A stretch of DNA of 64,000 bases from an uncultured bacterium (lineage in GTDB: Bacteria > Hydrothermota > UBA3073 > NMUJ01 > CBEVQO01): the NCBI GenBank assembly GCA_965552055.1, contig CBEVQO010000009.1, forward strand, positions 17,202-81,201. The letters are read 5' to 3'. This document shows positions 1 through 64,000 of this stretch, one piece after another (the stretch's first letter is position 1; each line of letters begins with the position of its first letter). Both the position numbers and the translations under genes were made by a program. The notes below the pieces were generated by a model, which saw only the letters and a program-made list of their open reading frames with translations, had not been told where the DNA came from and ran no database searches.

Positions 1-644
1 CTCTCAGCATCATGTGGCTGAGAACCAGGATACTGAGCACTATACCATGCACTAACTCCCCTATATTTATCCCTTAAAGCAGGATGATCTACATCAACAC
101 CCGTATCCATATTACCGACAACTACACCCTGACCTTTATAACCAAGAGCCCAAACCCATGGAGCTTCTGTTGTCTCTACATTCCATCTAACAGCAGCACC
201 ACCAGCAAAATAATCCATGGTAGAAGCTTCACCATAATCCTCACCTTTCTTTTCAGGAATCCATCTTTTCCATGCATTTAAACTTATAAGCTTAATATCA
301 TCCCTTTTTGCAAGGTCTTCGATCGCCCTCTTAGGAATTCTCGTCCAGAAACAGTTACCAGCAACAAATTGCTTAAACTCATTTACTCCGTATTTGTCCC
401 TCAAATAATCAATTATAGGTTTCTGCGTCCTGTATGCCCAATCTCTCAAATACGCTATTATTTCATCACCGGATTTAGCACCAGCAAAGTAACTCCTGTC
501 CGGAATACCCGCAGAAGGATGGATTATAACCTCTATCAATTCATCTTCGCCTTTCGTGGCCATTACTTTCTGTAAATCTTTGCTAAGCCTGGCTCCAGAC
601 AATAAAGAAGGTATAATTAAACACAAAAGAGCATTACGCAACAT
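1..644 (-). CDS. S8 (subtilisin-family) serine peptidase, secreted; 5' portion only, runs off window
   Basis: Not in the ORF track; manual translation from ATG at 644 (RBS GGAGGGGG): MLRNALLCLIIPSLLSGA signal, later WALGYKGQGVVVGNMDTGVDVDHPAL, the subtilase catalytic-Asp motif, in frame with the start. Confidence 0.85.
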   Translation of the reverse strand, partial: MLRNALLCLIIPSLLSGARLSKDLQKVMATKGEDELIEVIIHPSAGIPDRSYFAGAKSGDEIIAYLRDWAYRTQKPIIDYLRDKYGVNEFKQFVAGNCFWTRIPKRAIEDLAKRDDIKLISLNAWKRWIPEKKGEDYGEASTMDYFAGGAAVRWNVETTEAPWVWALGYKGQGVVVGNMDTGVDVDHPALRDKYRGVSAWYSAQYPGSQPHDAE

Positions 645-652
645 ACCCCCTC

Positions 653-1246
653 CTATTTTTCCATCTCTCTTATTATCTTCTTGTAAAATTTAGTATAGGT
701 ATCAAGTGCTCTTTTGGACTCCATTGCCTGCTCGGGTGTACCATGTTTCCTCATAATCTCATATCTTGCTTCAAGTAAGCGCTTGCGAGTAGATAATTTA
801 AGTTTCCTCAAATCATCGCCTTTCAGCATCTTGGCATTCCTGTGATATTCCGAAAGAATCTCTCTCTGCGCTTTCCACGCCATCAACTCGGCAATGTAAT
901 ATTTCTTTGCATCACGAGGATAGCCCATATCACCGGATATAACTCTCCTCGAAGCCATACGCTTCTTGGATTCATCTTCCTTAATCACACGGGTAACTTT
1001 CAGCCTCTTCTTCCATTCCATTAATTCCTTTATATCGGGTATCTTCGAAATGTCAGGCACCTCTGGCGTTTTTATCTTCTCACTGTCTATACTCTTTATT
1101 CTGGCTGTTATAGCTCCACCCTTCCACGGTATTTTCACTGCAAATTTTGCACCAGGACTGCAAGATTTGCACTTCTCAGAACTCCTTAAACCGGCTCCGA
1201 CCCCAACTAAAATAAAGGCTACTGCTGCAACTACAATATACCTCAT
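653..1246 (-). CDS. hypothetical exported protein
   Basis: ORF with N-terminal hydrophobic signal MRYIVVAAVAFILVGVGAG; RBS AGGAGGGGG; promoter at 1271-1297. Confidence 0.7.
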   Translation of the reverse strand: MRYIVVAAVAFILVGVGAGLRSSEKCKSCSPGAKFAVKIPWKGGAITARIKSIDSEKIKTPEVPDISKIPDIKELMEWKKRLKVTRVIKEDESKKRMASRRVISGDMGYPRDAKKYYIAELMAWKAQREILSEYHRNAKMLKGDDLRKLKLSTRKRLLEARYEIMRKHGTPEQAMESKRALDTYTKFYKKIIREMEK

Positions 1247-1298
1247 AAACACCCCCTCCTTTTCATCTCAATTATGAATATGCAAAAACTGTGTCAAA

Positions 1299-1973
1299 TT
1301 AGTCTTTCTCTTTGCCCTTCACTACTACAACTAGCTCACCCCTTGGTTTGTGCTCCTCAAAGTATTTTATTAATTCTGTCACTCTGCCCCTTATTGCTTC
1401 TTCAAAACGCTTGGTTAACTCCCTGACAACTACTATTTCTCTATCACCCAGCACTTCATATAAATCATTTAAAAATTTCGTTATCCTGTGCGGCGATTCA
1501 TAAAAAATCATTGTCCTCTCTTCATCCACGAGCTTCTGTAAACGCTTTTTTCTTCTGCCACTCCTTCTTGGTAAAAAACCTTCAAAACAAAACCTGTCCA
1601 TCGGAAAGCCCGATTTTAACAAAGCACAGACAAATGCAGTGGGCCCTGGAATCGGTATCACTTCAATCCCTTCTCTTATCGCTTCTCTTATAAGATAAAA
1701 ACCGGGGTCCTGAATGCCAGGTGTTCCTGAATCTGATACAAGAGCGATTTTTTTCCCTTCTTTCATCAATTTTATCAAATATTTTGTCCTCTCAACTTTG
1801 TTATATTCGTGATAACTTATCTGTGGTGTATTAATTCCGTAATGTTTTAATAAAATCCCTGTTCTTCGCGTATCTTCTGCTGCTATTAAATCTACGCTTT
1901 TTAAAGTTTCGATTGCCCTAAAAGTTATATCCTGGAGATTTCCTATTGGGGTAGCTACTACATAAAGTGTCAT
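1299..1973 (-). CDS. rsmI: 16S rRNA (cytidine1402-2'-O)-methyltransferase
   Basis: LYVVATPIGNLQDIT, AAEDTRRT, VSDSGTPGIQDPG, FYESPHR, RELTK motifs. Confidence 0.96.
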   Translation of the reverse strand: MTLYVVATPIGNLQDITFRAIETLKSVDLIAAEDTRRTGILLKHYGINTPQISYHEYNKVERTKYLIKLMKEGKKIALVSDSGTPGIQDPGFYLIREAIREGIEVIPIPGPTAFVCALLKSGFPMDRFCFEGFLPRRSGRRKKRLQKLVDEERTMIFYESPHRITKFLNDLYEVLGDREIVVVRELTKRFEEAIRGRVTELIKYFEEHKPRGELVVVVKGKEKD

Positions 1974-3901
1974 CTTTTGGGAATCATAACGATTTCGACT
2001 CTGCGATTTGCCGCTCTCCCTTCTGGAGTCGCATTACTTGCTATCGGACGAGCTGAACCAAATCCAACATAACGCAATTGCGAAGGTGATACCCCGCATC
2101 TATAAATCAGGAAGTCATAAACAGCTTTTGCTCTTGCTTCCGATAGTATCAGATTGTTGGGATAACGCTTCGTCCTTATCGGACGAGAATCTGTGTGTCC
2201 CCTTATTTCAAAAATACAATCAGGATGCTCTTTTATAAACTTTGCTACTCTATGTAAATCTTTATAAAATGTAGGTGGAATTATCGCTTCACCCGACGGG
2301 AATAAAATTCTAAGTAAATATCCCATTTCAAGAGTGACTTCCACTTTTCTTTCTTCTCCTACATCAACCGTTATTTCTTTTACACTCCCGGGTAAATATG
2401 GCTTTTCATGAGGATAAACATAAATATCGTAAAATCCAGGCATTAAGTTTTCTATAACAAAATTACCATCTTTATCTGTATCAACCGTCCCTGTCATCGG
2501 ACCTTCATACCTTATGGATGCTCTTACTCTCCTTCCATCAACTCCTTTTACTACGCCTGTAATCCTGCCTCTGTTTGCCATCTGTTGCACCACTTTAATT
2601 TCTGTTGGCTTCTCTTCTGGTTCTTCCTTCTTTTCCAGTAATTCTTTTAACCACTCAGGAGCTTCCATTTTGATTTCCGGAATTTCTATCTTTGGTTCAA
2701 CTTTCACCACTGGTTGAATTTCGGGCTTTTCAGGCGCTTTTACTTCAACGACAGGAGGTGGAGCTTTTTCTTCCTCCTCTCCCGGTTTTATCATCTCCAT
2801 ATCACATATAACTGTCTTTTTCCTCTCTACAGTGACTACTTTTTGCGAACGACGATAACCAGCAGCTTCTGCAATAACAGTGTAAACACCGGGAGGGACA
2901 TCTTTAAATTTGAAAACACCATATTGGTCTGTACGCTTTACCCTTTTCAGTTCTTTAATTTTAACCTTGGCATTCATCAAAGGTGTACCTGTTTTCTTAT
3001 GAAATACTCTTCCAGCAATCGCACCCCTCGGTACAAGTTCCCTCGTCCTTAATACAGGTGCTGATATAGAAAAGCCAGCAACTACCCTCCATGTGAGCTT
3101 ACCTGTCGGAATAGCCGTTATATGCATGGGTTGTTTAAATCTGTACCACGACATCCTATCCCATGTGGTAATAACCTGGGCTATATCAAAAGAGAGTATC
3201 TCAAGGGGTTTGAATCTGAATCCATAAATTAATTCTCCCAATTGTTCTTCAACTGGCTTTTTCAAAATATCACCAAAAGATTTACCCCAGACCTGACCTT
3301 CCACTATATAATCAACATATCTCGAAGAAATAGCTAAACCCAATCTTATAACCATAGGATTATCCGATGGATTTTCATATCCCACATTGATATTCATCCT
3401 GAAAGGTGTTTTTAAACTTATTTCCGAAGCATCAAAATTCAATATACCACAAACAAATCCTTTAAAAATACTGTCGCTCCAGGGCTTATCACCTATCGGA
3501 AGCGAAATGCCAGTCAGAAAACCTGCTTTCAAAACCCTGCTCGGCAAGAAATAACATTTGCCACCAATAAAAGAATTGCCACGACCACCACTCTCATCAA
3601 GCTTATTGCCCTCTCTGTCACTTACCCTTTCACCTATATAGGACATCAACAAAATTGCCTCAAAATATTTCAAAGGTGTAAATGTAACTCCAACATTTAT
3701 AAATGTCTCCCTTAAAGCACAATTCTCAACAGTATCTCCTCCTCTTACATATTCGCAACTTGCTTCATACAAATCAGCATGTGCATTTATTGACAGCATA
3801 GGACGCAAAGGATTTATTATCTTGCAATCAGGTGAATAAGTCCAGAATAATCCCTTACCTCCCCAATAACTTATCCCGAGTATGAGAAAAACTACCATCA
3901 T
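1970..3901 (-). CDS. OmpA-family outer membrane protein with carboxypeptidase-regulatory-like domains
   Basis: C-terminal EIRGHTDS...NLILSEARAKAV...NRRVEI OmpA_C motif; two TDxxGxF..PGxY CarboxypepD_reg-like repeats. Confidence 0.85.
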   Translation of the reverse strand: MMVVFLILGISYWGGKGLFWTYSPDCKIINPLRPMLSINAHADLYEASCEYVRGGDTVENCALRETFINVGVTFTPLKYFEAILLMSYIGERVSDREGNKLDESGGRGNSFIGGKCYFLPSRVLKAGFLTGISLPIGDKPWSDSIFKGFVCGILNFDASEISLKTPFRMNINVGYENPSDNPMVIRLGLAISSRYVDYIVEGQVWGKSFGDILKKPVEEQLGELIYGFRFKPLEILSFDIAQVITTWDRMSWYRFKQPMHITAIPTGKLTWRVVAGFSISAPVLRTRELVPRGAIAGRVFHKKTGTPLMNAKVKIKELKRVKRTDQYGVFKFKDVPPGVYTVIAEAAGYRRSQKVVTVERKKTVICDMEMIKPGEEEEKAPPPVVEVKAPEKPEIQPVVKVEPKIEIPEIKMEAPEWLKELLEKKEEPEEKPTEIKVVQQMANRGRITGVVKGVDGRRVRASIRYEGPMTGTVDTDKDGNFVIENLMPGFYDIYVYPHEKPYLPGSVKEITVDVGEERKVEVTLEMGYLLRILFPSGEAIIPPTFYKDLHRVAKFIKEHPDCIFEIRGHTDSRPIRTKRYPNNLILSEARAKAVYDFLIYRCGVSPSQLRYVGFGSARPIASNATPEGRAANRRVEIVMIPKR

Positions 3902-4824
3902 TTTTTATTCGTAAATTCCCGCCAGAAATTAATAACTCTTTCAAACTTAACTTCCTTCAAAGTATCACAAATAGATAAACTCTCCTCCTTCATCTCGTAA
4001 AGTTCCACTTTTTTCTCCCCAAAAAAACCTCCTTTAACACCATAAATCTCATATTCGCCCTTTTCAAGATTTGAAAATTCAATTACACCACAGGATAAAC
4101 CCGTCCTGTAAGCTTCACCATCCCTTGATAACACCACTATGCTCCCTGAATCGGCATAAACTTTTAAACTTAAACTCGGTTTTTCTTTTTCTCTCGTTAC
4201 AATAAATTCAAATAAATCACTCTTATTGCCGGACAAATCTTTTACCCAGAAAATAACCTGATGATACTCACCGGCATCCGGTCTTACGAACAAATTCACA
4301 TCACAATTTGAAATTTCACAAAAAGAAGAGCAGGAAGGCAACACAAGGAAAGAATATCCACTTATCTTCTCATTAAAAGAAAAGTGAAACACACTATCCA
4401 CAATAACTTTATTCCATTTTCTCAACTTTGTAAGCAAAACAGGTTTTGAAGTATCTTCCTTTGTACTTCCTTTTATCTTCATCTTTATTTCTTTCATCTT
4501 ATTTCCCGCAACATCTTTCACTTCGAAAATTTCTATAGCATAAATCGTGTCTTTCTGGATGGATGTTGAAAGCAAAACAGTTCTTCCATCACTCTGCAAT
4601 ATTGCACGGTAAATGTTTAATCCAGATATTTTATAATTTGCCGTATTCTCTGCACTTTCTTTATCAACTTTTTCGGTAAATCTCACCTTTATATGAAATT
4701 TATCAATTGCTTCCACTTTACCGACTTTTGGAGCCCATCTATCAGGCGAAGGCGGTGGCGCTTTCTTACCGCAGCTCAGGAAAAATAATATTAAGATTGT
4801 TTTCCACCAATTATTGCTCTGCAC
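3898..4824 (-). CDS. lipoprotein with Ig-like (Big_5-like) domains
   Basis: Lipobox FLSC, PPPSPDRWAP linker, VKDVAGN and VKDLSGN Ig-like motifs. Confidence 0.7.
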   Translation of the reverse strand: MQSNNWWKTILILFFLSCGKKAPPPSPDRWAPKVGKVEAIDKFHIKVRFTEKVDKESAENTANYKISGLNIYRAILQSDGRTVLLSTSIQKDTIYAIEIFEVKDVAGNKMKEIKMKIKGSTKEDTSKPVLLTKLRKWNKVIVDSVFHFSFNEKISGYSFLVLPSCSSFCEISNCDVNLFVRPDAGEYHQVIFWVKDLSGNKSDLFEFIVTREKEKPSLSLKVYADSGSIVVLSRDGEAYRTGLSCGVIEFSNLEKGEYEIYGVKGGFFGEKKVELYEMKEESLSICDTLKEVKFERVINFWREFTNKK

Positions 4825-6179
4825 CGCAAATAGGGTCCTCCTGCATCAACTTTAGCTAACTGCATCTTACCGCAATGACCTGAACCAAGGTCAAATTTAA
4901 AATCACGGGAAACTTTATCAACACTCTTCAAAACTTCAAATGCCTGCCCAGAAATCGTAACGCCTTTCAATAATTTCTTCAATTTACCATTTTCTATTTT
5001 GTATGCTTCCTGCACTCCGAACATAAATTCGGCATTCATATCCGCCTGACCACCGAGAGCACCTTTTAAAAAGTAACCTTCTTTAACTTCTTCTATCATC
5101 TCTTCGAGATCAGCATCACCCGGCTCAATATATGTGTTTCTCATTCTGATTATCGGCATATCCGAATATTCAAAAGCACGGGCATTGCCTGTTGGCTCTA
5201 CACCAAAAATTTCAGCAGTCTCACGATTATGTAAATAAGATTTTAAAATACCCCTATCAATTATTACGACCTTTTGGGCATTCACACCTTCATCATCCAC
5301 ATAAATTGTGCCTCCGGCATCCGGATAATCAGGAAGATTACCCGCATCACAAAGGGTTATTAATTCCGATGCTACCTTCTGTCCTATTTTATCTTTTACG
5401 ATTGAGCCAGATAAAACATGGTCAGCTTCCACTGTGTGTCCTATTGCCTCGTGCGCAAGCAAACCCACTATCGCAGGGTCAAGGATACATATAGCCTCTC
5501 CACCTTCAGGATAATCTGCTTTCAAAAGGTCAACTGCTTTTTGCACAACTTCTTCTATCAATTTTTCCTCATCTATTTTACCAAAAAGCTCATACCAACC
5601 ACCCGTTACACCTTTTGAAGTATGGTAAGTTGCCATCTCTCCGTTTGCACAGGCTACAGCAGAGAAATGAAATTCGGGCTTCATATCAAAAAGATGAACC
5701 TTAACTCCATCGCTCGTCATTATAAATTTTTCATCCACATATTCTCTGTAAAGAACATTCCCGGAAATTATCTTCTTTGACCTTGACCTTATCTTCTCTT
5801 CACATTTCAAAGCAAATTCTATCTTTTCATCAATTGGGTGATTCCTTACACTGTCTGTAATTTTAGCACTATAATCACCTGTAGCAAGATTTTTACTCGA
5901 TAATTTAACCTTATGTTTTTTACTTTCTCTTGATTTCTCTGCTGCTTTTATTGCGTTTTTCAGCGCTTCTTCAAGACCTTTTCTCGTTATATCATTTGTT
6001 GAACTAAAACCAAATACACCATCAACAAGAACTCTTATTCCTACTCCCCTCAATCTCAAAGAATTCGCTTTCTCAACTTTGCCCTTCCTCACCTGGATTA
6101 GTGTCATCTCCCTATCATGATAACGCACCTCTGTCCAATGCTTCGTTTTGTTTATAACATGTTCAAGCAGGTCAAACAT
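4791..6179 (-). CDS. tldD: TldD/PmbA family metalloprotease (TldD-type)
   Basis: HEAIGHTVEAD zinc motif, DDEG, GNAR, RMRNTY, C-terminal GHCGK. Confidence 0.9.
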   Translation of the reverse strand: MFDLLEHVINKTKHWTEVRYHDREMTLIQVRKGKVEKANSLRLRGVGIRVLVDGVFGFSSTNDITRKGLEEALKNAIKAAEKSRESKKHKVKLSSKNLATGDYSAKITDSVRNHPIDEKIEFALKCEEKIRSRSKKIISGNVLYREYVDEKFIMTSDGVKVHLFDMKPEFHFSAVACANGEMATYHTSKGVTGGWYELFGKIDEEKLIEEVVQKAVDLLKADYPEGGEAICILDPAIVGLLAHEAIGHTVEADHVLSGSIVKDKIGQKVASELITLCDAGNLPDYPDAGGTIYVDDEGVNAQKVVIIDRGILKSYLHNRETAEIFGVEPTGNARAFEYSDMPIIRMRNTYIEPGDADLEEMIEEVKEGYFLKGALGGQADMNAEFMFGVQEAYKIENGKLKKLLKGVTISGQAFEVLKSVDKVSRDFKFDLGSGHCGKMQLAKVDAGGPYLRCRAIIGGKQS

Positions 6180-6208
6180 TGCTCCCTTCCCTTTAATAAA
6201 AAATTAAG

Positions 6209-6281
6209 TCGGGGCGAGTGGATTTGAACCACCGACCTCCTGGTCCCAAACCAGGCGCGCTAACCACTGCGCTACGCCCCG
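6209..6281 (-). tRNA. tRNA-Pro (TGG), no encoded CCA
   Basis: Reverse complement CGGGGCGTAGCGCAGTGGTTAGCGCGCCTGGTTTGGGACCAGG...GGTTCAAATCCACTCGCCCCGA folds as a cloverleaf, anticodon TGG. Confidence 0.95.
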
Positions 6282-6841
6282 ACAAGATAGCACTTCAACT
6301 TATTAAATGCCAAAAATCTATGCGAAATCTTATTCTTTATCTCTATCAATTCCGCTAATGTCTTACCATATTCCGGGACAATGAAAATGGGGTCATAACC
6401 AAAACCACCTTCGCCACGCTCTTCAAAAGAAATATAGCCCTCAAGTACCCCTTCAAATATCAATGCATCTTTACCAGGAAATTTCAAAGCAGCTACACAA
6501 ATAAACCTGGCTCTGCGACGCTCTAAAGGAACTCCTTTTAACATCCTCAAAACTTTCCTCCTGTTATCCTCATAAGTAGCAGAATTACCGGCAAATCGAG
6601 AAGATAATAAACCAGGTGCACCAGAGAGTGCATCAACAAATAATCCAGTATCATCCGCAACAGTAATGCCACCAGTAATCCTGTGTAACGACTCTGCCTT
6701 CAAAATCGCATTCTCCCTCAAACTCAAACCAGTCTCACGAACAGCAGGCATCACACAGGTTAAAACTTCAATCTCCTCGCCCAAAATTTCCTTTATCTCT
6801 TTTATCTTGTCCCTGTTTTTCGACGCAACATAGACTCTCAC
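6272..6841 (-). CDS. rdgB: non-canonical purine NTP pyrophosphatase (RdgB/HAM1)
   Basis: ASKNRDK, ADDTGL, GFGYDPIF, KNKISHR motifs. Confidence 0.95.
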   Translation of the reverse strand: MRVYVASKNRDKIKEIKEILGEEIEVLTCVMPAVRETGLSLRENAILKAESLHRITGGITVADDTGLFVDALSGAPGLLSSRFAGNSATYEDNRRKVLRMLKGVPLERRRARFICVAALKFPGKDALIFEGVLEGYISFEERGEGGFGYDPIFIVPEYGKTLAELIEIKNKISHRFLAFNKLKCYLVGA

Positions 6842-7635
6842 AACTTTATCACAAAAGCATCCTTATAACCAAGCTTCCGTAAAACCTTCAATGCAGAACG
6901 GGCTTCATCCTCGGATAAACCATATCCCAGACCAACCCTCCACATAACCTTACATTTTAATATTATCGATTTTCCAAATTCGTCAACTAACTTTTTATAA
7001 AAATTTTTCGCCTTATTTTCATCATTAAAAACACCAAGCCTTAAACAATAAAATCCATCAACATAGTCAATATCACTTTTATATCCAAGTTTATCAAGAA
7101 CTATTTTCGCACCCCTTGCTTCATATTCCGAAAAGAAATTACCAAGATATAAAAACCACTTCTTTGATGTTAGCCCTGCATAAACAATATCTCCGAATTC
7201 CTTTTCAAGTTTGCGACAAAACTCATCGGCATTCTGGGGCTCAACAAACGCACCCAGCTGTATTACATAACGCGGAACTTCTTTCTTAACCTCCACAAAC
7301 TTAACGCTTTCTGCTTCAGAGGTCTCAACTTTTGCCGTCTCGTATTCAGTGGTCTCAGGAGAAATTATAAGTGTCTCGATTTTCACAACTTCTTTAGGAT
7401 GTTCCAGCATCTCTAACCTGTCCAGTATTTCTTTAAGACTCATTTTTAAAGTCCTTATGCTCTCCATCAATGCAGAAATCAAAATCGGTGTCGTATCAAC
7501 GGGCATCTCCACACTTTCAATAACAAGAGTGTCCTCTTCAGTAGAAACTTCTATCCCGGGTTGCTCAACATATTCAACTTTTTTAGGACCGCAACTTAAT
7601 GTGACAAAAAGTAAGGCAACTAAAAACTTCCTCAT
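6838..7635 (-). CDS. SPOR-domain lipoprotein
   Basis: Lipobox LSC; YVIQLGAF..NA and LRLGVF SPOR repeats ending GYKDAFV. Confidence 0.8.
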   Translation of the reverse strand: MRKFLVALLFVTLSCGPKKVEYVEQPGIEVSTEEDTLVIESVEMPVDTTPILISALMESIRTLKMSLKEILDRLEMLEHPKEVVKIETLIISPETTEYETAKVETSEAESVKFVEVKKEVPRYVIQLGAFVEPQNADEFCRKLEKEFGDIVYAGLTSKKWFLYLGNFFSEYEARGAKIVLDKLGYKSDIDYVDGFYCLRLGVFNDENKAKNFYKKLVDEFGKSIILKCKVMWRVGLGYGLSEDEARSALKVLRKLGYKDAFVIKL

Positions 7636-8204
7636 TTTGCTCTCACAATAAATGCATCACGATAACCTATTCTTCTAAGCATTCTCTTTGCCCCTATTGC
7701 TTCCTGCAATGTATAATAATTACCGACAAAAACTTTCCAGAAAGGTGCTACCCATTTCATAGAAACTTCAGCAGCTCCGAACTCCGATTGCGCCCTCCTG
7801 TAACACTTCAATGCATTGTCTTTCCTTATAAATGCTCCTATCTGAACCCTGTATTTCACTCCAGGGGGCTTCGGAGCCCCATATTCATATTCCTCACCAG
7901 GTGAAGGCGCCCGCTCAGGAGGTATTTCTTCAGCAGCTGCAACTTCGGCTTCGGGAACCTCTGGTTTTTCTTCCGCAGGAACTTCTACTTTTTCAACAAC
8001 TTTCACAGTTTCTATCTGCGTCTTAACAATCGTCTCAGGTGGCATAACTTCCGTAACCTGCACCGTCTCAACACTTGCCGGCACACCCGTAATCAGAACA
8101 GTATCCGCTGCTTTCGCAACGGGCTTCGCACGATAAGCACCCTTGGGCATACAACCAATAACTGCTCCCAGCACAAATATAACTACTGGAAAAATTTTCC
8201 TCAT
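7632..8204 (-). CDS. SPOR-domain lipoprotein
   Basis: Start reassigned to MRKIFP (RBS AGGGGG); lipobox IGC; YRVQIGAF...GYRDAFIV. Confidence 0.8.
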   Translation of the reverse strand: MRKIFPVVIFVLGAVIGCMPKGAYRAKPVAKAADTVLITGVPASVETVQVTEVMPPETIVKTQIETVKVVEKVEVPAEEKPEVPEAEVAAAEEIPPERAPSPGEEYEYGAPKPPGVKYRVQIGAFIRKDNALKCYRRAQSEFGAAEVSMKWVAPFWKVFVGNYYTLQEAIGAKRMLRRIGYRDAFIVRAK

Positions 8205-8214
8205 AACACCCCCT

Positions 8215-9240
8215 TTATAAATACTTCCTGAATTTTTCTTGCTTCGATAATTCAGAAACAATCCTTTTAACTTCCTGGGCTTTGCTCTTATCACAAACAA
8301 GCACAGCATCACCACTCCTTATCACAATCAAATTATTTACACCAAGTGTAGCAATAATCCCGTCAGAAGAATACACTATGGTATCACGGGTATCAAGCAA
8401 AACAGCATCCCCCAGCTTTATATTACCATCCTCATCCTTATCATAAATCCTCTCAAGCGATGTCCAGGAACCTACATCATCCCATGAAAAATCCGCCCTT
8501 ATAACCGCAACCCTATCAGACCTCTCCATCACCCCATAATCTATTGATATTTTCGGAAATTTCGGATAAAACTTTATAGGGTCTCCTCCTTTTTTTATCT
8601 CCATCAATCCCGAATATAAATCGGGCAAATATTTCTTTATCTCAGAAAGAATAACCTTAACCTTCCAGACAAACATCCCGCTGTTCCACAGATACTTACC
8701 GGATTTTAAAAATTCCTGTGCCTGACGAAAATTGGGCTTCTCCTTAAAACTCGCAACTTTATAAGATTTATCAGTCAACTTCTTACCAACTTCAATATAA
8801 CCATAACCTGTTTCTGGACGAGTAGGAACTATGCCAAAAGTCACCAAAAAACCCTTTTCCGCAAGATTTATGGCTTCTTTAACACATGTAAGAAACTTAT
8901 CAACAGTACCAATATAGTGGTCAGAAGGCAAAACAACCATAATATCTTCATCGGAAAGATGCACGGCAGCATAACCAATGGCTGGAGCAGTATTCCTACC
9001 CTCTGGCTCAAAGATAAAGTTAACACCTGAAACCGCTTTCCTGATGCCCTCTTCCTGTTCCTTTAAAGCAACAATCCAGATTCTCTCTCTTGGAATTAAT
9101 TTCTCAATTCTTTCAACTGTTTCAAGTATCATCGGTTTTTCACTGAAAAGACAGAGAAGTTGCTTCGGATGGTCAATGCGAGACCTCGGCCAGAACCTTT
9201 CCCCCCTACCTCCAGCTATTATAACAGCATGCTCCATCAT
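8215..9240 (-). CDS. manC: mannose-1-phosphate guanylyltransferase
   Basis: IIAGGRGERFWPRSR..PKQ, EPEGRNTAPAI, FKEKP, SIDYGVME, WDDVGSW. Confidence 0.93.
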   Translation of the reverse strand: MMEHAVIIAGGRGERFWPRSRIDHPKQLLCLFSEKPMILETVERIEKLIPRERIWIVALKEQEEGIRKAVSGVNFIFEPEGRNTAPAIGYAAVHLSDEDIMVVLPSDHYIGTVDKFLTCVKEAINLAEKGFLVTFGIVPTRPETGYGYIEVGKKLTDKSYKVASFKEKPNFRQAQEFLKSGKYLWNSGMFVWKVKVILSEIKKYLPDLYSGLMEIKKGGDPIKFYPKFPKISIDYGVMERSDRVAVIRADFSWDDVGSWTSLERIYDKDEDGNIKLGDAVLLDTRDTIVYSSDGIIATLGVNNLIVIRSGDAVLVCDKSKAQEVKRIVSELSKQEKFRKYL

Positions 9241-9290
9241 AAAATTTATCCCAAAATTCCAGATTGTCAATAATTTTTTTAAATTATTTT

Positions 9291-9367
9291 TAGCCCCGCC
9301 TCCCTGTCCCCACCACCCTCCTCACAACCCATATGTAATTAGCTCGCTTACGCTCGCATTAAATTTT
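9291..9367 (+). repeat. dispersed element copy A (minimal: left end fused to right end)
   Basis: TAGCCCCGCCTCCCTGTCCCCACC...ACAACCCATATGTA..GCTCGCTTACGCTCGCATTAAATTTT; both ends shared with copies B-F. Confidence 0.9.
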
Positions 9368-9371
9368 ACCC

Positions 9372-9398
9372 TTGACATCTTCTTATTTTTATTACAAT
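9372..9398 (+). promoter_or_regulatory. promoter TTGACA-N15-TACAAT, probably leaderless (ATG 9405)
   Basis: Direct read; ATG lies 6 nt after the -10 box with no SD. Confidence 0.7.
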
Positions 9399-9404
9399 AT
9401 TACC

Positions 9405-10181
9405 ATGATGCTTGCATATTTAATTTTTGGGCTTTTTAGACCTTTTAATTTCAATGTAGAATATGAATTTTCTGAGACGAGCGCTGTAAAATTTGAGCCT
9501 GTGATTGAGGAGATGATAGTAAAAATGGATTTCGGTAGTATCAACCTTAGCACATGGGAAAAGGATTACATAGAGGGAGAAATAATCAAAGAAGCAGAAA
9601 AAGAAAAAGACTTGAAGAAAATAAAACTCGAGAAAGAAAAAATAGGAAGCAGGGTAAAAATAAAAGTAAAAGGCAAAGGCAGAATCAAAAATGCAAGGGT
9701 AAAGGTAAACCTGAAAATACCGGAAAAACTCAAAAAGATGGAAACATCTATAAATGCTGGAAATCTAAATCTCAATGGTGAAAAATTCACATGCGAGAAT
9801 ATGGATGTAAAAATAAACGCAGGAAGTTGTAATTTATCAATCAACAATCTTAAAATTGCAGAATTGGGAGTTAATATAAATGCAGGAAATATGGAAATTG
9901 AGGGTGAAAAATTCTCATTCAACAATATGAACATCGAAATAAATGCAGGAAGCGGTGAATTGCATACAAAAGAAATATCCGGTAAAAATATGGAAATAGA
10001 AGTAAATGCAGGCAATATGGAAATTTATCTACCAGAAGATGAAAATATCGGAATAATTGAGAAAGAAGGCGTGAGCAGGGTCTCATCAGATTTGCCAATA
10101 TACACAAAAGATGTAGATAAACCTTTCAAAATAAAATTAGAAGTAAATGCAGGAAAAATAGAAATCCATAAGATTGAATGA
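9405..10181 (+). CDS. DUF4097-like beta-strand repeat exported protein
   Basis: N-terminal hydrophobic stretch; repeated (I/V)NAG(N/S) units with internal duplication. Confidence 0.7.
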
Positions 10182-10887
10182 AAGAAATTAAAAGATTCTT
10201 AAAATTCTTAAAACCTTACTGGAAAAAAGGATTATTAGCTTTTTTCTTAATGCTTATATCCGTATTACTGCAATTGCCAATGCCCTTTCTTACCCGCTAT
10301 ATCATAGATAAAGTAATTTTACTTAAATCTTTCAAAATTTTAAACATTATAGGTTTTGTTTTAATAGGAGTTATTTTTCTACAATCTTTCTCTTCATTTC
10401 TGGAAAATTATTTATTAACCACTTTTAGAGCAAGGGTGCTTTTTGATGTCCGTTATAAACTATATGAGCATGTTCAATTGCTTCCTCTCAAATTCTTCCA
10501 TGATAAAGGCACAGGATATCTTATGGCAAGAATATCTGGGGATGTTGACACACTACAGGGCTTACTTGCAGATACTTTCATAGCATCAGTAAGAAATTTG
10601 CTCATATTCAGTGGTAGCATTAAAGAAAATATACGCTTTGGTAAGCCATCTGCAACTGATGAAGAAATTGTTGAAAGTGCTAAAAAATCACACGCTCATG
10701 ATTTTATCATAAAATTACCAAAAGGTTATGACACCGAAATTGGTGAAAGAGGCGTAAAATTATCAGGAGGTGAGCGTCAGATAAAATAATCGTAATAGAA
10801 GGAGGTGAAATCGTCGACATCGGGAAGCATATAGAATTATTAAAAAGATGCAGTGTTTATAAAAACCTTTACTTAAATTATTTTTAG
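10178..10887 (+). pseudogene. ABC exporter (TMD+NBD) eroded by two internal deletions
   Basis: TMD start fused directly to [20 protein letters not shown]; no Walker A/B; C-terminal [21 protein letters not shown] continues in another frame and ends at the TAG (10885-10887) of element B. Confidence 0.85.
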
Positions 10888-11170
10888 CCCCGCCTCCGCT
10901 GTCCCCACCTTCCCATGTGCACACCCCTCCTTTCAGTCGGGGTGTGACAAACTACCCTTATGTAATAAACTCGCTTCGCTCGTATTAAAAAATTTAATAC
11001 AAAAATTAAAAATTTTAATATTAATGTTAAAAAATTTAATAAAAAATTTAAAAATTTTAATAAAGTCGTTAAAAATTTTAACTACATGTACACCCCTTGC
11101 AAGGCACAAGTACTGCCTCGACAACACCTTAGCTCTATAAACGCCCTTCCCGCCTCGCATTAAAAATTTT
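10885..11170 (+). repeat. dispersed element copy B (complete short copy + 21-bp array + second partial copy)
   Basis: Left end at 10885; CACACCCC/GGGGTGTG hairpin; right end CTCGCTTCGCTCGTATTAAAA; second module 11085-11170 matches the interior and right end of copies D/E. Confidence 0.9.
10984..11088 (+). repeat. 5 x 21-bp AT-rich tandem repeat, each with near-palindrome TTAAAA-A-(T/A)TTTAA
   Basis: Units start at 10984, 11005, 11026, 11047, 11068 (exact 21-bp period). Confidence 0.85.
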
Positions 11171-11173
11171 CTC

Positions 11174-11202
11174 TTGACATTTTTCATTATTGATTATATA
11201 AT
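11174..11202 (+). promoter_or_regulatory. consensus sigma70-type promoter TTGACA-N17-TATAAT for integrase and possibly cassettes
   Basis: TTGACA 11174-11179, TATAAT 11197-11202. Confidence 0.8.
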
Positions 11203-11227
11203 TATGATGCAAACTCTAGGGTATAAA

Positions 11228-12217
11228 ATGGCAAAAGAAGGAAAAACTCCTTTTGTGAAAATTGATCCGGGAAGAAATAATAAGATTATAATCAGAATTC
11301 CATACAATCAGGATTTGATAAATAAGGTAAAATCTATACCCAGAAGGGAGTGGAACCCACAGGGGAAATATTGGGAAGTTCCTTACAGTGAAGATTTAAT
11401 AACAAAATTAAAGTCTCTTTTTGGAGAAAATCTTGTCGTTGATCCTTACTTTTATCTTATCCCACTCCAGAAGGAACTTTCCATAAGAAAATATTCAAGG
11501 AGGACAATCAAGTCATACATAAGAATTAACAGAGATTTTCTTTTATTCTCTGGAAAGAGACCAGAGGAGATAGAAAATAAAGATGTTAAGGAATATCTTT
11601 ATTATGCGGTAAATCAGAAGAAAGTTGCTGCATCTACTTTGAATGTTATTATAAATGCTTTGAGATTTTATTACGGAGAGATCTTGAAGAAGAGATTCGC
11701 TTACGAGATAAAGAGACCGAAGAAGGACAAGAAGCTTCCTATTGTTCTGAGCCAGGAGGAGGTTTCAAGGATTCTATCTTCCGTTACAAATCTTAAGCAC
11801 AGGCTGATTTTGATGCTCATGTATTCTGCCGGCTTGAGAGTTGGAGAGGTTGTAAAGCTTAAAATCGAAGACATCGATGTGAAGAGAAGGTTGATCAGAG
11901 TAAGGGGTGGAAAGGGAAGGAAGGATCGCTATACGATACTCTCTGAAGTTGCGCTGAAAACTTTTAAAGAATACGCTGAGATCTTTGAGCGAGCAAGGAA
12001 TAAAGCTGGAATAAAGAAGGATGCTACAGTTCACTCTTTGCGCCATTCATTTGCTACTCATTTGCTCGAAAATGGAGTGGATTTGAGATGTATTCAGGAA
12101 TTACTGGGACATAAACATTCTAAAACGACAGAGATTTATACTCACGTGAGCACTAAGAATTTGAGTAAGATTAGAAGTCCGCTGGACATGCTGGGAGGTG
12201 AGAAGCATTCAGAATGA
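11228..12217 (+). CDS. integron-associated tyrosine recombinase with N-terminal extra domain; apparent in-frame deletion in catalytic domain
   Basis: SAM_4-like RKYSRRTIKSY, KKLPIVLS, GLRVGE, GKGRKDR, HSLRHSFATHLL, LGH, IYTHV; lies upstream of attI and attC array; the WLFP-containing segment usually found between KEY and IFERA is missing. Confidence 0.85.
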   Translation: MAKEGKTPFVKIDPGRNNKIIIRIPYNQDLINKVKSIPRREWNPQGKYWEVPYSEDLITKLKSLFGENLVVDPYFYLIPLQKELSIRKYSRRTIKSYIRINRDFLLFSGKRPEEIENKDVKEYLYYAVNQKKVAASTLNVIINALRFYYGEILKKRFAYEIKRPKKDKKLPIVLSQEEVSRILSSVTNLKHRLILMLMYSAGLRVGEVVKLKIEDIDVKRRLIRVRGGKGRKDRYTILSEVALKTFKEYAEIFERARNKAGIKKDATVHSLRHSFATHLLENGVDLRCIQELLGHKHSKTTEIYTHVSTKNLSKIRSPLDMLGGEKHSE

Positions 12218-12220
12218 GTG

Positions 12221-12287
12221 TATACGCAATGCAGATATGACTCTAATTTGGAATGATATACGCAATGCGTATATGAACGAGTTAGGC
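12221..12287 (+). mobile_element. putative attI site
   Basis: Two copies of TATACGCAATGCnnATATGA (12221, 12257; the second is palindromic ATATACGCA-A-TGCGTATAT) followed by core GTTAGGC at 12281, complementary to GCCTAAC ending cassette 1. Confidence 0.75.
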
Positions 12288-12322
12288 GACATATCCCGCA
12301 AACCGTATAAGGAGGTGTGAAA

Positions 12323-13393
12323 ATGAACGAAGAATATGTACAAGAGATAGATGAATTGATAAATATGGTTCCTAAAGATATTGTTAATTTTGCTTTAAAA
12401 AGGAAAAGAGGAAATGTTCCTACACAAGCATTTTCTGAATTTCTTACAAATAGAGAACAAGGTGACTGGGCAGAAGATTTAATTTTTAGAGCCATAAATG
12501 AAATTGAAAACGGAATTGTTGCCGTGAGATATGGAAAATCCGACCAAATTGTAGCAGGAGAGCCAGGATTTAAAGAATTCTATGAAAAATATCAAGATGA
12601 ACTGGACACTATAGGTAAGCGACCTGATTTGCTTATTTTTAGAAAAAATGATTTTAAATTTTCCACCTTTGATATTAGCCACTTTGACGACAATGAATTA
12701 AAACAGGTTGTACCGAAAGCAATTGCTGGATTAGAAATAAGATCGAGTTCATTTCTCGTTCACAAATACACGGAATTTTCTATAAAAAGAAGAGAGGATA
12801 TAATAAATCAAATAGATGAAATAGTAAACAACCTTAAAACTCAATCCTCTGTTCTACCCAGTAGTTGGAAGATATGGCTATCAAATGTTAATCCAGAAAA
12901 TGAGGCAACACTATTTTCGATACCGAGAGCAAGTGTAAAATTAGAATCATTAAAGAGCGCAATCCAGCAACTTCGAGCATTGATTAATTCTTTAAAAAAG
13001 AGAGATTTTCTCAGTTTTACTCCAAAAGCTGAAGATATTTATGTAATCTACAAGTGGATCAAAACTTTTGGTGTTCCCCATTATTATGTGCAAGTATTTT
13101 TCGATCAAGTTTACGCGATCCCTTTTAAGAAGATTTTAGAAATCATATCTGATTCATCTAATGAAGGTAAAATATTCTTCGTTGAAAAGAATACAAAAAA
13201 TCAATTCAAAACGACAATACATATAGATATAAATCAAGGAGTATTATTGGCTGAAAAAATAGATTTTCCTGATCACAGAAGTGAATATAAAGAGCTTGGA
13301 AGGGGAAGATTACTATTTTACGTTACCTTCAGAGGAGGGAAGGCATACTTGGATGTTAATAGATTCTATAAAATGATAGGTCTTCAACACTAA
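12323..13393 (+). CDS. AccI-family Type II restriction endonuclease (cassette 1)
   Basis: PTQAFSEFLTNREQGDWAE, GKRPDLL, GLEIRSS, GRLLFYVTF recalled as AccI-family features; adjacent MTase. Confidence 0.8.
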   Translation: MNEEYVQEIDELINMVPKDIVNFALKRKRGNVPTQAFSEFLTNREQGDWAEDLIFRAINEIENGIVAVRYGKSDQIVAGEPGFKEFYEKYQDELDTIGKRPDLLIFRKNDFKFSTFDISHFDDNELKQVVPKAIAGLEIRSSSFLVHKYTEFSIKRREDIINQIDEIVNNLKTQSSVLPSSWKIWLSNVNPENEATLFSIPRASVKLESLKSAIQQLRALINSLKKRDFLSFTPKAEDIYVIYKWIKTFGVPHYYVQVFFDQVYAIPFKKILEIISDSSNEGKIFFVEKNTKNQFKTTIHIDINQGVLLAEKIDFPDHRSEYKELGRGRLLFYVTFRGGKAYLDVNRFYKMIGLQH

Positions 13394-15027
13394 TGAAGGT
13401 GGTTAAAATGAAAGTGCATGATAAAATATTTAGCGAATTACCTGAAAAAGAATATCTCAAGAGTACTCCTTACGAGCATAGAAGAAAATTAGGGCAATTT
13501 TTTACGCCTATGTTTATAGCAGATTTAATGACTGAATGGATAGTGAATAATGAAAGTGGTACAGAAATATTAGATCCTGCATTAGGTTTAGGAATATTTT
13601 TCAGATCAATTATGAAGAATCACTTTGATAAAATCAAGAAGTTTAATTTTATAGGATACGAAATAGATAAAAACATGGTAAAACTTTCAAAGGATTTATT
13701 TTCAAATATTCCAGAAATAAATGTTCAAATACATAATAGAGACTATCTAACCGAGGACTGGGAAAGAAAATATGATGGTATTGTATGCAACCCTCCCTAC
13801 TTAAAATTCCATGATTACGAACCAAAGGATGTCCTTCTCGATATGTTCAAAGCGAGATTAGGAATGAAACTATCGGGATTTACTAATATTTATACGCTGT
13901 TTATTCTTAAATCAATTTGGCAATTAAGAAATGGAGGAAGGGCAGCCTATATTGTCCCATCTGAATTTTTAAATTCGGATTACGGTAAAAATGTAAAAAA
14001 ATATATCAAAAAGAGTGAGACTCTTAGATTTGTGATAATAATTGACTTTAATCTTGGTGTGTTCGAAGATGCTACAACGACTTCATCTATACTTTTATTC
14101 GCTAAAGATCAAAATAATAAGGAAGTAGAATTTATCAATATTAAGAGCTTAAGGGAATTAGAATTAATCAAGAACTACATTCTATCCTATCCGCTTACAA
14201 GGAAAAAGGGGAGAGTAGTTAAAATCAAGGAATTAGATGAAGCACAAAAATGGAGAATTTATTATCAAGAACTTAATGGAAGTAAGTACAAACATTTAGT
14301 TCCTTTTTCAAAATATGCGAAGGTATCAAGAGGTATAGCAACCGGTGCTAATAGTTATTTTATGTTTTCGGAAAGTAAGAGAGTTAAATATGGTATAAAA
14401 ATGAAATTTCTATTGCCCTGTTTAGCAAAAGCATCTTATGCTAGGAAACATTTTTTTACTAATGGCGATTTCGAGAAGTTAAGAAAAGCGGATAAACCAG
14501 TCTATTTGTTAAATGCTACAGATTTATCTGATGAGAATCTGAGAAAATATATAGAATTAGGAGAAAAACAAGGAATACACAAGCGTTATCTTACAAGTCA
14601 TAGAACTCCTTGGTACTCACTAGAAAATCGGCCACCGGCACCAATCCTTGTGACGGTATTTAATCGAACAGGACTAAGATTTGTACGGAATGAAGCAGGG
14701 GTTTATAACTTAACAGCATTTCATTGTGTATATTTAAAACCTAATATTATACCCAAGGTGGACTTACTGATGGCTTACTTAATTACTGATGTTGCAAGAG
14801 AAATCTTTGAAGATAGCAGACGAGAATATGGAGGAGGATTAAGAAAGTTTGAACCAAATGATCTAAATAATGCTTTTGTTGTTGATTTAGAAAAAATTAA
14901 CCCAGAACATGAAAAAGAGATTTTGAAGTTATTTTACGAATTCAGAGACAAAGAAATAAAAGGAGAAAATACAACTAATGTAAAAAATGAACTTAACGAA
15001 ATATTTTTAGAAATATTTAGGAGGTGA
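13393..15027 (+). CDS. N6-adenine DNA methyltransferase, cognate of AccI-like REase (cassette 1)
   Basis: GQFFTP, ILDPALGLG, NPPY, TRD region with RGIATGAN and REYGGGL. Confidence 0.9.
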   Translation: MKVVKMKVHDKIFSELPEKEYLKSTPYEHRRKLGQFFTPMFIADLMTEWIVNNESGTEILDPALGLGIFFRSIMKNHFDKIKKFNFIGYEIDKNMVKLSKDLFSNIPEINVQIHNRDYLTEDWERKYDGIVCNPPYLKFHDYEPKDVLLDMFKARLGMKLSGFTNIYTLFILKSIWQLRNGGRAAYIVPSEFLNSDYGKNVKKYIKKSETLRFVIIIDFNLGVFEDATTTSSILLFAKDQNNKEVEFINIKSLRELELIKNYILSYPLTRKKGRVVKIKELDEAQKWRIYYQELNGSKYKHLVPFSKYAKVSRGIATGANSYFMFSESKRVKYGIKMKFLLPCLAKASYARKHFFTNGDFEKLRKADKPVYLLNATDLSDENLRKYIELGEKQGIHKRYLTSHRTPWYSLENRPPAPILVTVFNRTGLRFVRNEAGVYNLTAFHCVYLKPNIIPKVDLLMAYLITDVAREIFEDSRREYGGGLRKFEPNDLNNAFVVDLEKINPEHEKEILKLFYEFRDKEIKGENTTNVKNELNEIFLEIFRR

Positions 15028-15078
15028 CGGTTTGCGGGATACGCTTCGCCACTATCGTGGCTCGCCCCTAACGGGGTC

Positions 15079-15169
15079 GCCTAACAAGCGGGTATCTGGC
15101 TTCGGCCTACGCCTTCGCCCAAATCCTTCGCTATCGCTCAGGACTTCAGATACCCGCCAAACGTTATAC
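15079..15169 (+). mobile_element. attC site 1
   Basis: GCCTAAC...GTTATAC cores; inverted arms GCGGGTATCTG / CAGATACCCGC. Confidence 0.9.
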
Positions 15170-15200
15170 GCCATGCTCATGGATGAGGAGGTTGAACTAA

Positions 15201-16412
15201 ATGAATGAAAAATCTGAAAAGGAAATCCTCGAAGAATTTATAGTAAATAATCCAGAACTCGAAAAATTGGAAGAAATTATTAATACATTTAATATATTTG
15301 ATGCTTTAAATATGGTAAATTATGAAATAAGACATTCTATTTTTCTTTCTTGGTTGATGAATCCTCAAGAAAGCCATGGATTAAAGGATTATTTTTTAAA
15401 ATCCTTTCTAAAAACAATAGCTTTAAAAGCTTCTACACTTGGTATAAAAGAAGTCTCAGTATTTGATATAGATTATTGGGATTTTAATGATGCAGAAATA
15501 TTAAGAGAATGGAGAAATATTGACATCCTGATAAGATGCGATGAGCAGAAATTTATTTGCGCCATAGAAAATAAAATATATTCCAAAGAACATAGCGATC
15601 AATTACAAAAATATAAAAAAGTAATCAAAAACGAATACCCGGAATATAAAAAATTGTTTGTCTACTTGACAGTAGAAGGGGATATTCCGTCTGACAATGA
15701 ATACATACCTTTAAGTTATAGTGAAATAGTCCCAATAATAGAACGTCTCATAGAAAGTAAAAAAGACAAATTAGGTTCAGAAATATTATCCTTCATTTCA
15801 CACTATAAAGATATGTTAAGGAGGTATATCATGAAGGATTCCGAAATCCAAGAATTGTGTAGAAGAATCTACCAAAGGCATAAAAAAGCATTAGATCTCA
15901 TTTTTGAGTATAAGCCGGACAAGTTATCGGAAATATACGACTGTCTAGTTGAAATAATAAAAAAGGATAGCGACTTAATCCTAGATGATTCAAGCAAATC
16001 ATATATAAGGTTTATTCCAAAGAGTTTAGATTTTATTCCTAAACAAGGAGAAGGATGGACTAAATCAAAGAGAATACTGCTATTCGAATTTCAAAATACT
16101 ACTGACGGATTGTCTTTATATCTTATTATTGGTCCTGGTTCGGGAGATATCAGAAAAATCCTTTATAATAAAGCTAAAGAAAACACAGGTATTTTTAACA
16201 AATCCAACCGTAAGCTAACCCCGCAGTGGTTTACTATTTACAAGAAATCCGTATTAAAACCCAAAGACTACGAAGATAAAGATATAGAAGAAATCAAAAC
16301 GATTCTCGAAAAGAAATTCGAAAAGATTAAAAATACAGATTTACGCGAAATTGTAAAGAAAATTAAAGAAATTGAAAAAGAAGTTAAGAAATTTAATGAG
16401 CACAGCGTATAA
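15201..16412 (+). CDS. PD-(D/E)XK nuclease family protein (PDDEXK_4-like; cassette 2)
   Basis: EIRHSIFLSWLMNPQESHG, REWRNIDIL, IENKIYSKEHSDQLQKY. Confidence 0.85.
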   Translation: MNEKSEKEILEEFIVNNPELEKLEEIINTFNIFDALNMVNYEIRHSIFLSWLMNPQESHGLKDYFLKSFLKTIALKASTLGIKEVSVFDIDYWDFNDAEILREWRNIDILIRCDEQKFICAIENKIYSKEHSDQLQKYKKVIKNEYPEYKKLFVYLTVEGDIPSDNEYIPLSYSEIVPIIERLIESKKDKLGSEILSFISHYKDMLRRYIMKDSEIQELCRRIYQRHKKALDLIFEYKPDKLSEIYDCLVEIIKKDSDLILDDSSKSYIRFIPKSLDFIPKQGEGWTKSKRILLFEFQNTTDGLSLYLIIGPGSGDIRKILYNKAKENTGIFNKSNRKLTPQWFTIYKKSVLKPKDYEDKDIEEIKTILEKKFEKIKNTDLREIVKKIKEIEKEVKKFNEHSV

Positions 16413-16494
16413 CAGCGGACATACGGCTGCGGTGCTTCGCCCCTTCGCCCAAATTTCCCTTCGGGAAACTTCGTATGTCCGCAGAACGTTGTCC
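16407..16494 (+). mobile_element. attC site 2
   Basis: GTATAAC...GTTGTCC cores; arms GCGGACATACG / CGTATGTCCGC. Confidence 0.9.
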
Positions 16495-16532
16495 GAAATT
16501 CGGCTCGGCGGCTGTAAAATGGAGGTGAATAT

Positions 16533-17522
16533 ATGGCAACAGAAATAAAAGTATGGCAAATTATTGACGGTAAATTGGAGCTTATTGAAACAACAATGAT
16601 TGAAGCGGGACGGAAAGAAACAGAAGACCTTGAGAAATGGATTAAAAGTAACCCCTTAATCCTTGGAGAAGATATATTAATTATAGGAGAACAAGTGCTC
16701 ACAAAATCTGGTTCAATAGATTTTCTTGGAATAGATAAATTAGGTAATCTTGTTGTAGTTGAATTAAAAAGAGATAAACTCCCAAGAGATGTCTTATCTC
16801 AAGCGATAGATTATGCTTCAGATGTGGCTTCGTGGGATGTGGATAAGATCAGCGAGGTTTGTACTAAATATACGGGGCGGAGTTTGGAAGATTACCTAAG
16901 CGAGAAATTTGAGGATGTTGATTTGGAAGATTTGACAATCAATAAAACTCAAAGAATTTTGCTTGTTGGTTTTTCAATCGAGGAATCATTACAAAGAATG
17001 ATTGAATGGCTCTCAAATAATTATGGTGTTAGTATCAATGCTGTTATTTTGAAGTATATAAAAACAAAAGGTAATGAAGAACTTATTGCTCGAACGGTAA
17101 TTATTCCTGAGGAGATAGAAAAGGAAAGAACCAGAAAACGGCAAATACAATTTCCAATGTCCGATGAACCTGGGAGTTACAGTGAGGATGAGCTTAGAAA
17201 GAAGTTGATTGATTATTTGTCTGAAAACAGAGATACCCCTCGTCGTATTAGGGAAATATTACTTCCTTTATGTTTAAAACATAAACTTGTGACGAGGGAA
17301 ATGATTAAAGAAGAGTTGATTAAAAAAGGAGAAGCTGATGACGAGGGTAAAGCAGGAAGAATTTTAACCACGATCTCAAAAGAAATTGGATATGCGCCAA
17401 GAGATTATCTTCGTCAGATTATACAATATGATAAACCCAACCCTTGGGAAAAGGAAAATTATAGATTAATAGAAGATTACAAAGATTTGGTACGAAGTGT
17501 ATTGGAGAATCTGAACAAATAG
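16533..17522 (+). CDS. NucS/DUF91-like PD-(D/E)XK endonuclease (cassette 3)
   Basis: LEKWIKSNP..IIGEQV..IDFLGID..VVELKR..QAIDYAS. Confidence 0.8.
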   Translation: MATEIKVWQIIDGKLELIETTMIEAGRKETEDLEKWIKSNPLILGEDILIIGEQVLTKSGSIDFLGIDKLGNLVVVELKRDKLPRDVLSQAIDYASDVASWDVDKISEVCTKYTGRSLEDYLSEKFEDVDLEDLTINKTQRILLVGFSIEESLQRMIEWLSNNYGVSINAVILKYIKTKGNEELIARTVIIPEEIEKERTRKRQIQFPMSDEPGSYSEDELRKKLIDYLSENRDTPRRIREILLPLCLKHKLVTREMIKEELIKKGEADDEGKAGRILTTISKEIGYAPRDYLRQIIQYDKPNPWEKENYRLIEDYKDLVRSVLENLNK

Positions 17523-17586
17523 GAAGGTGAAAAAATAGTATGCCGCCGAGCCGAACTCTCCGCTTCGCTTCGGTGCTGTCGCACTC

Positions 17587-17680
17587 GGACAACAGGTGGA
17601 TATGTGGCTTCGCCTTCGGTTACGCCCAAATTTGCTTTGCTAATGCTCCGCAAACTTCACATATCCCCAGAACGTTAGGC
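17587..17680 (+). mobile_element. attC site 3
   Basis: GGACAAC...GTTAGGC cores; arms GGATATGTG / CACATATCC. Confidence 0.88.
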
Positions 17681-17737
17681 GTAATCGGGCAGTGCGGCTT
17701 GGAAGAAAAAACAATAAAAAATTGAGGAGGGATTATT

Positions 17738-18259
17738 ATGATTATGAAAGAAGAAAAACTCTACAAAGAAGGGTTTGAAAATTATCCTATTGGTTGCGTT
17801 ATCAGGCAAAATATCTTTTTTCTTGCTTATTTTGGGATAGGGCTTATTGGAATGCTACCGCTCCAAATCCTCGGATTTCCAATAATTTCGGCGTTGTATG
17901 CTCTATTCCTTATCCTAATGCTTCTCTTTGTCTTAAGAAAACATCTCTGCACGCATTGCTATTACTACGGAAAGCTATGCAGCACAGGTTGGGGCAAGCT
18001 ATCTGCTCTTATGTTCAAGAAAAAATCTGGAAATTATCAACTGGGAGTGAAACTTGCTGGTATAACATGGATATTGGCAACAACAATACCCATTGTGGGA
18101 ATTATCCTGGCACTCTTTCTTGACTACTCTTCCTCAAATCTAATCTTCCTTATTCTGTTTATTCTTTTGTCTCCGGTTAATTTCATAAGCCATAAAAAAG
18201 CCTGTGAAAAATGTAAAATGAGATTTATCTGCCCGGCAAGTATGACAAAGGGTGATTAA
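17738..18259 (+). CDS. 4-TM membrane protein with Cys clusters (cassette 4)
   Basis: Four hydrophobic helices; CTHCYYYGKLC and CEKCKMRFICP; RBS GAGGAGG. Confidence 0.75.
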   Translation: MIMKEEKLYKEGFENYPIGCVIRQNIFFLAYFGIGLIGMLPLQILGFPIISALYALFLILMLLFVLRKHLCTHCYYYGKLCSTGWGKLSALMFKKKSGNYQLGVKLAGITWILATTIPIVGIILALFLDYSSSNLIFLILFILLSPVNFISHKKACEKCKMRFICPASMTKGD

Positions 18260-18260
18260 A

Positions 18261-18792
18261 ATGGAGATAAGGGAATTCAAAATTGAAGATTGGCAAAAAG
18301 TGAGATTTCTGGAAATCATTAAATTTCTTAACTCCATTTGATAGGAAATGGATATATGAAAGAAAAATCAGAGAATATCCAGATCTATTCTTGATTGCGG
18401 AAGATAATGGAAAAGTTGTTAGAACATGTATAGCAAACTACGATGTTCAGTTGAGCTACATTCGTTTTTTGATTAAGGAAGGTTACGAGTCTGTAGGAAT
18501 TGAATTGTTAAAAGAAATGGAGAAGAGACTGAGAAAGAGAGGAACTTTAGCAATGTTCATTGTGCCTCGCAAAGGAAAACCATGTGAGAGGTCTTTAAAG
18601 GCAATAAAACTTGAAGGATTAAACAAATATGCAAACTGCGAATTCTGGGTGAAATTTTTAAATAAGAAGGAGGATTTTCCACCATTAGTAATAGGTGCAG
18701 ATGCTACATTAGCTAAAAACCTTCGCCTAACAGCGCGTTTGCGGTTCGCTCCGCTCGTAATAAAAATTTTTATTGACATCCTCACATTTTGA
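18261..18792 (+). pseudogene. GNAT acetyltransferase-like remnant (cassette 4)
   Basis: MEIREFKIEDWQKV start, then frameshifts; LFLIAEDNGKVV and GIELLKEMEKRL GNAT-like segments; reads through the attC4 remnant. Confidence 0.6.
18725..18772 (+). mobile_element. truncated attC4 fused to right-end motif of dispersed element
   Basis: GCCTAAC (complementary to cassette start GTTAGGC at 17674) followed, instead of a right arm, by GTTCGCTCCGCTCGTAATAAAAATTTTTA. Confidence 0.7.
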
Positions 18793-18806
18793 ATAAATAA
18801 AGTGAT

Positions 18807-20729
18807 ATGTTAACCTTCGTATTAGCACTTGGCATACCTTATGGCGGGATTAAAAATCTATCGTTAATCGATACAAACTTCATCCAGCTTGTCCCCAGAT
18901 ACAAAGAAAAATCAACGAGAAAAATCGAAGCATACGCAAGTTACGATGAAAAATTCCTTTACATAAAGGTAAAACCCTTCTATACCGAAAATGAGCGCTT
19001 CGCCAAAACAATAGCAAGAGACGGAAACTTCGAAGGTGAAGATGCAATCTTCATAATAATCGACCCACTATGCTCGGGAAAATATTACTGGTTCGGAGTA
19101 AATTTACTTTGTACAAAACAGGATGGCAACGGAATAGAAGGAGGAGGAAGCTCAAAAGAATGGGACGCTATTTGGGATTGTGAAGTAAAACAACATAAAG
19201 ATTACTGGTACGCAATATTTAAAATACCATGGAAAGCAATAAATTTTAACTTTGAAAATAATAAGATAAGATTGAATATAGTTGTGCAAAATTACAGCAA
19301 CCATGAAACAGATTATCTTTTCGATACAGGTGCAGATATCTATAAGCCTTCGCTTTTCGGAGAATTCGAACTACTAGATTTTTCAAAAGTTAAATCAAAA
19401 TTAAAAAGCAAATCAATATTTACATTTTTACCTTATTTCTCCGGATACAAAGAAGGATACAAATACGGGATTGACACAAAAATAAGAAAAGGCAAAAATT
19501 CGCTTTGCATAGCTTATAACCTCGATTATGTGGAAGTCGAACCTGACATTGCTCAAATTTCACTATCTCCTTATGCCCAGGAATATTATCCAGAGAAAAG
19601 AAAATTCTTCACAGAAGGACTCTACCTCATACCAATGAGTGTATTTTATACAAGGAAAATAAAAACAGTGAAACTCGGAATAAAAGCTTATGGCTCAATA
19701 CAAAATTTCAGATATAACATTATGGGGGTATCAGAGCTCGAAGATACCAATAATTTCTTTGTCGGTATAGTTTCCAGCAAGAAAGGAAATCTATATCAAT
19801 CTTTCGGAATAGTTAATAAAGATTTTGATAATTATTGTTTTGTCTTCACCCAAATAAATTATAATTTCAGCAAAGAATACTATTATTCTTTGAATTTCTC
19901 TTCCAATTTAATAATTGAAGATACAGCAATTTCTCTAATAAAAGGTTCAAAGATTTTACAGTTCTTCGGTTATAAAAAGCCAACATACTGGGGGAACTTT
20001 TGTTTATTTTATGATGGTAAAATGTCAATGCCGAGATATGCATTTGGATATATAATTGATTATAAATCTTACGGTGCTTCCTGGTTCAACTGGTTTAATG
20101 TTTACCCTGATATATTAAAAGAAATAAATGGATACTGGAATCTTTACTTTTCTATTGTTGAAGATACACTCCGCTCATTTTCTTTTTCAACTCGTCCAAC
20201 TTTTGTAATATCCGATTATCTTTGCACTTACTTTGGTGCTGTTTACTCTAAAGATGAATTTTGGGAATGGGAGGAAATTTCATCATGGTTTGGCTTATCG
20301 ATGGGCAAAGAGTATGGTGCAAGTATGAGCATCAAAATAGGCAAAGCAGGTGAAACTAGTAAAAAATTAGAGCAATTGTATTCTTATAACGGAAAAGTAT
20401 TTGCAAATTTAAAAAGGATGAGATATAATCTGGGATTCGAAAAATCTATGTCAACATATCTTGCAAAACCTTTTATCTGCTTATACACCAGTGCGAAAAT
20501 AAATCTTACAAACTGGATTAGATTGAGATTATTCGGGGAATATTATGAGAAACAATATAAGTGGCAGGAAGAGCTACAAAAAATTTTATCACTAAATATG
20601 CTAATCGGGATAGAAAAATTACCATTTAAATTTTATCTGGTACTTAATGGAGATTATGATTTTGCTACAAAAGAATGGGAAAAAGAATTTTATCTTAAAT
20701 TAAAATATTTATTTGAACTGGAAAAATGA
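18807..20729 (+). CDS. carbohydrate-binding family 9-like / DUF5916-type outer membrane protein
   Basis: YDEKFLY, DAIFIIIDP..YYWFGVN, WDAIW..FKIPW, YPEKRKFFTEG, FYTRKI; aromatic beta-rich C-terminus. Confidence 0.75.
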   Translation: MLTFVLALGIPYGGIKNLSLIDTNFIQLVPRYKEKSTRKIEAYASYDEKFLYIKVKPFYTENERFAKTIARDGNFEGEDAIFIIIDPLCSGKYYWFGVNLLCTKQDGNGIEGGGSSKEWDAIWDCEVKQHKDYWYAIFKIPWKAINFNFENNKIRLNIVVQNYSNHETDYLFDTGADIYKPSLFGEFELLDFSKVKSKLKSKSIFTFLPYFSGYKEGYKYGIDTKIRKGKNSLCIAYNLDYVEVEPDIAQISLSPYAQEYYPEKRKFFTEGLYLIPMSVFYTRKIKTVKLGIKAYGSIQNFRYNIMGVSELEDTNNFFVGIVSSKKGNLYQSFGIVNKDFDNYCFVFTQINYNFSKEYYYSLNFSSNLIIEDTAISLIKGSKILQFFGYKKPTYWGNFCLFYDGKMSMPRYAFGYIIDYKSYGASWFNWFNVYPDILKEINGYWNLYFSIVEDTLRSFSFSTRPTFVISDYLCTYFGAVYSKDEFWEWEEISSWFGLSMGKEYGASMSIKIGKAGETSKKLEQLYSYNGKVFANLKRMRYNLGFEKSMSTYLAKPFICLYTSAKINLTNWIRLRLFGEYYEKQYKWQEELQKILSLNMLIGIEKLPFKFYLVLNGDYDFATKEWEKEFYLKLKYLFELEK

Positions 20730-21418
20730 TTGCGATTTTGTTTTTTATTTGCAAAATATTTGCACCGGCATACACAGAGACACTGATTTTTGATACCAGA
20801 GAAATAGAGGAAGTAAAATTAGTAATCAATGGGGTATTAAAAATAAAAACCTATGAAGATGATTTTATTAAAGGTGAAATCCAAGTATTCACATTTGGAG
20901 AAAAACCAGCAAAACCCAAAATTATCCAAAGGAAAAAAGGCAAAAAGCTGATAATAAAAATGGATATAGAAAGAGTTAAAAATCAATCGCTTCACGCAAA
21001 TCTCACTATACCGAAATCTTTAAAAACAATAGATATACAGATGGAAGGAGTAATAGAAATCGATAGCGGACAAGAATCTCAAGCCAATTTGTTCTGCAAC
21101 ATTAAAAAAGGAGGAGTTGTATCAGTGAATGGGATGGCATTTAAAAGAATGAAAATCAAAATGGATGAAGGAATACTAACTTTCACATCAAAAAGTATTA
21201 GAAAAAATTTTAAATTCGATGCAAAATTAAATTTTGGATATGTTAAGATAGATCTACCTGATGATAAAGAAGTTGCGATTTTCTTAAAAGGAGAGCCAGG
21301 TCGAATTCATAGCGATTTCCCTATACACAGTTTCGAAGAGATAGGAAAGATAAAGAAAAGATGCAAAATTCTACTCGAAATAAAATCGGGCATCGTAACT
21401 TGCTATCGCTCGCATTGA
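20726..21418 (+). CDS. DUF4097-like exported protein
   Basis: Signal peptide; similar layout to 9405..10181 (IKGEI, IPKSLK, IHSDFPI); stop lies within a right-end motif. Confidence 0.6.
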   Translation: MIAILFFICKIFAPAYTETLIFDTREIEEVKLVINGVLKIKTYEDDFIKGEIQVFTFGEKPAKPKIIQRKKGKKLIIKMDIERVKNQSLHANLTIPKSLKTIDIQMEGVIEIDSGQESQANLFCNIKKGGVVSVNGMAFKRMKIKMDEGILTFTSKSIRKNFKFDAKLNFGYVKIDLPDDKEVAIFLKGEPGRIHSDFPIHSFEEIGKIKKRCKILLEIKSGIVTCYRSH

Positions 21419-21430
21419 AAATTTTTAATA
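21401..21430 (+). repeat. isolated right-end motif of dispersed element
   Basis: GCTATCGCTCGCATTGAAAATTTTTAATA. Confidence 0.65.
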
Positions 21431-21435
21431 CAAAA

Positions 21436-21818
21436 TTATTTTAATAAGTTCAAAATTGCAGTAATTAAAGTGCCAACTATTCCTGATATTGCACCTATCA
21501 ATAGCCACATTAATTTGTCAATCCTTCTGTTTGTTTCATCTATCCTCTTGTTAGTTTCCGCTGTCTTTTCATCTATCCTCTTGTTAGTTTCTGCTATCTT
21601 TTCATCTATCCTCATGTTTAATTCACTTATCGCTTTCTGGAACTCTTCTTTAGTCACAAATTTATCCAGTTTCTCTTCTATTCTTATCACTCTACCTGCT
21701 GTACTTAACTCAAATTTCCTGAACATATCCTCTTCCATCATTGCCTCGGTTGGAATTTTTTCACTGCTTTCCTTACCGCTTCTTCCAGTTTCTCTTTCTC
21801 AATTTTTGCTTCAGCCAT
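21436..21818 (-). pseudogene. coiled-coil protein with C-terminal TM anchor, frameshifted at an A6 run
   Basis: ATG 21818 with RBS AAGGAGG; one extra base at 21756-21761 would join it to ORF 21436..21741; 33-bp IDEKxAETNKR repeats. Confidence 0.6.
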
Positions 21819-21892
21819 CTTCCCCTCCTTTATAAATATTAATCATGCTTACAATTTGTCAATAAATTTTATAAATTTTTTACAATCTTTAT

Positions 21893-21957
21893 CCGCTCCC
21901 TTACTCATTTCACCTTACCCATGTGTAATAAACTCCACTTGCATTAAAATTTTAATT
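21893..21957 (+). repeat. degenerate copy of dispersed element
   Basis: CCGCTCCC..CACCTTACCCATGTGTAATAAACTC..TTGCATTAAAATTTTAAT resembles copies A/B. Confidence 0.55.
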
Positions 21958-21982
21958 GACGAACTAATATTTTCAATATAAT
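21956..21982 (+). promoter_or_regulatory. promoter TTGACG-N15-TATAAT
   Basis: Direct read, upstream of RBS AAGGAGG and S41 peptidase. Confidence 0.7.
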
Positions 21983-22001
21983 ACCTCAAAAAGGAGGAAT
22001 A

Positions 22002-23819
22002 ATGACAGTTGTGTTATTCCTAAGTGCAGTTTTGTGGGGACGGGTTTTTACCACATTACCCTTAAAAGACATAACAGAGATACAGGAACTGATATCGAAT
22101 GGTCACGAGCTATACGAAAAAGGGCATCTTGACAGTGCATTTAAATGTTTCCAAAAAGCCATAAATATTGACTCTACAATCGCACTGGGATATTATGATA
22201 TAGGTTGCTTATATGCAAAAGAAGGTAAAGACAGCATTGCAATCAACTTTTTATGCAAAGCACTAAAAAAGAATATGTGCTTCGTATCATATAGATGGGC
22301 TCTATACGATGACCCAGACTGGAAAGAAATAAGAAAAAAACCAATATGGAAAAAAGTTTACGATGCTCTGGATGCAAAAATCAAAAATTTATTAACATTT
22401 GCCGATTCCGCTGGAATTTTCAAAAAAGATATATATCTTGAACTCACAGAAATATACAGCGCTAAAGGAGATACCAGCAATGCAATAAAATATTTGAAAC
22501 TGGCAATCGAACACGGATTCAATAATCCGTATGCCATAGCAGGACTAATGAGTGATACATTACAGAAAGTTGCAAAAAGTATAATCAAAGAAAAGTATAA
22601 ATGGAATGGGACGGTTGAACAGAAAATTTATGGATTAATGCTTGTGCATTCCGCAATAAAATACAACTGTGCCACACTATATCTGGCGGATTTCGATGAT
22701 TGGGACAGCGAAGTGAAAAAATATATACCACTCGTGATAAACGCAAAAACAAAATTTGAATATTACCGAATCCTCAATAAATTAGTGGCAAGTATTAACG
22801 ACGACCATACTTACATAATATATCCAAGTGATATTTATGAAAAACTCGATGCACCACCACTAAAAGTTATCGGCATAAAAGGCAAATTTTATATCGAAAA
22901 AGTATTATCAACCGAACTGGAGGAAAAAGGCATAAAACCCGGTATGGAAATAATCAAAATAAATGACATTCCTGTTTATGAATATGCAAAAGATAGCGTC
23001 TATCCATATATCCCTAAAAAACCCAAACACTCAGCAGATTGGGATTGTGCAAGAAAGTTACTTACAGGCAAAAAAGGAACAGAAATAAAATTAACATTGC
23101 GGGATTACAAAGGCAAAATACACACTTTCAAAGTAAAAAGAAACGCTAAAGATGTAGTAAAAGAGAAAGAAAAGCCATTAGTAGAAATGAAAGAATTACC
23201 TGGGGACATTATTTATTTTAATATTCGAAGAATGTGGGGAGATGTGGTAAATGAATTTTTGGAGTATTTTAAGAAATTGGACCTTGATAAAGTAAAAGGG
23301 ATGATAATAGATGTGCGAGAAAATGGCGGCGGGAACAGTGCTTTAGGTGACGAGATAATCTCTTATCTTATCGATAAGCCAGTAAAGAATTATGTAGGCG
23401 CTTATGCACCCGTTTACATTCCACAGCAAAAAGTGGAAGCAACCTATTCAACGATAATGTTGAACTACTGGAGTGGCAAAGGCAAATTAATTTTACCTGC
23501 AAAAGATAAAAGATATACAGGGCCGCTCGTTATACTTACATCACCTACAACAGCTAGTGCAGCAGAAGATTTTGTCCGTCCATTTAAGGAATCAGGGCGC
23601 GCTACTATCATCGGTATGCCGACATCAGGTGGAACAGGCAACCCATTTTATGTGTACCTGCCGGGTGGAGGAATACTGCGAGTCTGCATAAATGCAGAAC
23701 CATTCGTAGGCAAAGGAATAATGCCAGATATTTTGGTTTACCCAACACAAAAAGATATAGCAGAAGGAAAAGATACAATACTAAATAAAGCAATAGAATT
23801 CCTTAAACATAAAAAATAA
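22002..23819 (+). CDS. S41-family peptidase with TPR and PDZ-like regions, exported
   Basis: TPR helices, IIDVRENGGGNS, TASAAEDF catalytic Ser, IIGMPTSGGTG, GIMPDI. Confidence 0.9.
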   Translation: MTVVLFLSAVLWGRVFTTLPLKDITEIQELISNGHELYEKGHLDSAFKCFQKAINIDSTIALGYYDIGCLYAKEGKDSIAINFLCKALKKNMCFVSYRWALYDDPDWKEIRKKPIWKKVYDALDAKIKNLLTFADSAGIFKKDIYLELTEIYSAKGDTSNAIKYLKLAIEHGFNNPYAIAGLMSDTLQKVAKSIIKEKYKWNGTVEQKIYGLMLVHSAIKYNCATLYLADFDDWDSEVKKYIPLVINAKTKFEYYRILNKLVASINDDHTYIIYPSDIYEKLDAPPLKVIGIKGKFYIEKVLSTELEEKGIKPGMEIIKINDIPVYEYAKDSVYPYIPKKPKHSADWDCARKLLTGKKGTEIKLTLRDYKGKIHTFKVKRNAKDVVKEKEKPLVEMKELPGDIIYFNIRRMWGDVVNEFLEYFKKLDLDKVKGMIIDVRENGGGNSALGDEIISYLIDKPVKNYVGAYAPVYIPQQKVEATYSTIMLNYWSGKGKLILPAKDKRYTGPLVILTSPTTASAAEDFVRPFKESGRATIIGMPTSGGTGNPFYVYLPGGGILRVCINAEPFVGKGIMPDILVYPTQKDIAEGKDTILNKAIEFLKHKK

Positions 23820-23820
23820 T

Positions 23821-24058
23821 TAGCCCCGCCTCCGCTGTCCCCACCTTCCCGATTAAGTCAGCCCACTACTGCCCCCGCTATAACGCAATCAAAAGATAAA
23901 GCGTAACACACCAGAGTAACCCACATCACCGTAATGGGCTGACATATCAACCCATTTGGTGATGGGCTCGGCTACGCCTCGCATTAAAAATTATTAGCAA
24001 AAATCACCAAAATACCAAGGCAGTGCCTTGCTCGCTTACGCTCACATTAAAATTTTTA
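23821..24058 (+). repeat. dispersed element copy C plus second right end (24015-24058)
   Basis: Left end at 23821; GTCAGCCCA/TGGGCTGAC stem; right end GCTCGGCTACGCCTCGCATTAAAAA; near-identical to reverse complement of copy F. Confidence 0.92.
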
Positions 24059-24071
24059 ACATGCAAAAGAA

Positions 24072-24099
24072 TTGACAATTTTTTATTTTCGTTTATAAT
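24072..24099 (+). promoter_or_regulatory. promoter TTGACA-N16-TATAAT, probably leaderless
   Basis: ATGATG at 24103-24108 directly follows. Confidence 0.7.
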
Positions 24100-24102
24100 T
24101 TA

Positions 24103-26097
24103 ATGATGGAAGAACTTAAAAAAGAATTGAAAAATACTTTACCATTATTTCGTAAATTTTTTGATTTTACTCAAATTCAAAAGGAAGCTATTCCCAAGAT
24201 TTTATCTGGCAAAAATTTGCTTCTGATTTCTCCTGCTGCAAGCGGTAAGACAGAGGCTGTGATTATACCTCTGATTGAGCGTCTAAAAAGGGAAAACTGG
24301 TGTCCTTTGAGTATTCTTTATGTTACTCCAACAAGAGCACTCGTGAATGACCTTTTCAGAAGATTAAGAGAACCACTTTCTGCTATCGGCGTAAAAATAG
24401 CACGAAAAACACTCGACCACAATGAATTTAAACCAGAACAGCCTCAAGATTTACTCATAACAACACCAGAATCATTTGATTCGCTTTTGACACGCTCACC
24501 TCAATCACTTTTGAATCTCAAAGCAGTATGTCTTGATGAATTGCATTTAATAGATAATACCTATAGAGGCGATCAGTTAAGAGTTTTACTTAAAAGATTA
24601 AAGTTGCTTTGTAAAAGGGAGCTTTCTTTTTATGCTATGTCTGCAACGATTCCAGACCCCGAAAATCTTGGCAAAAGATACATCGAAGATTTTGAGGTTA
24701 TACAGATAAAGGGCGTGAAGCCACTTTCTTACTGGCTGTATCATGAAGATGATTTAAAGACAATGTCAGAAATTATGCGTATGTCAGGATATAAAAAATT
24801 AATAGCTTTTTGCAATACCAGACATCATACAGAAGAATTTTCGAGAAAATTAAGATTTTATTTTTCTGATTATAAAGTTTTCACCCATCATGCTAGTTTA
24901 TCAAAGAAAGTGCGTGAATATGTTGAATCACTTCTTCATTCACAATATCCCGTGATTTGTGTTGCTACGATGACACTTGAACTTGGAATAGATGTAGGAG
25001 ATGTTGATGCAATAATTTTATACACACCACCGCCTACTTGTAGTTCATTGCTGCAAAGATTGGGTAGAGGTAATCGCAAAGAAAATAAATTCATAGCATA
25101 TGGGGTTTATAGAAACGAATGGGAAGAAAATATTTTTAAAGTGTTGTTTGAGCTTGTAAAAAGAGGATATCTTGAAAATCCACCCTATTCTCCCTGCATT
25201 TCCGTTGCGGTGCAACAAATTTTATCCTATGTGTGTCAGAAGAAAAATAGAGGAGCAACAATAAGGTCAATAGAAAAAATTTTAGAACCACTTTCTTTAT
25301 CAAAACTTGAGATAGGCGAAATAATAGATATACTCGAGGATAACGATTTTATTTTCGAACACAGGGGAGTGTGGCTACCTACAGAGAAGCTCGAAAGGCG
25401 CCACGAAAGAGGATTTATACATTCAAATATAGAGGCATTGTTTAAGCCCTATGATATAGTTGATAAGAAAACAGGAAGGACTCTTGGGGTGCTTGAAATG
25501 TTGAGTCCGTTTTTTGTGCTGGGTGGCAAACTCTGGAGCGTTGAGAAAATTTCGGATAATCAAAAAAAGATTTATGTATCGGAGATAGAAGGGATACCTT
25601 TTAGTGGTAAAGTTTTTAAGGGTAAAGGTTGTCCTTTGTGGGATTTTTCGGTGGGTAAAGAGTTAAAGCGTACATTTTTCGGTGATATTGGGGATTACAC
25701 ACTGCCATATTTTATTGAATCAGGCAAAACCTATATTTTTCATTTCATGGGTTTGACTTATGGAGTAGTATGGGCGGATATTCTTGCGCATAAAAAAGAG
25801 TGGAATACAGCAGATGTAGAGGGAGTATGTCTTACGATAGCAGAGTCTGTTAATTTAAAAGAAATTTTTGATATTACAGAACAGGATGTTGAGTTATCAC
25901 TTACAAGATGTGAGAAATGGCTAAGAAAATATCTGGGCCTGGGTGCATATTACAAATATTTACCGAGTGGATTAAAGAAAGAAGCAATGATGCAAAGGTT
26001 TTCGATTGATAGTTTTTTAAAATTGATTAAAAGTTTTGAGTTAAAATTCGATAATAATTGCTACTGGGTTAAAAAAATGCTATTTGAGAAAGATTGA
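24103..26097 (+). CDS. Lhr-like DEAD/DEAH-box helicase (BrxHI-like)
   Basis: SPAASGKTEA, PTRALVND, TTPES, DELH, SAT, HHASLS, TLELGIDVGD, QRLGRGNR. Confidence 0.88.
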   Translation: MMEELKKELKNTLPLFRKFFDFTQIQKEAIPKILSGKNLLLISPAASGKTEAVIIPLIERLKRENWCPLSILYVTPTRALVNDLFRRLREPLSAIGVKIARKTLDHNEFKPEQPQDLLITTPESFDSLLTRSPQSLLNLKAVCLDELHLIDNTYRGDQLRVLLKRLKLLCKRELSFYAMSATIPDPENLGKRYIEDFEVIQIKGVKPLSYWLYHEDDLKTMSEIMRMSGYKKLIAFCNTRHHTEEFSRKLRFYFSDYKVFTHHASLSKKVREYVESLLHSQYPVICVATMTLELGIDVGDVDAIILYTPPPTCSSLLQRLGRGNRKENKFIAYGVYRNEWEENIFKVLFELVKRGYLENPPYSPCISVAVQQILSYVCQKKNRGATIRSIEKILEPLSLSKLEIGEIIDILEDNDFIFEHRGVWLPTEKLERRHERGFIHSNIEALFKPYDIVDKKTGRTLGVLEMLSPFFVLGGKLWSVEKISDNQKKIYVSEIEGIPFSGKVFKGKGCPLWDFSVGKELKRTFFGDIGDYTLPYFIESGKTYIFHFMGLTYGVVWADILAHKKEWNTADVEGVCLTIAESVNLKEIFDITEQDVELSLTRCEKWLRKYLGLGAYYKYLPSGLKKEAMMQRFSIDSFLKLIKSFELKFDNNCYWVKKMLFEKD

Positions 26098-26101
26098 GTT
26101 T

Positions 26102-26522
26102 TTAAAAAGTCAATTCTATTGGTTTTAATTCTCCTGTCTTTGTGTTAATTGTTAATGCCATTCCTTCGAGTGTGTGTAAACCGAGCACTTCTATATCTTC
26201 TTTTTCTCCAAAAATTACTTCGGATATTGTTTTTCCTTTTTTCGGTATTTCAAAAAGGCAAGCTCCTACATCTCTTTCTACAATTCTGCCATCTGCGGTT
26301 TTAAATTTCCTCTTATAAAGGGGTTTTATATTGAGTTTTTCGAGTTTTTCTTTTTTAATGCAGGAAAAAGTCGCCCCTGTATCAACGATTAATTCAATTT
26401 CCATGAAATTTTTGGTATTCTGGGGATTGAAGATTTTGACCTTTTCTTTTATTTTAAGTTCTTCCTTAATCTTTTTGTGCTTCAAGCCATTCTTTAAATT
26501 CTTTTCTTGCCATTTCTCCCAT
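26102..26522 (-). CDS. clan AA (retropepsin-like) aspartic protease; 5' end possibly disrupted
   Basis: LIVDTGATFS, TADG flap, VLGLHTLE; ATG GGA GAA at 26522 is out of frame with IKEKVK at 26452. Confidence 0.7.
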
Positions 26523-28460
26523 CTATAATACTTTTGCACCGGGGGTTACTTCTTTTTCTGGTGTGAGAATGACCGGGTGTTTTTCGCCTGCACATAGCAT
26601 CATTCCTTCTGATACTTCGCCGTAGATAACTTTTGGCTGTAAGTTAGCAACGATTATAATTTCTTTGCCTATTAACTGTTCAGGTTCATATTCTTTGCCG
26701 ATACCTGCAACTATCTGGCGTAATTCTTTGCCAACCCTTACTTTTAACTTTAATAATTTTTTGGTTAATCTTTCTGCTTCTTCTACTTTTCCAATTCTCA
26801 ACTCTATTTTCTTGAATTCATCGATTGTTATAAATTTTTTGCCAAGTTTTCTCTTTTCGATTTCTATTCTTTCTCTCTTGTATTTCTGGAAAAGGGGTTC
26901 TACTTCTCCGAGTTCCATTCCTGTGTGTGGTTCTATCTCTCCAATTTCGTCCCATTTAACCTGCTGTACATTTAAATAATTTCTTATTTTTTCTGCTGTG
27001 AATGGCAAAAATGGATGTAAAAAAGTACCAAGATTTGCTATAATTTTCGTGCAGGTATAAATAACTGTAGGTGTTCTTTCTGTTTTTTCCCATGGCTTTC
27101 CGTGTTCAAAATATCTGTTGCATTCTCTAACAAAATCCATCGTGTGACGCATTGCCTGACGGAATTCAAATTTATCGATATAATCACCTGCTCGCTTACT
27201 ATATTCTTTCATCTTTTCTATGATTTCATTATCTTCTGCGATGATTTTGCCCTTTTCCGGTATTTTATTGTTCAAATATCTTTTTATGAATTGAAGAGTT
27301 CTGTGGACGAAATTTCCGAGTATGTCGTTTAATTCGTTATTTTTGAGGTTGAAATCTTCCCAGCTGAAGTTTGCATCTCCTTTTTCTGGCATATTAAGTA
27401 TAAGTGTATATCTGAGTGGGTCTGGCGGGAAGCCATCCAGGTAATCGTGCAGCCATATTGCCCAGTTGCGTGATGTTGATAATTTTTGACCTTCGAGGTT
27501 CATAAATTCATTTGCAGGTATTTCTGCTGGCAGGATAAAATCTCCATGTGCCATCAGCATTGCAGGCCATACTATTGTGTGGAATACGATGTTATCTTTG
27601 CCCATGAATTGCACGAGTTTTGTGTTCTCATCTTTCCACCATTTTTCCCATTCTTTTTCGTTCCATTCTATTGTTGCAGATATGTAGCCAAGTGGTGCAT
27701 CAAACCATACATAAAGTACTTTGCCCTGTGCTTCGGGAAGGGGCACGGGCACTCCCCAGTGCAGGTCACGGGTTATGGGGCGGGGTCGCAGTTCTTTTAT
27801 CCAGTTTTTTGCAAATTCTATTACATTTGGTTTCCAGTGTTTTTTGGTGTTAAGCCATTGTGCCAGTTTATCCTTAAGCAAATCTAATCTGAAAAACCAG
27901 TGAAATGTTTGGCGTATTACGGGTGTTCCTCCGCATAGAGCGCATTTTGGTTCTTTTAGCATTGTGGGTTCGAGCCATCTACCGCATGATTCGCACTGGT
28001 CCCCTCTTGCATCTGCATCGCAGTGAGGACATTTGCCTGTTACATAGCGGTCTGGCAGGAAGCGGTCGCAGTTTTCACAGTATAATTGTTCTACTTCTTT
28101 CTTTTCAAGATATCCATTTTCGTGTAATTTTAAAAAGAATTTTTGTGAAAAATCATGATGTATCTTTTTTGATGTTCTTGAGAAATTTGTAAATTCGATT
28201 CCGAATTTTGAGAAAGCATCTTTTATTATCTTGTGATATTTATCTGCTACCCTTTTAGGTGTGGTTCCTTCTTCTTCTGCCTTTATTGTGATCTGCACTC
28301 CGTTTTCATCGGTTCCACAGATATGAATTACTTCTCTGCCTTTTAATTTTTGATATTTGAAGTAAATATCTGCTGGCAGGTATGCACCTGCTATATGTCC
28401 GATGTGAAGAGGACCATTTGCATAAGGCAAAGCACTTGTTATCAAAATCCTTTCACCCAT
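26523..28460 (-). CDS. metG: methionyl-tRNA synthetase
   Basis: LPYANGPLHIGH, Zn knuckles, YVWFDA, KLSTS, C-terminal tRNA-binding domain. Confidence 0.97.
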   Translation of the reverse strand: MGERILITSALPYANGPLHIGHIAGAYLPADIYFKYQKLKGREVIHICGTDENGVQITIKAEEEGTTPKRVADKYHKIIKDAFSKFGIEFTNFSRTSKKIHHDFSQKFFLKLHENGYLEKKEVEQLYCENCDRFLPDRYVTGKCPHCDADARGDQCESCGRWLEPTMLKEPKCALCGGTPVIRQTFHWFFRLDLLKDKLAQWLNTKKHWKPNVIEFAKNWIKELRPRPITRDLHWGVPVPLPEAQGKVLYVWFDAPLGYISATIEWNEKEWEKWWKDENTKLVQFMGKDNIVFHTIVWPAMLMAHGDFILPAEIPANEFMNLEGQKLSTSRNWAIWLHDYLDGFPPDPLRYTLILNMPEKGDANFSWEDFNLKNNELNDILGNFVHRTLQFIKRYLNNKIPEKGKIIAEDNEIIEKMKEYSKRAGDYIDKFEFRQAMRHTMDFVRECNRYFEHGKPWEKTERTPTVIYTCTKIIANLGTFLHPFLPFTAEKIRNYLNVQQVKWDEIGEIEPHTGMELGEVEPLFQKYKRERIEIEKRKLGKKFITIDEFKKIELRIGKVEEAERLTKKLLKLKVRVGKELRQIVAGIGKEYEPEQLIGKEIIIVANLQPKVIYGEVSEGMMLCAGEKHPVILTPEKEVTPGAKVL

Positions 28461-28466
28461 CCCCTA

Positions 28467-28493
28467 ATATTAATAAAATCCCAGAAAAGTCAA
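28467..28493 (-). promoter_or_regulatory. promoter TTGACT-N15-TAATAT, leaderless or near-leaderless metG
   Basis: ATG 28460 lies 6 nt after the -10 box. Confidence 0.65.
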
Positions 28494-28557
28494 GTAGATT
28501 TGAGTATTAAAAATCTCGAGCTAATGTTAAAATATCAGTTAATAAATTTTTTTCCTT

Positions 28558-30345
28558 TTATATTTCGTTTTGTATAAGAAGTTCATCACCTAATACATCC
28601 ACTATCTTTACTGCAACCTTTGTCTTTTTGGTAGGAATTTTTATTTCATAATTTCCTTTAATTAAATCTTGCTTTTTAGCTGGAATATCAACGTATACTG
28701 CTTTAAAGATTTTCCCGTTATAATTTGGATCAATTAGAACAAAGTCTATCATACTTCTAAAATCATCAATTGTTTTTTGTAAGAGGGAACCTTCAAGGTT
28801 AAAGCGTTTGATAACTGTAGGTGATATAAATTCTTTTATCTCAATTCTTGCTGTATCGTTGGATATTCTTTTTATTTCAACTTTTGCCTGTGGTGGCTCA
28901 TGAATTATAAATCCGCCTTTCTCTTTGTCAGTTCTTAAATCGATTACCTCTATCTTGTTAACAACACTTCTTCTATTCCAGTCTTCAATCCAGGCTTGAG
29001 TATTTAATTCCTGTCCATAGCAGACTATTACTATATTCCTTTCTTCATCGGGTCTCTTTGAAAGTTCATCTTTTATCGCTTCAAGATCTAAAAGGGTCAA
29101 AGGGTGGTTGAAATCAATAATTTTTACCAGTTTGTTGCCAAGCCTTCCTTCAAAGAAAGAGTCTGTTTTTGTCCTTTCAATGCCAAGGTGCCTGATAGCA
29201 AGTTCTTTTGCCTCACTCTGGAAGAGTTTTAAGTCATAGTTATTTACTTTGTAAATCGCAAAAGTGAAGTATTTTTTATTGTGTTTTTCAAATAATTCTA
29301 TGTTTTCTTTCAGTTGCTCTTCAATAATCTTTCGGAGCCTCTTTGCAGTAAGTTGAACCGCTCCTTTGTTTATATCAACGCCTATCCATCGCCTGCCAAG
29401 CTTCTGGGCAACCGCTGCGGTTGTGCCAGAACCAATGAAACAATCAAGAACTAAATCTCCTTCGTTTGTGGAGGCTTTAATTATACGTTCTAAAAGGGCT
29501 TCGGGTTTTTGGGTTTTGAAATCGAGGCGCTCTTGTTGAGCATGCAATAGTGGAATCTGCCATACATTATCCATAACTCTTTCTTCTCTAATTATGGTTT
29601 CTACTTTACCATCTGATCCTCTTACATATATCTTTTTACCGTTTTCTTTTTTCATCTTTGTAACTTTAATTGGTTTATCTCTTTTCTCGAATAATGGATT
29701 AAAAACATTTTGATCGCTTTTCGAATAAAAAAGTATTATATCAGTTGAATTGGTAAAAAGTCTTTTCCTTGTATCAGGAATTTTGTTGGGATAATACCAA
29801 ATTATCTCGTTTCTAAAATTTTCCTCTCCAAATACTTCATCCATAATAATTTTTATATAATGTCCCACATGCCAATCCAAATGCACATAAATGCTTCCTG
29901 TCTCACTCAAAAGCTCTTTCATTAAAAGCAGTCTTTCATAAATCCACTGAAAATACTCATCTCTTTTCCATATATCTTCATACATAACCTGCTGCAGGAG
30001 CGGCGCCTCATCTTCTTCAATTCTGCTTCCTTTAAATCCTCTGAGTTCCACTTTTCTTACATAGTCTTTGTTACTTGCAAAGGGTGGGTCTATGTAAATG
30101 AGGTCAATTTTTCCTCTGAAACCGAGTTCTAAAAGCGTTGCCAGAACTTCTTTATTGTCTCCCTCAAATAAAAGATTGTGCCAGTCCTTTTCTAAGTCTT
30201 CATATTTGGGGATTTCGTAAAATTTGGTGTTATTAAAAGGATCATAGACCTCTACTAATTGTGTAGGATAACTTTTCACACTTTCAAGAGGCTTTTTACC
30301 TACCCAATAGAGCATGGGGCGACCTTTGGGAGGAGTGATTTTCAT
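28558..30345 (-). CDS. mod: Type III RM methyltransferase (Mod)
   Basis: IYIDPPF, TQKPEALLERII, VLDCFIGSGTT; operonic with res. Confidence 0.92.
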   Translation of the reverse strand: MKITPPKGRPMLYWVGKKPLESVKSYPTQLVEVYDPFNNTKFYEIPKYEDLEKDWHNLLFEGDNKEVLATLLELGFRGKIDLIYIDPPFASNKDYVRKVELRGFKGSRIEEDEAPLLQQVMYEDIWKRDEYFQWIYERLLLMKELLSETGSIYVHLDWHVGHYIKIIMDEVFGEENFRNEIIWYYPNKIPDTRKRLFTNSTDIILFYSKSDQNVFNPLFEKRDKPIKVTKMKKENGKKIYVRGSDGKVETIIREERVMDNVWQIPLLHAQQERLDFKTQKPEALLERIIKASTNEGDLVLDCFIGSGTTAAVAQKLGRRWIGVDINKGAVQLTAKRLRKIIEEQLKENIELFEKHNKKYFTFAIYKVNNYDLKLFQSEAKELAIRHLGIERTKTDSFFEGRLGNKLVKIIDFNHPLTLLDLEAIKDELSKRPDEERNIVIVCYGQELNTQAWIEDWNRRSVVNKIEVIDLRTDKEKGGFIIHEPPQAKVEIKRISNDTARIEIKEFISPTVIKRFNLEGSLLQKTIDDFRSMIDFVLIDPNYNGKIFKAVYVDIPAKKQDLIKGNYEIKIPTKKTKVAVKIVDVLGDELLIQNEI

Positions 30346-31292
30346 AATCCACCCCCTGTTTCCAGCTGATCAAATAAAGAAGGTTGGTATGGTCTACCTG
30401 CAATTTTATCTGCAAATTCTTCAAATTTTCTTTTAATGGCTTTAATTCTTCTAAACTTTTCTGCCTTAGGAAGTGTAATTTCCCATGTGGGTGGATCGGG
30501 TGCTATTCTTTTCAAGATCCCAACACAGTATTTTTCTTTAATTAGTTTATTTATTATTTCTTTAGATGCTTTAGCAATTTTTGTCCTTTTTTCTCTATAT
30601 AGTAAGTTATAAAAAGATGGAGTAAGCATTCTACGGGTGAAGTATTCTATATTAAACTTAAAACCTTCATCTTCTTTGACTAAAATCTCAATAAGAGTGG
30701 AGATTACATTATCAACTAAAAGAGAATGTGAGAAGTCAGATAAATTTATGTCGGGAAAAGAATAATATATTCTATCGAATTTCAAAGGTTGACTAAAAAA
30801 ATTTTCAGTTTCAGTCACACTAAAAGTGTTAAGTCTTTTCTCCAATAAATGCTCGTTTGGAAAATGATATACAAGCAAAATAACAGGCAGGTTTTCAGTG
30901 GTTATAAATTCCTTAAAAGCAGTTTCACCTTCAGGAGTTACTATTAAAATAACATCTTTGTTTTTAACACAGAGCTCCGAAACAAAGGCCCGCAGGGAGT
31001 CTTCATCAATATCTATATATTTTCGAAGTTGAACAACTTTTCTATTAGAAACTTTTTCCTCTTGAGTCCATTCCGCTATAATACTTTCTCGAAGTTTAAC
31101 TGACTCAAGAGTCATCTCAGGAGTAGCTTTTCGGCTATCTGTGGATGTGTAAAATAACAGCTCAAAGCCAACAACCTTAAATCCCATTTCCTTAAACTTT
31201 GAAGAATAAGGTTCCAATAATCTGCTACCTTTAGTTAGTCCCCAAAAAATATTAATCAATTGATTCTCAAATGATCTTTTCTTTTGAATCAT
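30342..31292 (-). CDS. hypothetical protein, possible degenerate PD-(D/E)XK fold
   Basis: Long ORF coupled to neighbours; GFKVVGFE..TPE..IIAEWT..QLRKY pattern. Confidence 0.7.
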   Translation of the reverse strand: MIQKKRSFENQLINIFWGLTKGSRLLEPYSSKFKEMGFKVVGFELLFYTSTDSRKATPEMTLESVKLRESIIAEWTQEEKVSNRKVVQLRKYIDIDEDSLRAFVSELCVKNKDVILIVTPEGETAFKEFITTENLPVILLVYHFPNEHLLEKRLNTFSVTETENFFSQPLKFDRIYYSFPDINLSDFSHSLLVDNVISTLIEILVKEDEGFKFNIEYFTRRMLTPSFYNLLYREKRTKIAKASKEIINKLIKEKYCVGILKRIAPDPPTWEITLPKAEKFRRIKAIKRKFEEFADKIAGRPYQPSLFDQLETGGGL

Positions 31293-32397
31293 TTTCAAGG
31301 CTTATCTCCATGTTTAAAGTATGCTGCAAGTTAGTATAGAGTCTTAAAATAGTATTTGAACAAACTTGATCAGATAGATATGCAAGCATCATGTCGGGAA
31401 ATATTTGCAAAACGAATTTTCCTCCAACATGCAAATCAATTACATGAGCGATATACTCGTATTTACCCGTTTGAGAAACTATTCCTAATAATCTGAATGG
31501 CATTTTGCCACTGAAAATACTTTCTAAAAACCGATGTAAATTCTCCTCTAACAAAGGTTTTTCAAAAACGAAATAAATAGGTTCACCTTCCAGTAAGTTT
31601 TCTAAACTCCATTTTAACCTATATTTATCAAGTTGGATAAGTTTATTTTCGTACTCTTGTTTTAGTTCTACCAATATCTTTCTATGTATTCCAATACTTG
31701 TTCCATATGATTTCACCTTACCATTAAATTTTATATCAGTTATTATAAACTCATCCTTACTATTTCCAAATTCCTTAAATCGTACTTTGCCTAAAATCGC
31801 CATTTTTTTCAATACACCTCTTAAATCCTCATAAACTTTTCTTAATCTTTCACCTCCTCCCCAAAGTTGCATCTTGAGATAAGAAAAAATTTCCTCCTCG
31901 TTTTTTCCTATGATAGGCCTATAATCGTAATCGAAACTAAAGCCTTTAAAATATCTATTATATTTTGTTATCTGGGAATCAAGGAAGTTATGCCAGAACC
32001 AGAACCGGTCAATTCTGGGCTGGTTTTGAACTATTTTATACAATAGACTGTCTACCTTTTGAGATTTTGATAAGGTATATAAAAATAGAAACCTATTACT
32101 TATCCATTCCACATAAAGAGATATTTTTAAATCTTTGTATATCAATTCAAAGAAATCCATTTCTATTTCATGAACATCTGGCACTATCGTTTTGTCCTGG
32201 AGATAAAACGAAAACAGAGACTTTAAAATCTGCCTTCTTTCACTTTTCAAATCTGATATGTTTATCTCTAATAAATAAGATTTCAGCAAGTAAGACTCAT
32301 ACTCAAGTTTTTTGTCTTCGTAGATTTTCTCATAGGCCCTGGATATTTGTTCTTCAAAAAAATCGAAAGCTTCCTTTTTACTGTTAAATCGTTTCAT
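31267..32397 (-). CDS. hypothetical protein inside Type III RM operon
   Basis: 376 aa ORF, ATGA-coupled to res; no motif recognised with confidence. Confidence 0.75.
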   Translation of the reverse strand: MKRFNSKKEAFDFFEEQISRAYEKIYEDKKLEYESYLLKSYLLEINISDLKSERRQILKSLFSFYLQDKTIVPDVHEIEMDFFELIYKDLKISLYVEWISNRFLFLYTLSKSQKVDSLLYKIVQNQPRIDRFWFWHNFLDSQITKYNRYFKGFSFDYDYRPIIGKNEEEIFSYLKMQLWGGGERLRKVYEDLRGVLKKMAILGKVRFKEFGNSKDEFIITDIKFNGKVKSYGTSIGIHRKILVELKQEYENKLIQLDKYRLKWSLENLLEGEPIYFVFEKPLLEENLHRFLESIFSGKMPFRLLGIVSQTGKYEYIAHVIDLHVGGKFVLQIFPDMMLAYLSDQVCSNTILRLYTNLQHTLNMEISLENDSKEKII

Positions 32398-34958
32398 TTT
32401 ACGCCTCCATAAATCAATTGCTTTATTCTCTCAAACTCTCCGAATTTTAAAGTATCCCTCTCCGTCTCAAGTATTTCATATTTAACCTTATCTGGATTTA
32501 GCCCCTCTATTTCTCTCATCGCCTTTTCTACTTCTTCAACCTTAAAAGGTTCTCCTTTTATCTCTACTATTATAATTTTGCCGTTTTTCTTTTTGATTAG
32601 AAAATCTGGAGTGTAATTATGCCATTTCCCATCTGAACCTTTATATTCAAAAATGAAATCGGTTTTATCTTTTGAGTTAATTGCTCCTGTAAAGTATACA
32701 TCTTCAACCTCATCTGGATTCTCACCAAGTAAAAGTAATAACTTTTCAAAGAATTCCATTTCAGGCTTTGAATCAAAATTGTAAGGATCATAATGAAATC
32801 CAAAACTTGGCTTACCTGCTTTTTCCCAGTAAAGTAAAAGTTCTTCAAATCTTGTTTTATTTATTTTTATCTCAGTATAAAAGTTCCCGTTCTCGTCTTT
32901 TTTAAATCCATCCAGCCTGAGAAGTGCAAGGGCTTGCTCAACAATTTCTTCTTTAATTTCATATTTTGATATTTGTTCTTCTATCGCTTCCTTAATTTTT
33001 TTACCCAAGGATATAGGGATTGTATTTTCTCCTAAATGTTTTTTAAACAGTTCAAGAATGTTCATGTAATTTAAACGATAGGTATCGGCAATATCAACCG
33101 CTAATGAGTAAATATCAATTACCGGTTCTTCTATTTCAACCTCTTGTTCTCCTATCCGTCTCAAAACTTTCCCTTTTCTTCCCTCTTGAGATAAGTCATA
33201 GATAGATTTTTTAAGTTTCACTCTTTCTGGACTCAAATCGCTTATGGATAAAGATAGTTCCTCCGCTTTTTTATCTTCCTTAGGAATAACTTTTAAAACT
33301 TTCTTTTTGATAACCACAGGCGGTATTTCTGTTTTTCTGATTATAAGTTTAACTTCATAAGATTCCCTCGTCTGATTGTTAAGATCTGATAAGGTTTCTC
33401 CATAGGTTTCTCTCAATTGATTATTTAACAAGCAGACATTTTTCTGGGAAAGATAAATTTTGGCTTTGTGAGTATTCCCAGGCACTTGTCTTAAACATCT
33501 TGTGGCAGCCTGTAGGCAAAAGTTATTTGCTCCTCGTAGTTCCCTTGCAAGGGCACAGGCGAAAAGGGAAGGACAATTCCATCCCTCTGTTCCCTTATTT
33601 ACAAGTAAAAAGATTCTATAAGGTACTGCAGGATCGTTTATTCTATTATCAAATAAATCTTGAACCTCTTTCGATGCTTTGTTATGAACCTCTAAAACAA
33701 CCGAACTGGGATCTATTCCTCTGCTGCTCAAAACCTGTTCCACAATAGGTCGGAATTCGGATATATCCTCAATTTTTGGGAAATAAATAGCAAGTTTCGC
33801 CTTTGCTCCATTATAAATTGAAACATTCCAATAATTGCTTATAAAATCATTTACAACTTCTCTTATAAAATTTTCATCTGAAACATCTTGATATGCAACT
33901 ATATTGCCTCTGACATCTTTTAAAATACCATCTTTTATACCCTGAGATAATCCGTACCAATAAATTACATCCCTTAAAACTTTACCTTGATAATAAGGTG
34001 TTCCCGTTGTATTAACAGTTACTATTAAATTTGTTTTCTCTGCAATGTAGTTTATAGTTTGTCTCACTCTTTTTAATTCTTCACCGACTTTCTGACCATA
34101 GGTATGGTGAGCCTCGTCTGAAAAAACTGCCAAGTTAGGAAGAGAGGTTATAGTAGAAAGTCTTTGATTCGCAATCAGGCTTTTAAGTTCGTCTTCCTTT
34201 TCGGTTTGGTTAAACAGATTCTGAAAATAAGATTTTTTAATAGATTCTTTTGTAAGTCTGATTTTTTCTGTATTAGTTACTATTACATTATAAGAACTTC
34301 CTTTTATCACCGGAATATCTCTTTGTCCGTCTCTCGTATAAGTAAATTTAACATTAGTCATAAATTTCTTATATAGCCGTGGAGGTAATATTTTTTCATA
34401 AGGTGCAAAAGAAATTTCTCTTAGCGCTCCCAGAATGGTTTTCCCTGGAGCAAATACAAGAGCATTTTTAACGAAATTATCTTCAGGATATTCAAGTGAG
34501 AGAGCAAATTCTGTTGCGATAATACTTGCAATAAGGATTGTCTTTCCCGCTCCCATAGCAAGGGCTAAAATATAAGAAGGATAGGGTAAAGTTAAAGATT
34601 CTCTCAATCCTTCTAATTTGTATTTTTTTGTAAATTCGTCATCTGTTTTTATTTTTTCTATAACTCCTTCCAAGCCTGAATTAATTAAAATATCCGTTAT
34701 TTCTTTCTTGTTGTAAGGAATACCAAGATTTTCGAGTAGATTTGTGCCACTATAAAATTTTTTGTAAAGGTCTTCAATCTTTGGAGTATTTAAAACAATT
34801 CTCACATACCAGTAATGTTCAAGTGCTTCAATTTGAGCTTTTCTAAGATATCCTTGTTGTTTAATATGAGAAAATATCTCGAACAGTTCAGGGTAATCGC
34901 ATTTATAATCTTCTTTTCGCCACTTAGGCACTTCTTTTTTTATTTTTTCATATATCAT
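32394..34958 (-). CDS. res: Type III RM restriction subunit (Res)
   Basis: LAMGAGKT, DEAHH, EGWNCP, QAATRCLR, C-terminal YTPDFLI..IVEIKG nuclease. Confidence 0.92.
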   Translation of the reverse strand: MIYEKIKKEVPKWRKEDYKCDYPELFEIFSHIKQQGYLRKAQIEALEHYWYVRIVLNTPKIEDLYKKFYSGTNLLENLGIPYNKKEITDILINSGLEGVIEKIKTDDEFTKKYKLEGLRESLTLPYPSYILALAMGAGKTILIASIIATEFALSLEYPEDNFVKNALVFAPGKTILGALREISFAPYEKILPPRLYKKFMTNVKFTYTRDGQRDIPVIKGSSYNVIVTNTEKIRLTKESIKKSYFQNLFNQTEKEDELKSLIANQRLSTITSLPNLAVFSDEAHHTYGQKVGEELKRVRQTINYIAEKTNLIVTVNTTGTPYYQGKVLRDVIYWYGLSQGIKDGILKDVRGNIVAYQDVSDENFIREVVNDFISNYWNVSIYNGAKAKLAIYFPKIEDISEFRPIVEQVLSSRGIDPSSVVLEVHNKASKEVQDLFDNRINDPAVPYRIFLLVNKGTEGWNCPSLFACALARELRGANNFCLQAATRCLRQVPGNTHKAKIYLSQKNVCLLNNQLRETYGETLSDLNNQTRESYEVKLIIRKTEIPPVVIKKKVLKVIPKEDKKAEELSLSISDLSPERVKLKKSIYDLSQEGRKGKVLRRIGEQEVEIEEPVIDIYSLAVDIADTYRLNYMNILELFKKHLGENTIPISLGKKIKEAIEEQISKYEIKEEIVEQALALLRLDGFKKDENGNFYTEIKINKTRFEELLLYWEKAGKPSFGFHYDPYNFDSKPEMEFFEKLLLLLGENPDEVEDVYFTGAINSKDKTDFIFEYKGSDGKWHNYTPDFLIKKKNGKIIIVEIKGEPFKVEEVEKAMREIEGLNPDKVKYEILETERDTLKFGEFERIKQLIYGGVK

Positions 34959-35076
34959 TTTTTGTTATTTTAAAGTACTTATAATATACACATAAATCTC
35001 TCATTTTTAAAATTTTATTTGAATATTTGGAAAGTCAAGAAAAATTTTTGGGAAATTATTGAAAAATTAGATGAGG

Positions 35077-35324
35077 TGCGAGGCGTAGCCGAGCATAATA
35101 CATATGGGTTGTAGGTCAACACCCCGAGCGGTGAAAGCGGGACTGCGTTTTTAGGGCGTGTTTGCAGTTGATTTTATTCATTGAGCTTGCAAAGCAAATG
35201 AGGTTTTTGGTTGCGAATTTGACTAATTACGGGCAGGGCGTTTTAAGAGCTGTGGCAGGGTGCAGGTCTGTGACCTGTAGCGAGGGGTGTGCACGAGGGT
35301 GGTGGGGACAGGGAGGCGGGGCTA
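35077..35324 (-). repeat. dispersed element copy D (longest)
   Basis: Plus-strand end GGGTGGTGGGGACAGGGAGGCGGGGCTA; start TGCGAGGCGTAGCCGAGC; interior shared with E; its TAG is the stop of 35322..35684. Confidence 0.92.
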
Positions 35325-35684
35325 AATATTGAATACTTCAATCATGGGGGTTTCTGGAGACCTTGGATTTGGGATTACTTTTCTCGTGCTCGGTTCAATG
35401 ATTAAATCCAAGCGTTCACGCACTATTTGACCTACAAGTGGTTGTGCTCCTTTCTCTTCCGCTAAAACATCAAAAACAGCTTTCCTACCTGCTATCTCCA
35501 ATATCACCCAGCCGTAAATTTCTTTTCTCTTTACTTCATCAATTTTTTCCAATCCGAGTTTTTGTATTAAATCTATAGGCAGGACTGACATCGTTGCACC
35601 GGTATCAACCACAGCTTCTATTTCTATTGACTTTAATGGGTCTTTTAAATTTGTGAGCTTTATTTTTGTAATAACTTTGCCCAT
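35322..35684 (-). CDS. clan AA aspartic protease (AF_0612-like), flap apparently shortened
   Basis: MGKVITKIKLTN, VVDTGATMSVLP, PLVGQIVRERLDL; no ADG-type flap (IDEV-KRKEIYG). Confidence 0.8.
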   Translation of the reverse strand: MGKVITKIKLTNLKDPLKSIEIEAVVDTGATMSVLPIDLIQKLGLEKIDEVKRKEIYGWVILEIAGRKAVFDVLAEEKGAQPLVGQIVRERLDLIIEPSTRKVIPNPRSPETPMIEVFNI

Positions 35685-35687
35685 CTC

Positions 35688-36344
35688 CTAAAACTTTGGT
35701 TTTTTAATTCTTGGTGGAAGGATATAATGTGGCTCAAGGCTTATTATATCTGCGAATTCTCCCTTTTTCGCCTTTTCCTCTCCTATTTTCGCTACAACAC
35801 CGCCACGAGGCGATGTAAGAAAAGGTTCAGAAAAGATAAAATTATCATTAAAAATCCCTTTGTATCTATAAGCACCATCCCCCGATATTATTACTTTCTC
35901 CCTTATTTCTTTTAAAATTTCTTCGGGTTTTAAAACTTTATTATCCCATAACTTTTTATAATCCGTATCGAAAAGTGATGCATAAACTTCTCCGCATCTT
36001 GCATCTATTAATGTCAAAATTTTATATCCGGGTGAAGGAATGCATCTCGAAAGTGCTTCATCTGTGGCTATTGCTACCACTTTCTTTTTGAGAGGAAAAG
36101 CAAGTCCCTTAACGCAAGATAAACCTATTCTCAATCCCGTAAAAGAGCCGGGTCCCGTTGTTATCGCAAAACCTTCTAAATTTTCCAGATTAATATTTAA
36201 AGATTTAAGCGCAAAATCAATAATTTTTAATAAGTTCTCGGACCTCGCTGTTTCAAAATGCTGTGAAAATTCAAATAAAATTCTGCCATCCTTGCATATC
36301 CCCAAATTTATCTCGTAAGAAGATGTATCAATACCCATCCACAT
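35688..36344 (-). CDS. tsaB: tRNA threonylcarbamoyladenosine biosynthesis protein TsaB
   Basis: GIDTS, GPGSFTGLRIG, IDARCGEVY, LEPHY. Confidence 0.95.
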   Translation of the reverse strand: MWMGIDTSSYEINLGICKDGRILFEFSQHFETARSENLLKIIDFALKSLNINLENLEGFAITTGPGSFTGLRIGLSCVKGLAFPLKKKVVAIATDEALSRCIPSPGYKILTLIDARCGEVYASLFDTDYKKLWDNKVLKPEEILKEIREKVIISGDGAYRYKGIFNDNFIFSEPFLTSPRGGVVAKIGEEKAKKGEFADIISLEPHYILPPRIKKPKF

Positions 36345-36747
36345 AATTTACCTCTATTTCTCTTTCTGTTTCTGATATTATTTTGATTTTTACATCAATT
36401 CTTTTTTCTGGCAATAAATCTTTTGCTCTATTTGCCCATTCTATGATGCAAATTCCATCCGAATAGAAAAATTCTTCGTATCCGAAAGATTTTAAATCGT
36501 CCTGTGATAATCTATAAAGGTCAATATGATAAACTTTTATCTTTGCGTTATATTCTCTGACTATTGTAAAAGAAGGGCTTTTTACATATCCTTTGTATCC
36601 CAGTCCTTCCATTATTCCTTTAATGAACACGGTTTTGCCTGCTCCTATTTCTCCGTAAATAGCAACTACATCGCCTTTTTTAAGATTTTGTGCAAACTCT
36701 TTGCCAAATTCAAAGGTATCTTTTTCGGATTTTGATAAATATTTCAT
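36328..36747 (-). CDS. tsaE: tRNA threonylcarbamoyladenosine biosynthesis ATPase TsaE
   Basis: GEIGAGKT, VKSPSFT, YHIDLYRL, IIEWA. Confidence 0.95.
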   Translation of the reverse strand: MKYLSKSEKDTFEFGKEFAQNLKKGDVVAIYGEIGAGKTVFIKGIMEGLGYKGYVKSPSFTIVREYNAKIKVYHIDLYRLSQDDLKSFGYEEFFYSDGICIIEWANRAKDLLPEKRIDVKIKIISETEREIEVNYVDGY

Positions 36748-36752
36748 CTGCT

Positions 36753-36807
36753 ATTTTAACAATAATTTTAAAAAGTCAAGTTGACAAATCGGGATAAAGA
36801 TTAAAAT
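36753..36807. promoter_or_regulatory. back-to-back divergent promoters, both TTGAC-N15-TAAAAT
   Basis: Minus: TTGACT 36779-36774 / TAAAAT 36758-36753; plus: TTGACA 36781-36786 / TAAAAT 36802-36807. Confidence 0.75.
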
Positions 36808-36831
36808 TTAAGATGGATAAGGGAGGTGTTT

Positions 36832-37248
36832 ATGAGTGTGGAAGAGCTAAGAAAGGAAGCTGAAAGATGGCTTGAAATTGCAAAAAGTGATTATGAATCA
36901 GCCGAAATACTTTTTAAAAGCAATAAGTATGCTCATGCCTGTTTCTTTTGTCAGCAGGCAGCTGAAAAAGCGCTAAAAGCTGTGTGGTACTGTTTGGGTC
37001 AGGAAACACTGGGGCGTTCTGTTCTTAAATTAATAGAAGAGTTACAGTTGGTTTCTTTTAATATTTATAGAGAATTTAAGGGGTTAAAGGGCGATGCTCA
37101 ATATCTTGATGAATTCTACATTTCTGCCAGATATCCCGATGCTTTAAGCGATGCCACTCCTGATGAAATATACGATAAAGAAGATGCCGAGAAAGCGCTT
37201 TATAGTGCGAAAAAGATATTGGATAAAGTGAAGGAGCTTATGGAATGA
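36832..37248 (+). CDS. HEPN-domain protein (no MNT partner seen)
   Basis: WLEIAKSD, ACFFCQQAAEKALKA, YISARYPD. Confidence 0.88.
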   Translation: MSVEELRKEAERWLEIAKSDYESAEILFKSNKYAHACFFCQQAAEKALKAVWYCLGQETLGRSVLKLIEELQLVSFNIYREFKGLKGDAQYLDEFYISARYPDALSDATPDEIYDKEDAEKALYSAKKILDKVKELME

Positions 37249-38240
37249 AGGAAGCACTTTTTTACAGGCAGCTGGAGAATGGTGTTTGCGAATGTTTACT
37301 TTGTCCTCACAGATGCAAAATCGCTCCAGGCAAAGAAGGATTATGTATGGCACGCAGAAATATCGAAGGCAAATTGTATGCTGTAAATTATGCAAAAACA
37401 GTATCTATCGCAATTGACCCTATTGAGAAAAAACCACTTTACAATTTTTATCCGGGAACCCAAATATTATCAATTGCTCCAAATTCCTGTAATATGAAAT
37501 GTCCATATTGTCAAAATTATGAAATAAGCCAGAAGAAATCATACACTTATGAATTACCGGTAAGTGAACTGGTTAGAATTTTAAAAGAGCATCCATCTGT
37601 GGGTGTTGCATATACTTACACAGAGCCGCTCACATGGTATGAATATCTGCTTGATGCAGGATACGCTGTAAAGGAAGCAGGATACAAAAATGTACTCGTT
37701 ACAAATGGAATGATAAATGAAGAACCTTTGAAACATTTATTACCCGTAATTGATGCAGTAAATGTTGATTTAAAATCAATAAGACCAGAATTTTATAAAG
37801 AACTAGTAAAAGGTGATTTGGAGACGGTTAAAAATTTCATCAAGATATTACATTCTGAGGGAAAACATGTTGAAGTTACAAATCTTGTGATTCCGGGATA
37901 TAATGATACTGATGAGGATTTTGAGAAATTAACCGATTTCATTGCAGGTGTAAGCCCTGATATTCCTGTTCATTTTACGCGTTTTTTTCCTCATTACAAA
38001 TTTTATGATTTACATCCGACACCTGTTGAGAGATTGAAAAGAGCATATGAAATAGCTGTTAAAAAACTTCATTATGTTTATCTCGGTAATGTGCTTACAG
38101 GCAGGGAAGGCAACACCTATTGCCCTTATTGTGGCAATTTACTAATTGAGCGTGGCTATTTTTACGATGTGAGAATTTCTGGCGTTGAAAAAGGCAAATG
38201 CAAAAAGTGTGGCGAAAAGGTGAACATTGTAATGGATTAA
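37245..38240 (+). CDS. amrS: AmmeMemoRadiSam system radical SAM enzyme
   Basis: CLLCPHRC, DPIEKKPL, CNMKCPYCQN, YTYTEP, YVYLGNV, TYCPYCG. Confidence 0.9.
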   Translation: MKEALFYRQLENGVCECLLCPHRCKIAPGKEGLCMARRNIEGKLYAVNYAKTVSIAIDPIEKKPLYNFYPGTQILSIAPNSCNMKCPYCQNYEISQKKSYTYELPVSELVRILKEHPSVGVAYTYTEPLTWYEYLLDAGYAVKEAGYKNVLVTNGMINEEPLKHLLPVIDAVNVDLKSIRPEFYKELVKGDLETVKNFIKILHSEGKHVEVTNLVIPGYNDTDEDFEKLTDFIAGVSPDIPVHFTRFFPHYKFYDLHPTPVERLKRAYEIAVKKLHYVYLGNVLTGREGNTYCPYCGNLLIERGYFYDVRISGVEKGKCKKCGEKVNIVMD

Positions 38241-41095
38241 AATATCGTAAGCTGATAATTTTTGCAAATTTTTTTATATTTACAAATTTTGCATCTACCT
38301 GTCTGATGCCATAAGTTCTGTTCTTTACAAAGTAAGAATCTTACCAAACTTTCTTTTATTTTCTTCAAATCTGTATTATCGTATTTCACTTCATAAAGTG
38401 GATTTTCTTCGAGTATGAAAAATAAAAACAATTTCGGTTTTTTATCGAAAAATGGCAAACTATAAATTTTTAACTGGTTTTCGTATTCGCAGATTTTTGC
38501 TAAATCTTTTTTCTTCGCATATTTAAAATCGCAAATTATAAGCGTATCTCCGTTGCCGATAAAGTCCATTTTGCCTTTGACATAAAAAACTTTGCTGTTA
38601 TGTTCAATGCTTACAAAGAAAGGATATTCGAATTCGTAATCTTTAACATTATATTTTTCCAAAAATTTCCCGAACTTTTTTAAGAATTCTTTCGATATTT
38701 TGAGTAATTTTTCTTTTTCTGTCCTATTCAATAAATTTGCTTCAATTTCTGCATCCATCACTTTTTCTGGCTCTTTTTCCATCACTATTTTGTGCATTAT
38801 TTGACCTGCTATTTCTGGATGACTTTTTGAATTAAACTTATAACCGGGTTTTAATACTTCTTCGAAATAATAATATTTTTCGCAAAACATGAATTTTGCC
38901 AGTTCTGTTGCATTCACCGACAGTACCTTCAATTCGGGCTTTTTCTCTTTTATCTTAATGGTCTGTGGCAATTCTATTTTCTTTTCGAATTTGAATTCCT
39001 TCTCTGTTTCAAAGTCTTTAACTATTACTTTTTTGATATTTTCCTCTTTTTCGAAATAACTTTTTATTTCGTTCCACCATTTTTTACCTTTGCCGTAATT
39101 TTTAGGGTTTAAATTTTCGTCTACGAAATACGGTATTATAAGGTAATTTTTTGCTCTTGTAATTGCTACATATAATAATCTTTTTCTTTCTTCTTCACTT
39201 GCTTTATCCATTTTAAATATTTGCTTGGTGCCACTTCCCTTTGGTTGCCATGCTGTATCTCCCAGTATGACCGTATCGAATTCAAGTCCTTTTGCCTGGT
39301 GCACCGTCATTATTTTAACTGCCTTTTGTTCCTCAAGCGTTGATTGGGCTTCTGGCTCTTTAGGTTCTGCCTCTATCAAATATTCAAGATGTCTTGTAAA
39401 ATCAAAGAGTGTGTTTAATCTTTTCCTTTCGAATTCCCGTGCTATTTCCTTTAGCTTTTGCAAATTAGCGTATTTCTGCAAGCCCTGATGCATCGATAAA
39501 ACAATTTTATCATAATCCGTTAATCTAAAAATTTCTTCAAGCAGTTCAAAAATTTTAACATTATCCCGTATTTCTTTTAAAGTTTTCAATATTTCTGTAA
39601 ATTTTTTGCATAATGGGTGAGAAGATTTTTTGACAAGTTCAATTAGGTATTTATCCGATTTTTTTCTCATTTCGTAAATGTCTTTGTCTTCCATTCCTAT
39701 CATCGGTGACCTTAGCACTCCGTATAATGCGATTTCATCGTATTCATTTTCAAGCAATTTTAACATGCACAATATATCTTTTATTTCCTGACAGCCATAA
39801 AATCCCATACCACGCACTAAATAATAAGGAATCCCTTTTTGTTTTAATTGCTCCTCAAAGAAATTAACACCTCTTATGGTCGGGAAAAGGATAGCTATAT
39901 CTTCTGGTTTTTTGCCATTTTCCAAAAGTTCGCATATCCTTGATACAATTGCTCTGGCTGTTATTTTTCTTTTTTCGGTAGAATTAGCATCTCCAATTTT
40001 TATCCTTAAAATTTCAACAGAAGGCGGTGTTTCTTCTCTTACTGCTATCAATTTTTCTTTTTCTTCGAAGTTTTTAAAAAGATATGGTGAAAAGTCATTC
40101 ACAAAATCTATAATGGTCTTGTTTGAACGCCAGTTTTCCTGTAAGTTTACAATAACCCCTCCCTGTTTTTCGATGTCTTCTTTTACTCTTTCGAAAACAT
40201 GGAGGTCTGCACCTCTAAAGCTATATATCGATTGCTTCCTGTCGCCCACTACAAAAAGCTTACCTTCTGCAAGTTTCAGATTATTTGCATCAGCAGCACA
40301 ATAATTTAAATCTTCGCAAAGATAATAAATTATCTTTCTCTGGATGTCGTTGGTATCTTGAAATTCATCGACAAGAATTGCTGAAAACTTTTTCTTATAC
40401 TTTTGTCTGATGTCTTTTTCTTCTCTTAACATTTTTTCGGTATAGATTAAAAGGTCATCGTAATCGAGGAAACCTGCCTCTTTTTTCTTTTCTTCAAACA
40501 TCTTTTCTACATCAATCGCCAGTGAATAAAGTAATTTTTCATCTTCCTTTTCCGGTTCTTCAAAATCCTGTATTCTTTTTCCGATTTTCCTTACCTCGAT
40601 TATTGTATCTTTTATAATTTTGATAATGTCGGGGAAATCTTTAGTTTTTAGTAACTCTGTTAATCTATTATCCCTTTTCTTTACGAGTTGCAACAATTTA
40701 TCTTGTATCAATTTTTCTAAGAATATGTTTCTCTCTTCTGTTGTTAATATTTCAAAATCTGGGTCTATTCCTATATCTACTGCATTTTCTTTTAGCAATC
40801 TCATACAGAATGAATGAATGGTTGTAATATTTGCTCTTGGCAGAAGTAACCAGATTTTTGACCATTTATTTCCCCCTTCTTCTAACTCTTTCTTTATTTT
40901 TTCTTCAACTTTTTCTTTTATTTTTCTAAGCATATCTGTTGCTGCTTTTTCTGTGAATGTTATTGCTACTATTTCTTCTACTTCTTTTCCTTCTTCTATC
41001 AATTGTAAAAATCTTTCTGTCAAACTATGTGTTTTTCCTGTTCCTGCGCCTGCACATATACAAATGTTTTTATTGAGGGGTAGTTCCTGTGTCAT
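38237..41095 (-). CDS. UvrD/AddA-like helicase fused to Cys-containing PD-(D/E)XK nuclease
   Basis: AGAGTGKT, TFTEKAA, TIHSFC, DEFQDT, VGDRKQSIYSFRGA, TVHQAKGLEF, YVAITRA; GKMD..DFK, Cys + CxxCxxxxxC. Confidence 0.9.
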   Translation of the reverse strand: MTQELPLNKNICICAGAGTGKTHSLTERFLQLIEEGKEVEEIVAITFTEKAATDMLRKIKEKVEEKIKKELEEGGNKWSKIWLLLPRANITTIHSFCMRLLKENAVDIGIDPDFEILTTEERNIFLEKLIQDKLLQLVKKRDNRLTELLKTKDFPDIIKIIKDTIIEVRKIGKRIQDFEEPEKEDEKLLYSLAIDVEKMFEEKKKEAGFLDYDDLLIYTEKMLREEKDIRQKYKKKFSAILVDEFQDTNDIQRKIIYYLCEDLNYCAADANNLKLAEGKLFVVGDRKQSIYSFRGADLHVFERVKEDIEKQGGVIVNLQENWRSNKTIIDFVNDFSPYLFKNFEEKEKLIAVREETPPSVEILRIKIGDANSTEKRKITARAIVSRICELLENGKKPEDIAILFPTIRGVNFFEEQLKQKGIPYYLVRGMGFYGCQEIKDILCMLKLLENEYDEIALYGVLRSPMIGMEDKDIYEMRKKSDKYLIELVKKSSHPLCKKFTEILKTLKEIRDNVKIFELLEEIFRLTDYDKIVLSMHQGLQKYANLQKLKEIAREFERKRLNTLFDFTRHLEYLIEAEPKEPEAQSTLEEQKAVKIMTVHQAKGLEFDTVILGDTAWQPKGSGTKQIFKMDKASEEERKRLLYVAITRAKNYLIIPYFVDENLNPKNYGKGKKWWNEIKSYFEKEENIKKVIVKDFETEKEFKFEKKIELPQTIKIKEKKPELKVLSVNATELAKFMFCEKYYYFEEVLKPGYKFNSKSHPEIAGQIMHKIVMEKEPEKVMDAEIEANLLNRTEKEKLLKISKEFLKKFGKFLEKYNVKDYEFEYPFFVSIEHNSKVFYVKGKMDFIGNGDTLIICDFKYAKKKDLAKICEYENQLKIYSLPFFDKKPKLFLFFILEENPLYEVKYDNTDLKKIKESLVRFLLCKEQNLWHQTGRCKICKYKKICKNYQLTIF

Positions 41096-42419
41096 GCCTT
41101 ATGAAATCAAGATTTTCTGTTACTGCTTTTATAATGTGACGCAAACCAAGAGTTTCTGCATAATCAAGATATTTGGTTTCGACAATTTTCCTTTTGTCAT
41201 CGGTTAATTTGAAGCCTTCGTAAGCTCTTTCGTATATGCTGATTAATTTTCTAATTAATTTTTTGTATTCCGATTTTGGTGGATTTTGCAGTCTTATTAT
41301 ACAATCTTCAGGTACATTTTCCACCACTTCCTGATACCACCATGTATCTACAGGTGTCAATGCGATTATTAGGTGTATTGTAACGGGTAGCTGGTAAATA
41401 TAAGGATGCGGATTTACACCCGAATGTAAATATCCTTCGCTATCCATTTTTCCGAGTAATCTTGACTTATCTTTTTTGATTTCTTCTCTTTCGCATTTTG
41501 TCAATTCTTCTTTGCATCGTGCTACACCGATTAAGCCCCTTAAGAAATCAGAGCCAATTCTTTGTTCTTCGCGATAATCATGATGGAAAATAGTTTCTGC
41601 TTCATCGAGTAATATTATAAATTTTTCTATCCCCATTTGACGCATTATAAAATTTAAGCCTGTTAGAAGATAGCAATAAAGGTCAGCGGTTGGGCGATAA
41701 TTAAGTAAAACTTTTAACTTCATGCCTTTTGAATCAAGATAATCCCGGGGAATTTCTTCGCCTTCTATCCAGTTCCACAATAATTCGTCGTCTCCTCTTT
41801 TCTTTAATTCTTTAAAGAAAGGCGTTAAAAATGTATGTGGCTTTTGAAAATTTACAATATCTTTTGCTTTCCTCATCAAATCCCTAAAATTCAAAATTTT
41901 ATTACCAATTTTTACTTCGAGTGATTGCACTATTTCTCTGTAAACATTCTTTGGACGCCACAAAGCTACATCCTGGGGGTCAAGCATTGCTCTTCCTACT
42001 GCAAAGCCCTTTTCCCTTGCCCATATTCCAATGTAATCAAGAAGATGGGTTTTGCCCTGACCATACTGTCCTTCAATGAGTATCACTCCGTGGTCTTCTT
42101 TTTCGATTTTTTCTGTTATGAATTTAATTTCTTTGTCTCTACCAAATGTGAAGTCGTTTACATAATCATGTGGAACGATGCCCAATCTAAAAGCTTCTAT
42201 CATCCATCTTGCTTTGAAATCGCCAGATATTACCGGCTTTATTCTTACTTCTTTTCTTGCTTCAACACCTGGCACATATTCCACAAACTTAACATGTGCA
42301 CGGGGGATTAAAACCCTGCCAACTTTGGGAAATTCTACTTCGAGATACCATCCCCTGTATTTCGTATCTACTACTATTCCCTCGCCAAATACCGGATGTT
42401 TAACTTTCCCGAGCTTCAT
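41070..42419 (-). CDS. DUF2791/BrxD-like P-loop ATPase with N-terminal Tudor-like domain
   Basis: IEAFRLGIVP, FGRDKE, GQYGQGKTH, ILLDEAE; N-terminal VKHPVFGEGIV. Confidence 0.8.
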   Translation of the reverse strand: MKLGKVKHPVFGEGIVVDTKYRGWYLEVEFPKVGRVLIPRAHVKFVEYVPGVEARKEVRIKPVISGDFKARWMIEAFRLGIVPHDYVNDFTFGRDKEIKFITEKIEKEDHGVILIEGQYGQGKTHLLDYIGIWAREKGFAVGRAMLDPQDVALWRPKNVYREIVQSLEVKIGNKILNFRDLMRKAKDIVNFQKPHTFLTPFFKELKKRGDDELLWNWIEGEEIPRDYLDSKGMKLKVLLNYRPTADLYCYLLTGLNFIMRQMGIEKFIILLDEAETIFHHDYREEQRIGSDFLRGLIGVARCKEELTKCEREEIKKDKSRLLGKMDSEGYLHSGVNPHPYIYQLPVTIHLIIALTPVDTWWYQEVVENVPEDCIIRLQNPPKSEYKKLIRKLISIYERAYEGFKLTDDKRKIVETKYLDYAETLGLRHIIKAVTENLDFIRHDTGTTPQ

Positions 42420-42795
42420 TTTTCAGCATCCACAATTTTGTTACTTCCGGATTTATTATTACATCGTCATTTTCGAAATCGAGTTTCAACCTCCATGCCT
42501 GCAATGTCTTTGCACCGATGATAACAGGATGGGATAAACCATCAACAACCATGAATTCATCCGAAAAAGTGTATCCTTTCAAAACAAAATCGATAATAAT
42601 TCTTGATCTGGCTTCTGTTACCTCGCCTTCTTTTGCCATCATAAATTTTTTGGGCTCCGGTAAAGGTATCATTATCTCTATTTCCTTCGCAATATCAGGA
42701 TGAATGCAGGAATAAGTTGAACCGGAATCAAAAATAGCATCCAGATCCATTTTGCCTTTTGACCCTATTAAAGTTATTTTTTTCCTTATAATCAT
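42400..42795 (-). CDS. retropepsin-like aspartic protease, tandem copy 2
   Basis: AIFDSGSTYS, VIIGAKTLQAW; ATGA-coupled to copy 1. Confidence 0.85.
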   Translation of the reverse strand: MIIRKKITLIGSKGKMDLDAIFDSGSTYSCIHPDIAKEIEIMIPLPEPKKFMMAKEGEVTEARSRIIIDFVLKGYTFSDEFMVVDGLSHPVIIGAKTLQAWRLKLDFENDDVIINPEVTKLWMLKNEARES

Positions 42796-43172
42796 AGCAT
42801 CCACAATTTTGTTACTTCCGGATTTATTATTACATCGTCATTTTCAAAATCGAGTTTCAATCTCCATGCCTGCAATGTCTTTGCACCGATGATAACAGGA
42901 TGGGATAAGCCATCAACAACCATAAATTCATCAGAGAAAGTATATCCTTTCAATAAAAAGTCGAGCCTGACGCACATTCTGGCTACTGCTATTTCGCCTT
43001 CTTTTGCTGTTGAAAACTTCTTGGGATTGGGTAAGGGGGTCAAAATCTCTATTTCCTTCGCAATATCAGGGTGAATGCAGGAATAAGTTAAACCGGAATC
43101 AAAAATAGCATCCAGATTCATTTTACCTTTTGACCCTATTAAAGTTATTTTTTTCCTTATTACCATTTTCAT
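42792..43172 (-). CDS. retropepsin-like aspartic protease, tandem copy 1
   Basis: AIFDSGLTYS, VIIGAKTLQAW; near-identical to copy 2 outside the central region. Confidence 0.85.
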   Translation of the reverse strand: MKMVIRKKITLIGSKGKMNLDAIFDSGLTYSCIHPDIAKEIEILTPLPNPKKFSTAKEGEIAVARMCVRLDFLLKGYTFSDEFMVVDGLSHPVIIGAKTLQAWRLKLDFENDDVIINPEVTKLWML

Positions 43173-43270
43173 TTTCTCATATTCGCTAATTTTATTAAGT
43201 TTTTGAGTTTGTCAACAAATTTTTTCAACTTATTATTATTGACATTGCCATTTGTCGATTAAAAATTTGA

Positions 43271-44077
43271 ATGATGGAAGTTGTAAATCATTTGCCAGAG
43301 GATTTGTATCTTGAATACGACGAATTTCTTGCATTTATTGGCATTTATGATGATGAGCAGCGCTTTTTAAACTATAAGAAATTTATCGAGAAAATGAACA
43401 TCAAAAACAAAGTATGTATTGAGGCAGGTGCGGGTTTTGGTGTATTTACTGAATTGATGCTAAAATACGGTGCGAAAAAGGTTTATGCAGTGGAGAAAAA
43501 TAGATTTATGGTAAATATCTTGAAGAAAAAATTTTCGGGTGATAAAAGAGTGGTGGTTGTTGATAAGAGGATTGAAGAATTTGAGCCCGATGAGGATATT
43601 GATTTTTTATTGCATGACTTTTTCGGGATAATGCTTTATGATGAGAGCTTAGAGTCACTTGAGCATTTGCGTTTTACTCCAAAACTTCTTTTTCCTGATT
43701 CGGGCAGATTGATGTTTTCTGTTATTGATGCTGATAGTGTGTGTAATGAAACCATTACAAAAGATGTTTTGCAGGAATTGAAAGGCGTGCTTGTAAGTGA
43801 TTTATTCATGGTGGATAAGGATTTTTTAAAAAGATTGAATGGTAAAGAAGTTCTTTTCTGGGATTGGCGTAAAGGTTTGCGTGGTGGTGAAGCTGATATT
43901 TCTTCTTTTTCGGGTGACCTTTTGGTATTCTGGATAGAAATCCTGCATCACGGTGAATTAATATGCAGGTCAGAGGAATGCGTTAACTGGTCACTAGTAT
44001 GGACGCCCCGTGCAGGTGATAAATTCAAATTAGAATTCAATGGAGAAAGCTATGTAAGATTTAAATGGTTAAAATAA
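43271..44077 (+). CDS. class I SAM-dependent methyltransferase, PRMT-like
   Basis: IEAGAGFG, VYAVEKN, DFLLHDFFGIMLYDE. Confidence 0.75.
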   Translation: MMEVVNHLPEDLYLEYDEFLAFIGIYDDEQRFLNYKKFIEKMNIKNKVCIEAGAGFGVFTELMLKYGAKKVYAVEKNRFMVNILKKKFSGDKRVVVVDKRIEEFEPDEDIDFLLHDFFGIMLYDESLESLEHLRFTPKLLFPDSGRLMFSVIDADSVCNETITKDVLQELKGVLVSDLFMVDKDFLKRLNGKEVLFWDWRKGLRGGEADISSFSGDLLVFWIEILHHGELICRSEECVNWSLVWTPRAGDKFKLEFNGESYVRFKWLK

Positions 44078-44453
44078 TCTCCTTTAAAAGTTTTACCTCT
44101 TTCATTGAGCACAATCTATCACGGAATTTTATAAATTCTCGGAAATTACCCGTTCCTATAAAGATGAAAATTATGTTCCCTTTGAAAGAAAAATGAGAAG
44201 AAAATATTGTCAGATTTTCATATTCTTTCATCGTTTCAATTATTTTTTGATAAAATTTGGTTTTCGGGTCAAGCAATGTTGCTATTATGAAGAAAACCTC
44301 TGTTTGTAAATCTATCTCTTTTTGTTCGGTTAGCTTCTCTATAATTAAATCCCTGATTGCTTTTGACCTTGATTTATAACCTTTTTGCTTTATGAATTGA
44401 TCAAATTCTTCAAGCAAGGTATCCTGTATTGAGATTCCGAATTTTTGTATCAT
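44061..44453 (-). CDS. NikR-like ribbon-helix-helix regulator
   Basis: KFGISI..LLEEFDQFIKQKGYKSRSKAIRDLI; C-terminal domain lacks the His-rich Ni site. Confidence 0.75.
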   Translation of the reverse strand: MIQKFGISIQDTLLEEFDQFIKQKGYKSRSKAIRDLIIEKLTEQKEIDLQTEVFFIIATLLDPKTKFYQKIIETMKEYENLTIFSSHFSFKGNIIFIFIGTGNFREFIKFRDRLCSMKEVKLLKEIILTI

Positions 44454-46167
44454 AAGCCTCTGGATTGGCGATTAGTCCTATTTTTCTCTTACCTAAATAA
44501 GTCCATCCATAAAGAAAATCTGCACCTTTTATTATTTTGTCAAATGGCTTAACTTTTACTTCCTGTATTTGCAAAACTTCATTTACAGTGCAACAAAAAT
44601 TGCCTTTATCCGTTTTTAACAAAATACCTATGCCTTCTTTTAAGGGTTTAAAGGGTGGTAACGGTGATAGGAGTGGCACAACATTTTTATCCAGTTTTAT
44701 GCATTCTACTTTTTCTATATTTATTCTTTCAAAATCGTTCAACCATAAAACCTTTGTAACAAAATCAACAGGGAAACACAGGAAATTCTTTTTATACCGG
44801 GTTATCAATGTCTTCAATAAAGATAAAGGAAGGGATAAAATATAAGTTGTTCCTTTGTTTTTCTCAGTCAATAGTTTGAGTTTACCTCCACATTCTTCTA
44901 CTTTTTCTTTGATAATTTTCATACCTTCTCCCCGTCCTGATATTTCGGTAATTCTGTCGGAAGTTGTGAAACCATCGAGGAATAGAAAATCGAGAAGTGA
45001 TTCTTTTGATAGAGCTCTTGCCTTATCTTCCGGTAACAATTTTTTCTCAATGACTTTTTTCAAAATTTCATCCGTATCTATCCCTCTACCATCATCTTTT
45101 ATTTCAATTATTAAAGAGTTATAACTTATATAACAATCTATTTTTATACAGCCTGTTTTTTCTTTTCCGTTTTTGATTCGTTCATCTTCGGGTTCGATGC
45201 CGTGGTCAACGCAGTTTCTGATTATGTGAGTCAGTGCTATGCGTAGATTTTCGCAAAAAGATTTATCAATTTTTAAATTGTTTGTATTAATATCTACTTT
45301 TACTTTTTTATTAAGTGAATTAGCAAGTTCAAGTGCATAATTTTTTATAGGTGAAAGAATGTTTTCTATATCTATCAATGTCATTTGAGTTGTTAACTCG
45401 TTCAATTCATTACATACACTCTTTAATTCTATAATTTCTTTGGTTTCGCCCAATTCTGTGTTTAGTATTTCGGTTACCTCCCATAATTTATTATTCAAAT
45501 TTAATAATTTGTCAAGCTGTTTTTTATCAATTCTAAATGCTTCAATAAAGTGTGGTTGTGGTTCTTCTGTCTTGGCTTCGAGTAAAGGTTTTACTGTAGC
45601 ATTTTCTATCCTTACATTTTTATGTTTGCTGGTGATTATTGCATAAAAGCCATTATCGGTTTTCCACAGATTAATTATGTTATAATTTTTTAAACATTTA
45701 GTTATCTCGCTGTTTTTGAAGAATACTTCAAATATGTTTTCATTTTTCTCTTCATACTCCGCAATTTTCTCGATATCTTCATATTTAATGAGTTTTTTGA
45801 CCTCATCGGAGAAATTTAGCATTGTCAATATTTCCTGGAATTCGAGGGTTTTTTCTTTATTTTTATTTGCGATTGTTTCCAGTTCTGCTATTAATTGTTT
45901 TACATCCTTTTTAGGATTTTCGAGTAAAGCAAAAGAAGAGTTTATTACATTTAGCAGTATGTTTTCGAGATTGCTTGGGATTTTTTTCCTTCCATAAAGT
46001 ATATCTTCTGAAAGATGCATTAATCTCTGTGCTTTCTTAAGACCGATGGAGCCAAAGAGACCTTTTAAAGTGTGAATTTTCCTCATAATTTTATGAGTAT
46101 TTTCTTTATTTATAATAGCAGTTTCTACATCAAACAAAAGTTCCTTTATTTGATTGACTATTTCCAT
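44410..46167 (-). CDS. cheA: chemotaxis histidine kinase
   Basis: Hpt IHTLKG, HIIRNCVDHGIE, DDGRGID, GFTT..ISGRGEGM, C-terminal CheW domain. Confidence 0.92.
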   Translation of the reverse strand: MEIVNQIKELLFDVETAIINKENTHKIMRKIHTLKGLFGSIGLKKAQRLMHLSEDILYGRKKIPSNLENILLNVINSSFALLENPKKDVKQLIAELETIANKNKEKTLEFQEILTMLNFSDEVKKLIKYEDIEKIAEYEEKNENIFEVFFKNSEITKCLKNYNIINLWKTDNGFYAIITSKHKNVRIENATVKPLLEAKTEEPQPHFIEAFRIDKKQLDKLLNLNNKLWEVTEILNTELGETKEIIELKSVCNELNELTTQMTLIDIENILSPIKNYALELANSLNKKVKVDINTNNLKIDKSFCENLRIALTHIIRNCVDHGIEPEDERIKNGKEKTGCIKIDCYISYNSLIIEIKDDGRGIDTDEILKKVIEKKLLPEDKARALSKESLLDFLFLDGFTTSDRITEISGRGEGMKIIKEKVEECGGKLKLLTEKNKGTTYILSLPLSLLKTLITRYKKNFLCFPVDFVTKVLWLNDFERINIEKVECIKLDKNVVPLLSPLPPFKPLKEGIGILLKTDKGNFCCTVNEVLQIQEVKVKPFDKIIKGADFLYGWTYLGKRKIGLIANPEAYDTKIRNLNTGYLA

Positions 46168-46946
46168 TTTTGATAAATTCCGGGTTTCACATATTTTAAA
46201 ATTTCTTTAACAAGGGGGTCTATTATTGTCTCGCAGCTACCGATAAACAGAAAACCTCCTTTTACCAATTTTTGTGCTAATTTTAATAAAATTTTTCTTT
46301 TAATTTCACGGTCAAAATATATCATGACATTTCTGCAGAATATTATGTGAAAATTCAGAGGAGGTGATTCGTGTAAGAGGTTTTGGATTTGAAATGTGAT
46401 TTGCGACCTTATTCTTGGCAATATTTTATAAAATTTTTCGTCTTCCTTTCTAAAGTATTTGAGAAATTTTTGAGGCACATCTTTTATTTCTTTTTCTGTA
46501 TATTTTCCTTCTTTAGCTTTTTCTATCGCGGATTTACTTATATCAGTAGCTATTATGAAAGGTTTTACATTTTGTAATGCTGAATCTATTGCAATTGCGA
46601 TTGAATAGGGTTCTTCCCCTGTTGCACAGCCTGCCGACCATATTCTTATTTGTTCTGTGTTTCTAAATCTTGGCAGGATTTCGTTTACAAGGTAATCAAA
46701 ATGAAATTCTTCTCTGAAGAAAAAAGTTTCTTTAGTGGTGATGAGGTCGAGTAATTCGAGAAATTCTTTATCCGAATTTTTTACCAATTTGTAATATTTT
46801 GCGAAGCTATTTATCTTTAACTTTTTTAACCTTTTGGTTATTCTATTTTGCAATAAATTTAATTTTGATGGTTCAAAGAACAATCCTGCTTTGTTGAGGA
46901 GTAGATGCTGGAACAATGCGAATTCTTCTTTTGATAATTCATTCAT
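46158..46946 (-). CDS. cheR: chemotaxis protein methyltransferase
   Basis: ETFFFRE, IWSAGCATGEEPYS, IFCRNVMIYF. Confidence 0.95.
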   Translation of the reverse strand: MNELSKEEFALFQHLLLNKAGLFFEPSKLNLLQNRITKRLKKLKINSFAKYYKLVKNSDKEFLELLDLITTKETFFFREEFHFDYLVNEILPRFRNTEQIRIWSAGCATGEEPYSIAIAIDSALQNVKPFIIATDISKSAIEKAKEGKYTEKEIKDVPQKFLKYFRKEDEKFYKILPRIRSQITFQIQNLLHESPPLNFHIIFCRNVMIYFDREIKRKILLKLAQKLVKGGFLFIGSCETIIDPLVKEILKYVKPGIYQKWK

Positions 46947-47301
46947 TTTTTTCTATCTTTTTGATTTTTCTGAGTAGAAATTCTGGAGAATAGGGTTTTG
47001 TTATGAAGTCAGTTGCTCCTGATGATTTTGCAGTAAAGCGGGCGAGTTTTGAGTCACGGGAAGTTGCCACGATAACGGGTATATCCTTATCCCGTTCTCT
47101 TATCCATCTGCAAAGCGCATAACCACTTTGAGTGGTCTTAAGAACAACATCTGTAATTACGATATCGGGTTTTATACATTCAAAGAGCCCTTTGGCTTCG
47201 TTAACATCATCGGTAACATAAACCTCGTATCCGGCTTTCCGTAGATAATCCGCAACTGTCTTTTTGTAATTTTCGTCATCTTCCACAAATAATATTTTCA
47301 T
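46939..47301 (-). CDS. single-domain response regulator (CheY-like)
   Basis: VEDD, ITD, SG, T, KP receiver motifs. Confidence 0.9.
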   Translation of the reverse strand: MKILFVEDDENYKKTVADYLRKAGYEVYVTDDVNEAKGLFECIKPDIVITDVVLKTTQSGYALCRWIRERDKDIPVIVATSRDSKLARFTAKSSGATDFITKPYSPEFLLRKIKKIEKNE

Positions 47302-47747
47302 TTTACTGAAATTCCCTCTTCAATTGCTTTCTTTTCAAAATCCTCCAGGATTTTTTTCACATCTATCACAAGGATAAGTTTATCATCCTTTTTCGCTACC
47401 CCTGTCAAATATTCCTTTGCAACTGCTTTTATCGTCTTGGGTGGTGTTAGTACTTTTTCTATCTGGAATACCTCTGTTACAGCATCCACTACCAGTCCTA
47501 TGATTCTATCGTCCAGTTTAGCTATTAAGATTTTTTCTTCTCCTTTTTTGGGTTCTATTTTGAATTTTTTCCTTAAGTCAATTATGGGGATTACATCGCC
47601 TCTAAGGTCGATTACTCCTTCGATGGATTCAGGAAGCTGGGGGATTTTTGTAATTTCCCTGTAATCTATTACTTCTCTCACATCCATTATGTCGATGCCG
47701 TATTCTTCTTTTCCCAAAATAAAACCTACAAATTGTTTTTGTTCCAT
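47298..47747 (-). CDS. cheW: chemotaxis coupling protein
   Basis: YGIDI..VREV, GVIDLRGDVIPIIDLR, GLVVDAV. Confidence 0.93.
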   Translation of the reverse strand: MEQKQFVGFILGKEEYGIDIMDVREVIDYREITKIPQLPESIEGVIDLRGDVIPIIDLRKKFKIEPKKGEEKILIAKLDDRIIGLVVDAVTEVFQIEKVLTPPKTIKAVAKEYLTGVAKKDDKLILVIDVKKILEDFEKKAIEEGISVK

Positions 47748-47756
47748 TTTTCCCTC

Positions 47757-48701
47757 CTATGCTTTAAACTTTTGAGCAAAAGATTGCATAGTTGAAGTTG
47801 ATTTTTCGAGTTCGTTTGCCAGTCTGCTCAGCTGTTCTGCGGCTGCTGCGTTCTTTTCTGCACCGCTGTTTATGTTTTGTACACCTACTTTTACCTGGTC
47901 AATAGAGGCAGTTTGTTCATCAAGGGTTGTTGAGATTTGTTCAATATCTGATACTACCTGTTCTAACTTATTTAAACTTTCTTCAAGTTTGTTTGCTGCA
48001 TCTTTTTGTAATTTAACACCTTCATCCACTAATCTCGTATTTTCGCTTATTATATCACTTATCTGTTTTGCTGCTTCTTTAGCTTGATCTGCTAATTTCC
48101 TTATTTCATTCGCTACCACTGCGAAACCTTTTCCATGTTCTCCTGCATGTGCTGCTTCAATGGCTGCATTTAAAGCAAGAAGATTTGTTTGATTGGCTAT
48201 AGATGTTACTGTCTGGACGATTTTATCTATTTCTTCTGAAGATTTTTTAATTTTATCCATAGCGCTGGTGACTTTTATACTGGCTGATTGGCTTTCTTTA
48301 ACGGTTTCGGCGAAACTCGTTACAAGCTTGCTAACATGCTGAGCATTTGATGAAACAGTATGGAGGTTATTCGTCAATTCATTTATGAAGCCGTTAATTT
48401 CTTCTACGGCTGATGCCTGTTGTTGAGTTGCCTGTGACAGGTCATCCGCAGCCGCTTTTACTTCATTTGAGCTCTTACTTAAATTCATTGATAGGTTATA
48501 GACCTCATCAATCATTCCTTCAATGTTACGGGCTTTCATTTGTCTTATAATCACAAGTCCCCATATGGCGAAAAACAGCGCTACAGGTGAGGTAAATGCA
48601 GAGATGGGTACATCTTTCACGGATAGAGCGACGCATACGAGATTTATTACAAGGAGTGTCCCCACACATAAAGCCAGCTTTTGCAAAGAACCCCCTCGCA
48701 T
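47757..48701 (-). CDS. methyl-accepting chemotaxis protein lacking an extracellular sensor domain
   Basis: Two closely spaced TM helices; [37 protein letters not shown]. Confidence 0.92.
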
Positions 48702-48825
48702 AATACCCTCCCACTTTAATTTTAAGCCAAATAAAACTGCGTCAAGGTGCACTTTTTGGAAATTTTTTCACACCTTGACTAAAAGAAAAGCTTGACATTC
48801 TTTAATTTTAATTATAAAATAAAGA

Positions 48826-48910
48826 GGAGGGGTGGACCGAACTGGTAAGGCGGCGGACTTGAAATCCGCTGGGGCTCTGCCCCGTGAGGGTTCGAATCCC
48901 TCCCCCTCCG
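48826..48910 (+). tRNA. tRNA-Ser (TGA), no encoded CCA
   Basis: GCGGA-CTTGAAA-TCCGC anticodon arm, long variable arm, GGTTCGAATCC. Confidence 0.93.
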
Positions 48911-48911
48911 C

Positions 48912-49004
<93 letters not shown>

Positions 49005-49048
49005 AAAATGCCAAAAAGCCCAGTAGCAAAAATTAAGGAGGATGTAAA

Positions 49049-50251
49049 ATGAAGATATTGACATTGAACTGCGGAAGCTCATCTGTGAAATACATGGTAT
49101 ATGACTGGGAGACACGCAAGGAGTTATGCAGAGGGATAGTCGAAAGAGTGGGTGTCGGCAATTCTTTTATCAGGCATTCTCTGGCAGATGGAAAAACTCT
49201 TACGATTGAAAAAGATTGTCCTACACATCGCGAAGCAATAGAGCTCATAATTGATACAATAACTCATAATGATTACGGTGTGATAAAAGACTTATCCGAG
49301 ATTAAGGGAGTGGGTCACAGGGTAGTCCATGGCGGAGAATATTTTAAAGAAGCAGTTCTCATAACAGACGATGTTATTAAAAAATTTGAGGAATTAAGTG
49401 ATCTTGCACCGCTTCACAATCCTCCCAATGTCGCAGGTATTAAAGCTGCGATAAAACTTTTCCCGGATGTACCCCATGTTGCAGTGCTTGATACCGCATT
49501 TTTACAGACCTTACCGGATTACGCATATTTGTATGCTGTGCCTTACGAATGGTATGAGAAATATAAAGTTAGAAAATATGGATTTCATGGGACATCGCAT
49601 TATTATGTTTCAAGAAGGGCAGCACAATTATTAAATAAAAAAGCAGAAGATGTTAATCTGATAACCTGTCATATTGGTAATGGTGCGAGTATTACCGCTA
49701 TAAAGCAGGGTAAAGCGATAGAGCATTCTATGGGCTTCACACCACTTGAAGGACTCATAATGGGGACGAGGTCAGGTGATATTGACCCGGCGATAATACA
49801 ATACATTGCAAGAAAAGAGGGCTTGACGATTGATGAAATAATAAATATTTTGAATAAGAAAAGTGGAATTTTGGGGATAACAGGCAAATATATTGACAGG
49901 CGTGATATTTTGAAAGCAATGGAAGAAGGTGATTACAGGGCAAAACTTGCTTTTGAGATGGAGTGCCATCGTCTTAAAAAATACATAGGTGCTTATATTG
50001 CTGTGCTTGGTGAGGTTGATGCAATTGTATTCACCGCGGGAGTGGGTGAGAGGAGCTGGCGACATAGAGAAAGAGTGCTCGAAGGTCTGGAACCACTCGG
50101 AATAAAAATAGATAAAGAGAAGAATAGGGAAGCAACAGGCGATAAGGAGATGTTAATATCCACCGAAGATTCAAAAATTAAAGTTTTTGTAATCCCTACA
50201 AATGAAGAAATTGTCTTCGTAGAAGAAGTCGTAAAGAGGTTAAATGCCTAA
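49049..50251 (+). CDS. ackA: acetate kinase
   Basis: LNCGSSSVK, GHRVVHGG, LAPLHNP, YGFHGTSH, VFTAGVGE, PTNEE. Confidence 0.97.
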   Translation: MKILTLNCGSSSVKYMVYDWETRKELCRGIVERVGVGNSFIRHSLADGKTLTIEKDCPTHREAIELIIDTITHNDYGVIKDLSEIKGVGHRVVHGGEYFKEAVLITDDVIKKFEELSDLAPLHNPPNVAGIKAAIKLFPDVPHVAVLDTAFLQTLPDYAYLYAVPYEWYEKYKVRKYGFHGTSHYYVSRRAAQLLNKKAEDVNLITCHIGNGASITAIKQGKAIEHSMGFTPLEGLIMGTRSGDIDPAIIQYIARKEGLTIDEIINILNKKSGILGITGKYIDRRDILKAMEEGDYRAKLAFEMECHRLKKYIGAYIAVLGEVDAIVFTAGVGERSWRHRERVLEGLEPLGIKIDKEKNREATGDKEMLISTEDSKIKVFVIPTNEEIVFVEEVVKRLNA

Positions 50252-50296
50252 AATTTCTGAATTTTACGGAATTTCAATTTATATGTATTGGGGAGA

Positions 50297-50300
<4 letters not shown>
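50244..50300 (+). pseudogene. DUF4160 toxin N-terminal remnant (18 aa)
   Basis: MPKISEFYGISIYMYWGE* resembles the typical DUF4160 start; ATGA-coupled to DUF2442. Confidence 0.7.
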
Positions 50301-51837
<1,537 letters not shown>

Positions 51838-51925
51838 TGTCAAATATACTTTTACTTTATATTGAAATTGGATTGAAGTTAAGAGTGTTTTTAAGGAACG
51901 GGGCTTTAGCACAATACAAACTACG

Positions 51926-52910
51926 ATGGCATATTTTCTGCTTTCGGTGTCTAACAAGGTAAACTTAGACTTATGTATTAAACACGCACTTGCTGGTTTC
52001 CCTAGCAGCGTCAACGGGTTATGGACTTTTACAGAAATCCAGGAAGGAGATTTTGTTTCATTTTTATATGGTGCACGCATATTTAACTTATATCGGGTTA
52101 GTAAAAAAGTAGCCTTTAAAAATGCTGAGACACTACCTCCATGGTCTCCCATTACTTTTAAAACATCTCGCAAAACGTATTATTTCCCTTACCGCTTATG
52201 TCTTGAACCGATAAGGAAGTTAAATGAATCTATGGTAAGACCCGAATTTTGTTATGTTGCAGAAAATTTATTACTCAGAGGTGGATACAGGAAGACACAT
52301 TTCCAAGCAGATCAAACAACACTCCATGCAGTTTCGCAAATGGGTGAAAAATATTCTGAAAAAGTAGATACCTTAATTTTCAGAAAAGCTGATACTTTTA
52401 CGCCCAAATTTACATGGAACAAGGAGCTCGAGAACATACCAGAAGTATTTAAATTCCGAGAAGTAATACTTCAATCGTTAATTCGTCAATTCCTTTCTGA
52501 TACGAGCACATTACAGAAATTTTTCAAAGAATTAAGTAGAGACGATTTAAATGCAAAAGATTTTGAAGTTCTTGGGGAAAAAGCACTACCTGAAGGTCAT
52601 GTCGATATATTCATAAAGGACGCCCAACCTGTAGGCATATCAAGAAAAATTATTATTGAAGTCAAAATAAGCAATGCAAATGTTTATGATGTAAAACAAC
52701 TAAAGAATTATGTGAATGAAATAGGAAGTGAATGTTTTGTTTGGTGTCCTGATAGCTAAACATTTCTCTAAAAAGACTTTAAACGAAGCAAGAGATAATG
52801 GGATAATCTGCTGCACTTACTCTTTTAAAAACATTGATAAGAATTCTAAATACTCCTTTAATGAACTTCTATCAAAATTAACTTTACTTCCTATGGTAGC
52901 AAATGTATAA
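51926..52910 (+). pseudogene. EVE/PUA-like + NucS-type nuclease, frameshifted near 52735-52742
   Basis: N-terminal IQEGDFVSFLY..YPYR-like domain; GHVDIF..IIEVK..QLKNY; C-terminus GVLIAKHFS continues in another frame. Confidence 0.65.
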
Positions 52911-52940
52911 ATGCAAATCTTGATATAAAACCTATAAGGC

Positions 52941-54107
52941 TTAAATAGTTTGCTCTGATATCGCGATTGTTAGTGCTATTAGGAGTGAGAGTGTAAGAAA
53001 ATTTGAACCACCATAGCTGAAAAAGGGCAGCGGTACTCCCACTACTGGTAAAATATTCATAGCCATGCCGATGTTTATAAATAATTGGGAAAAAATCAAA
53101 AATACTGCACCTATTATGAAAAGACGCGAGAATTCATCATAAGTTAAATCTGCAACTTTTAGCATCTGATAAAAAAGATAAAAGAAAAGTCCGAAAAGCA
53201 AAATACATCCGATTAATCCAAATTCTTCTGCGAATCCAGCAAATATAAAATCTGTGTGCACTTTTGGTATAAATGCAAGCCCTTTTTGTGTTCCTTTTAA
53301 AAAGCCCTTACCAAAAAATCCACCAGAACCTATTGCTATTTGCGACTGCAGTGCCTGCCAGTTTTTCTCAAGACCGAAAAAACTGAGTATGCGGGCACGC
53401 TGATAAGGACGAAGCAAATTCCAGAGCAAAGGTGAGACAAAGCCAAAAAAGGAATTTACAAAAATTATCGCTAAACTTTTAAATAAAGAAATTTTAAGCA
53501 AAAATACAAGGAGAAAAATAAAGAAAAGAAAAATAACAAAGACATAAATATTTTTGGCAAGGAAAGCTGAAATCAAAGGAGATAATATGAGGAATATTTT
53601 CAGAATATGTAAACCTTTTGCGTGCAATATTGATATAAAAATTATTATGAAAAATACAGAAGTGCCGAGGTCCGGCTGGGCGATTACCAGCAAAGCAGGT
53701 ATTGCGCAAATTAAGGAAGAATAAAGTATAAGGCGTGTATTTATTTGCTGAAAATTTGCACATACTGTGGATAAAAAAAGTAATGTTGAAAATTTTGCAA
53801 ACTCAGATGGCTGTAAATTTAAACTTCCTATTTGAAGCCATCTTCTTGCGCCGTAAATTTTTGCACCAAATTTTAAAGTAAGAAGAAGCAAAAGAATTGA
53901 AGCAATATAAAAGAAAAAAGAGTATTTGTCCCAGAATTCAAAAGGTATCTTTTTTAATGTTAGACAAAGTGTTATGGCTATGGATACCCATATTAATTGT
54001 TTTGTAAAAAGGTTTATTTTTTGGGATGTAGCGCTGTAAAGTGTGAGCAATCCGAGTGAGATTAAAGCGATAAAAGTAAAGAATAAATGTTTTGAAGATT
54101 TATTCAT
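52941..54107 (-). CDS. rodA: rod shape-determining protein (SEDS family)
   Basis: GARRW, QPSEFAK, QPDLGT, AIGSGG, HTDFIF, PFFSYGGS. Confidence 0.92.
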   Translation of the reverse strand: MNKSSKHLFFTFIALISLGLLTLYSATSQKINLFTKQLIWVSIAITLCLTLKKIPFEFWDKYSFFFYIASILLLLLTLKFGAKIYGARRWLQIGSLNLQPSEFAKFSTLLFLSTVCANFQQINTRLILYSSLICAIPALLVIAQPDLGTSVFFIIIFISILHAKGLHILKIFLILSPLISAFLAKNIYVFVIFLFFIFLLVFLLKISLFKSLAIIFVNSFFGFVSPLLWNLLRPYQRARILSFFGLEKNWQALQSQIAIGSGGFFGKGFLKGTQKGLAFIPKVHTDFIFAGFAEEFGLIGCILLFGLFFYLFYQMLKVADLTYDEFSRLFIIGAVFLIFSQLFINIGMAMNILPVVGVPLPFFSYGGSNFLTLSLLIALTIAISEQTI

Positions 54108-54187
54108 CGTAAAATATAACGGGATAATAAGAATGTCAATTTGAGATTTTAAGCTTGACAATTTTTATATTTGAATAAAATAAGTGA

Positions 54188-54271
54188 GGGCGTGTGGCGG
54201 AACTGGTAGACGCACGGGACTTAAAATCCCGGGGGCGAAAGCCCGTGAGGGTTCGAGTCCCTCCACGCCCA
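54188..54271 (+). tRNA. tRNA-Leu (TAA), no encoded CCA
   Basis: CGGGA-CTTAAAA-TCCCG anticodon arm, variable arm, GGTTCGAGTCC; promoter TTGACA-N15-TAAAAT at 54155-54181. Confidence 0.95.
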
Positions 54272-55582
54272 TTCCCAGAAAGGAATAAACTTTATTTTTA
54301 AATCATCAACAACTTTTTCACCTTTGAAATCAAAAGTTATAATCTCACATTCTTTTACTTTTAACTCTTTTGATGCCTTTTTTAAAGCTCTTATTTCTCT
54401 TTTTAAAGTATTTTCGTTTTTAACATCCCAGCATGCTTGAAGTAGTTTCAATGGCTGTAAATTCTCCACAAGTACGAAATCTACTTCTTCTCCTCTTTCG
54501 TTCTTCCAGTAAAATACATTGTAATTTCTTCTTATGAGTTCCATGAAGACCGCATTTTCAAATAACATTCCCCAATCTATTTTTAATTTAAACATGGAGA
54601 GAGATAAAAAGCCCGTATCAACGATATAAATTTTCTTTGGATATTGCAATCTATCTTTTATCTTGTAAGAAAATATTTCAACGGGGAAAACTAAAAAAGC
54701 ACTTTTCGCATATTCGAGATATTTCAATAAAGTAGTTTTTGTTATTTTAATACCAATTGATTTCAAAAAATTAGCAGATTTAGATGCACTGAAAAGTGTT
54801 CCCGCGTTTGCAATTAATAATCTGATAAAAGCTTCAAATTCCTGTATATTGTGAATTTCAAATTTGCTTATTAAATCGCGATAAAAAATTGTGTAAAATA
54901 AATCGGTTAAAAGCTCTCTTTTGTTTTTCGATAAAACAATTTGAGGAAAGCCACCAAATAGTAAGTATTCTTTGAATAAGCGTAAAAGTTCATCATGACC
55001 AGAAAATCTCATATATTCGTAATCTAAATTGAAACCTTTAAATTTAAGAAATTCGACAAAACTTAGAGGATAAATTATTTTTGTTAAAGTTCTTCCTGCG
55101 AGCAAAGGAGGTAATTCTCTCGGAGTAAGTTTAGATGAAGAGCCTGTAAATATTATTTTTGCTATTCTTTTATCAAGCAAAGTTCGTAAGCCCCTTTCCC
55201 AATCTGGCACCGCCTGTATCTCGTCCAATAATAAAATTAGCGGAGGTCTTACATTATAATTCTGGAAAATTATGGAAGGTAACTCAATTATTTCTTTTCC
55301 TTTAAGTGGCTGTAATCTCTGGTCTTCAAAATTCACATAAATTATTTTCTCATGTGGTAATTTTTTTCGCAGTTTATCTGCTATCTCAAATAGTGTAAAT
55401 GTCTTACCTGCACGCCTTACTCCGACAATCCCATAAGCGATGCCTTCCTGCAATTCAATATCCAGCACATTTCTCTCAACATAATCCGGCACATCCGAGT
55501 GCAACCACTCATCAACAATCAACTTCATTTTTTCATTATCGTCCATTATATTGGACAATTTTGTAGCATTATTGTTCATCAC
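54221..55582 (-). CDS. AAA_14 ATPase with DUF4143 domain; C-terminus runs antisense into tRNA-Leu
   Basis: GVRRAGKT, LLDEIQ, TGSSS, GGFP, KIYIVDTG, FENAV, EVDFV. Confidence 0.9.
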   Translation of the reverse strand: MMNNNATKLSNIMDDNEKMKLIVDEWLHSDVPDYVERNVLDIELQEGIAYGIVGVRRAGKTFTLFEIADKLRKKLPHEKIIYVNFEDQRLQPLKGKEIIELPSIIFQNYNVRPPLILLLDEIQAVPDWERGLRTLLDKRIAKIIFTGSSSKLTPRELPPLLAGRTLTKIIYPLSFVEFLKFKGFNLDYEYMRFSGHDELLRLFKEYLLFGGFPQIVLSKNKRELLTDLFYTIFYRDLISKFEIHNIQEFEAFIRLLIANAGTLFSASKSANFLKSIGIKITKTTLLKYLEYAKSAFLVFPVEIFSYKIKDRLQYPKKIYIVDTGFLSLSMFKLKIDWGMLFENAVFMELIRRNYNVFYWKNERGEEVDFVLVENLQPLKLLQACWDVKNENTLKREIRALKKASKELKVKECEIITFDFKGEKVVDDLKIKFIPFWEWAWRDSNPHGLSPPGF

Positions 55583-55620
55583 ATTAAACTATATTGAAAA
55601 TTTAAGGAAGTCAAGTGTGA

Positions 55621-55822
55621 ATTTTATTGCGAGCGTAAGCGAGCCCGTTACATAAGGGTCTTTTGTCACACCCCGAGCGGGACATGATGTGTTTTGATAG
55701 GCGGTGTAAGATGGCAGATTTGACTTATTATGGGTAGGGCGTTTCAAGTAGCCACAGCGTGTCGGGACTGTGTCCCGCGAGGGGTGTGCACATGGGAAGG
55801 CGGGGACTGGGAGGCGGGGCTA
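55621..55822 (-). repeat. dispersed element copy E
   Basis: Plus-strand TTATTGCGAGCGTAAGCGAGC ... GGGAAGGCGGGGACTGGGAGGCGGGGCTA; interior homologous to D. Confidence 0.92.
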
Positions 55823-55829
55823 ATAATTG

Positions 55830-58466
55830 TTAATAGATTTCTTTTAATTTTTTGAGGATTTTTTCGAGTTCCTTTATTAGTTTTTCTGCCTTATTTATCA
55901 AATCTTCGGGTTTTAATTTTTCTTTCTTTTCCTCTTTTATTTTTAAAGGAATGCCTTTAAGAATTAGGTCGATTGCCTCTTTGAATGTGTCTGCCCATAC
56001 TATTTTTTCCTGTGTTGCTACCACTACTTTTCTGAATTCCGGCATTTTACTTGCTACTGCCTGCAAAAAGATTGGTTCAACATAAATTATTGTATTGCCA
56101 AGCGGTATTACAAGTAGATTTCCCCTTATTATCTGGGAGCCCTGTTGATTCCACAGGGTTATCTGCGCTGACATCACCGGGTCCTGGTCTATGCGTGCTT
56201 CTATCTGCATGGGTCCGTATACTAACTTTTCTTTCGGAAATTTGTAAACTATCAATTCTCCATAATTTGCAGTATCACATATTCCGCAAATCCAAGCAAT
56301 CATATTGTTTTTCTTTATGGGTGTAAATGGTAAAATGTTTATAAATTCGGGTTTGCCTCTTATTTCTGCGATTATGAAATAAGGAGTAACTTTTTGTGTT
56401 TTATCTATATATAATTCTTTTGCTATCTCCCATGCATCTTCTTTGTTGTAGAAAACTTCGGGTTCCGTCATATGATAAATTCTGTAAACTTCTGCCTGAA
56501 TTTCAAGAAGGTCATCGGGATACCTTATGTGAAAATAAATCTCTCTTGGCATCTCTTTAATATCTCTAAATAAATCTGGGAAAATTTTTCTGTAACATTT
56601 TATCAAAACATCTTCTTTATCGATGATATAGAATTTCACATCGCCATTATAAGCATCGACAACTGTTTTTACGCTGTTTCTTATATAGTTAATCTTGCGA
56701 TAATAAACTTTTCCTTTTTCTTTCTTCTCAATCCATTTCGTTTTTATCCTTTCAGAATATGGGAATTTATCAGTTACTGTGTAAGCGTCAATTATAAAAT
56801 ATAATTTGCCGTTTGCAATTACTATATAAGGGTCGTGGTCAAATTCGAGAAATGGACATATTTTCTTTACTCTTTTCTTTATATTGCGATAAAGCAATGC
56901 CCTTGAATCCTTTGTTATATATCGTGATATTAAAAATCTTATTCCATCAAATTTCAATGCTATTCCTAACTTTATCAAAAAGTTTTTGAGTTTTATCCCA
57001 CCTTTTCCTTTGTATTCTGTATATACATTTTTGTCACCTGCCGGGTAGTCAAATTCTTTTGTTTTTGTGTTTACATAGACAACTCTGTCTGTAAGTTCTC
57101 CGTAGTAAATTCTTGGTTCTGTAAGTTTTAAATCTTTGACTTTTATTTTTGGTGGCATATCTTTTATCAAAAGGTTAGGCAATCCTCCTGCTGTGAATTC
57201 GTTAACGGGTGCAAGACATACTCCGTATCCATGCGTATATTTAAGGCGTAAGTTCACCCATGTTTTTGATTTGTCGGGTAATAAATCCTGGTCTAATTCT
57301 CTGGGTGATACCATAACTTCTCTCAATTCACCATTTATGTAATATCTATCGATGTCAACATCCGTGAACCTGTAATAAAGGCGTATTTCCTGAATTTGTT
57401 TGTAAGTGAGTAGAAGAGCTCTCCAGTCCCACAATCTTATGTTTTTCAAAGTATTTTCATATTTTTTGATTATTTCGGATGTGGGCTCTCCTTTTATATC
57501 AAACTCTTTTTCTTTGCATTTGTGTAGATTATATGCGTAGCGTGTAAATTTTATATTGTGCTTTATATACGGCTTTTCCATTACAATTTCGTTTGGTGCG
57601 ACGATCAATGCATGGAAAGCAGATGGTATTATTCCGCAAATTACGATGTAAGATGCAAAATAAAAGATTAGAAGATTTCTTAACCGGACTAAATTTTTGC
57701 TGAAAAATAATAAGATGGCAGATGCGATGGATATTGCTGAGAAAATCAAATATGCTGGCAATTGCACTTTTATGTCTGCATAACTTGCACCTGTTACCAC
57801 TCCTCTCTCTGAATACAATAAGCCATATTTTGCGATGTAAGTTCTTAATGCTATTAAAATGAAGAAAGCAAAAAGATAAGGTCGTATCTCGTGTAAGAAA
57901 GCAGATGTGAAAAATGGTTCAAATGTGTATGTGATTCTGTATAATCTTTTGAAGATTAAGAGAATTATGCAAATCAAAAATAGCCAGATTAAAAATTCTG
58001 TGCATAATCTTAAAAATGGATAGGTGAAAAGGTAAAAGCTCACATCTTTTGCAAAAATTGGCTCTTTCAATCCTGTATTTGTTCTGTTTAAATATTGTAA
58101 AATCAATAGCCATTTTGATTGAAGTATTATTCCGAAGATGAGTGATATGAATCCCGAAGTTAAGAATCTGAGCCATTGTGGTAAACCTTTTGATGAGAAA
58201 AATATTATCAAGAAGGGGATTATGAAACCCGTTGCGAAAAGTATCCATCTTACAGATAACTCTTTGAGATAGCGTTTAAGGAAGGATAGATTTTTGAACC
58301 ATAGGGCATCGATATAAATGTTGAGGAAGTAAATGAAGAGGGTTAGTATTATTATTCCTGTGAGTGTTATTTTCAGGTATTTTTTAAAGTTTCTGCGATA
58401 GTATATGGAACGCAGGAGAGGGATAAGCAGAGCACAATAAGCTAAGAAGAACAAAAACTTAAGCAT
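55830..58466 (-). CDS. UPF0182 family membrane protein
   Basis: NIRLWD, QEIRLYYRF.DVDIDRY, YTHGYG, NYIRNSVK, RGNLLVIP, YVEPIFL. Confidence 0.93.
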   Translation of the reverse strand: MLKFLFFLAYCALLIPLLRSIYYRRNFKKYLKITLTGIIILTLFIYFLNIYIDALWFKNLSFLKRYLKELSVRWILFATGFIIPFLIIFFSSKGLPQWLRFLTSGFISLIFGIILQSKWLLILQYLNRTNTGLKEPIFAKDVSFYLFTYPFLRLCTEFLIWLFLICIILLIFKRLYRITYTFEPFFTSAFLHEIRPYLFAFFILIALRTYIAKYGLLYSERGVVTGASYADIKVQLPAYLIFSAISIASAILLFFSKNLVRLRNLLIFYFASYIVICGIIPSAFHALIVAPNEIVMEKPYIKHNIKFTRYAYNLHKCKEKEFDIKGEPTSEIIKKYENTLKNIRLWDWRALLLTYKQIQEIRLYYRFTDVDIDRYYINGELREVMVSPRELDQDLLPDKSKTWVNLRLKYTHGYGVCLAPVNEFTAGGLPNLLIKDMPPKIKVKDLKLTEPRIYYGELTDRVVYVNTKTKEFDYPAGDKNVYTEYKGKGGIKLKNFLIKLGIALKFDGIRFLISRYITKDSRALLYRNIKKRVKKICPFLEFDHDPYIVIANGKLYFIIDAYTVTDKFPYSERIKTKWIEKKEKGKVYYRKINYIRNSVKTVVDAYNGDVKFYIIDKEDVLIKCYRKIFPDLFRDIKEMPREIYFHIRYPDDLLEIQAEVYRIYHMTEPEVFYNKEDAWEIAKELYIDKTQKVTPYFIIAEIRGKPEFINILPFTPIKKNNMIAWICGICDTANYGELIVYKFPKEKLVYGPMQIEARIDQDPVMSAQITLWNQQGSQIIRGNLLVIPLGNTIIYVEPIFLQAVASKMPEFRKVVVATQEKIVWADTFKEAIDLILKGIPLKIKEEKKEKLKPEDLINKAEKLIKELEKILKKLKEIY

Positions 58467-58478
58467 CAGATATTGTAA

Positions 58479-60029
58479 TTACAACCTCTCGGATATTGCT
58501 TTTGCCTGTAAGAATAGCAAGAGATAATCTTTTCCGCCTGCTTTTGAGTCGGTTCCAGACATGTTGAAGCCTCCGAATGGGTGTGCGCCCACCAGTGCTC
58601 CTGTGCATTTGCGGTTTATGTAAAGATTGCCACAATGAAATTCTTCCTTTGCCTTTGCTATTTTCATGCGGTTTTTGGTGTAAACAGAACCTGTCAATCC
58701 ATAAATTGTGTTGTTTGCGATTCTCAAGGCATCATCGAAATCTTTTGCTTTTATAATGGCAAGAACAGGACCAAAAATTTCTTCCTGAGCAATCCTTGCA
58801 TTTTCATCTACATCTTTGAAAATCGTAGGTTCTATAAAATATCCTTCAAGGTCTTTTATTTTGTTGCCACCCAAAATTAATTTGCCTTCCTTTTTGCCAA
58901 CTTCAATGTATCCCAATATTTTCTTTTCTGCACGCTCATTTATTACGGGTCCCATGAATGTATCTTCTTTTTCTGGATAATCGACTTTTATTTTCTTTGT
59001 CGCCTCTACCAACATATCTATGAATTTATCGTAGATACTTTCTAACAGTATGAGTCTTGAGCATGCAGAGCATTTTTGTCCCGAGTATCCGTATGCTGAT
59101 GCTACAACGCCTTTTACAGCATCTTCCAAATCTGCTTCGTCATCCACTATTATTGCGTCTTTTCCACCCATTTCTGCTATTACTCGCTTAATCCATATTT
59201 GACCTGGTGAAGTTTTGCCAGCGAGTTCTACAATTCTTAATCCAACATCTTTTGAGCCTGTAAATGCTATGAAGCGGGTTTTTGGATGCGATGTAAGCGT
59301 ATCACCCACTTCTGCACCTTTGCCCGGAAGGAAATTCAGCACACCATCGGGCAACCCTGCTTCGTACATTATCTCTGCAAATTTGTAACCTATTACAGGT
59401 GAATCACTTGAGGGTTTTAAAATTACTGTATTACCTGTTACAATTGCTGCCGATGTCATTCCACAAAGAATTGATAAACCAAAGTTCCATGGTGGTATCA
59501 CCACGCCTGCACCAAGCGGTATGTATCTTAATTCGTTGAATTCGCCTTCGAGGGGGGTTACTCCTTCAATTTGTGAGTATCTAATTGCTTCTCTTGCGTA
59601 GAATTCGAGGAAATCAATTGCTTCTGCTGTTTCGCCATCTGCTTCTGGCCATGTTTTACCTATTTCGTAGCATAACCATGCGTTAAATTCGTATCTCCTT
59701 TCTCTTAGTATTTTTGCTGCTTTTAGCAGTACTCCTGCTCTTTCCCATGCGGGGACTCGTTTCCATTCTTCAAATGCTTTCCATGCTGCTTCCATTGCTT
59801 TTTCGACTTCGTCCTTTGTAGCAAGATGCACCTCGCCTACGACTTCACCCGGTCTCGCTGGGTTTATTGATTTTAGTTTTTTACCGGTGCGTACTTCTTT
59901 TCCGTCAATTATCAGCGGATATTCTTTACCCAATTCTGCTTTTACTTTTTGCAGAGCGTCTTTCATCTTTTTCTTTATTTCGTCTTTTGTAAAATCCAGA
60001 AATGGTTCATTTTTGAATTCCGGAAGCAT
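58479..60029 (-). CDS. pruA: L-glutamate gamma-semialdehyde (P5C) dehydrogenase
   Basis: FKNEP, PPWNF, AEMGGKD, GQKCSACSR, EEIFGPV, PFGGFNMSGTDSKAGG. Confidence 0.93.
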   Translation of the reverse strand: MLPEFKNEPFLDFTKDEIKKKMKDALQKVKAELGKEYPLIIDGKEVRTGKKLKSINPARPGEVVGEVHLATKDEVEKAMEAAWKAFEEWKRVPAWERAGVLLKAAKILRERRYEFNAWLCYEIGKTWPEADGETAEAIDFLEFYAREAIRYSQIEGVTPLEGEFNELRYIPLGAGVVIPPWNFGLSILCGMTSAAIVTGNTVILKPSSDSPVIGYKFAEIMYEAGLPDGVLNFLPGKGAEVGDTLTSHPKTRFIAFTGSKDVGLRIVELAGKTSPGQIWIKRVIAEMGGKDAIIVDDEADLEDAVKGVVASAYGYSGQKCSACSRLILLESIYDKFIDMLVEATKKIKVDYPEKEDTFMGPVINERAEKKILGYIEVGKKEGKLILGGNKIKDLEGYFIEPTIFKDVDENARIAQEEIFGPVLAIIKAKDFDDALRIANNTIYGLTGSVYTKNRMKIAKAKEEFHCGNLYINRKCTGALVGAHPFGGFNMSGTDSKAGGKDYLLLFLQAKAISERL

Positions 60030-60047
60030 CTCCCCTCCTTTTTCAAA

Positions 60048-60194
60048 TTATAATCTTATTACAGGGATGTCAACATTTTCTTTTGCTTCCTCGGATAGTA
60101 ACTTTCGTGCTACATGTATTTGTTGCAGTGCGAAGTCCCTCGGAAATTCCTTTTTAACATCTTTTTGTATTTTTTCTTTGATTTTTTCATCCAT
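60048..60194 (-). CDS. small putative antitoxin-like protein (48 aa)
   Basis: Manual translation MDEKIKEKIQKDVKKEFPRDFALQQIHVARKLL..; RBS GGAGGT; follows the PIN remnant. Confidence 0.5.
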   Translation of the reverse strand: MDEKIKEKIQKDVKKEFPRDFALQQIHVARKLLSEEAKENVDIPVIRL

Positions 60195-60297
60195 ATTTAC
60201 CTCCTATAAAAAACTCTTCTGTTAGTAACTTTCTTTCTGGATTTCTATCGTCAAAAAGGGCAGATATTACGGATGTATCCAAATATATTTTCATCAT
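60187..60297 (-). pseudogene. PIN-domain toxin N-terminal remnant
   Basis: MMKIYLDTSVISALFDDRNPER..EEFF then premature end; promoter TTGACT-N15-TAAAAT at 60302-60328. Confidence 0.75.
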
Positions 60298-60387
60298 TTT
60301 AATTTTACTCTTGGATTCAGAAAGTCAAGTATTTATTGGGCACATTCTGTTTTTATTTATAAGGGTAGAAGATTGAGAAAGCTAGAT

Positions 60388-60585
60388 ATTAAAATTTTTG
60401 AAATTTGTATTAAATTTTTAATGCGAGGCGTAGCCGAGCTCATCACCAAATGGGTTGATATGTCAGCCCATTACGGAGTTGTGGGTTACTCTGGGTGTTT
60501 TACGCTTTATCTTTTGATTGCGTTATAGCGGGGGCAGGAGTGGGCTGACTTAATCGGGAAGGTGGGGACAGCGGAGGCGGGGCTA
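60388..60585 (-). repeat. dispersed element copy F
   Basis: Near-identical inverted copy of C; its TAG is the stop of nfo; two AT palindromic units beyond the right end. Confidence 0.92.
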
Positions 60586-61422
60586 ATAATTATTTGAAAA
60601 ACTCCTTATCATTTTCATATTTCGCAAGTCATCCTCATCTGACTTTCTTGGTGTTTCCATTATTCCGGGTAAGTCTTTGAAATGTTCGTAATTCACTATC
60701 TTTCTGAATGCCTTTTTACCTATTTCACCTTTGCCTATATGCCAGTGTCTGTCAACATGTTCACCACACTTAACCTTTGAATCATTCAGATGCAAAACTT
60801 TTAACTTTTTAAATCCTATAATCTCATCAAATTTTTTCATAACTCCTTCAAAATCATTTTTTAAGTCATATCCATATTGAAAAGCATGAGCAATATCCAA
60901 GCAAACACCTATTCTTTCCTTATCTTCAACACCTTCCATTATCTCTGCAAGTTCTTCAAAGCCACCACCTATCTCTGTACCCTGACCGGCTGTATTTTCC
61001 AACAAAAGAATAACTCCATTATCAACTTTATCAAAGGCAAAATTTATTGCATCGGATACAGATTTTAGAGCGCACTTCAAATCCCTATCGAGTCGCCTTC
61101 CACAATGTATTATCAGATATTGGGCACCTAACTTTTCTGACCTTTTTAAATCGTCTATCAAAACATTTATTGACTTCCTGTAAATATCGGGATTACTCGT
61201 TGCAAAATTTGGGAGATAAGGGATATGTGTTATAACAGGAAAAATTCCCGAATTTTTAACATCTTCCCTGAATTTCTCAACATCTTCAAGAATTAAAGGT
61301 TTAGCCTCCCAGCTTCTGGGATTTCTTGTGAATAACTGTATGGTATCGCAACCCAATTTTTTAGCCCTTGGCACAACTTTTGAAAAACCACCCCTTATTG
61401 ATATTTGAAAGCCAAACTTCAT
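60583..61422 (-). CDS. nfo: endonuclease IV
   Basis: IQLFTRNPR, HIPY, LLENTAGQG, CLDIAH, HLNDSK..DRH, METP. Confidence 0.95.
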   Translation of the reverse strand: MKFGFQISIRGGFSKVVPRAKKLGCDTIQLFTRNPRSWEAKPLILEDVEKFREDVKNSGIFPVITHIPYLPNFATSNPDIYRKSINVLIDDLKRSEKLGAQYLIIHCGRRLDRDLKCALKSVSDAINFAFDKVDNGVILLLENTAGQGTEIGGGFEELAEIMEGVEDKERIGVCLDIAHAFQYGYDLKNDFEGVMKKFDEIIGFKKLKVLHLNDSKVKCGEHVDRHWHIGKGEIGKKAFRKIVNYEHFKDLPGIMETPRKSDEDDLRNMKMIRSFSNNY

Positions 61423-62225
61423 TTCGCAAAGAGAAAAGCAATCATAACTATAACGCTACTTATTTTCATCATTTTGTTCAATTTCTTTACTTTGCTTATA
61501 TCAAGCACTACCTTTGGGAAATAAAAACTACACAAAAAAGCAGGCGGAATCGCTATAACAGCGTATAATTTGCTATAAATTCTAAACCATAAAGGCATCA
61601 GTAAAAATATAAAAGAAGCTGAAAAAACGAAATTGGAAAACAACAAAGCGTAATATCTCCCCCATATTATTGGCAATGTTTTATAACCAAATTGTAAATC
61701 GAATTGCGTATCCTCTATATCTTTTATTATCTCTCTGCTGATGTGGAAAAGCAAAGCAACAGAAAAAGGTATCAAAACATCCGTGCTATGCAGAGCAAGA
61801 CCACCATAGAGAAAAGGAGAAGCACCAAGAAATCCAACACAAATATTTCCATCAAACAAATTTTTCTTAAGTTTATAATTGTAAAGGAAAATCAAAAAAG
61901 AGTTAAAAAGTGCAAAAGAAAACATATCCCATCCACCTTTTGCGGAAAAAAACAAACCCGAAATCAAAAGTAAAATTGAAATAACAAGAGCTTTACGGAG
62001 CGAAATTTGACCCGATGGAAGAGGTCTATAGGGTTTTGCAAGTTTATCGAGTTCATAATCAAAAAAATCATTCAAAACATTAGCATAAGATGTTAATAAA
62101 AAGCATGATATTATAGCGAGAAACCATCTCTCATTTATTCTGTGTGAATCTATGAAAGGACAGATAAATATCGCGAACGATGCCAGCAAGCCATTGTGTA
62201 TGCGCAAAAGCCTAAGATATTTCAC
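61419..62225 (-). CDS. UbiA-family prenyltransferase (DGGGP synthase-like)
   Basis: NDFFDYELD..KPYRPLPSG, YNYKLK, REIIKDIED..D...KTLP. Confidence 0.8.
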   Translation of the reverse strand: MKYLRLLRIHNGLLASFAIFICPFIDSHRINERWFLAIISCFLLTSYANVLNDFFDYELDKLAKPYRPLPSGQISLRKALVISILLLISGLFFSAKGGWDMFSFALFNSFLIFLYNYKLKKNLFDGNICVGFLGASPFLYGGLALHSTDVLIPFSVALLFHISREIIKDIEDTQFDLQFGYKTLPIIWGRYYALLFSNFVFSASFIFLLMPLWFRIYSKLYAVIAIPPAFLCSFYFPKVVLDISKVKKLNKMMKISSVIVMIAFLFAK

Positions 62226-63207
62226 AGTTTACTGCCCGCTTCTCTATCAATGATTTTTGTGCCGATTCAAGTATTTTTACAACTTTAAGACCTTCAGTAC
62301 CATCTGTCATTGGTTTTTTCCTTTCTCTTACACACTCTAAAAAGTGTTCACACTCCACACGCAAAGGCTCTTTCATTTCTATTTTAGGGATATAAATATC
62401 ACCTATTCGCAGTGAAAGTGCTTTCTCAAAAGGCACGACCTCAGGCTTATAGTCCACTCCTTTATCGTAAATTATTAATTTATTTTGTGGGTCAACATCA
62501 TCAAAAACAGCCATTTTTTTTGTACCGACAATCGTTATCCTGCGAATTTTATGAGGGTCAAGCCAGCTGACATGTAAATGTCCTATAACTTTATCAGGAA
62601 AGTAAAGTGTGCAAAAAACAACATCTTCCACACCTTCTGTAAGATAGCTCATACCGCTTGCAACTACTTTTTGAGGAAACTTTGAGAGCAAATATATAAA
62701 AACAGAAATATCATGCACTCCGAAACTCCATAAAGCATTTTCATCTACCCTGACCCTGCCAAGATTCACCCTCTGACTGTAAAGATAAAGAATATCTCCG
62801 ATTTCTCCATCTTCAATTAATTTTTTTAACCTTCTTACAACTGGATGATAAACAAGCAGGTGCCCCACCATCAATATTTTGTTTTTCCTTTCTGCAAGTT
62901 TTATCAATTCCTCGCATTGTTTGGATGTTAAAGCAAGTGGCTTTTCTACAAAAACATCTTTGTCTTCTTCCAAACTTTTTTTAGCAATATCATAATGATG
63001 CTTTGCATCTACTGCAACTGCAACGGCTTCTACTTCTTCAAAAAAATCAGAAATATCTGTAAAAAACTTTACATCGGGATATTTTCTTTTTAATTTCTTC
63101 AGTTTTTCTTCATCTTTATCGCAAACAGCTTTTAGCACGCCTATTTCGTAAAAATTGCGGATAAGATTAGGACCCCAGTATCCTGCTCCCACTACTCCTA
63201 TTCTCAT
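62212..63207 (-). CDS. Gfo/Idh/MocA family oxidoreductase
   Basis: GAGYWGPN, VFVEKP, HDIS, SWLDPHK. Confidence 0.9.
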   Translation of the reverse strand: MRIGVVGAGYWGPNLIRNFYEIGVLKAVCDKDEEKLKKLKRKYPDVKFFTDISDFFEEVEAVAVAVDAKHHYDIAKKSLEEDKDVFVEKPLALTSKQCEELIKLAERKNKILMVGHLLVYHPVVRRLKKLIEDGEIGDILYLYSQRVNLGRVRVDENALWSFGVHDISVFIYLLSKFPQKVVASGMSYLTEGVEDVVFCTLYFPDKVIGHLHVSWLDPHKIRRITIVGTKKMAVFDDVDPQNKLIIYDKGVDYKPEVVPFEKALSLRIGDIYIPKIEMKEPLRVECEHFLECVRERKKPMTDGTEGLKVVKILESAQKSLIEKRAVNCEIS

Positions 63208-64000
63208 TTCACAAGTATAATTTTATGAGATTGCGTATTTGTCAAGCTGTTAAATCTGATAAAGTAAACTCCAGACGGTAAATCGATTTCAAATTTCCTG
63301 TGGTAGATACCGGGTAGTGCCTCGCATTTTTCAAGTGATTTCACTTTTCTTCCCGATACATCATACACAGCAATTTCTATTTCTTCTTTTTGTTTTACAG
63401 CATAAATGATATTCAAATATTTTGCAAAAGGCACAGGATAAATCTTCATAATTCCTGTAAATGCAGGCAATAATATATCTTTTAATTCAAATTCTTTTTC
63501 TCCTATTTTAACATTTCCATTTTCATCATACACTGCGAGCTTTACTTTGAATTTTTCTTCATTTTTAACATTTCCAAGGAAGAGCTCAATTGATTTTTCT
63601 TTAAGTTTACCACCGAGTGCAAGTCCATAAACATCTACAAGACTTCCTTTATCGAACACAAATTTTAGCACCGTATCACTCTTATTGCTATTTATCTTTA
63701 CATCTTTTAATTTTACTGCCGTATCTTTTATAATCTGGCAATGTATTGCTATTCCTTTTTCTAACACTGAAATAACAATATGTGCTTCTTTGCCTTCTTT
63801 TTCTCCACTTACAACAATTTCTGTATTCTCACCCGATTCTACTTTTGCAGGTTCTCCGTGATAATAATACCATTCAAACATCTTACAGAATGCCGTTAAA
63901 TCTTTTATATCCAGTTTGCCATCAAAATGCGGAATTAGATAAGGTTCTTTCCCGGTTACAGGTGCGAGCTCACGCTCAACCATGCGATTGTTCCAGACAT
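63204..64000 (-). CDS. secreted protein with C-terminal T9SS type A-like sorting domain; 3' part only
   Basis: IYPVPF..IAVYDVSGRKV..LPSGVYFI..KIILVK; frame open to window edge. Confidence 0.85.
   Translation of the reverse strand, partial: VWNNRMVERELAPVTGKEPYLIPHFDGKLDIKDLTAFCKMFEWYYYHGEPAKVESGENTEIVVSGEKEGKEAHIVISVLEKGIAIHCQIIKDTAVKLKDVKINSNKSDTVLKFVFDKGSLVDVYGLALGGKLKEKSIELFLGNVKNEEKFKVKLAVYDENGNVKIGEKEFELKDILLPAFTGIMKIYPVPFAKYLNIIYAVKQKEEIEIAVYDVSGRKVKSLEKCEALPGIYHRKFEIDLPSGVYFIRFNSLTNTQSHKIILVK

Follow-up and report, generated by a model that had tools for sequence, protein, structure and literature searches.

A modular intergenic repeat with asymmetric ends, dispersed through the genome of an uncultured hydrothermal-vent bacterium

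Copies and anatomy of the repeat

The window, a stretch of 64,000 nucleotides from the 2.2 Mb genome (G000; assembly 97% complete) of an uncultured hydrothermal-vent bacterium, carries six two-ended copies of a short intergenic repeat. Their left end, TAGCCCCGCCTCC, is found exactly at 9291(+), 10885(+), 23821(+), 35324(-), 55822(-) and 60585(-), the sites at which a first-pass annotation had placed them; 0.29 such matches are expected in the window and none of 100 shuffles reached six. Direct inspection of the six copies also bore out the common right end and the nested interiors described there. The minimal class, comprising the left and right modules with no central hairpin, is represented by copy A (9291..9358, +; 68 nt), which lies between a divergent ManC-like gene (8218-9270, -) and a DUF4097 gene. 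Copy B (10885..10984, +; 100 nt) belongs to class 1, with a short CACACCCC/GGGGTGTG hairpin. Class 2 includes copy D (35077..35324, -; 248 nt in total), in which the CACACCCC stem is filled with 158 nt, and copy E (55628..55822, -; 195 nt in total), with a 106-nt fill and an inner GGGACA/TGTCCC stem. Copies C (23821..23983, +; 163 nt, with a loop of about 75 nt) and F (60422..60585, -; 164 nt) are 96.3% identical and typify class 3, with a GTCAGCCCA/TGGGCTGAC stem. The initial TAG of the repeat serves as the stop codon of ORF 35325-35684 at copy D and of an AP_endonuc_2 gene (60586-61422) at copy F.

The partial copies noted earlier at 11085, 18742, 21401, 21893 and 24015 are likewise real: some are units reduced to the right end, and the others are a piece of class 2 and a degenerate copy. 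Beyond the right end of copy B, an array of AT-rich units (AAAAWTTTWAAYA; 10985..11081, +) is followed by a class-2 fill fragment fused to a right end (..CCCGCCTCGCA; 11082..11159, +), directly 5' of the promoter of an integron-type integrase gene. Right-end motifs alone occur at 18745..18759 (+; TTCGCTCCGCTCGTA + ATAAAAATT), where the motif is fused to a truncated attC (GCCTAAC at 18725) and a TTGACA promoter comes next, and at 21399..21414 (+; CTTGCTATCGCTCGCA + TTGAAAATTTTTAAT). A degenerate minimal copy (21883..21943, +) precedes the promoter of an S41 peptidase gene, and a tandem extra unit (23995..24046, +), built of TAGCAAAAATC.., a CAAGGCAGTGCCTTG hairpin and the right-end motif, is of a type also seen behind full copies at five other loci.

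Read on its C-rich strand (C 0.37, G 0.16), the repeat begins with a flank, (T)AATTWT, and a left module, TAGCCCC(G/T/A)CCTCC..TCCCCRCC, followed by an optional central hairpin whose stem sequence varies by class. The loop of this hairpin holds a filler, rich in C and poor in G (C 0.35, G 0.13), that ranges from 8 to about 376 nt and is made of common sub-modules, which also occur beyond right ends. On its 3' side come ACCCWTATGTAAY, three variable bases and the right motif, CTCG(n)C-loop-G(n)CTCG(C/T)A, within which a mini-hairpin keeps its pairing by matched G/C insertions (GC-TTAC-GC, GGC-TAC-GCC and GGGC-TAC-GCCC). The right flank is (T/A)TAAAAATTT, and TTAAA or ATAAA follows the right end in five of the six window copies, copy D being the exception. 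Ends and stems are near-invariant, the left module in all classes, and the loops diverge; compensatory changes maintain pairing in the central stems (CACGCCCC/GGGGCGT; GCACAGCCCA/TGGGCTGTGC), and pairing is retained in inner stems (GGGACA/TGTCCC or AAGGCAC/GTGCCTT). Deletion derivatives retain TAGCC.. and ..ATGTAAT-right motif, and the right-motif variants assort independently of the interiors, giving the family a mosaic character. In folding, the left module is unpaired and forms no left-end hairpin, the consensus structure consists of one stem plus the mini-hairpin, and the mean fold z-scores range from -1.4 to +0.4 over both strands. The left modules also account for the 41 canonical G-quadruplex motifs, out of 67 in the genome, that sit in elements.

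The earlier statement that the repeat has no terminal inverted repeats holds for its GC-rich ends but not for the conserved A/T flanks, AATTTTTA and TAAAAATT, which are mutually inverted over 8 bp and are the only inverted terminal sequence. The copies occupy the gap that begins on the left with a stop codon or -35 box and ends on the right with an A/T tract and a promoter; a target-like flank, AAAWTTTT just upstream of TTGAC, is also present at 409 promoters without the element. In 61 copies, direct repeats of 3-8 bp in the flanks are no more frequent than in permuted flanks, whichever of 14 x 16 boundary offsets is taken, a fixed 2-bp TA being possible. The genome contains no head-to-tail right-left junction, and no promoter of the element's own was seen, the adjacent promoters pointing away from it.

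Genome-wide distribution and the polarity of the flanking DNA

Left modules number 68 and right modules 61 throughout the genome, and 65 copies have both ends; these copies fall into four nested size classes of discrete length (about 68, 100, 160 and 183-466 nt) and occupy about 65 of roughly 600 intergenic gaps. Two unlinked copies, C1:385299 and C3:76646, share 162 nt at 100% identity and have flanks that are unrelated outside GTAATTTT and TTAAAA, and a pair of 415-nt copies is 95.9% identical, against a median class-3 pairwise identity of 83% (range 68-100%; 276 pairs). Identical copies at unlinked sites are evidence of recent copying, though gene conversion among old copies, rather than new insertion, could also produce them. 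Other copies, degenerate or internally deleted, decay in place. The earlier proposal of a modular unit that is dispersed and non-autonomous and has asymmetric ends is supported.

By sequence, the family is found only in one species, that is, in one of 272 genomes of the phylum and in metagenome contigs of the same species. A strict left motif gives 59 matches in G000 and none in the 271 other genomes (the reversed control gives none), BLAST finds the repeat in none of 40 relatives, and the sole outside matches are seven metagenome contigs that are 95-100% identical to G000. One sister-strain contig (L074) departs from G000 exactly after ..CCTCGCA and a second (L102) inside the right part of the repeat; contigs from three further runs in two studies carry a difference-free right motif followed by DNA absent from G000. 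Variable DNA begins at the right end in a sister strain. No site free of the repeat was seen, in assemblies that break at the element. The L074 and L102 junctions may have arisen in assembly, as joins made at a repeat, and in the further-run contigs the right end of one copy or another is joined to novel DNA.

The left end, for its part, abuts conserved genes. Among 27 long ORFs running into it, 12 terminate at the element's TAG; another 9 end 4-11 nt short of it and 3 more 20-31 nt short of it, and only 3 read through (12 vs 3, 1/3 expected, p=0.0003). Of the 37 divergent contexts, 12 have a reverse-strand -35 box, TGTCAA, at a distance of 7-8 nt from the left end, and 27 have one no more than 20 nt away. 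Variability gathers at the right end, with Pfam-less genes, AT-rich arrays, extra right-end units and the sister-strain divergence. Within 200 nt, 21 AT-rich units lie beyond right ends (of 14 elements) and none beyond left ends, and right-only extra units, of which a loose pattern found seven, mostly stand in tandem behind full copies. Between 10.9 and 24 kb, the window reads as a chain of segments, each opening with a right motif and a promoter, and all three integron platforms, namely that with intI in the window and the intI-deleted relics at C7:29417 and C10:26327, lie directly behind the right end of an element.

Neighbors lacking a Pfam family are more frequent on the right (23/64) than on the left (7/65; p=0.0008 in a hand tally), the genes being crude longest-ORF calls and the functional classes assigned by hand. 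Genes on the two sides are alike in length, GC and GC3, and codon usage separates them only weakly (p=0.10). The first-pass suggestion that the repeat marks accessory or defense loci thus survives as a polar tendency, and only in part, because about a third of the right-side genes (about 16 of the 46 that start at an element) are ordinary housekeeping genes. Its co-orientation with the downstream gene, apparent in the window, is not significant genome-wide: tandem contexts comprise 21 co-oriented and 11 opposite copies (p=0.11), gene starts lie opposite the right end in 46 of 64 copies and opposite the left end in 36 (p=0.10), and 18 genes end toward the G-rich side of the repeat.

Candidate enzymes and competing explanations

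The annotation had likened the asymmetric ends to the logic of HUH/IS200-IS605/IS91 or IS110 elements, and neither likeness gained support. Profile searches of G000 for PF01797 (RAYT/Y1 HUH) gave no match, with a positive control in 6 of 14 reference genomes, and PF07282, PF00665, PF01609, PF00239 and PF00078 gave none each; accordingly G000 shows no RAYT/IS200, TnpB, rve, DDE_Tnp_1, resolvase or reverse transcriptase gene. PF04986 (IS91/ISCR Y2 transposase) also gave no match, a result to be read with its control, which was positive in 0 of 14 reference genomes. Element strand is independent of the sign of GC skew (Fisher p=1.0). The candidate enzymes in the genome are one IS110-family gene, two Xer-like genes and one integron-type integrase; none of them is tied to the element by sequence and no recombinase gene is flanked by it. 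That no cognate enzyme is visible in the window therefore stands with one qualifier, the integron-type integrase directly behind copy B, which gives no sign of acting on the element. The single IS110-family gene (C6:126424-127452) resembles the repeat over at best 10-11 nt (E 0.45-1.8), with the exact IS ends not fixed, and this resident element has a different, 200-bp derivative of its own (C1:358245-358444); an IS110/IS1111 origin is not supported.

Other known classes likewise did not fit: a DDE-derived MITE (no terminal inverted repeats of at least about 10 bp, no target duplication, no PF00665 or PF01609 match); an IS200/IS605 derivative (no Y1 TnpA or TnpB, no left-end hairpin, no replication-strand bias); a RAYT-dependent REP/REPIN (no PF01797 gene and no 20-40 bp palindrome with a terminal GTAG or CGTC tag, the ends being an unpaired TAGCCCC.. 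and ..CTCGCA, and the CACACCCC and GTCAGCCCA stems bearing no such tag); an integron attC (no complementary R''(RYYYAAC)/R'(GTTRRRY) core sites, which mark the true attC sites in the window at 15030-15190, 16406-16497 and 17540-17690); and an NTS/Ssn pair, as PF01541 (GIY-YIG) is matched only within a 581-aa ORF at C1:439970, whose size suggests UvrC and not a single-domain Ssn. The annotation had recognized no named family, and in the collections covered the repeat matches none: Rfam, plasmid, phage and viral-contig collections hold no match, Rfam yielding only four tRNAs in the window at gathering scores and nothing for the six copies at E<=1, and in full-text literature the end motifs retrieve unrelated primers only.

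We conclude that this is an undescribed, REP/BIME/NIME-like mosaic repeat. With middling confidence, we favor an account in which some 65 species-restricted intergenic repeats spread by a putative end-specific copying process without target duplication and then became recombination anchors, the right end collecting variable DNA. By its mode of spread the repeat is probably a small DNA parasite, and it is likely also an anchor next to which orphan and defense genes gather. Briefly, the whole unit would be copied into the kind of A/T tract that generally precedes promoters in G000; internal-deletion derivatives would persist because the termini alone matter for copying; and homologous or site-specific exchange between copies would reshuffle the right-end motifs along with the DNA beyond them. 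Such exchange would explain the preference of orphan, restriction-modification and toxin–antitoxin genes, and of the integron, for the right side. The mobilizing enzyme may be missing from the 97%-complete assembly, or may have been lost.

The polarity could also be read differently, with the copies as attI-like platforms at whose right ends (between ..CTCGCA and TTAAAAATT) promoter-bearing genes integrate site-specifically. As recombinase one could invoke the integron-type integrase, the IS110-family enzyme or a Xer protein, with the G-quadruplex-forming left module possibly the trigger; in Neisseria, a G-quadruplex upstream of pilE is reported to start recombination (PMC3547852, PMC13463697). 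In favor are the polar features, all of them at the right end, the segment chain, the three integron platforms and the concentration of G-quadruplex motifs in elements; further, the integron attC loops hold GGCTTCGGCCTACGCCTTCGCC, which resembles the right motif GGCTCGGCTACGCCTCGC save for three single-base indels. However, that likeness lies in low-complexity CTTCGC-type sequence, the repeat has none of the core sites of the nearby attC, integron platforms number only three, recombinase genes flanked by the element and head-to-tail junctions are absent, and right-only units, expected at the far ends of cargo, are rare and mostly tandem. We consider such platforms unlikely, and slightly less probable again an undescribed genome-wide gene-capture system of about 65 landing pads, in which a fixed, G4/i-motif-forming left module next to conserved genes would trigger breaks or recombinase loading, and promoter-bearing foreign genes would integrate at a single point, the right end. 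If true, the element would be a promoter-proficient, multi-site analog of integron attI whose cargo includes a whole integron platform.

Alternatively, the copies might be retained for the sake of adjacent genes, for example as a Rho-loading site or terminator combined with a stop-codon cap behind conserved genes, or as a GC-rich, G4/i-motif-forming insulator or protein dock between the packed promoters of an AT-rich thermophile genome. A C-rich, G-poor strand opening with TAG, the 12 of 27 incoming ORFs that end there, the nearby TGTCAA boxes, the near-invariant left module and the compensatory changes in the stems are all consistent with this. Against it, orientation to incoming transcription is mixed (21 vs 11 in tandem contexts; 18 gene ends on the G-rich side), copies decay in place, most intergenic gaps are unoccupied, and a tight fit to stops and promoters is expected of any insert in a genome that is ~94% ORF by crude calls. 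The family is also absent from the 271 other genomes of the phylum, so the neighboring conserved genes do without it elsewhere. This, too, strikes us as improbable, to much the same degree as the attI-like platforms. Far less credible is a family of structured non-coding RNAs, be it of sRNAs or of guide-like RNAs tied to gene acquisition, a kind of reading that the annotation had raised: the central hairpin with its variable loop and some compensatory changes, and the matched indels of the mini-hairpin, speak for it, but the fold z-scores are weak, the structure is limited to one stem plus the mini-hairpin beside an unpaired left module, loops can be as short as 8 nt or as long as about 376 nt, Rfam gives no match, and no promoter of the element's own was seen.

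Comparison with known systems

Mobile GC clusters of yeast mitochondria are GC-rich hairpin modules set in AT-rich spacers, with no enzyme of their own and with short A/T or TAG-type borders. Our repeat is alike in layout; these clusters belong to another domain of life and are unrelated in sequence, so that the likeness is a lead only. MITEs such as Correia elements, and palindrome-associated elements derived from IS200/IS605, are non-autonomous, have deletion derivatives that keep both termini, and often lie beside promoters. In contrast to them, the repeat has only its 8-bp inverted A/T flank and no target duplication, and G000 is without rve, DDE_Tnp_1 and Y1 genes. Integron attC/attI sites resemble the repeat in lying directly after stop codons, in combining a conserved stem with a very variable loop and in bordering exchangeable genes; they differ in that the repeat has no R''/R' cores, its ends are not complementary and the downstream genes have their own promoters.

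Closer parallels are offered by two sets of intergenic repeats, insofar as the cited sources describe them. REP/BIME/REPIN sequences of Enterobacteria and Pseudomonas are mobilized by RAYT (Y1 HUH) transposases (PMC3116915, PMC2817692, PMC3733652). On the features given there, they share with our repeat a high copy number, short length, non-coding and strictly intergenic placement, hairpins, mosaics with alternative modules, lineage specificity and the lack of target duplication; the repeat differs in having no GTAG/CGTC-tagged palindrome, in its dissimilar ends, in its unpaired, C-rich left end, and in the absence from G000 of a RAYT/Y1 gene and of a GC-skew orientation bias. The neisserial NIME (RS units flanked by dRS3) and the NTS/SsnA pair are proposed as recombination substrates aiding the exchange of adjacent genes (PMC1797815, PMC11893778). 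The differences are that our repeat has no 20-bp dRS3-type inverted repeat, that most of its copies stand alone instead of forming long arrays, that G000 has no single-domain Ssn and that its variability is one-sided, at the right end. What these neisserial systems and our repeat have in common are mosaic intergenic arrays, more variable neighbors and a non-palindromic flank beside a hairpin that gives the unit its orientation.

The repeat family and its anatomy

The six two-ended copies of the C-rich intergenic element that the first-pass annotation placed in the window are confirmed by the 13-base left end TAGCCCCGCCTCC, which is present six times at exactly those loci, against a shuffled expectation of 0.29 (0 of 100 shuffles reach six). 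Reading all six loci also bears out the common right end and the nested interiors: copy A (9291-9358, + strand) consists of a left and a right module alone; copy B (10885-10984, +) has an extra CACACCCC/GGGGTGTG hairpin; copies D (35077-35324, -) and E (55628-55822, -) carry the same stem with fills of 158 and 106 nt, respectively; and copies C (23821-23983, +) and F (60422-60585, -) present a GTCAGCCCA/TGGGCTGAC stem. Inspection of the sequence likewise bears out the partial copies listed for the window, which spans C9:17202-81201. In the source genome (GCA_965552055.1; 2.23 Mb in 15 contigs, 35.7% GC, 97% complete), profiles built from both ends recover 68 left and 61 right modules, and module pairing combined with a relaxed right-end pattern yields 65 two-ended copies. 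These form four classes, namely minimal copies lacking a central hairpin, class 1 with a short hairpin, class 2 with the same stem filled and class 3 with a second stem type around a ~75-nt loop, with sizes of ~68 nt (6 copies), ~100 nt (15), 128-466 nt (20) and ~160 nt (24).

Seen on the C-rich strand, a flank (T)AATT(T/A)T, 70-90% conserved over 6-7 bases, precedes the left module TAGCCCC(G/T/A)CCTCC(C|GC)WGTCCCCRCC; the flank on the right, (T/A)TAAAAATTT, shows 60-90% conservation over 10 bases, and the flanks AATTTTTA and TAAAAATT are mutual inverted repeats. Alignment of 24 class 3 copies shows near-invariant ends and a near-invariant 9-bp stem, along with a diverged 75-nt loop of two subtypes. 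Three variants of the right motif, GCTCGCTTACGCTCGCA, GCTCGGCTACGCCTCGCA and ACTCGCTTCGCTCGTA, assort independently of the interior; hence, the copies are mosaics. The composition is strongly skewed, both in the whole element (C 0.37, G 0.16) and in the fills (C 0.35, G 0.13).

Probable copying, candidate insertion sites and the recombinase inventory

Over 162 nt, the copies at C1:385299 and C3:76646 show 100% identity, although their flanks are unrelated past GTAATTTT and TTAAAA; copies C and F of the window share 96.3% identity, and two class 2 copies of 415 nt, 95.9% identical and in direct orientation, lie 3.1 kb apart at C2:62374-66317 (L224:875-4818). The latter pair brackets a phosphodiesterase gene and a lectin-like gene. 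Pairwise identity within class 3 ranges from 68 to 100% (median 83%, 276 pairs), and derivatives with internal deletions retain both termini. A comparison of 61 copies with permuted flanks, run over 14 x 16 boundary offsets, showed no copy-specific target duplication; the genome has no head-to-tail junction (0), and no replication-strand bias is seen (element strand against local GC-skew sign, p=1.0).

Based on longest-ORF gene calls made in the present analysis, the 64 copies with two neighbors occupy divergent gaps (25 copies), tandem gaps in co-orientation (21) or in the opposite orientation (11) and convergent gaps (7), the genomic background being 376 tandem, 177 divergent and 52 convergent gaps. 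The earlier claim that copies are co-oriented with the downstream gene does not reach significance genome-wide (21 vs 11 in tandem gaps, p=0.11); a gene start is faced by the right end in 46/64 copies and by the left end in 36/64 (p=0.10). The copies sit very close to neighboring features: a -35 box TGTCAA on the reverse strand is 7-8 nt off the left end in 12 of 37 divergent contexts and within 20 nt in 27. Further, AAAWTTTT immediately upstream of TTGAC is also present at 409 promoter-like sites without the element, so the element flanks resemble the A/T tract usual before promoters of this genome, which is consistent with insertion into that tract.

The IS200/IS605 logic suggested by the first-pass annotation is not upheld by the enzyme inventory. 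The genome has no match to PF01797 (Y1/RAYT), PF07282 (TnpB), PF00665, PF01609, PF00239 or PF00078; PF04986 (Y2 transposase of IS91/ISCR) gives 0 matches too, but this profile is likewise silent in all 14 reference genomes used as a control, and the sole match to PF01541 is a 581-aa UvrC-like ORF. Other recombinases comprise an integron-type integrase and two Xer-like genes. The single transposase gene of the IS110 family, at C6:126424-127452 (L217:865-1893), has a long non-coding tail on its 3' side; a ~200 bp derivative of head and tail without the transposase is present as well (C1:358245-358444), as is a 42-nt piece of the tail adjoining the end of the rRNA region (C5:37481-37522). We rejected IS110 as the source of the element, there being no convincing similarity between this gene region and the repeat.

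Genes and an integron beyond the right end

In the window, the right ends face a DUF4097 gene (copy A), an integrase (B), a DEAD-box helicase closest to BrxHI at 251 bits (C), the ResIII gene of a type III-like restriction cluster (D), an AAA_14/DUF4143 ATPase matching the candidate defense family PDC-S01 at 347 bits (E) and a 36-aa ORF with no Pfam match (F), a putative PIN remnant by N-terminal resemblance. Given these identities, the earlier list of accessory and defense genes is fair for the window, which is richer in defense genes than the genome-wide set of element neighbors. Defense-type genes are densely packed in the window: the regions 41073-42419, 36826-37245 and 28561-34958 hold a BrxC/D-like ATPase, a HEPN protein, the type III-like restriction cluster (an N6_N4 methylase and ResIII), a UvrD-PDDEXK helicase-nuclease and two retropepsin-like small proteins.

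For all 65 copies, the neighboring genes were searched for Pfam families and sorted by which end of the element they face, with a tally of the classes by hand. Neighbors without a Pfam family number 23/64 on the right against 7/65 on the left (p=0.0008), or 17/46 against 4/37 when counting genes that start at the element (p=0.01); for restriction-modification, toxin-antitoxin and integrase genes the figures are ~10/46 and 2/37 (p=0.057). The left side mostly has housekeeping genes, such as five aminoacyl-tRNA synthetases, PurB/F/L/Q, PNPase, MutS, L28, MnmG, a ClpB-type protein and RadA. However, the proposal that the element marks accessory and defense loci does not extend unmodified to the whole genome, where ~16/46 right-side genes are housekeeping too (a release factor, FBPase, a NuoE-like protein, asparaginase and others). 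Composition gives no sign that the right-side genes are foreign: right and left genes show no difference in GC, GC3 or length, and only a weak one in codon-usage distance (p=0.10). AT-rich units of the form AAAAWTTTWAAYA are another right-side feature: 21 of the 93 in the genome lie within 200 nt past right ends (14 elements) and none past left ends. Additional right-motif units occur in tandem behind full copies.

The integron beside copy B (11204-18744) has its integrase co-directional with the cassettes. The best NCBIfam match of this integrase is TIGR02249, integron integrase (223.8 bits, under the cut-off of 265), and its Phage_integrase Pfam match is in two pieces. An attI with two direct repeats and GTTAGGC is located near 12281; attC sites, read by eye and with one motif, are at 15030-15190, 16406-16497 and 17540-17690, while a further, truncated one at 18725-18744 continues directly as a right-end motif. 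The cassettes encode an AccI-type endonuclease with a methylase, a PDDEXK_4 nuclease and unknowns. Integrase relics, retaining the promoter and the first 45-120 nt, are present at C7:29417-29507, followed by an attI-like site and then an attC at C7:32611, and at C10:26327-26444; all three integron platforms (3/3) are directly behind a repeat copy. We had considered the ATGATGCAAACTC.. module as integrase relics at six loci; only those on C7 and C10 hold, and the rest share the promoter and leader alone. A portable promoter and leader module, TTGACATT.TTCA.TATTGATTATATAATT-ATGATGCAAACTCT..GGTATAA, recurs ahead of unrelated genes (window 11170-11230; C7:29440, C10:26340, C2:13700, C3:55178(-), C5:117994 and, on a sister-strain metagenome contig, L102:385-450). 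Many genes of the genome begin with ATGATG 6-8 nt past the -10 box, which suggests leaderless mRNAs. The attC loops at 15030-15190, 17540-17690 and C7:32611 hold GGCTTCGGCCTACGCCTTCGCCCAAAT-type motifs, which are like the right motif GGCTCGGCTACGCCTCGCA of the repeat but for three single-base indels; this may reflect chance in low-complexity sequence or a common origin.

Distribution and interpretation of the family

The strict left-end pattern has 59 matches in the source genome and none in 271 other genomes of the phylum (reversed control 0); whole-copy BLAST finds the element in 0/40 relatives, a set in which the source genome is the sole member of its taxonomic family. In collection scans with a 17-base left-end pattern, which proved too loose, 7 of the 206 loci retrieved are genuine; these seven are short contigs with one name prefix, 95-100% identical to the source genome. 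Plasmid, phage and viral-contig collections gave no match to the element, and a full-text literature search for the end motifs returned nothing relevant. Contigs of four runs compared with window positions 41001-61000 offered no bridging contig and no empty-site joint; the one joint inside copy E (55676-55779, sides of 28-29 nt) most likely reflects alignment of other short-loop copies to its ends.

Two sister-strain contigs bear on the polarity of the right end. One (L074) follows the source genome identically until ..CCTCGCA and continues into 1.4 kb absent from it, with two ORFs that have no Pfam or PADLOC match; the other (L102) diverges within the right part of the element, with another right motif and promoter in place of the tRNA-side DNA. 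The L074 junction recurs without a difference in contigs of three further runs from two studies, which start within the right motif and enter the DNA specific to L074; thus, the joining of a right end to DNA absent from the source genome is real. The assignment of that DNA to a particular copy comes from one assembly, since contigs break inside the element.

Among the rival explanations, we regard it as unlikely that the element is a landing pad of attI type, where DNA would integrate at one defined point of the right end. A host cis-element, serving to terminate transcription or cap a stop codon, or as an insulator or docking site built on a G4, strikes us as equally doubtful. Among 27 long ORFs running into the left end, 12 end on the element's own TAG, 9 at a TAA 4-11 nt ahead of it and 3 at 20-31 nt, with 3 reading through (stop at the element TAG: 12 vs 3, 1/3 expected, p=0.0003). 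In 40/65 copies, the strand opposite the left module reads as a canonical G-quadruplex motif (four G runs, loops <=7), and in 65/65 it does so when loops of as many as 12 are allowed; counting both strands, only 67 canonical motifs (loops <=7) exist in the 2.2 Mb genome, 41 of them within the 65 copies. However, the lack of a significant orientation bias led us to reject a Rho terminator. A structured RNA is less likely still. The central stems are class-specific, with the compensatory variants CACGCCCC/GGGGCGT and GCACAGCCCA/TGGGCTGTGC; the right-motif mini-hairpin keeps its pairing via matched insertions (GC-TTAC-GC, GGC-TAC-GCC, GGGC-TAC-GCCC), and short class 2 fills have inner stems GGGACA/TGTCCC or AAGGCAC/GTGCCTT. 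Nevertheless, overall folding is weak (mean z-scores of -1.4 to +0.4 vs shuffles on either strand), the consensus structure amounts to one stem and the mini-hairpin, and Rfam gives no match at gathering score in the window and none at E<=1 for the six copies.

The best-supported reading, to which we give about half of our credence, makes this a species-restricted and undescribed repeat family of REP/BIME/NIME type. Briefly, an end-specific process without target duplication would copy the unit whole, probably into the A/T tract that separates a stop codon or -35 box from the promoter that follows. Later exchange between copies would then shuffle right motifs and the DNA beyond, and a one-sided pile-up of orphan and defense genes would follow from such exchange of right-side DNA.

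Small intergenic repeats are widespread, mostly without a known mechanism; this family stands out by its clean asymmetric ends and discrete nested classes, with one side fixed at conserved genes and the opposite side gathering orphan genes, defense genes and an integron, and by concentrating most G-quadruplex motifs of an AT-rich vent bacterium. Should the polarity mark a genuine site of integration or recombination, the family would illustrate how compact genomes of uncultured thermophiles gain genes in the absence of classical transposons; otherwise, this would be one more REP/NIME-like family, yet usable as a strain marker. The family is also a warning for assemblers, since contigs break at its copies. 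In terms of known systems, the element falls outside REP/RAYT, DDE-type MITEs, IS200/IS605 derivatives, IS110 derivatives, attC and NTS/Ssn on the features tested for each. Further comparisons are offered by Correia elements, elements derived from IS200/IS605 and the GC clusters of yeast mitochondria. Published systems to set beside the family are NIME and NTS/SsnA (PMC1797815, PMC11893778), REP/BIME/REPIN and RAYT (PMC3116915, PMC2817692, PMC3733652) and the G4 upstream of Neisseria pilE (PMC3547852, PMC13463697).

Follow-up and report, generated by a model that had tools for sequence, protein, structure and literature searches.

According to Escudero 2020 (PMC7790495), the I2 segment and single-strand recombination are found in integron integrases (IntI) alone; the causal relation between the two is described there as unproven, since deletion of I2 kills IntI1, and intermediates are said to be lacking. 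Among the closest known systems is the "integron-like subgroup" of tyrosine recombinases (Smyshlyaev 2021, PMC8138268; NCBIfam NF040815), where integron function is said to require the insertion and no arrays or sites are mentioned for insertion-less members. Co-orientation of integrase and array is already known in Treponema integrons (Cury 2016, PMC4889954), and an attI downstream of intI has been reported in archaea (Ghaly 2022), so that the arrangement presented as novel in the initial annotation of the locus described here has precedents. A literature search that took in few subscription journals and no supplements found no description of integron arrays headed by I2-less integrases.

Here we describe a cassette array that likely belongs to a second, overlooked type of integron, because its recombinase family is devoid of the I2 segment and its hairpin sites are differently shaped. 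The substrates predicted for the IntI-related recombinase of this type are the site's bottom strand in its folded form and a double-stranded attI.

Organization of the locus

The window is the whole stretch of 64,000 nucleotides that was analysed. Its integrase region contains the following features.

11174-11202, + strand: sigma-70-type promoter, 12/12 consensus match
11228-12217, + strand: I2-less integron-like tyrosine recombinase, 329 aa, catalytic residues retained, 25-aa internal deletion
11243-11452, + strand: N-terminal HARP-like domain, about residues 6-75 of the integrase
11980/11981, + strand: junction of an in-frame 75-nt deletion that, as assembled, takes out patch III together with the first part of the following helix
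12220-12287, + strand: attI-like site with two inverted pairs of 7-bp boxes, 6 nt, and a G|TTAGGC core; crossover at G12281|TT

The integrase starts at the ATG behind the promoter and has an intact R-K-H-R-H-Y set (R204, K229, H269, R272, H295, and Y304), with a TIGR02249 score of 223.9 bits, under the cut-off of 265. Its alignment with homologs revealed that 25 residues present in 22/22 of them are missing from the window copy, and that these correspond exactly to the patch III / I2 region. As judged from the sequence, the deletion is probably inactivating and this copy of the enzyme dead. The full-length structure model of the deleted copy is weak in its C-terminal part, with pLDDT values <50 at 266-310, and we therefore draw no structural conclusion from it. 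No sequencing run contained more than 0.47 of the words, a result informative on neither the habitat nor the deletion.

No terminator-like site is seen on the + strand in 10800-12400, and the promoter likely drives the integrase and, through presumed read-through, the first cassette. The attI-like site begins 3 nt past the integrase stop, and its G|TTRRRY insertion point beside the integrase is that of an integron platform. An attI motif lies at most 330 nt from the stop in 19/26 close loci (window included), compared to 0.011 expected per 330 nt, and the attI core matches the R'' of the first site in 11/14 loci. At the locus L010, a near-identical attI is followed by a different first cassette.

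The array downstream of attI consists of the following elements.

12282-15163, + strand: cassette 1, 2882 bp, with an AccI-family restriction endonuclease (12317-13393) and a type II methyltransferase (13393-15027)
15079-15169, + strand: hairpin site 1, 91 nt, stem register +3
15164-16488, + strand: cassette 2, 1325 bp, with a PD-(D/E)XK nuclease, PADLOC PDC-S26-like (15201-16412)
16407-16494, + strand: hairpin site 2, 88 nt, stem register +4
16489-17674, + strand: cassette 3, 1186 bp, with a NucS-like nuclease, PADLOC PDC-S11-like (16533-17522)
17587-17680, + strand: hairpin site 3, 94 nt, stem register +3
17675-18753, + strand: cassette 4, with a 173-aa hydrophobic ORF (17738-18259) and a frameshifted ORF from 18261
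18725-18753, + strand: hairpin site 4, truncated after the R'' box and the beginning of the 5' arm
18754-18770, + strand: one of 37 genomic copies of a motif, located where site 4 ends abruptly

These coordinates confirm what had been noticed at the outset, namely an integrase co-oriented with the array, an attI after its stop, and three complete sites plus a truncated one. The cassettes are units bounded at G|TT. In 4/4 of them, the first 7 bases reappear as an exact reverse complement in the R'' heptamer of the same cassette, while this heptamer matches the neighbouring R' in none of the 3 testable sites. In the circular form, the bottom strands of the three complete sites fold at -23.8, -21.5, and -17.2 kcal/mol, with z-scores of -5.6, -4.2, and -3.2, respectively (200 shuffles each). 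A search of 10000-22000 against Rfam gave no match. Neither cassette-4 ORF has a Pfam or NCBIfam match; the frameshifted one is, we presume from its general resemblance, acetyltransferase-like.

An I2-less family beside IntI

As the window copy is deleted over the I2 region, the presence of I2 can be tested in intact homologs only. In a set of 222 loci that counts duplicates and Xer-like loci, 15 loci that could not be measured, and the deleted window copy itself, the distance between the catalytic R and H is 54-66 in 206, compared to 94-101 in IntI. In the catalytic-domain alignment, the I2-less homologs have 21 residues where VchIntIA (PDB 2A3V) has 63, and the domain is colinear with that of archaeal XerA (4A8E). 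The initial remark that no I2 is visible could not be read from the window copy, given its 25-aa deletion there, but it holds for the intact homologs.

In the phylogenetic tree, the 16 IntI sequences form a clade (100/100) that excludes the window protein, in agreement with a second tree. The I2-less lineage branches beside IntI, with 99/86 support for the two together, while Xer forms a separate clade (100/100) and the window protein is not inside the XerC/XerD clade. A placement of the window integrase inside IntI or Xer is rejected by the tree. The I2-less family as a single clade is moderately supported (89/70), with a core of 32 sequences at 98/98. Two further Xer-like genes are present in the same genome. 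Intact homologs neither carry a normal I2 patch and cluster within IntI nor stand apart from arrays: they are I2-less, fall outside the IntI clade, and head cassette arrays.

Canonical IntI was found neither in the window's 97%-complete genome nor in 181 genomes of its phylum, whereas the same family scored over its cut-off in 72/201 genomes of a control phylum. The I2-less family is matched in 68/201 genomes of the phylum containing a Draconibacterium genome. The family loci examined have up to 19 sites each, and their orientation varies, viral and some other members being divergent from the array. These loci are best matches and mutually related, and the counts given for them are therefore not independent.

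Hairpin geometry and strand use

The window hairpins are non-canonical. Their stem has no bulge and is displaced by 3-4 nt owing to additional bases on the R' side, between the R and L boxes; site 3 also allows a drawing with a single bulged T close to the stem base. The initial annotation makes no mention of this shape. Among 188 consecutive site pairs from 54 family loci, R'' fits the start of its own cassette in 144 and the neighbouring R' in 14, with shuffling giving 12.4 on average and at most 25; in the non-viral subset the fit is 41/44. Where 1.5 kb or more of downstream sequence is available, 18/22 close loci have a co-oriented site. Sites of register +3/+4 are found in 20/24 I2-less loci bearing the N-terminal domain and in 0/22 IntI loci, on either side. 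Of the downstream matches of the domain-bearing I2-less loci, 83/100 have a gap-free stem at register +2 to +4, compared to 3/34 matches near IntI, a small control. A longer R'-side spacer also occurs in some canonical sites (L310, L298), with the bulges kept. The unbulged +3/+4 geometry goes with the I2-less family, not with IntI.

A canonical attC covariance model, self-built from 21 roughly aligned sites and distinct from that of IntegronFinder, detected 17 sites outside its training set at IntI loci and no site in the window or six family loci; there was no cross-detection between the canonical and family site models. The initial expectation that standard tools would report such arrays as CALINs is not supported by this result. 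Since the canonical model is blind to the family sites, the arrays may instead be missed altogether.

The bottom strand is the more stable one in 291/322 sites according to computed folding, covariation is seen in 7/12 stem pairs, and 306/322 sites have an A after AAC and a C before GTT. The colinearity with XerA and the several inverted box pairs in attI would also suit an Xer- or phage-integrase-like exchange between double-stranded sites, in which the palindrome only supplies binding boxes. We consider this unlikely: the spacers of attI and hairpin sites differ in length (6 vs 9 nt) and sequence, which argues against ordinary double-strand exchange, as do the fit of R'' to the cassette's own start despite a distance of 80-130 nt from the crossover, and the compensatory stem changes together with the bottom-strand bias. 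Recombination of a folded single strand is the reading that we retain.

The N-terminal domain

The extra N-terminal domain is present and HARP-like, as initially proposed. Pfam HARP (PF07443) matches the window copy with an E-value of 4.8e-5 and 23.3 bits, below the 25-bit cut-off, and the homolog P0014 with 27.4 bits; the best match of a profile search is the HARP domain of SMARCAL1 (4o66, E 7.2e-5). The domain model has a pLDDT of 87.7, and its top structural match is the N-terminal domain of T4 UvsW (rmsd 2.0, 59 aligned) with a Z-score of 6.8, which is within reach of common folds. Foldseek returned nothing at E<=0.001, the reported match having an E-value of 0.018. The domain resembles HARP of SMARCAL1 and T4 UvsW in sequence profile and fold; it differs in its fusion to a recombinase, and the structural scores are modest.

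It had been suggested that this domain substitutes for I2, in which case the same system would depend on it for hairpin recognition. The HARP fold has been described as junction-binding (PMC4666394), and among cellular I2-less loci, downstream register +3/+4 sites are found in 20/24 with the domain vs 5/37 without. However, the domain is also carried by 2/45 I2-bearing IntI loci (E 2.9e-28 and 2.3e-20), and at L307, one of these two, the sites are canonical and bulged. It is absent from the I2-less viral clade of about 270-aa enzymes, where 29/32 loci have arrays, and from four loci with register +4 sites (L052, L082, L212, and L215). This distribution makes a replacement of I2 by the domain improbable. 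Upstream register +3/+4 sites occur in 3/22 cellular I2-less loci without the domain; given this and the 5/37 downstream, many family members may not run arrays.

Proposed mechanism

We propose that the bottom strand of the circular cassette folds into a mimic of attI, comprising an L box, 5-6 nt, and an R box on the continuous arm, and that the enzyme would cut at the AAC of R'. The choice of strand would be set by the extra unpaired bases beside the cut rather than by I2-bound extrahelical bases, and the same unpaired bases would permit exchange without spacer homology. There is a precedent in that sites devoid of extrahelical bases can still have the strand chosen through their unpaired central spacer (Bouvier 2009, PMC2727003). 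As in integrons, replication would resolve the junction. The cassettes are likely transcribed from the integrase promoter by read-through across attI, and the HARP-like domain likely acts as an accessory in binding forked or hairpin DNA. In the window, the deletion likely abolished activity and froze an array of mostly defence-type genes.

IntI1 recombines sites stripped of extrahelical bases (PMC2727003, PMC5027507), and the cassettes could thus in principle be moved by IntI elsewhere. That a canonical IntI built the array from ordinary cassettes, with the neighbouring recombinase as a bystander or a decayed IntI, would accommodate this tolerance, the damaged window copy, and the shared AAC/GTT triplets and G|TT crossover, but is the least probable reading, in view of the searches that found no IntI in the window's genome and its 181 relatives, the missing I2 throughout intact homologs, the different site geometry with two mutually blind site models, and an attI conserved directly behind the recombinase gene.

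The broader proposal is more tentative, and we put it at slightly less than an even chance: the I2-less integrases, with their own single-strand sites, would constitute a widespread, hitherto undescribed second integron class, with arrays in bacteria, archaea, and viruses of lineages regarded as almost devoid of integrons, and would represent the pre-I2 ancestor state of IntI. If so, single-strand recombination predates I2.

Comparison with known systems

Very few integrons are reported in Bacteroidetes (Neron 2022, PMC9024848), and the matches in the phylum of Draconibacterium would change the integron census. The arrays would offer defence genes that have yet to be mined, and mobile resistance genes might arise from them. 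With a sister family naturally devoid of I2 and equipped with hairpin sites of its own, the causal link between I2 and single-strand recombination also becomes directly testable.

With XerC, XerD, and XerA, the window family shares a compact catalytic domain without insertion; it differs in forming a separate clade and in its tie to cassette arrays. The Treponema integrases presumably carry the additional domain, unlike the window family. Archaeal integrons differ in the same respect, their IntIs being reported to carry the additional domain (Ghaly 2022). The closest likeness is to canonical integrons (IntI1; VchIntIA), which have a sister tyrosine recombinase lineage, an attI beside the gene, co-oriented cassettes without promoters, the same triplets and crossover, R''/R' chaining, a 5-nt R''-L'' spacing, a bottom-strand bias, and defence-type cargo. 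The window family differs from them in the absence of I2, and the window protein in a score below the TIGR02249 cut-off; the family's sites differ from canonical attC in having no extrahelical base in the L stem and 3-4 extra bases on the R' side instead.

Organization of the element and its host

The element in the window comprises a tyrosine recombinase gene, an attI-like site and four cassettes, all co-oriented with the gene.

Features of the element (window coordinates, strand, description)
11228-12217, +, tyrosine recombinase gene, downstream of a perfect sigma-70 match
ending at G12281|TTAGGC, +, attI-like site
15079-15169, +, complete hairpin site
16407-16494, +, complete hairpin site
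17587-17680, +, complete hairpin site
about 18753, +, fourth hairpin site, incomplete, interrupted past its 5' arm

In all four cassettes, the closing R'' box and the heptamer opening the same cassette are exact reverse complements, whereas R'' and the next R' in the array mismatch in three of three cases. Pairing with the cassette's own start rather than with the array neighbor is a trace of circles inserted as units at G|TT. The cargo includes an AccI-family restriction-modification pair in one cassette and two nucleases matching the PADLOC candidates PDC-S26 and PDC-S11; the last cassette is decayed. The stretches from cargo stop codons to R'' boxes at 15027-15079 and 17540-17587 contain additional short GC-rich hairpins, which have words in common with the site loops.

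The host is a diderm bacterium, as indicated by SPOR and LptF/G genes, with a genome of 2.23 Mb (97% complete). A motif with 37 genome copies flanks the element at both ends (11154-11170, 18754-18770 and 21409-21425), and the fourth site is interrupted exactly at one copy; this repeat may have originated from hairpin-site loops. Directly upstream, an ABC-transporter gene (10178-10789) appears truncated and internally deleted, suggesting local decay. The sole further family-type site found in the host genome is complete and isolated (G000:C7:32577-32664, equivalent to L224:6578-6665), flanked by a coiled-coil ATPase-like remnant on one side and, on the other, by a short remnant preceding lptF/G.

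The integrase family lacks the I2 insertion

The window integrase is missing 25 residues (75 nt in the assembly) that are kept in 22 of 22 aligned homologs and span patch III and the next helix. It also has C at position 288, where Y is nearly invariant. Judged from its sequence, the enzyme is probably inactive and the array frozen. Because this deletion covers the I2 region, I2 was examined on intact homologs. One of them, P0002, has 21 residues at the I2 position versus 63 in VchIntIA (2A3V), and aligns with XerA without a large gap. Measured between the conserved R and H, the distance is 54-66 in 206 of the 222 loci, a set that includes duplicates and a few Xer-like loci; the others are 15 unmeasurable loci and the window copy. 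In IntI this distance is 94-101. The absence of I2 proposed in the initial annotation thus holds for the intact homologs.

In an IQ-TREE phylogeny of 67 rows picked out of 134, with no Treponema or archaeal IntI knowingly among them, the IntI (16 rows) and Xer (14 rows) clades both have support of 100/100. The family (36 rows) is supported at 89/70, its 32-row core including the window protein at 98/98, and the grouping of family and IntI at 99/86. One I2-less row, L089, falls outside both, so that an I2-less grade may be ancestral to IntI.

Association with attI and arrays

Of 26 close loci, the window counted, 19 have an attI motif no more than 330 nt from the integrase stop, against 0.011 expected. 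Using a site model trained on 10 family sites, a co-oriented site was found in 18 of the 22 close loci having at least 1.5 kb downstream, five of these loci being the source of training sites. The R'' of the first site is complementary to the attI core in 11 of 14 loci. In an archaeal locus (L010, Ca. Alkanophaga), attI is near-identical to that of the window, yet the first cassette is different. Chaining is exact in 144 of 188 consecutive site pairs from 54 loci, compared with 14 for wrong partners and 12.4 for shuffles. Neither the host genome nor any of 181 genomes sampled from its phylum yielded a canonical IntI in a search validated on a control phylum (72 of 201 genomes above cut-off), while P0002 has matches in 23 of 151 genomes of the host phylum, a few of them Xer-like.

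At locus L215 (G080:C95), same-orientation sites lie on both sides of an I2-less recombinase, as if it were inside an array. On the Acinetobacter plasmid NZ_CP041297.1 (L226:5028-7200), tet(X3) is preceded by a truncated family recombinase and an attI-like G|TT; on its other side comes a sequence resembling a truncated hairpin site. The gene looks like a captured cassette, though one with inexactly matching R boxes.

Site geometry and proposed mechanism

Canonical attC sites near IntI have R'', 5 nt and an 8-nt L'' with a bulge, then L', 6 nt and R', whereas family sites have R'', 5-6 nt, a stem without bulge, and 8-9 nt preceding R'. After removal of 50 duplicate loci (286 retained), I2-less loci with the N-terminal HARP-like domain gave 100 downstream hits, 83 of them gap-free at register +2 to +4, and 4 upstream hits in 265 kb; near IntI, 3 of 34 hits were gap-free at these registers. 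Sites at register +3/+4 occur in 20 of 24 domain-bearing I2-less loci versus 0 of 22 IntI loci. Covariation is seen in 7 of 12 stem pairs. Our own canonical attC model has zero matches among the family's sites, and the family site model finds zero sites in 9 IntI loci. Family sites are therefore not canonical attC, although a longer R'-side spacer also occurs in a few canonical sites, bulges retained, which counts against a sharp split.

The proposed model starts from observed features: cassette boundaries, site geometry and the tie of this geometry to the family. Most likely, the bottom strand of a circular cassette would fold, one arm mimicking attI; the bottom strand is computed to fold more stably in 291 of 322 sites. 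The cleaved arm would bear 3-4 extra unpaired bases beside AAC. Exchange of a single strand with double-stranded attI, catalyzed by the enzyme, would follow, leaving a junction for replication to resolve. We infer which strand is used, what the extra bases and the HARP-like domain do, that replication resolves the junction and that the promoter reads through. The accessible part of Bouvier 2009 (PMC2727003) shows that, once extrahelical bases are removed, an unpaired spacer can still impose strand choice. This supports the proposed model, but also implies that IntI too might act on unbulged family sites.

The N-terminal domain

A profile from 61 domain copies matches SMARCAL1 HARP (E 7.2e-5), and the predicted structure (pLDDT 87.7) has T4 UvsW as best match (Z 6.8, rmsd 2.0), eIF1-like folds scoring one Z unit below. 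The initial assignment as HARP-like, a domain described as junction-binding in the accessible part of PMC4666394, is borne out by these predictions. In several close homologs, including P0004, P0014 and P0021, an excisionase-like HTH_17 domain precedes it.

The further suggestion that this domain replaces I2 is unlikely to hold. It is present on 2 of 45 I2-bearing IntIs (L249, L307), and viral I2-less enzymes of about 270 aa that lack it head divergent arrays at 29 of 32 loci, many being close kin. Its presence thus does not track I2 loss. On the other side, sites are rare at cellular I2-less loci that do not carry the domain: 5 of 37 have them downstream and 3 of 22 upstream. The proteins at L249:54-1361 and L256/L307 are canonical IntIs with the full I2 insertion plus the HARP-like domain; at L307 the integrase is co-oriented with canonical sites, and many other IntIs of the L249/L307 phylum have a duplicated SAM-like domain. 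Arrays of the viral clade (L139-L209, IMG/VR contigs; e.g. L145, L147, L149, L179) are dense and divergent with short cassettes, and share the family's hairpin design and exact chaining.

Comparison with known systems

Co-orientation of integrase and array, first regarded as non-canonical, is already known from the literature. An integron-like recombinase subgroup with an incompletely conserved insertion appears in the accessible part of Smyshlyaev 2021 (PMC8138268). Neither I2-less arrays nor this site design is described in the literature searched, supplements and most subscription papers lying outside it; the comparison covered accessible parts of Ghaly 2022, Cury 2016, Qi 2023, Nivina 2016, Escudero 2020, Neron 2022, the Treponema paper PMC3607928, PMC11523902 and the 2024 Vibrio defence-cassette preprint (10.1101/2024.07.02.601686). 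As far as sequence comparison indicates, the system is integron-like in its working, yet falls outside both IntI and canonical attC, and it is likely a variant on the integron theme, represented here by a probably frozen copy.
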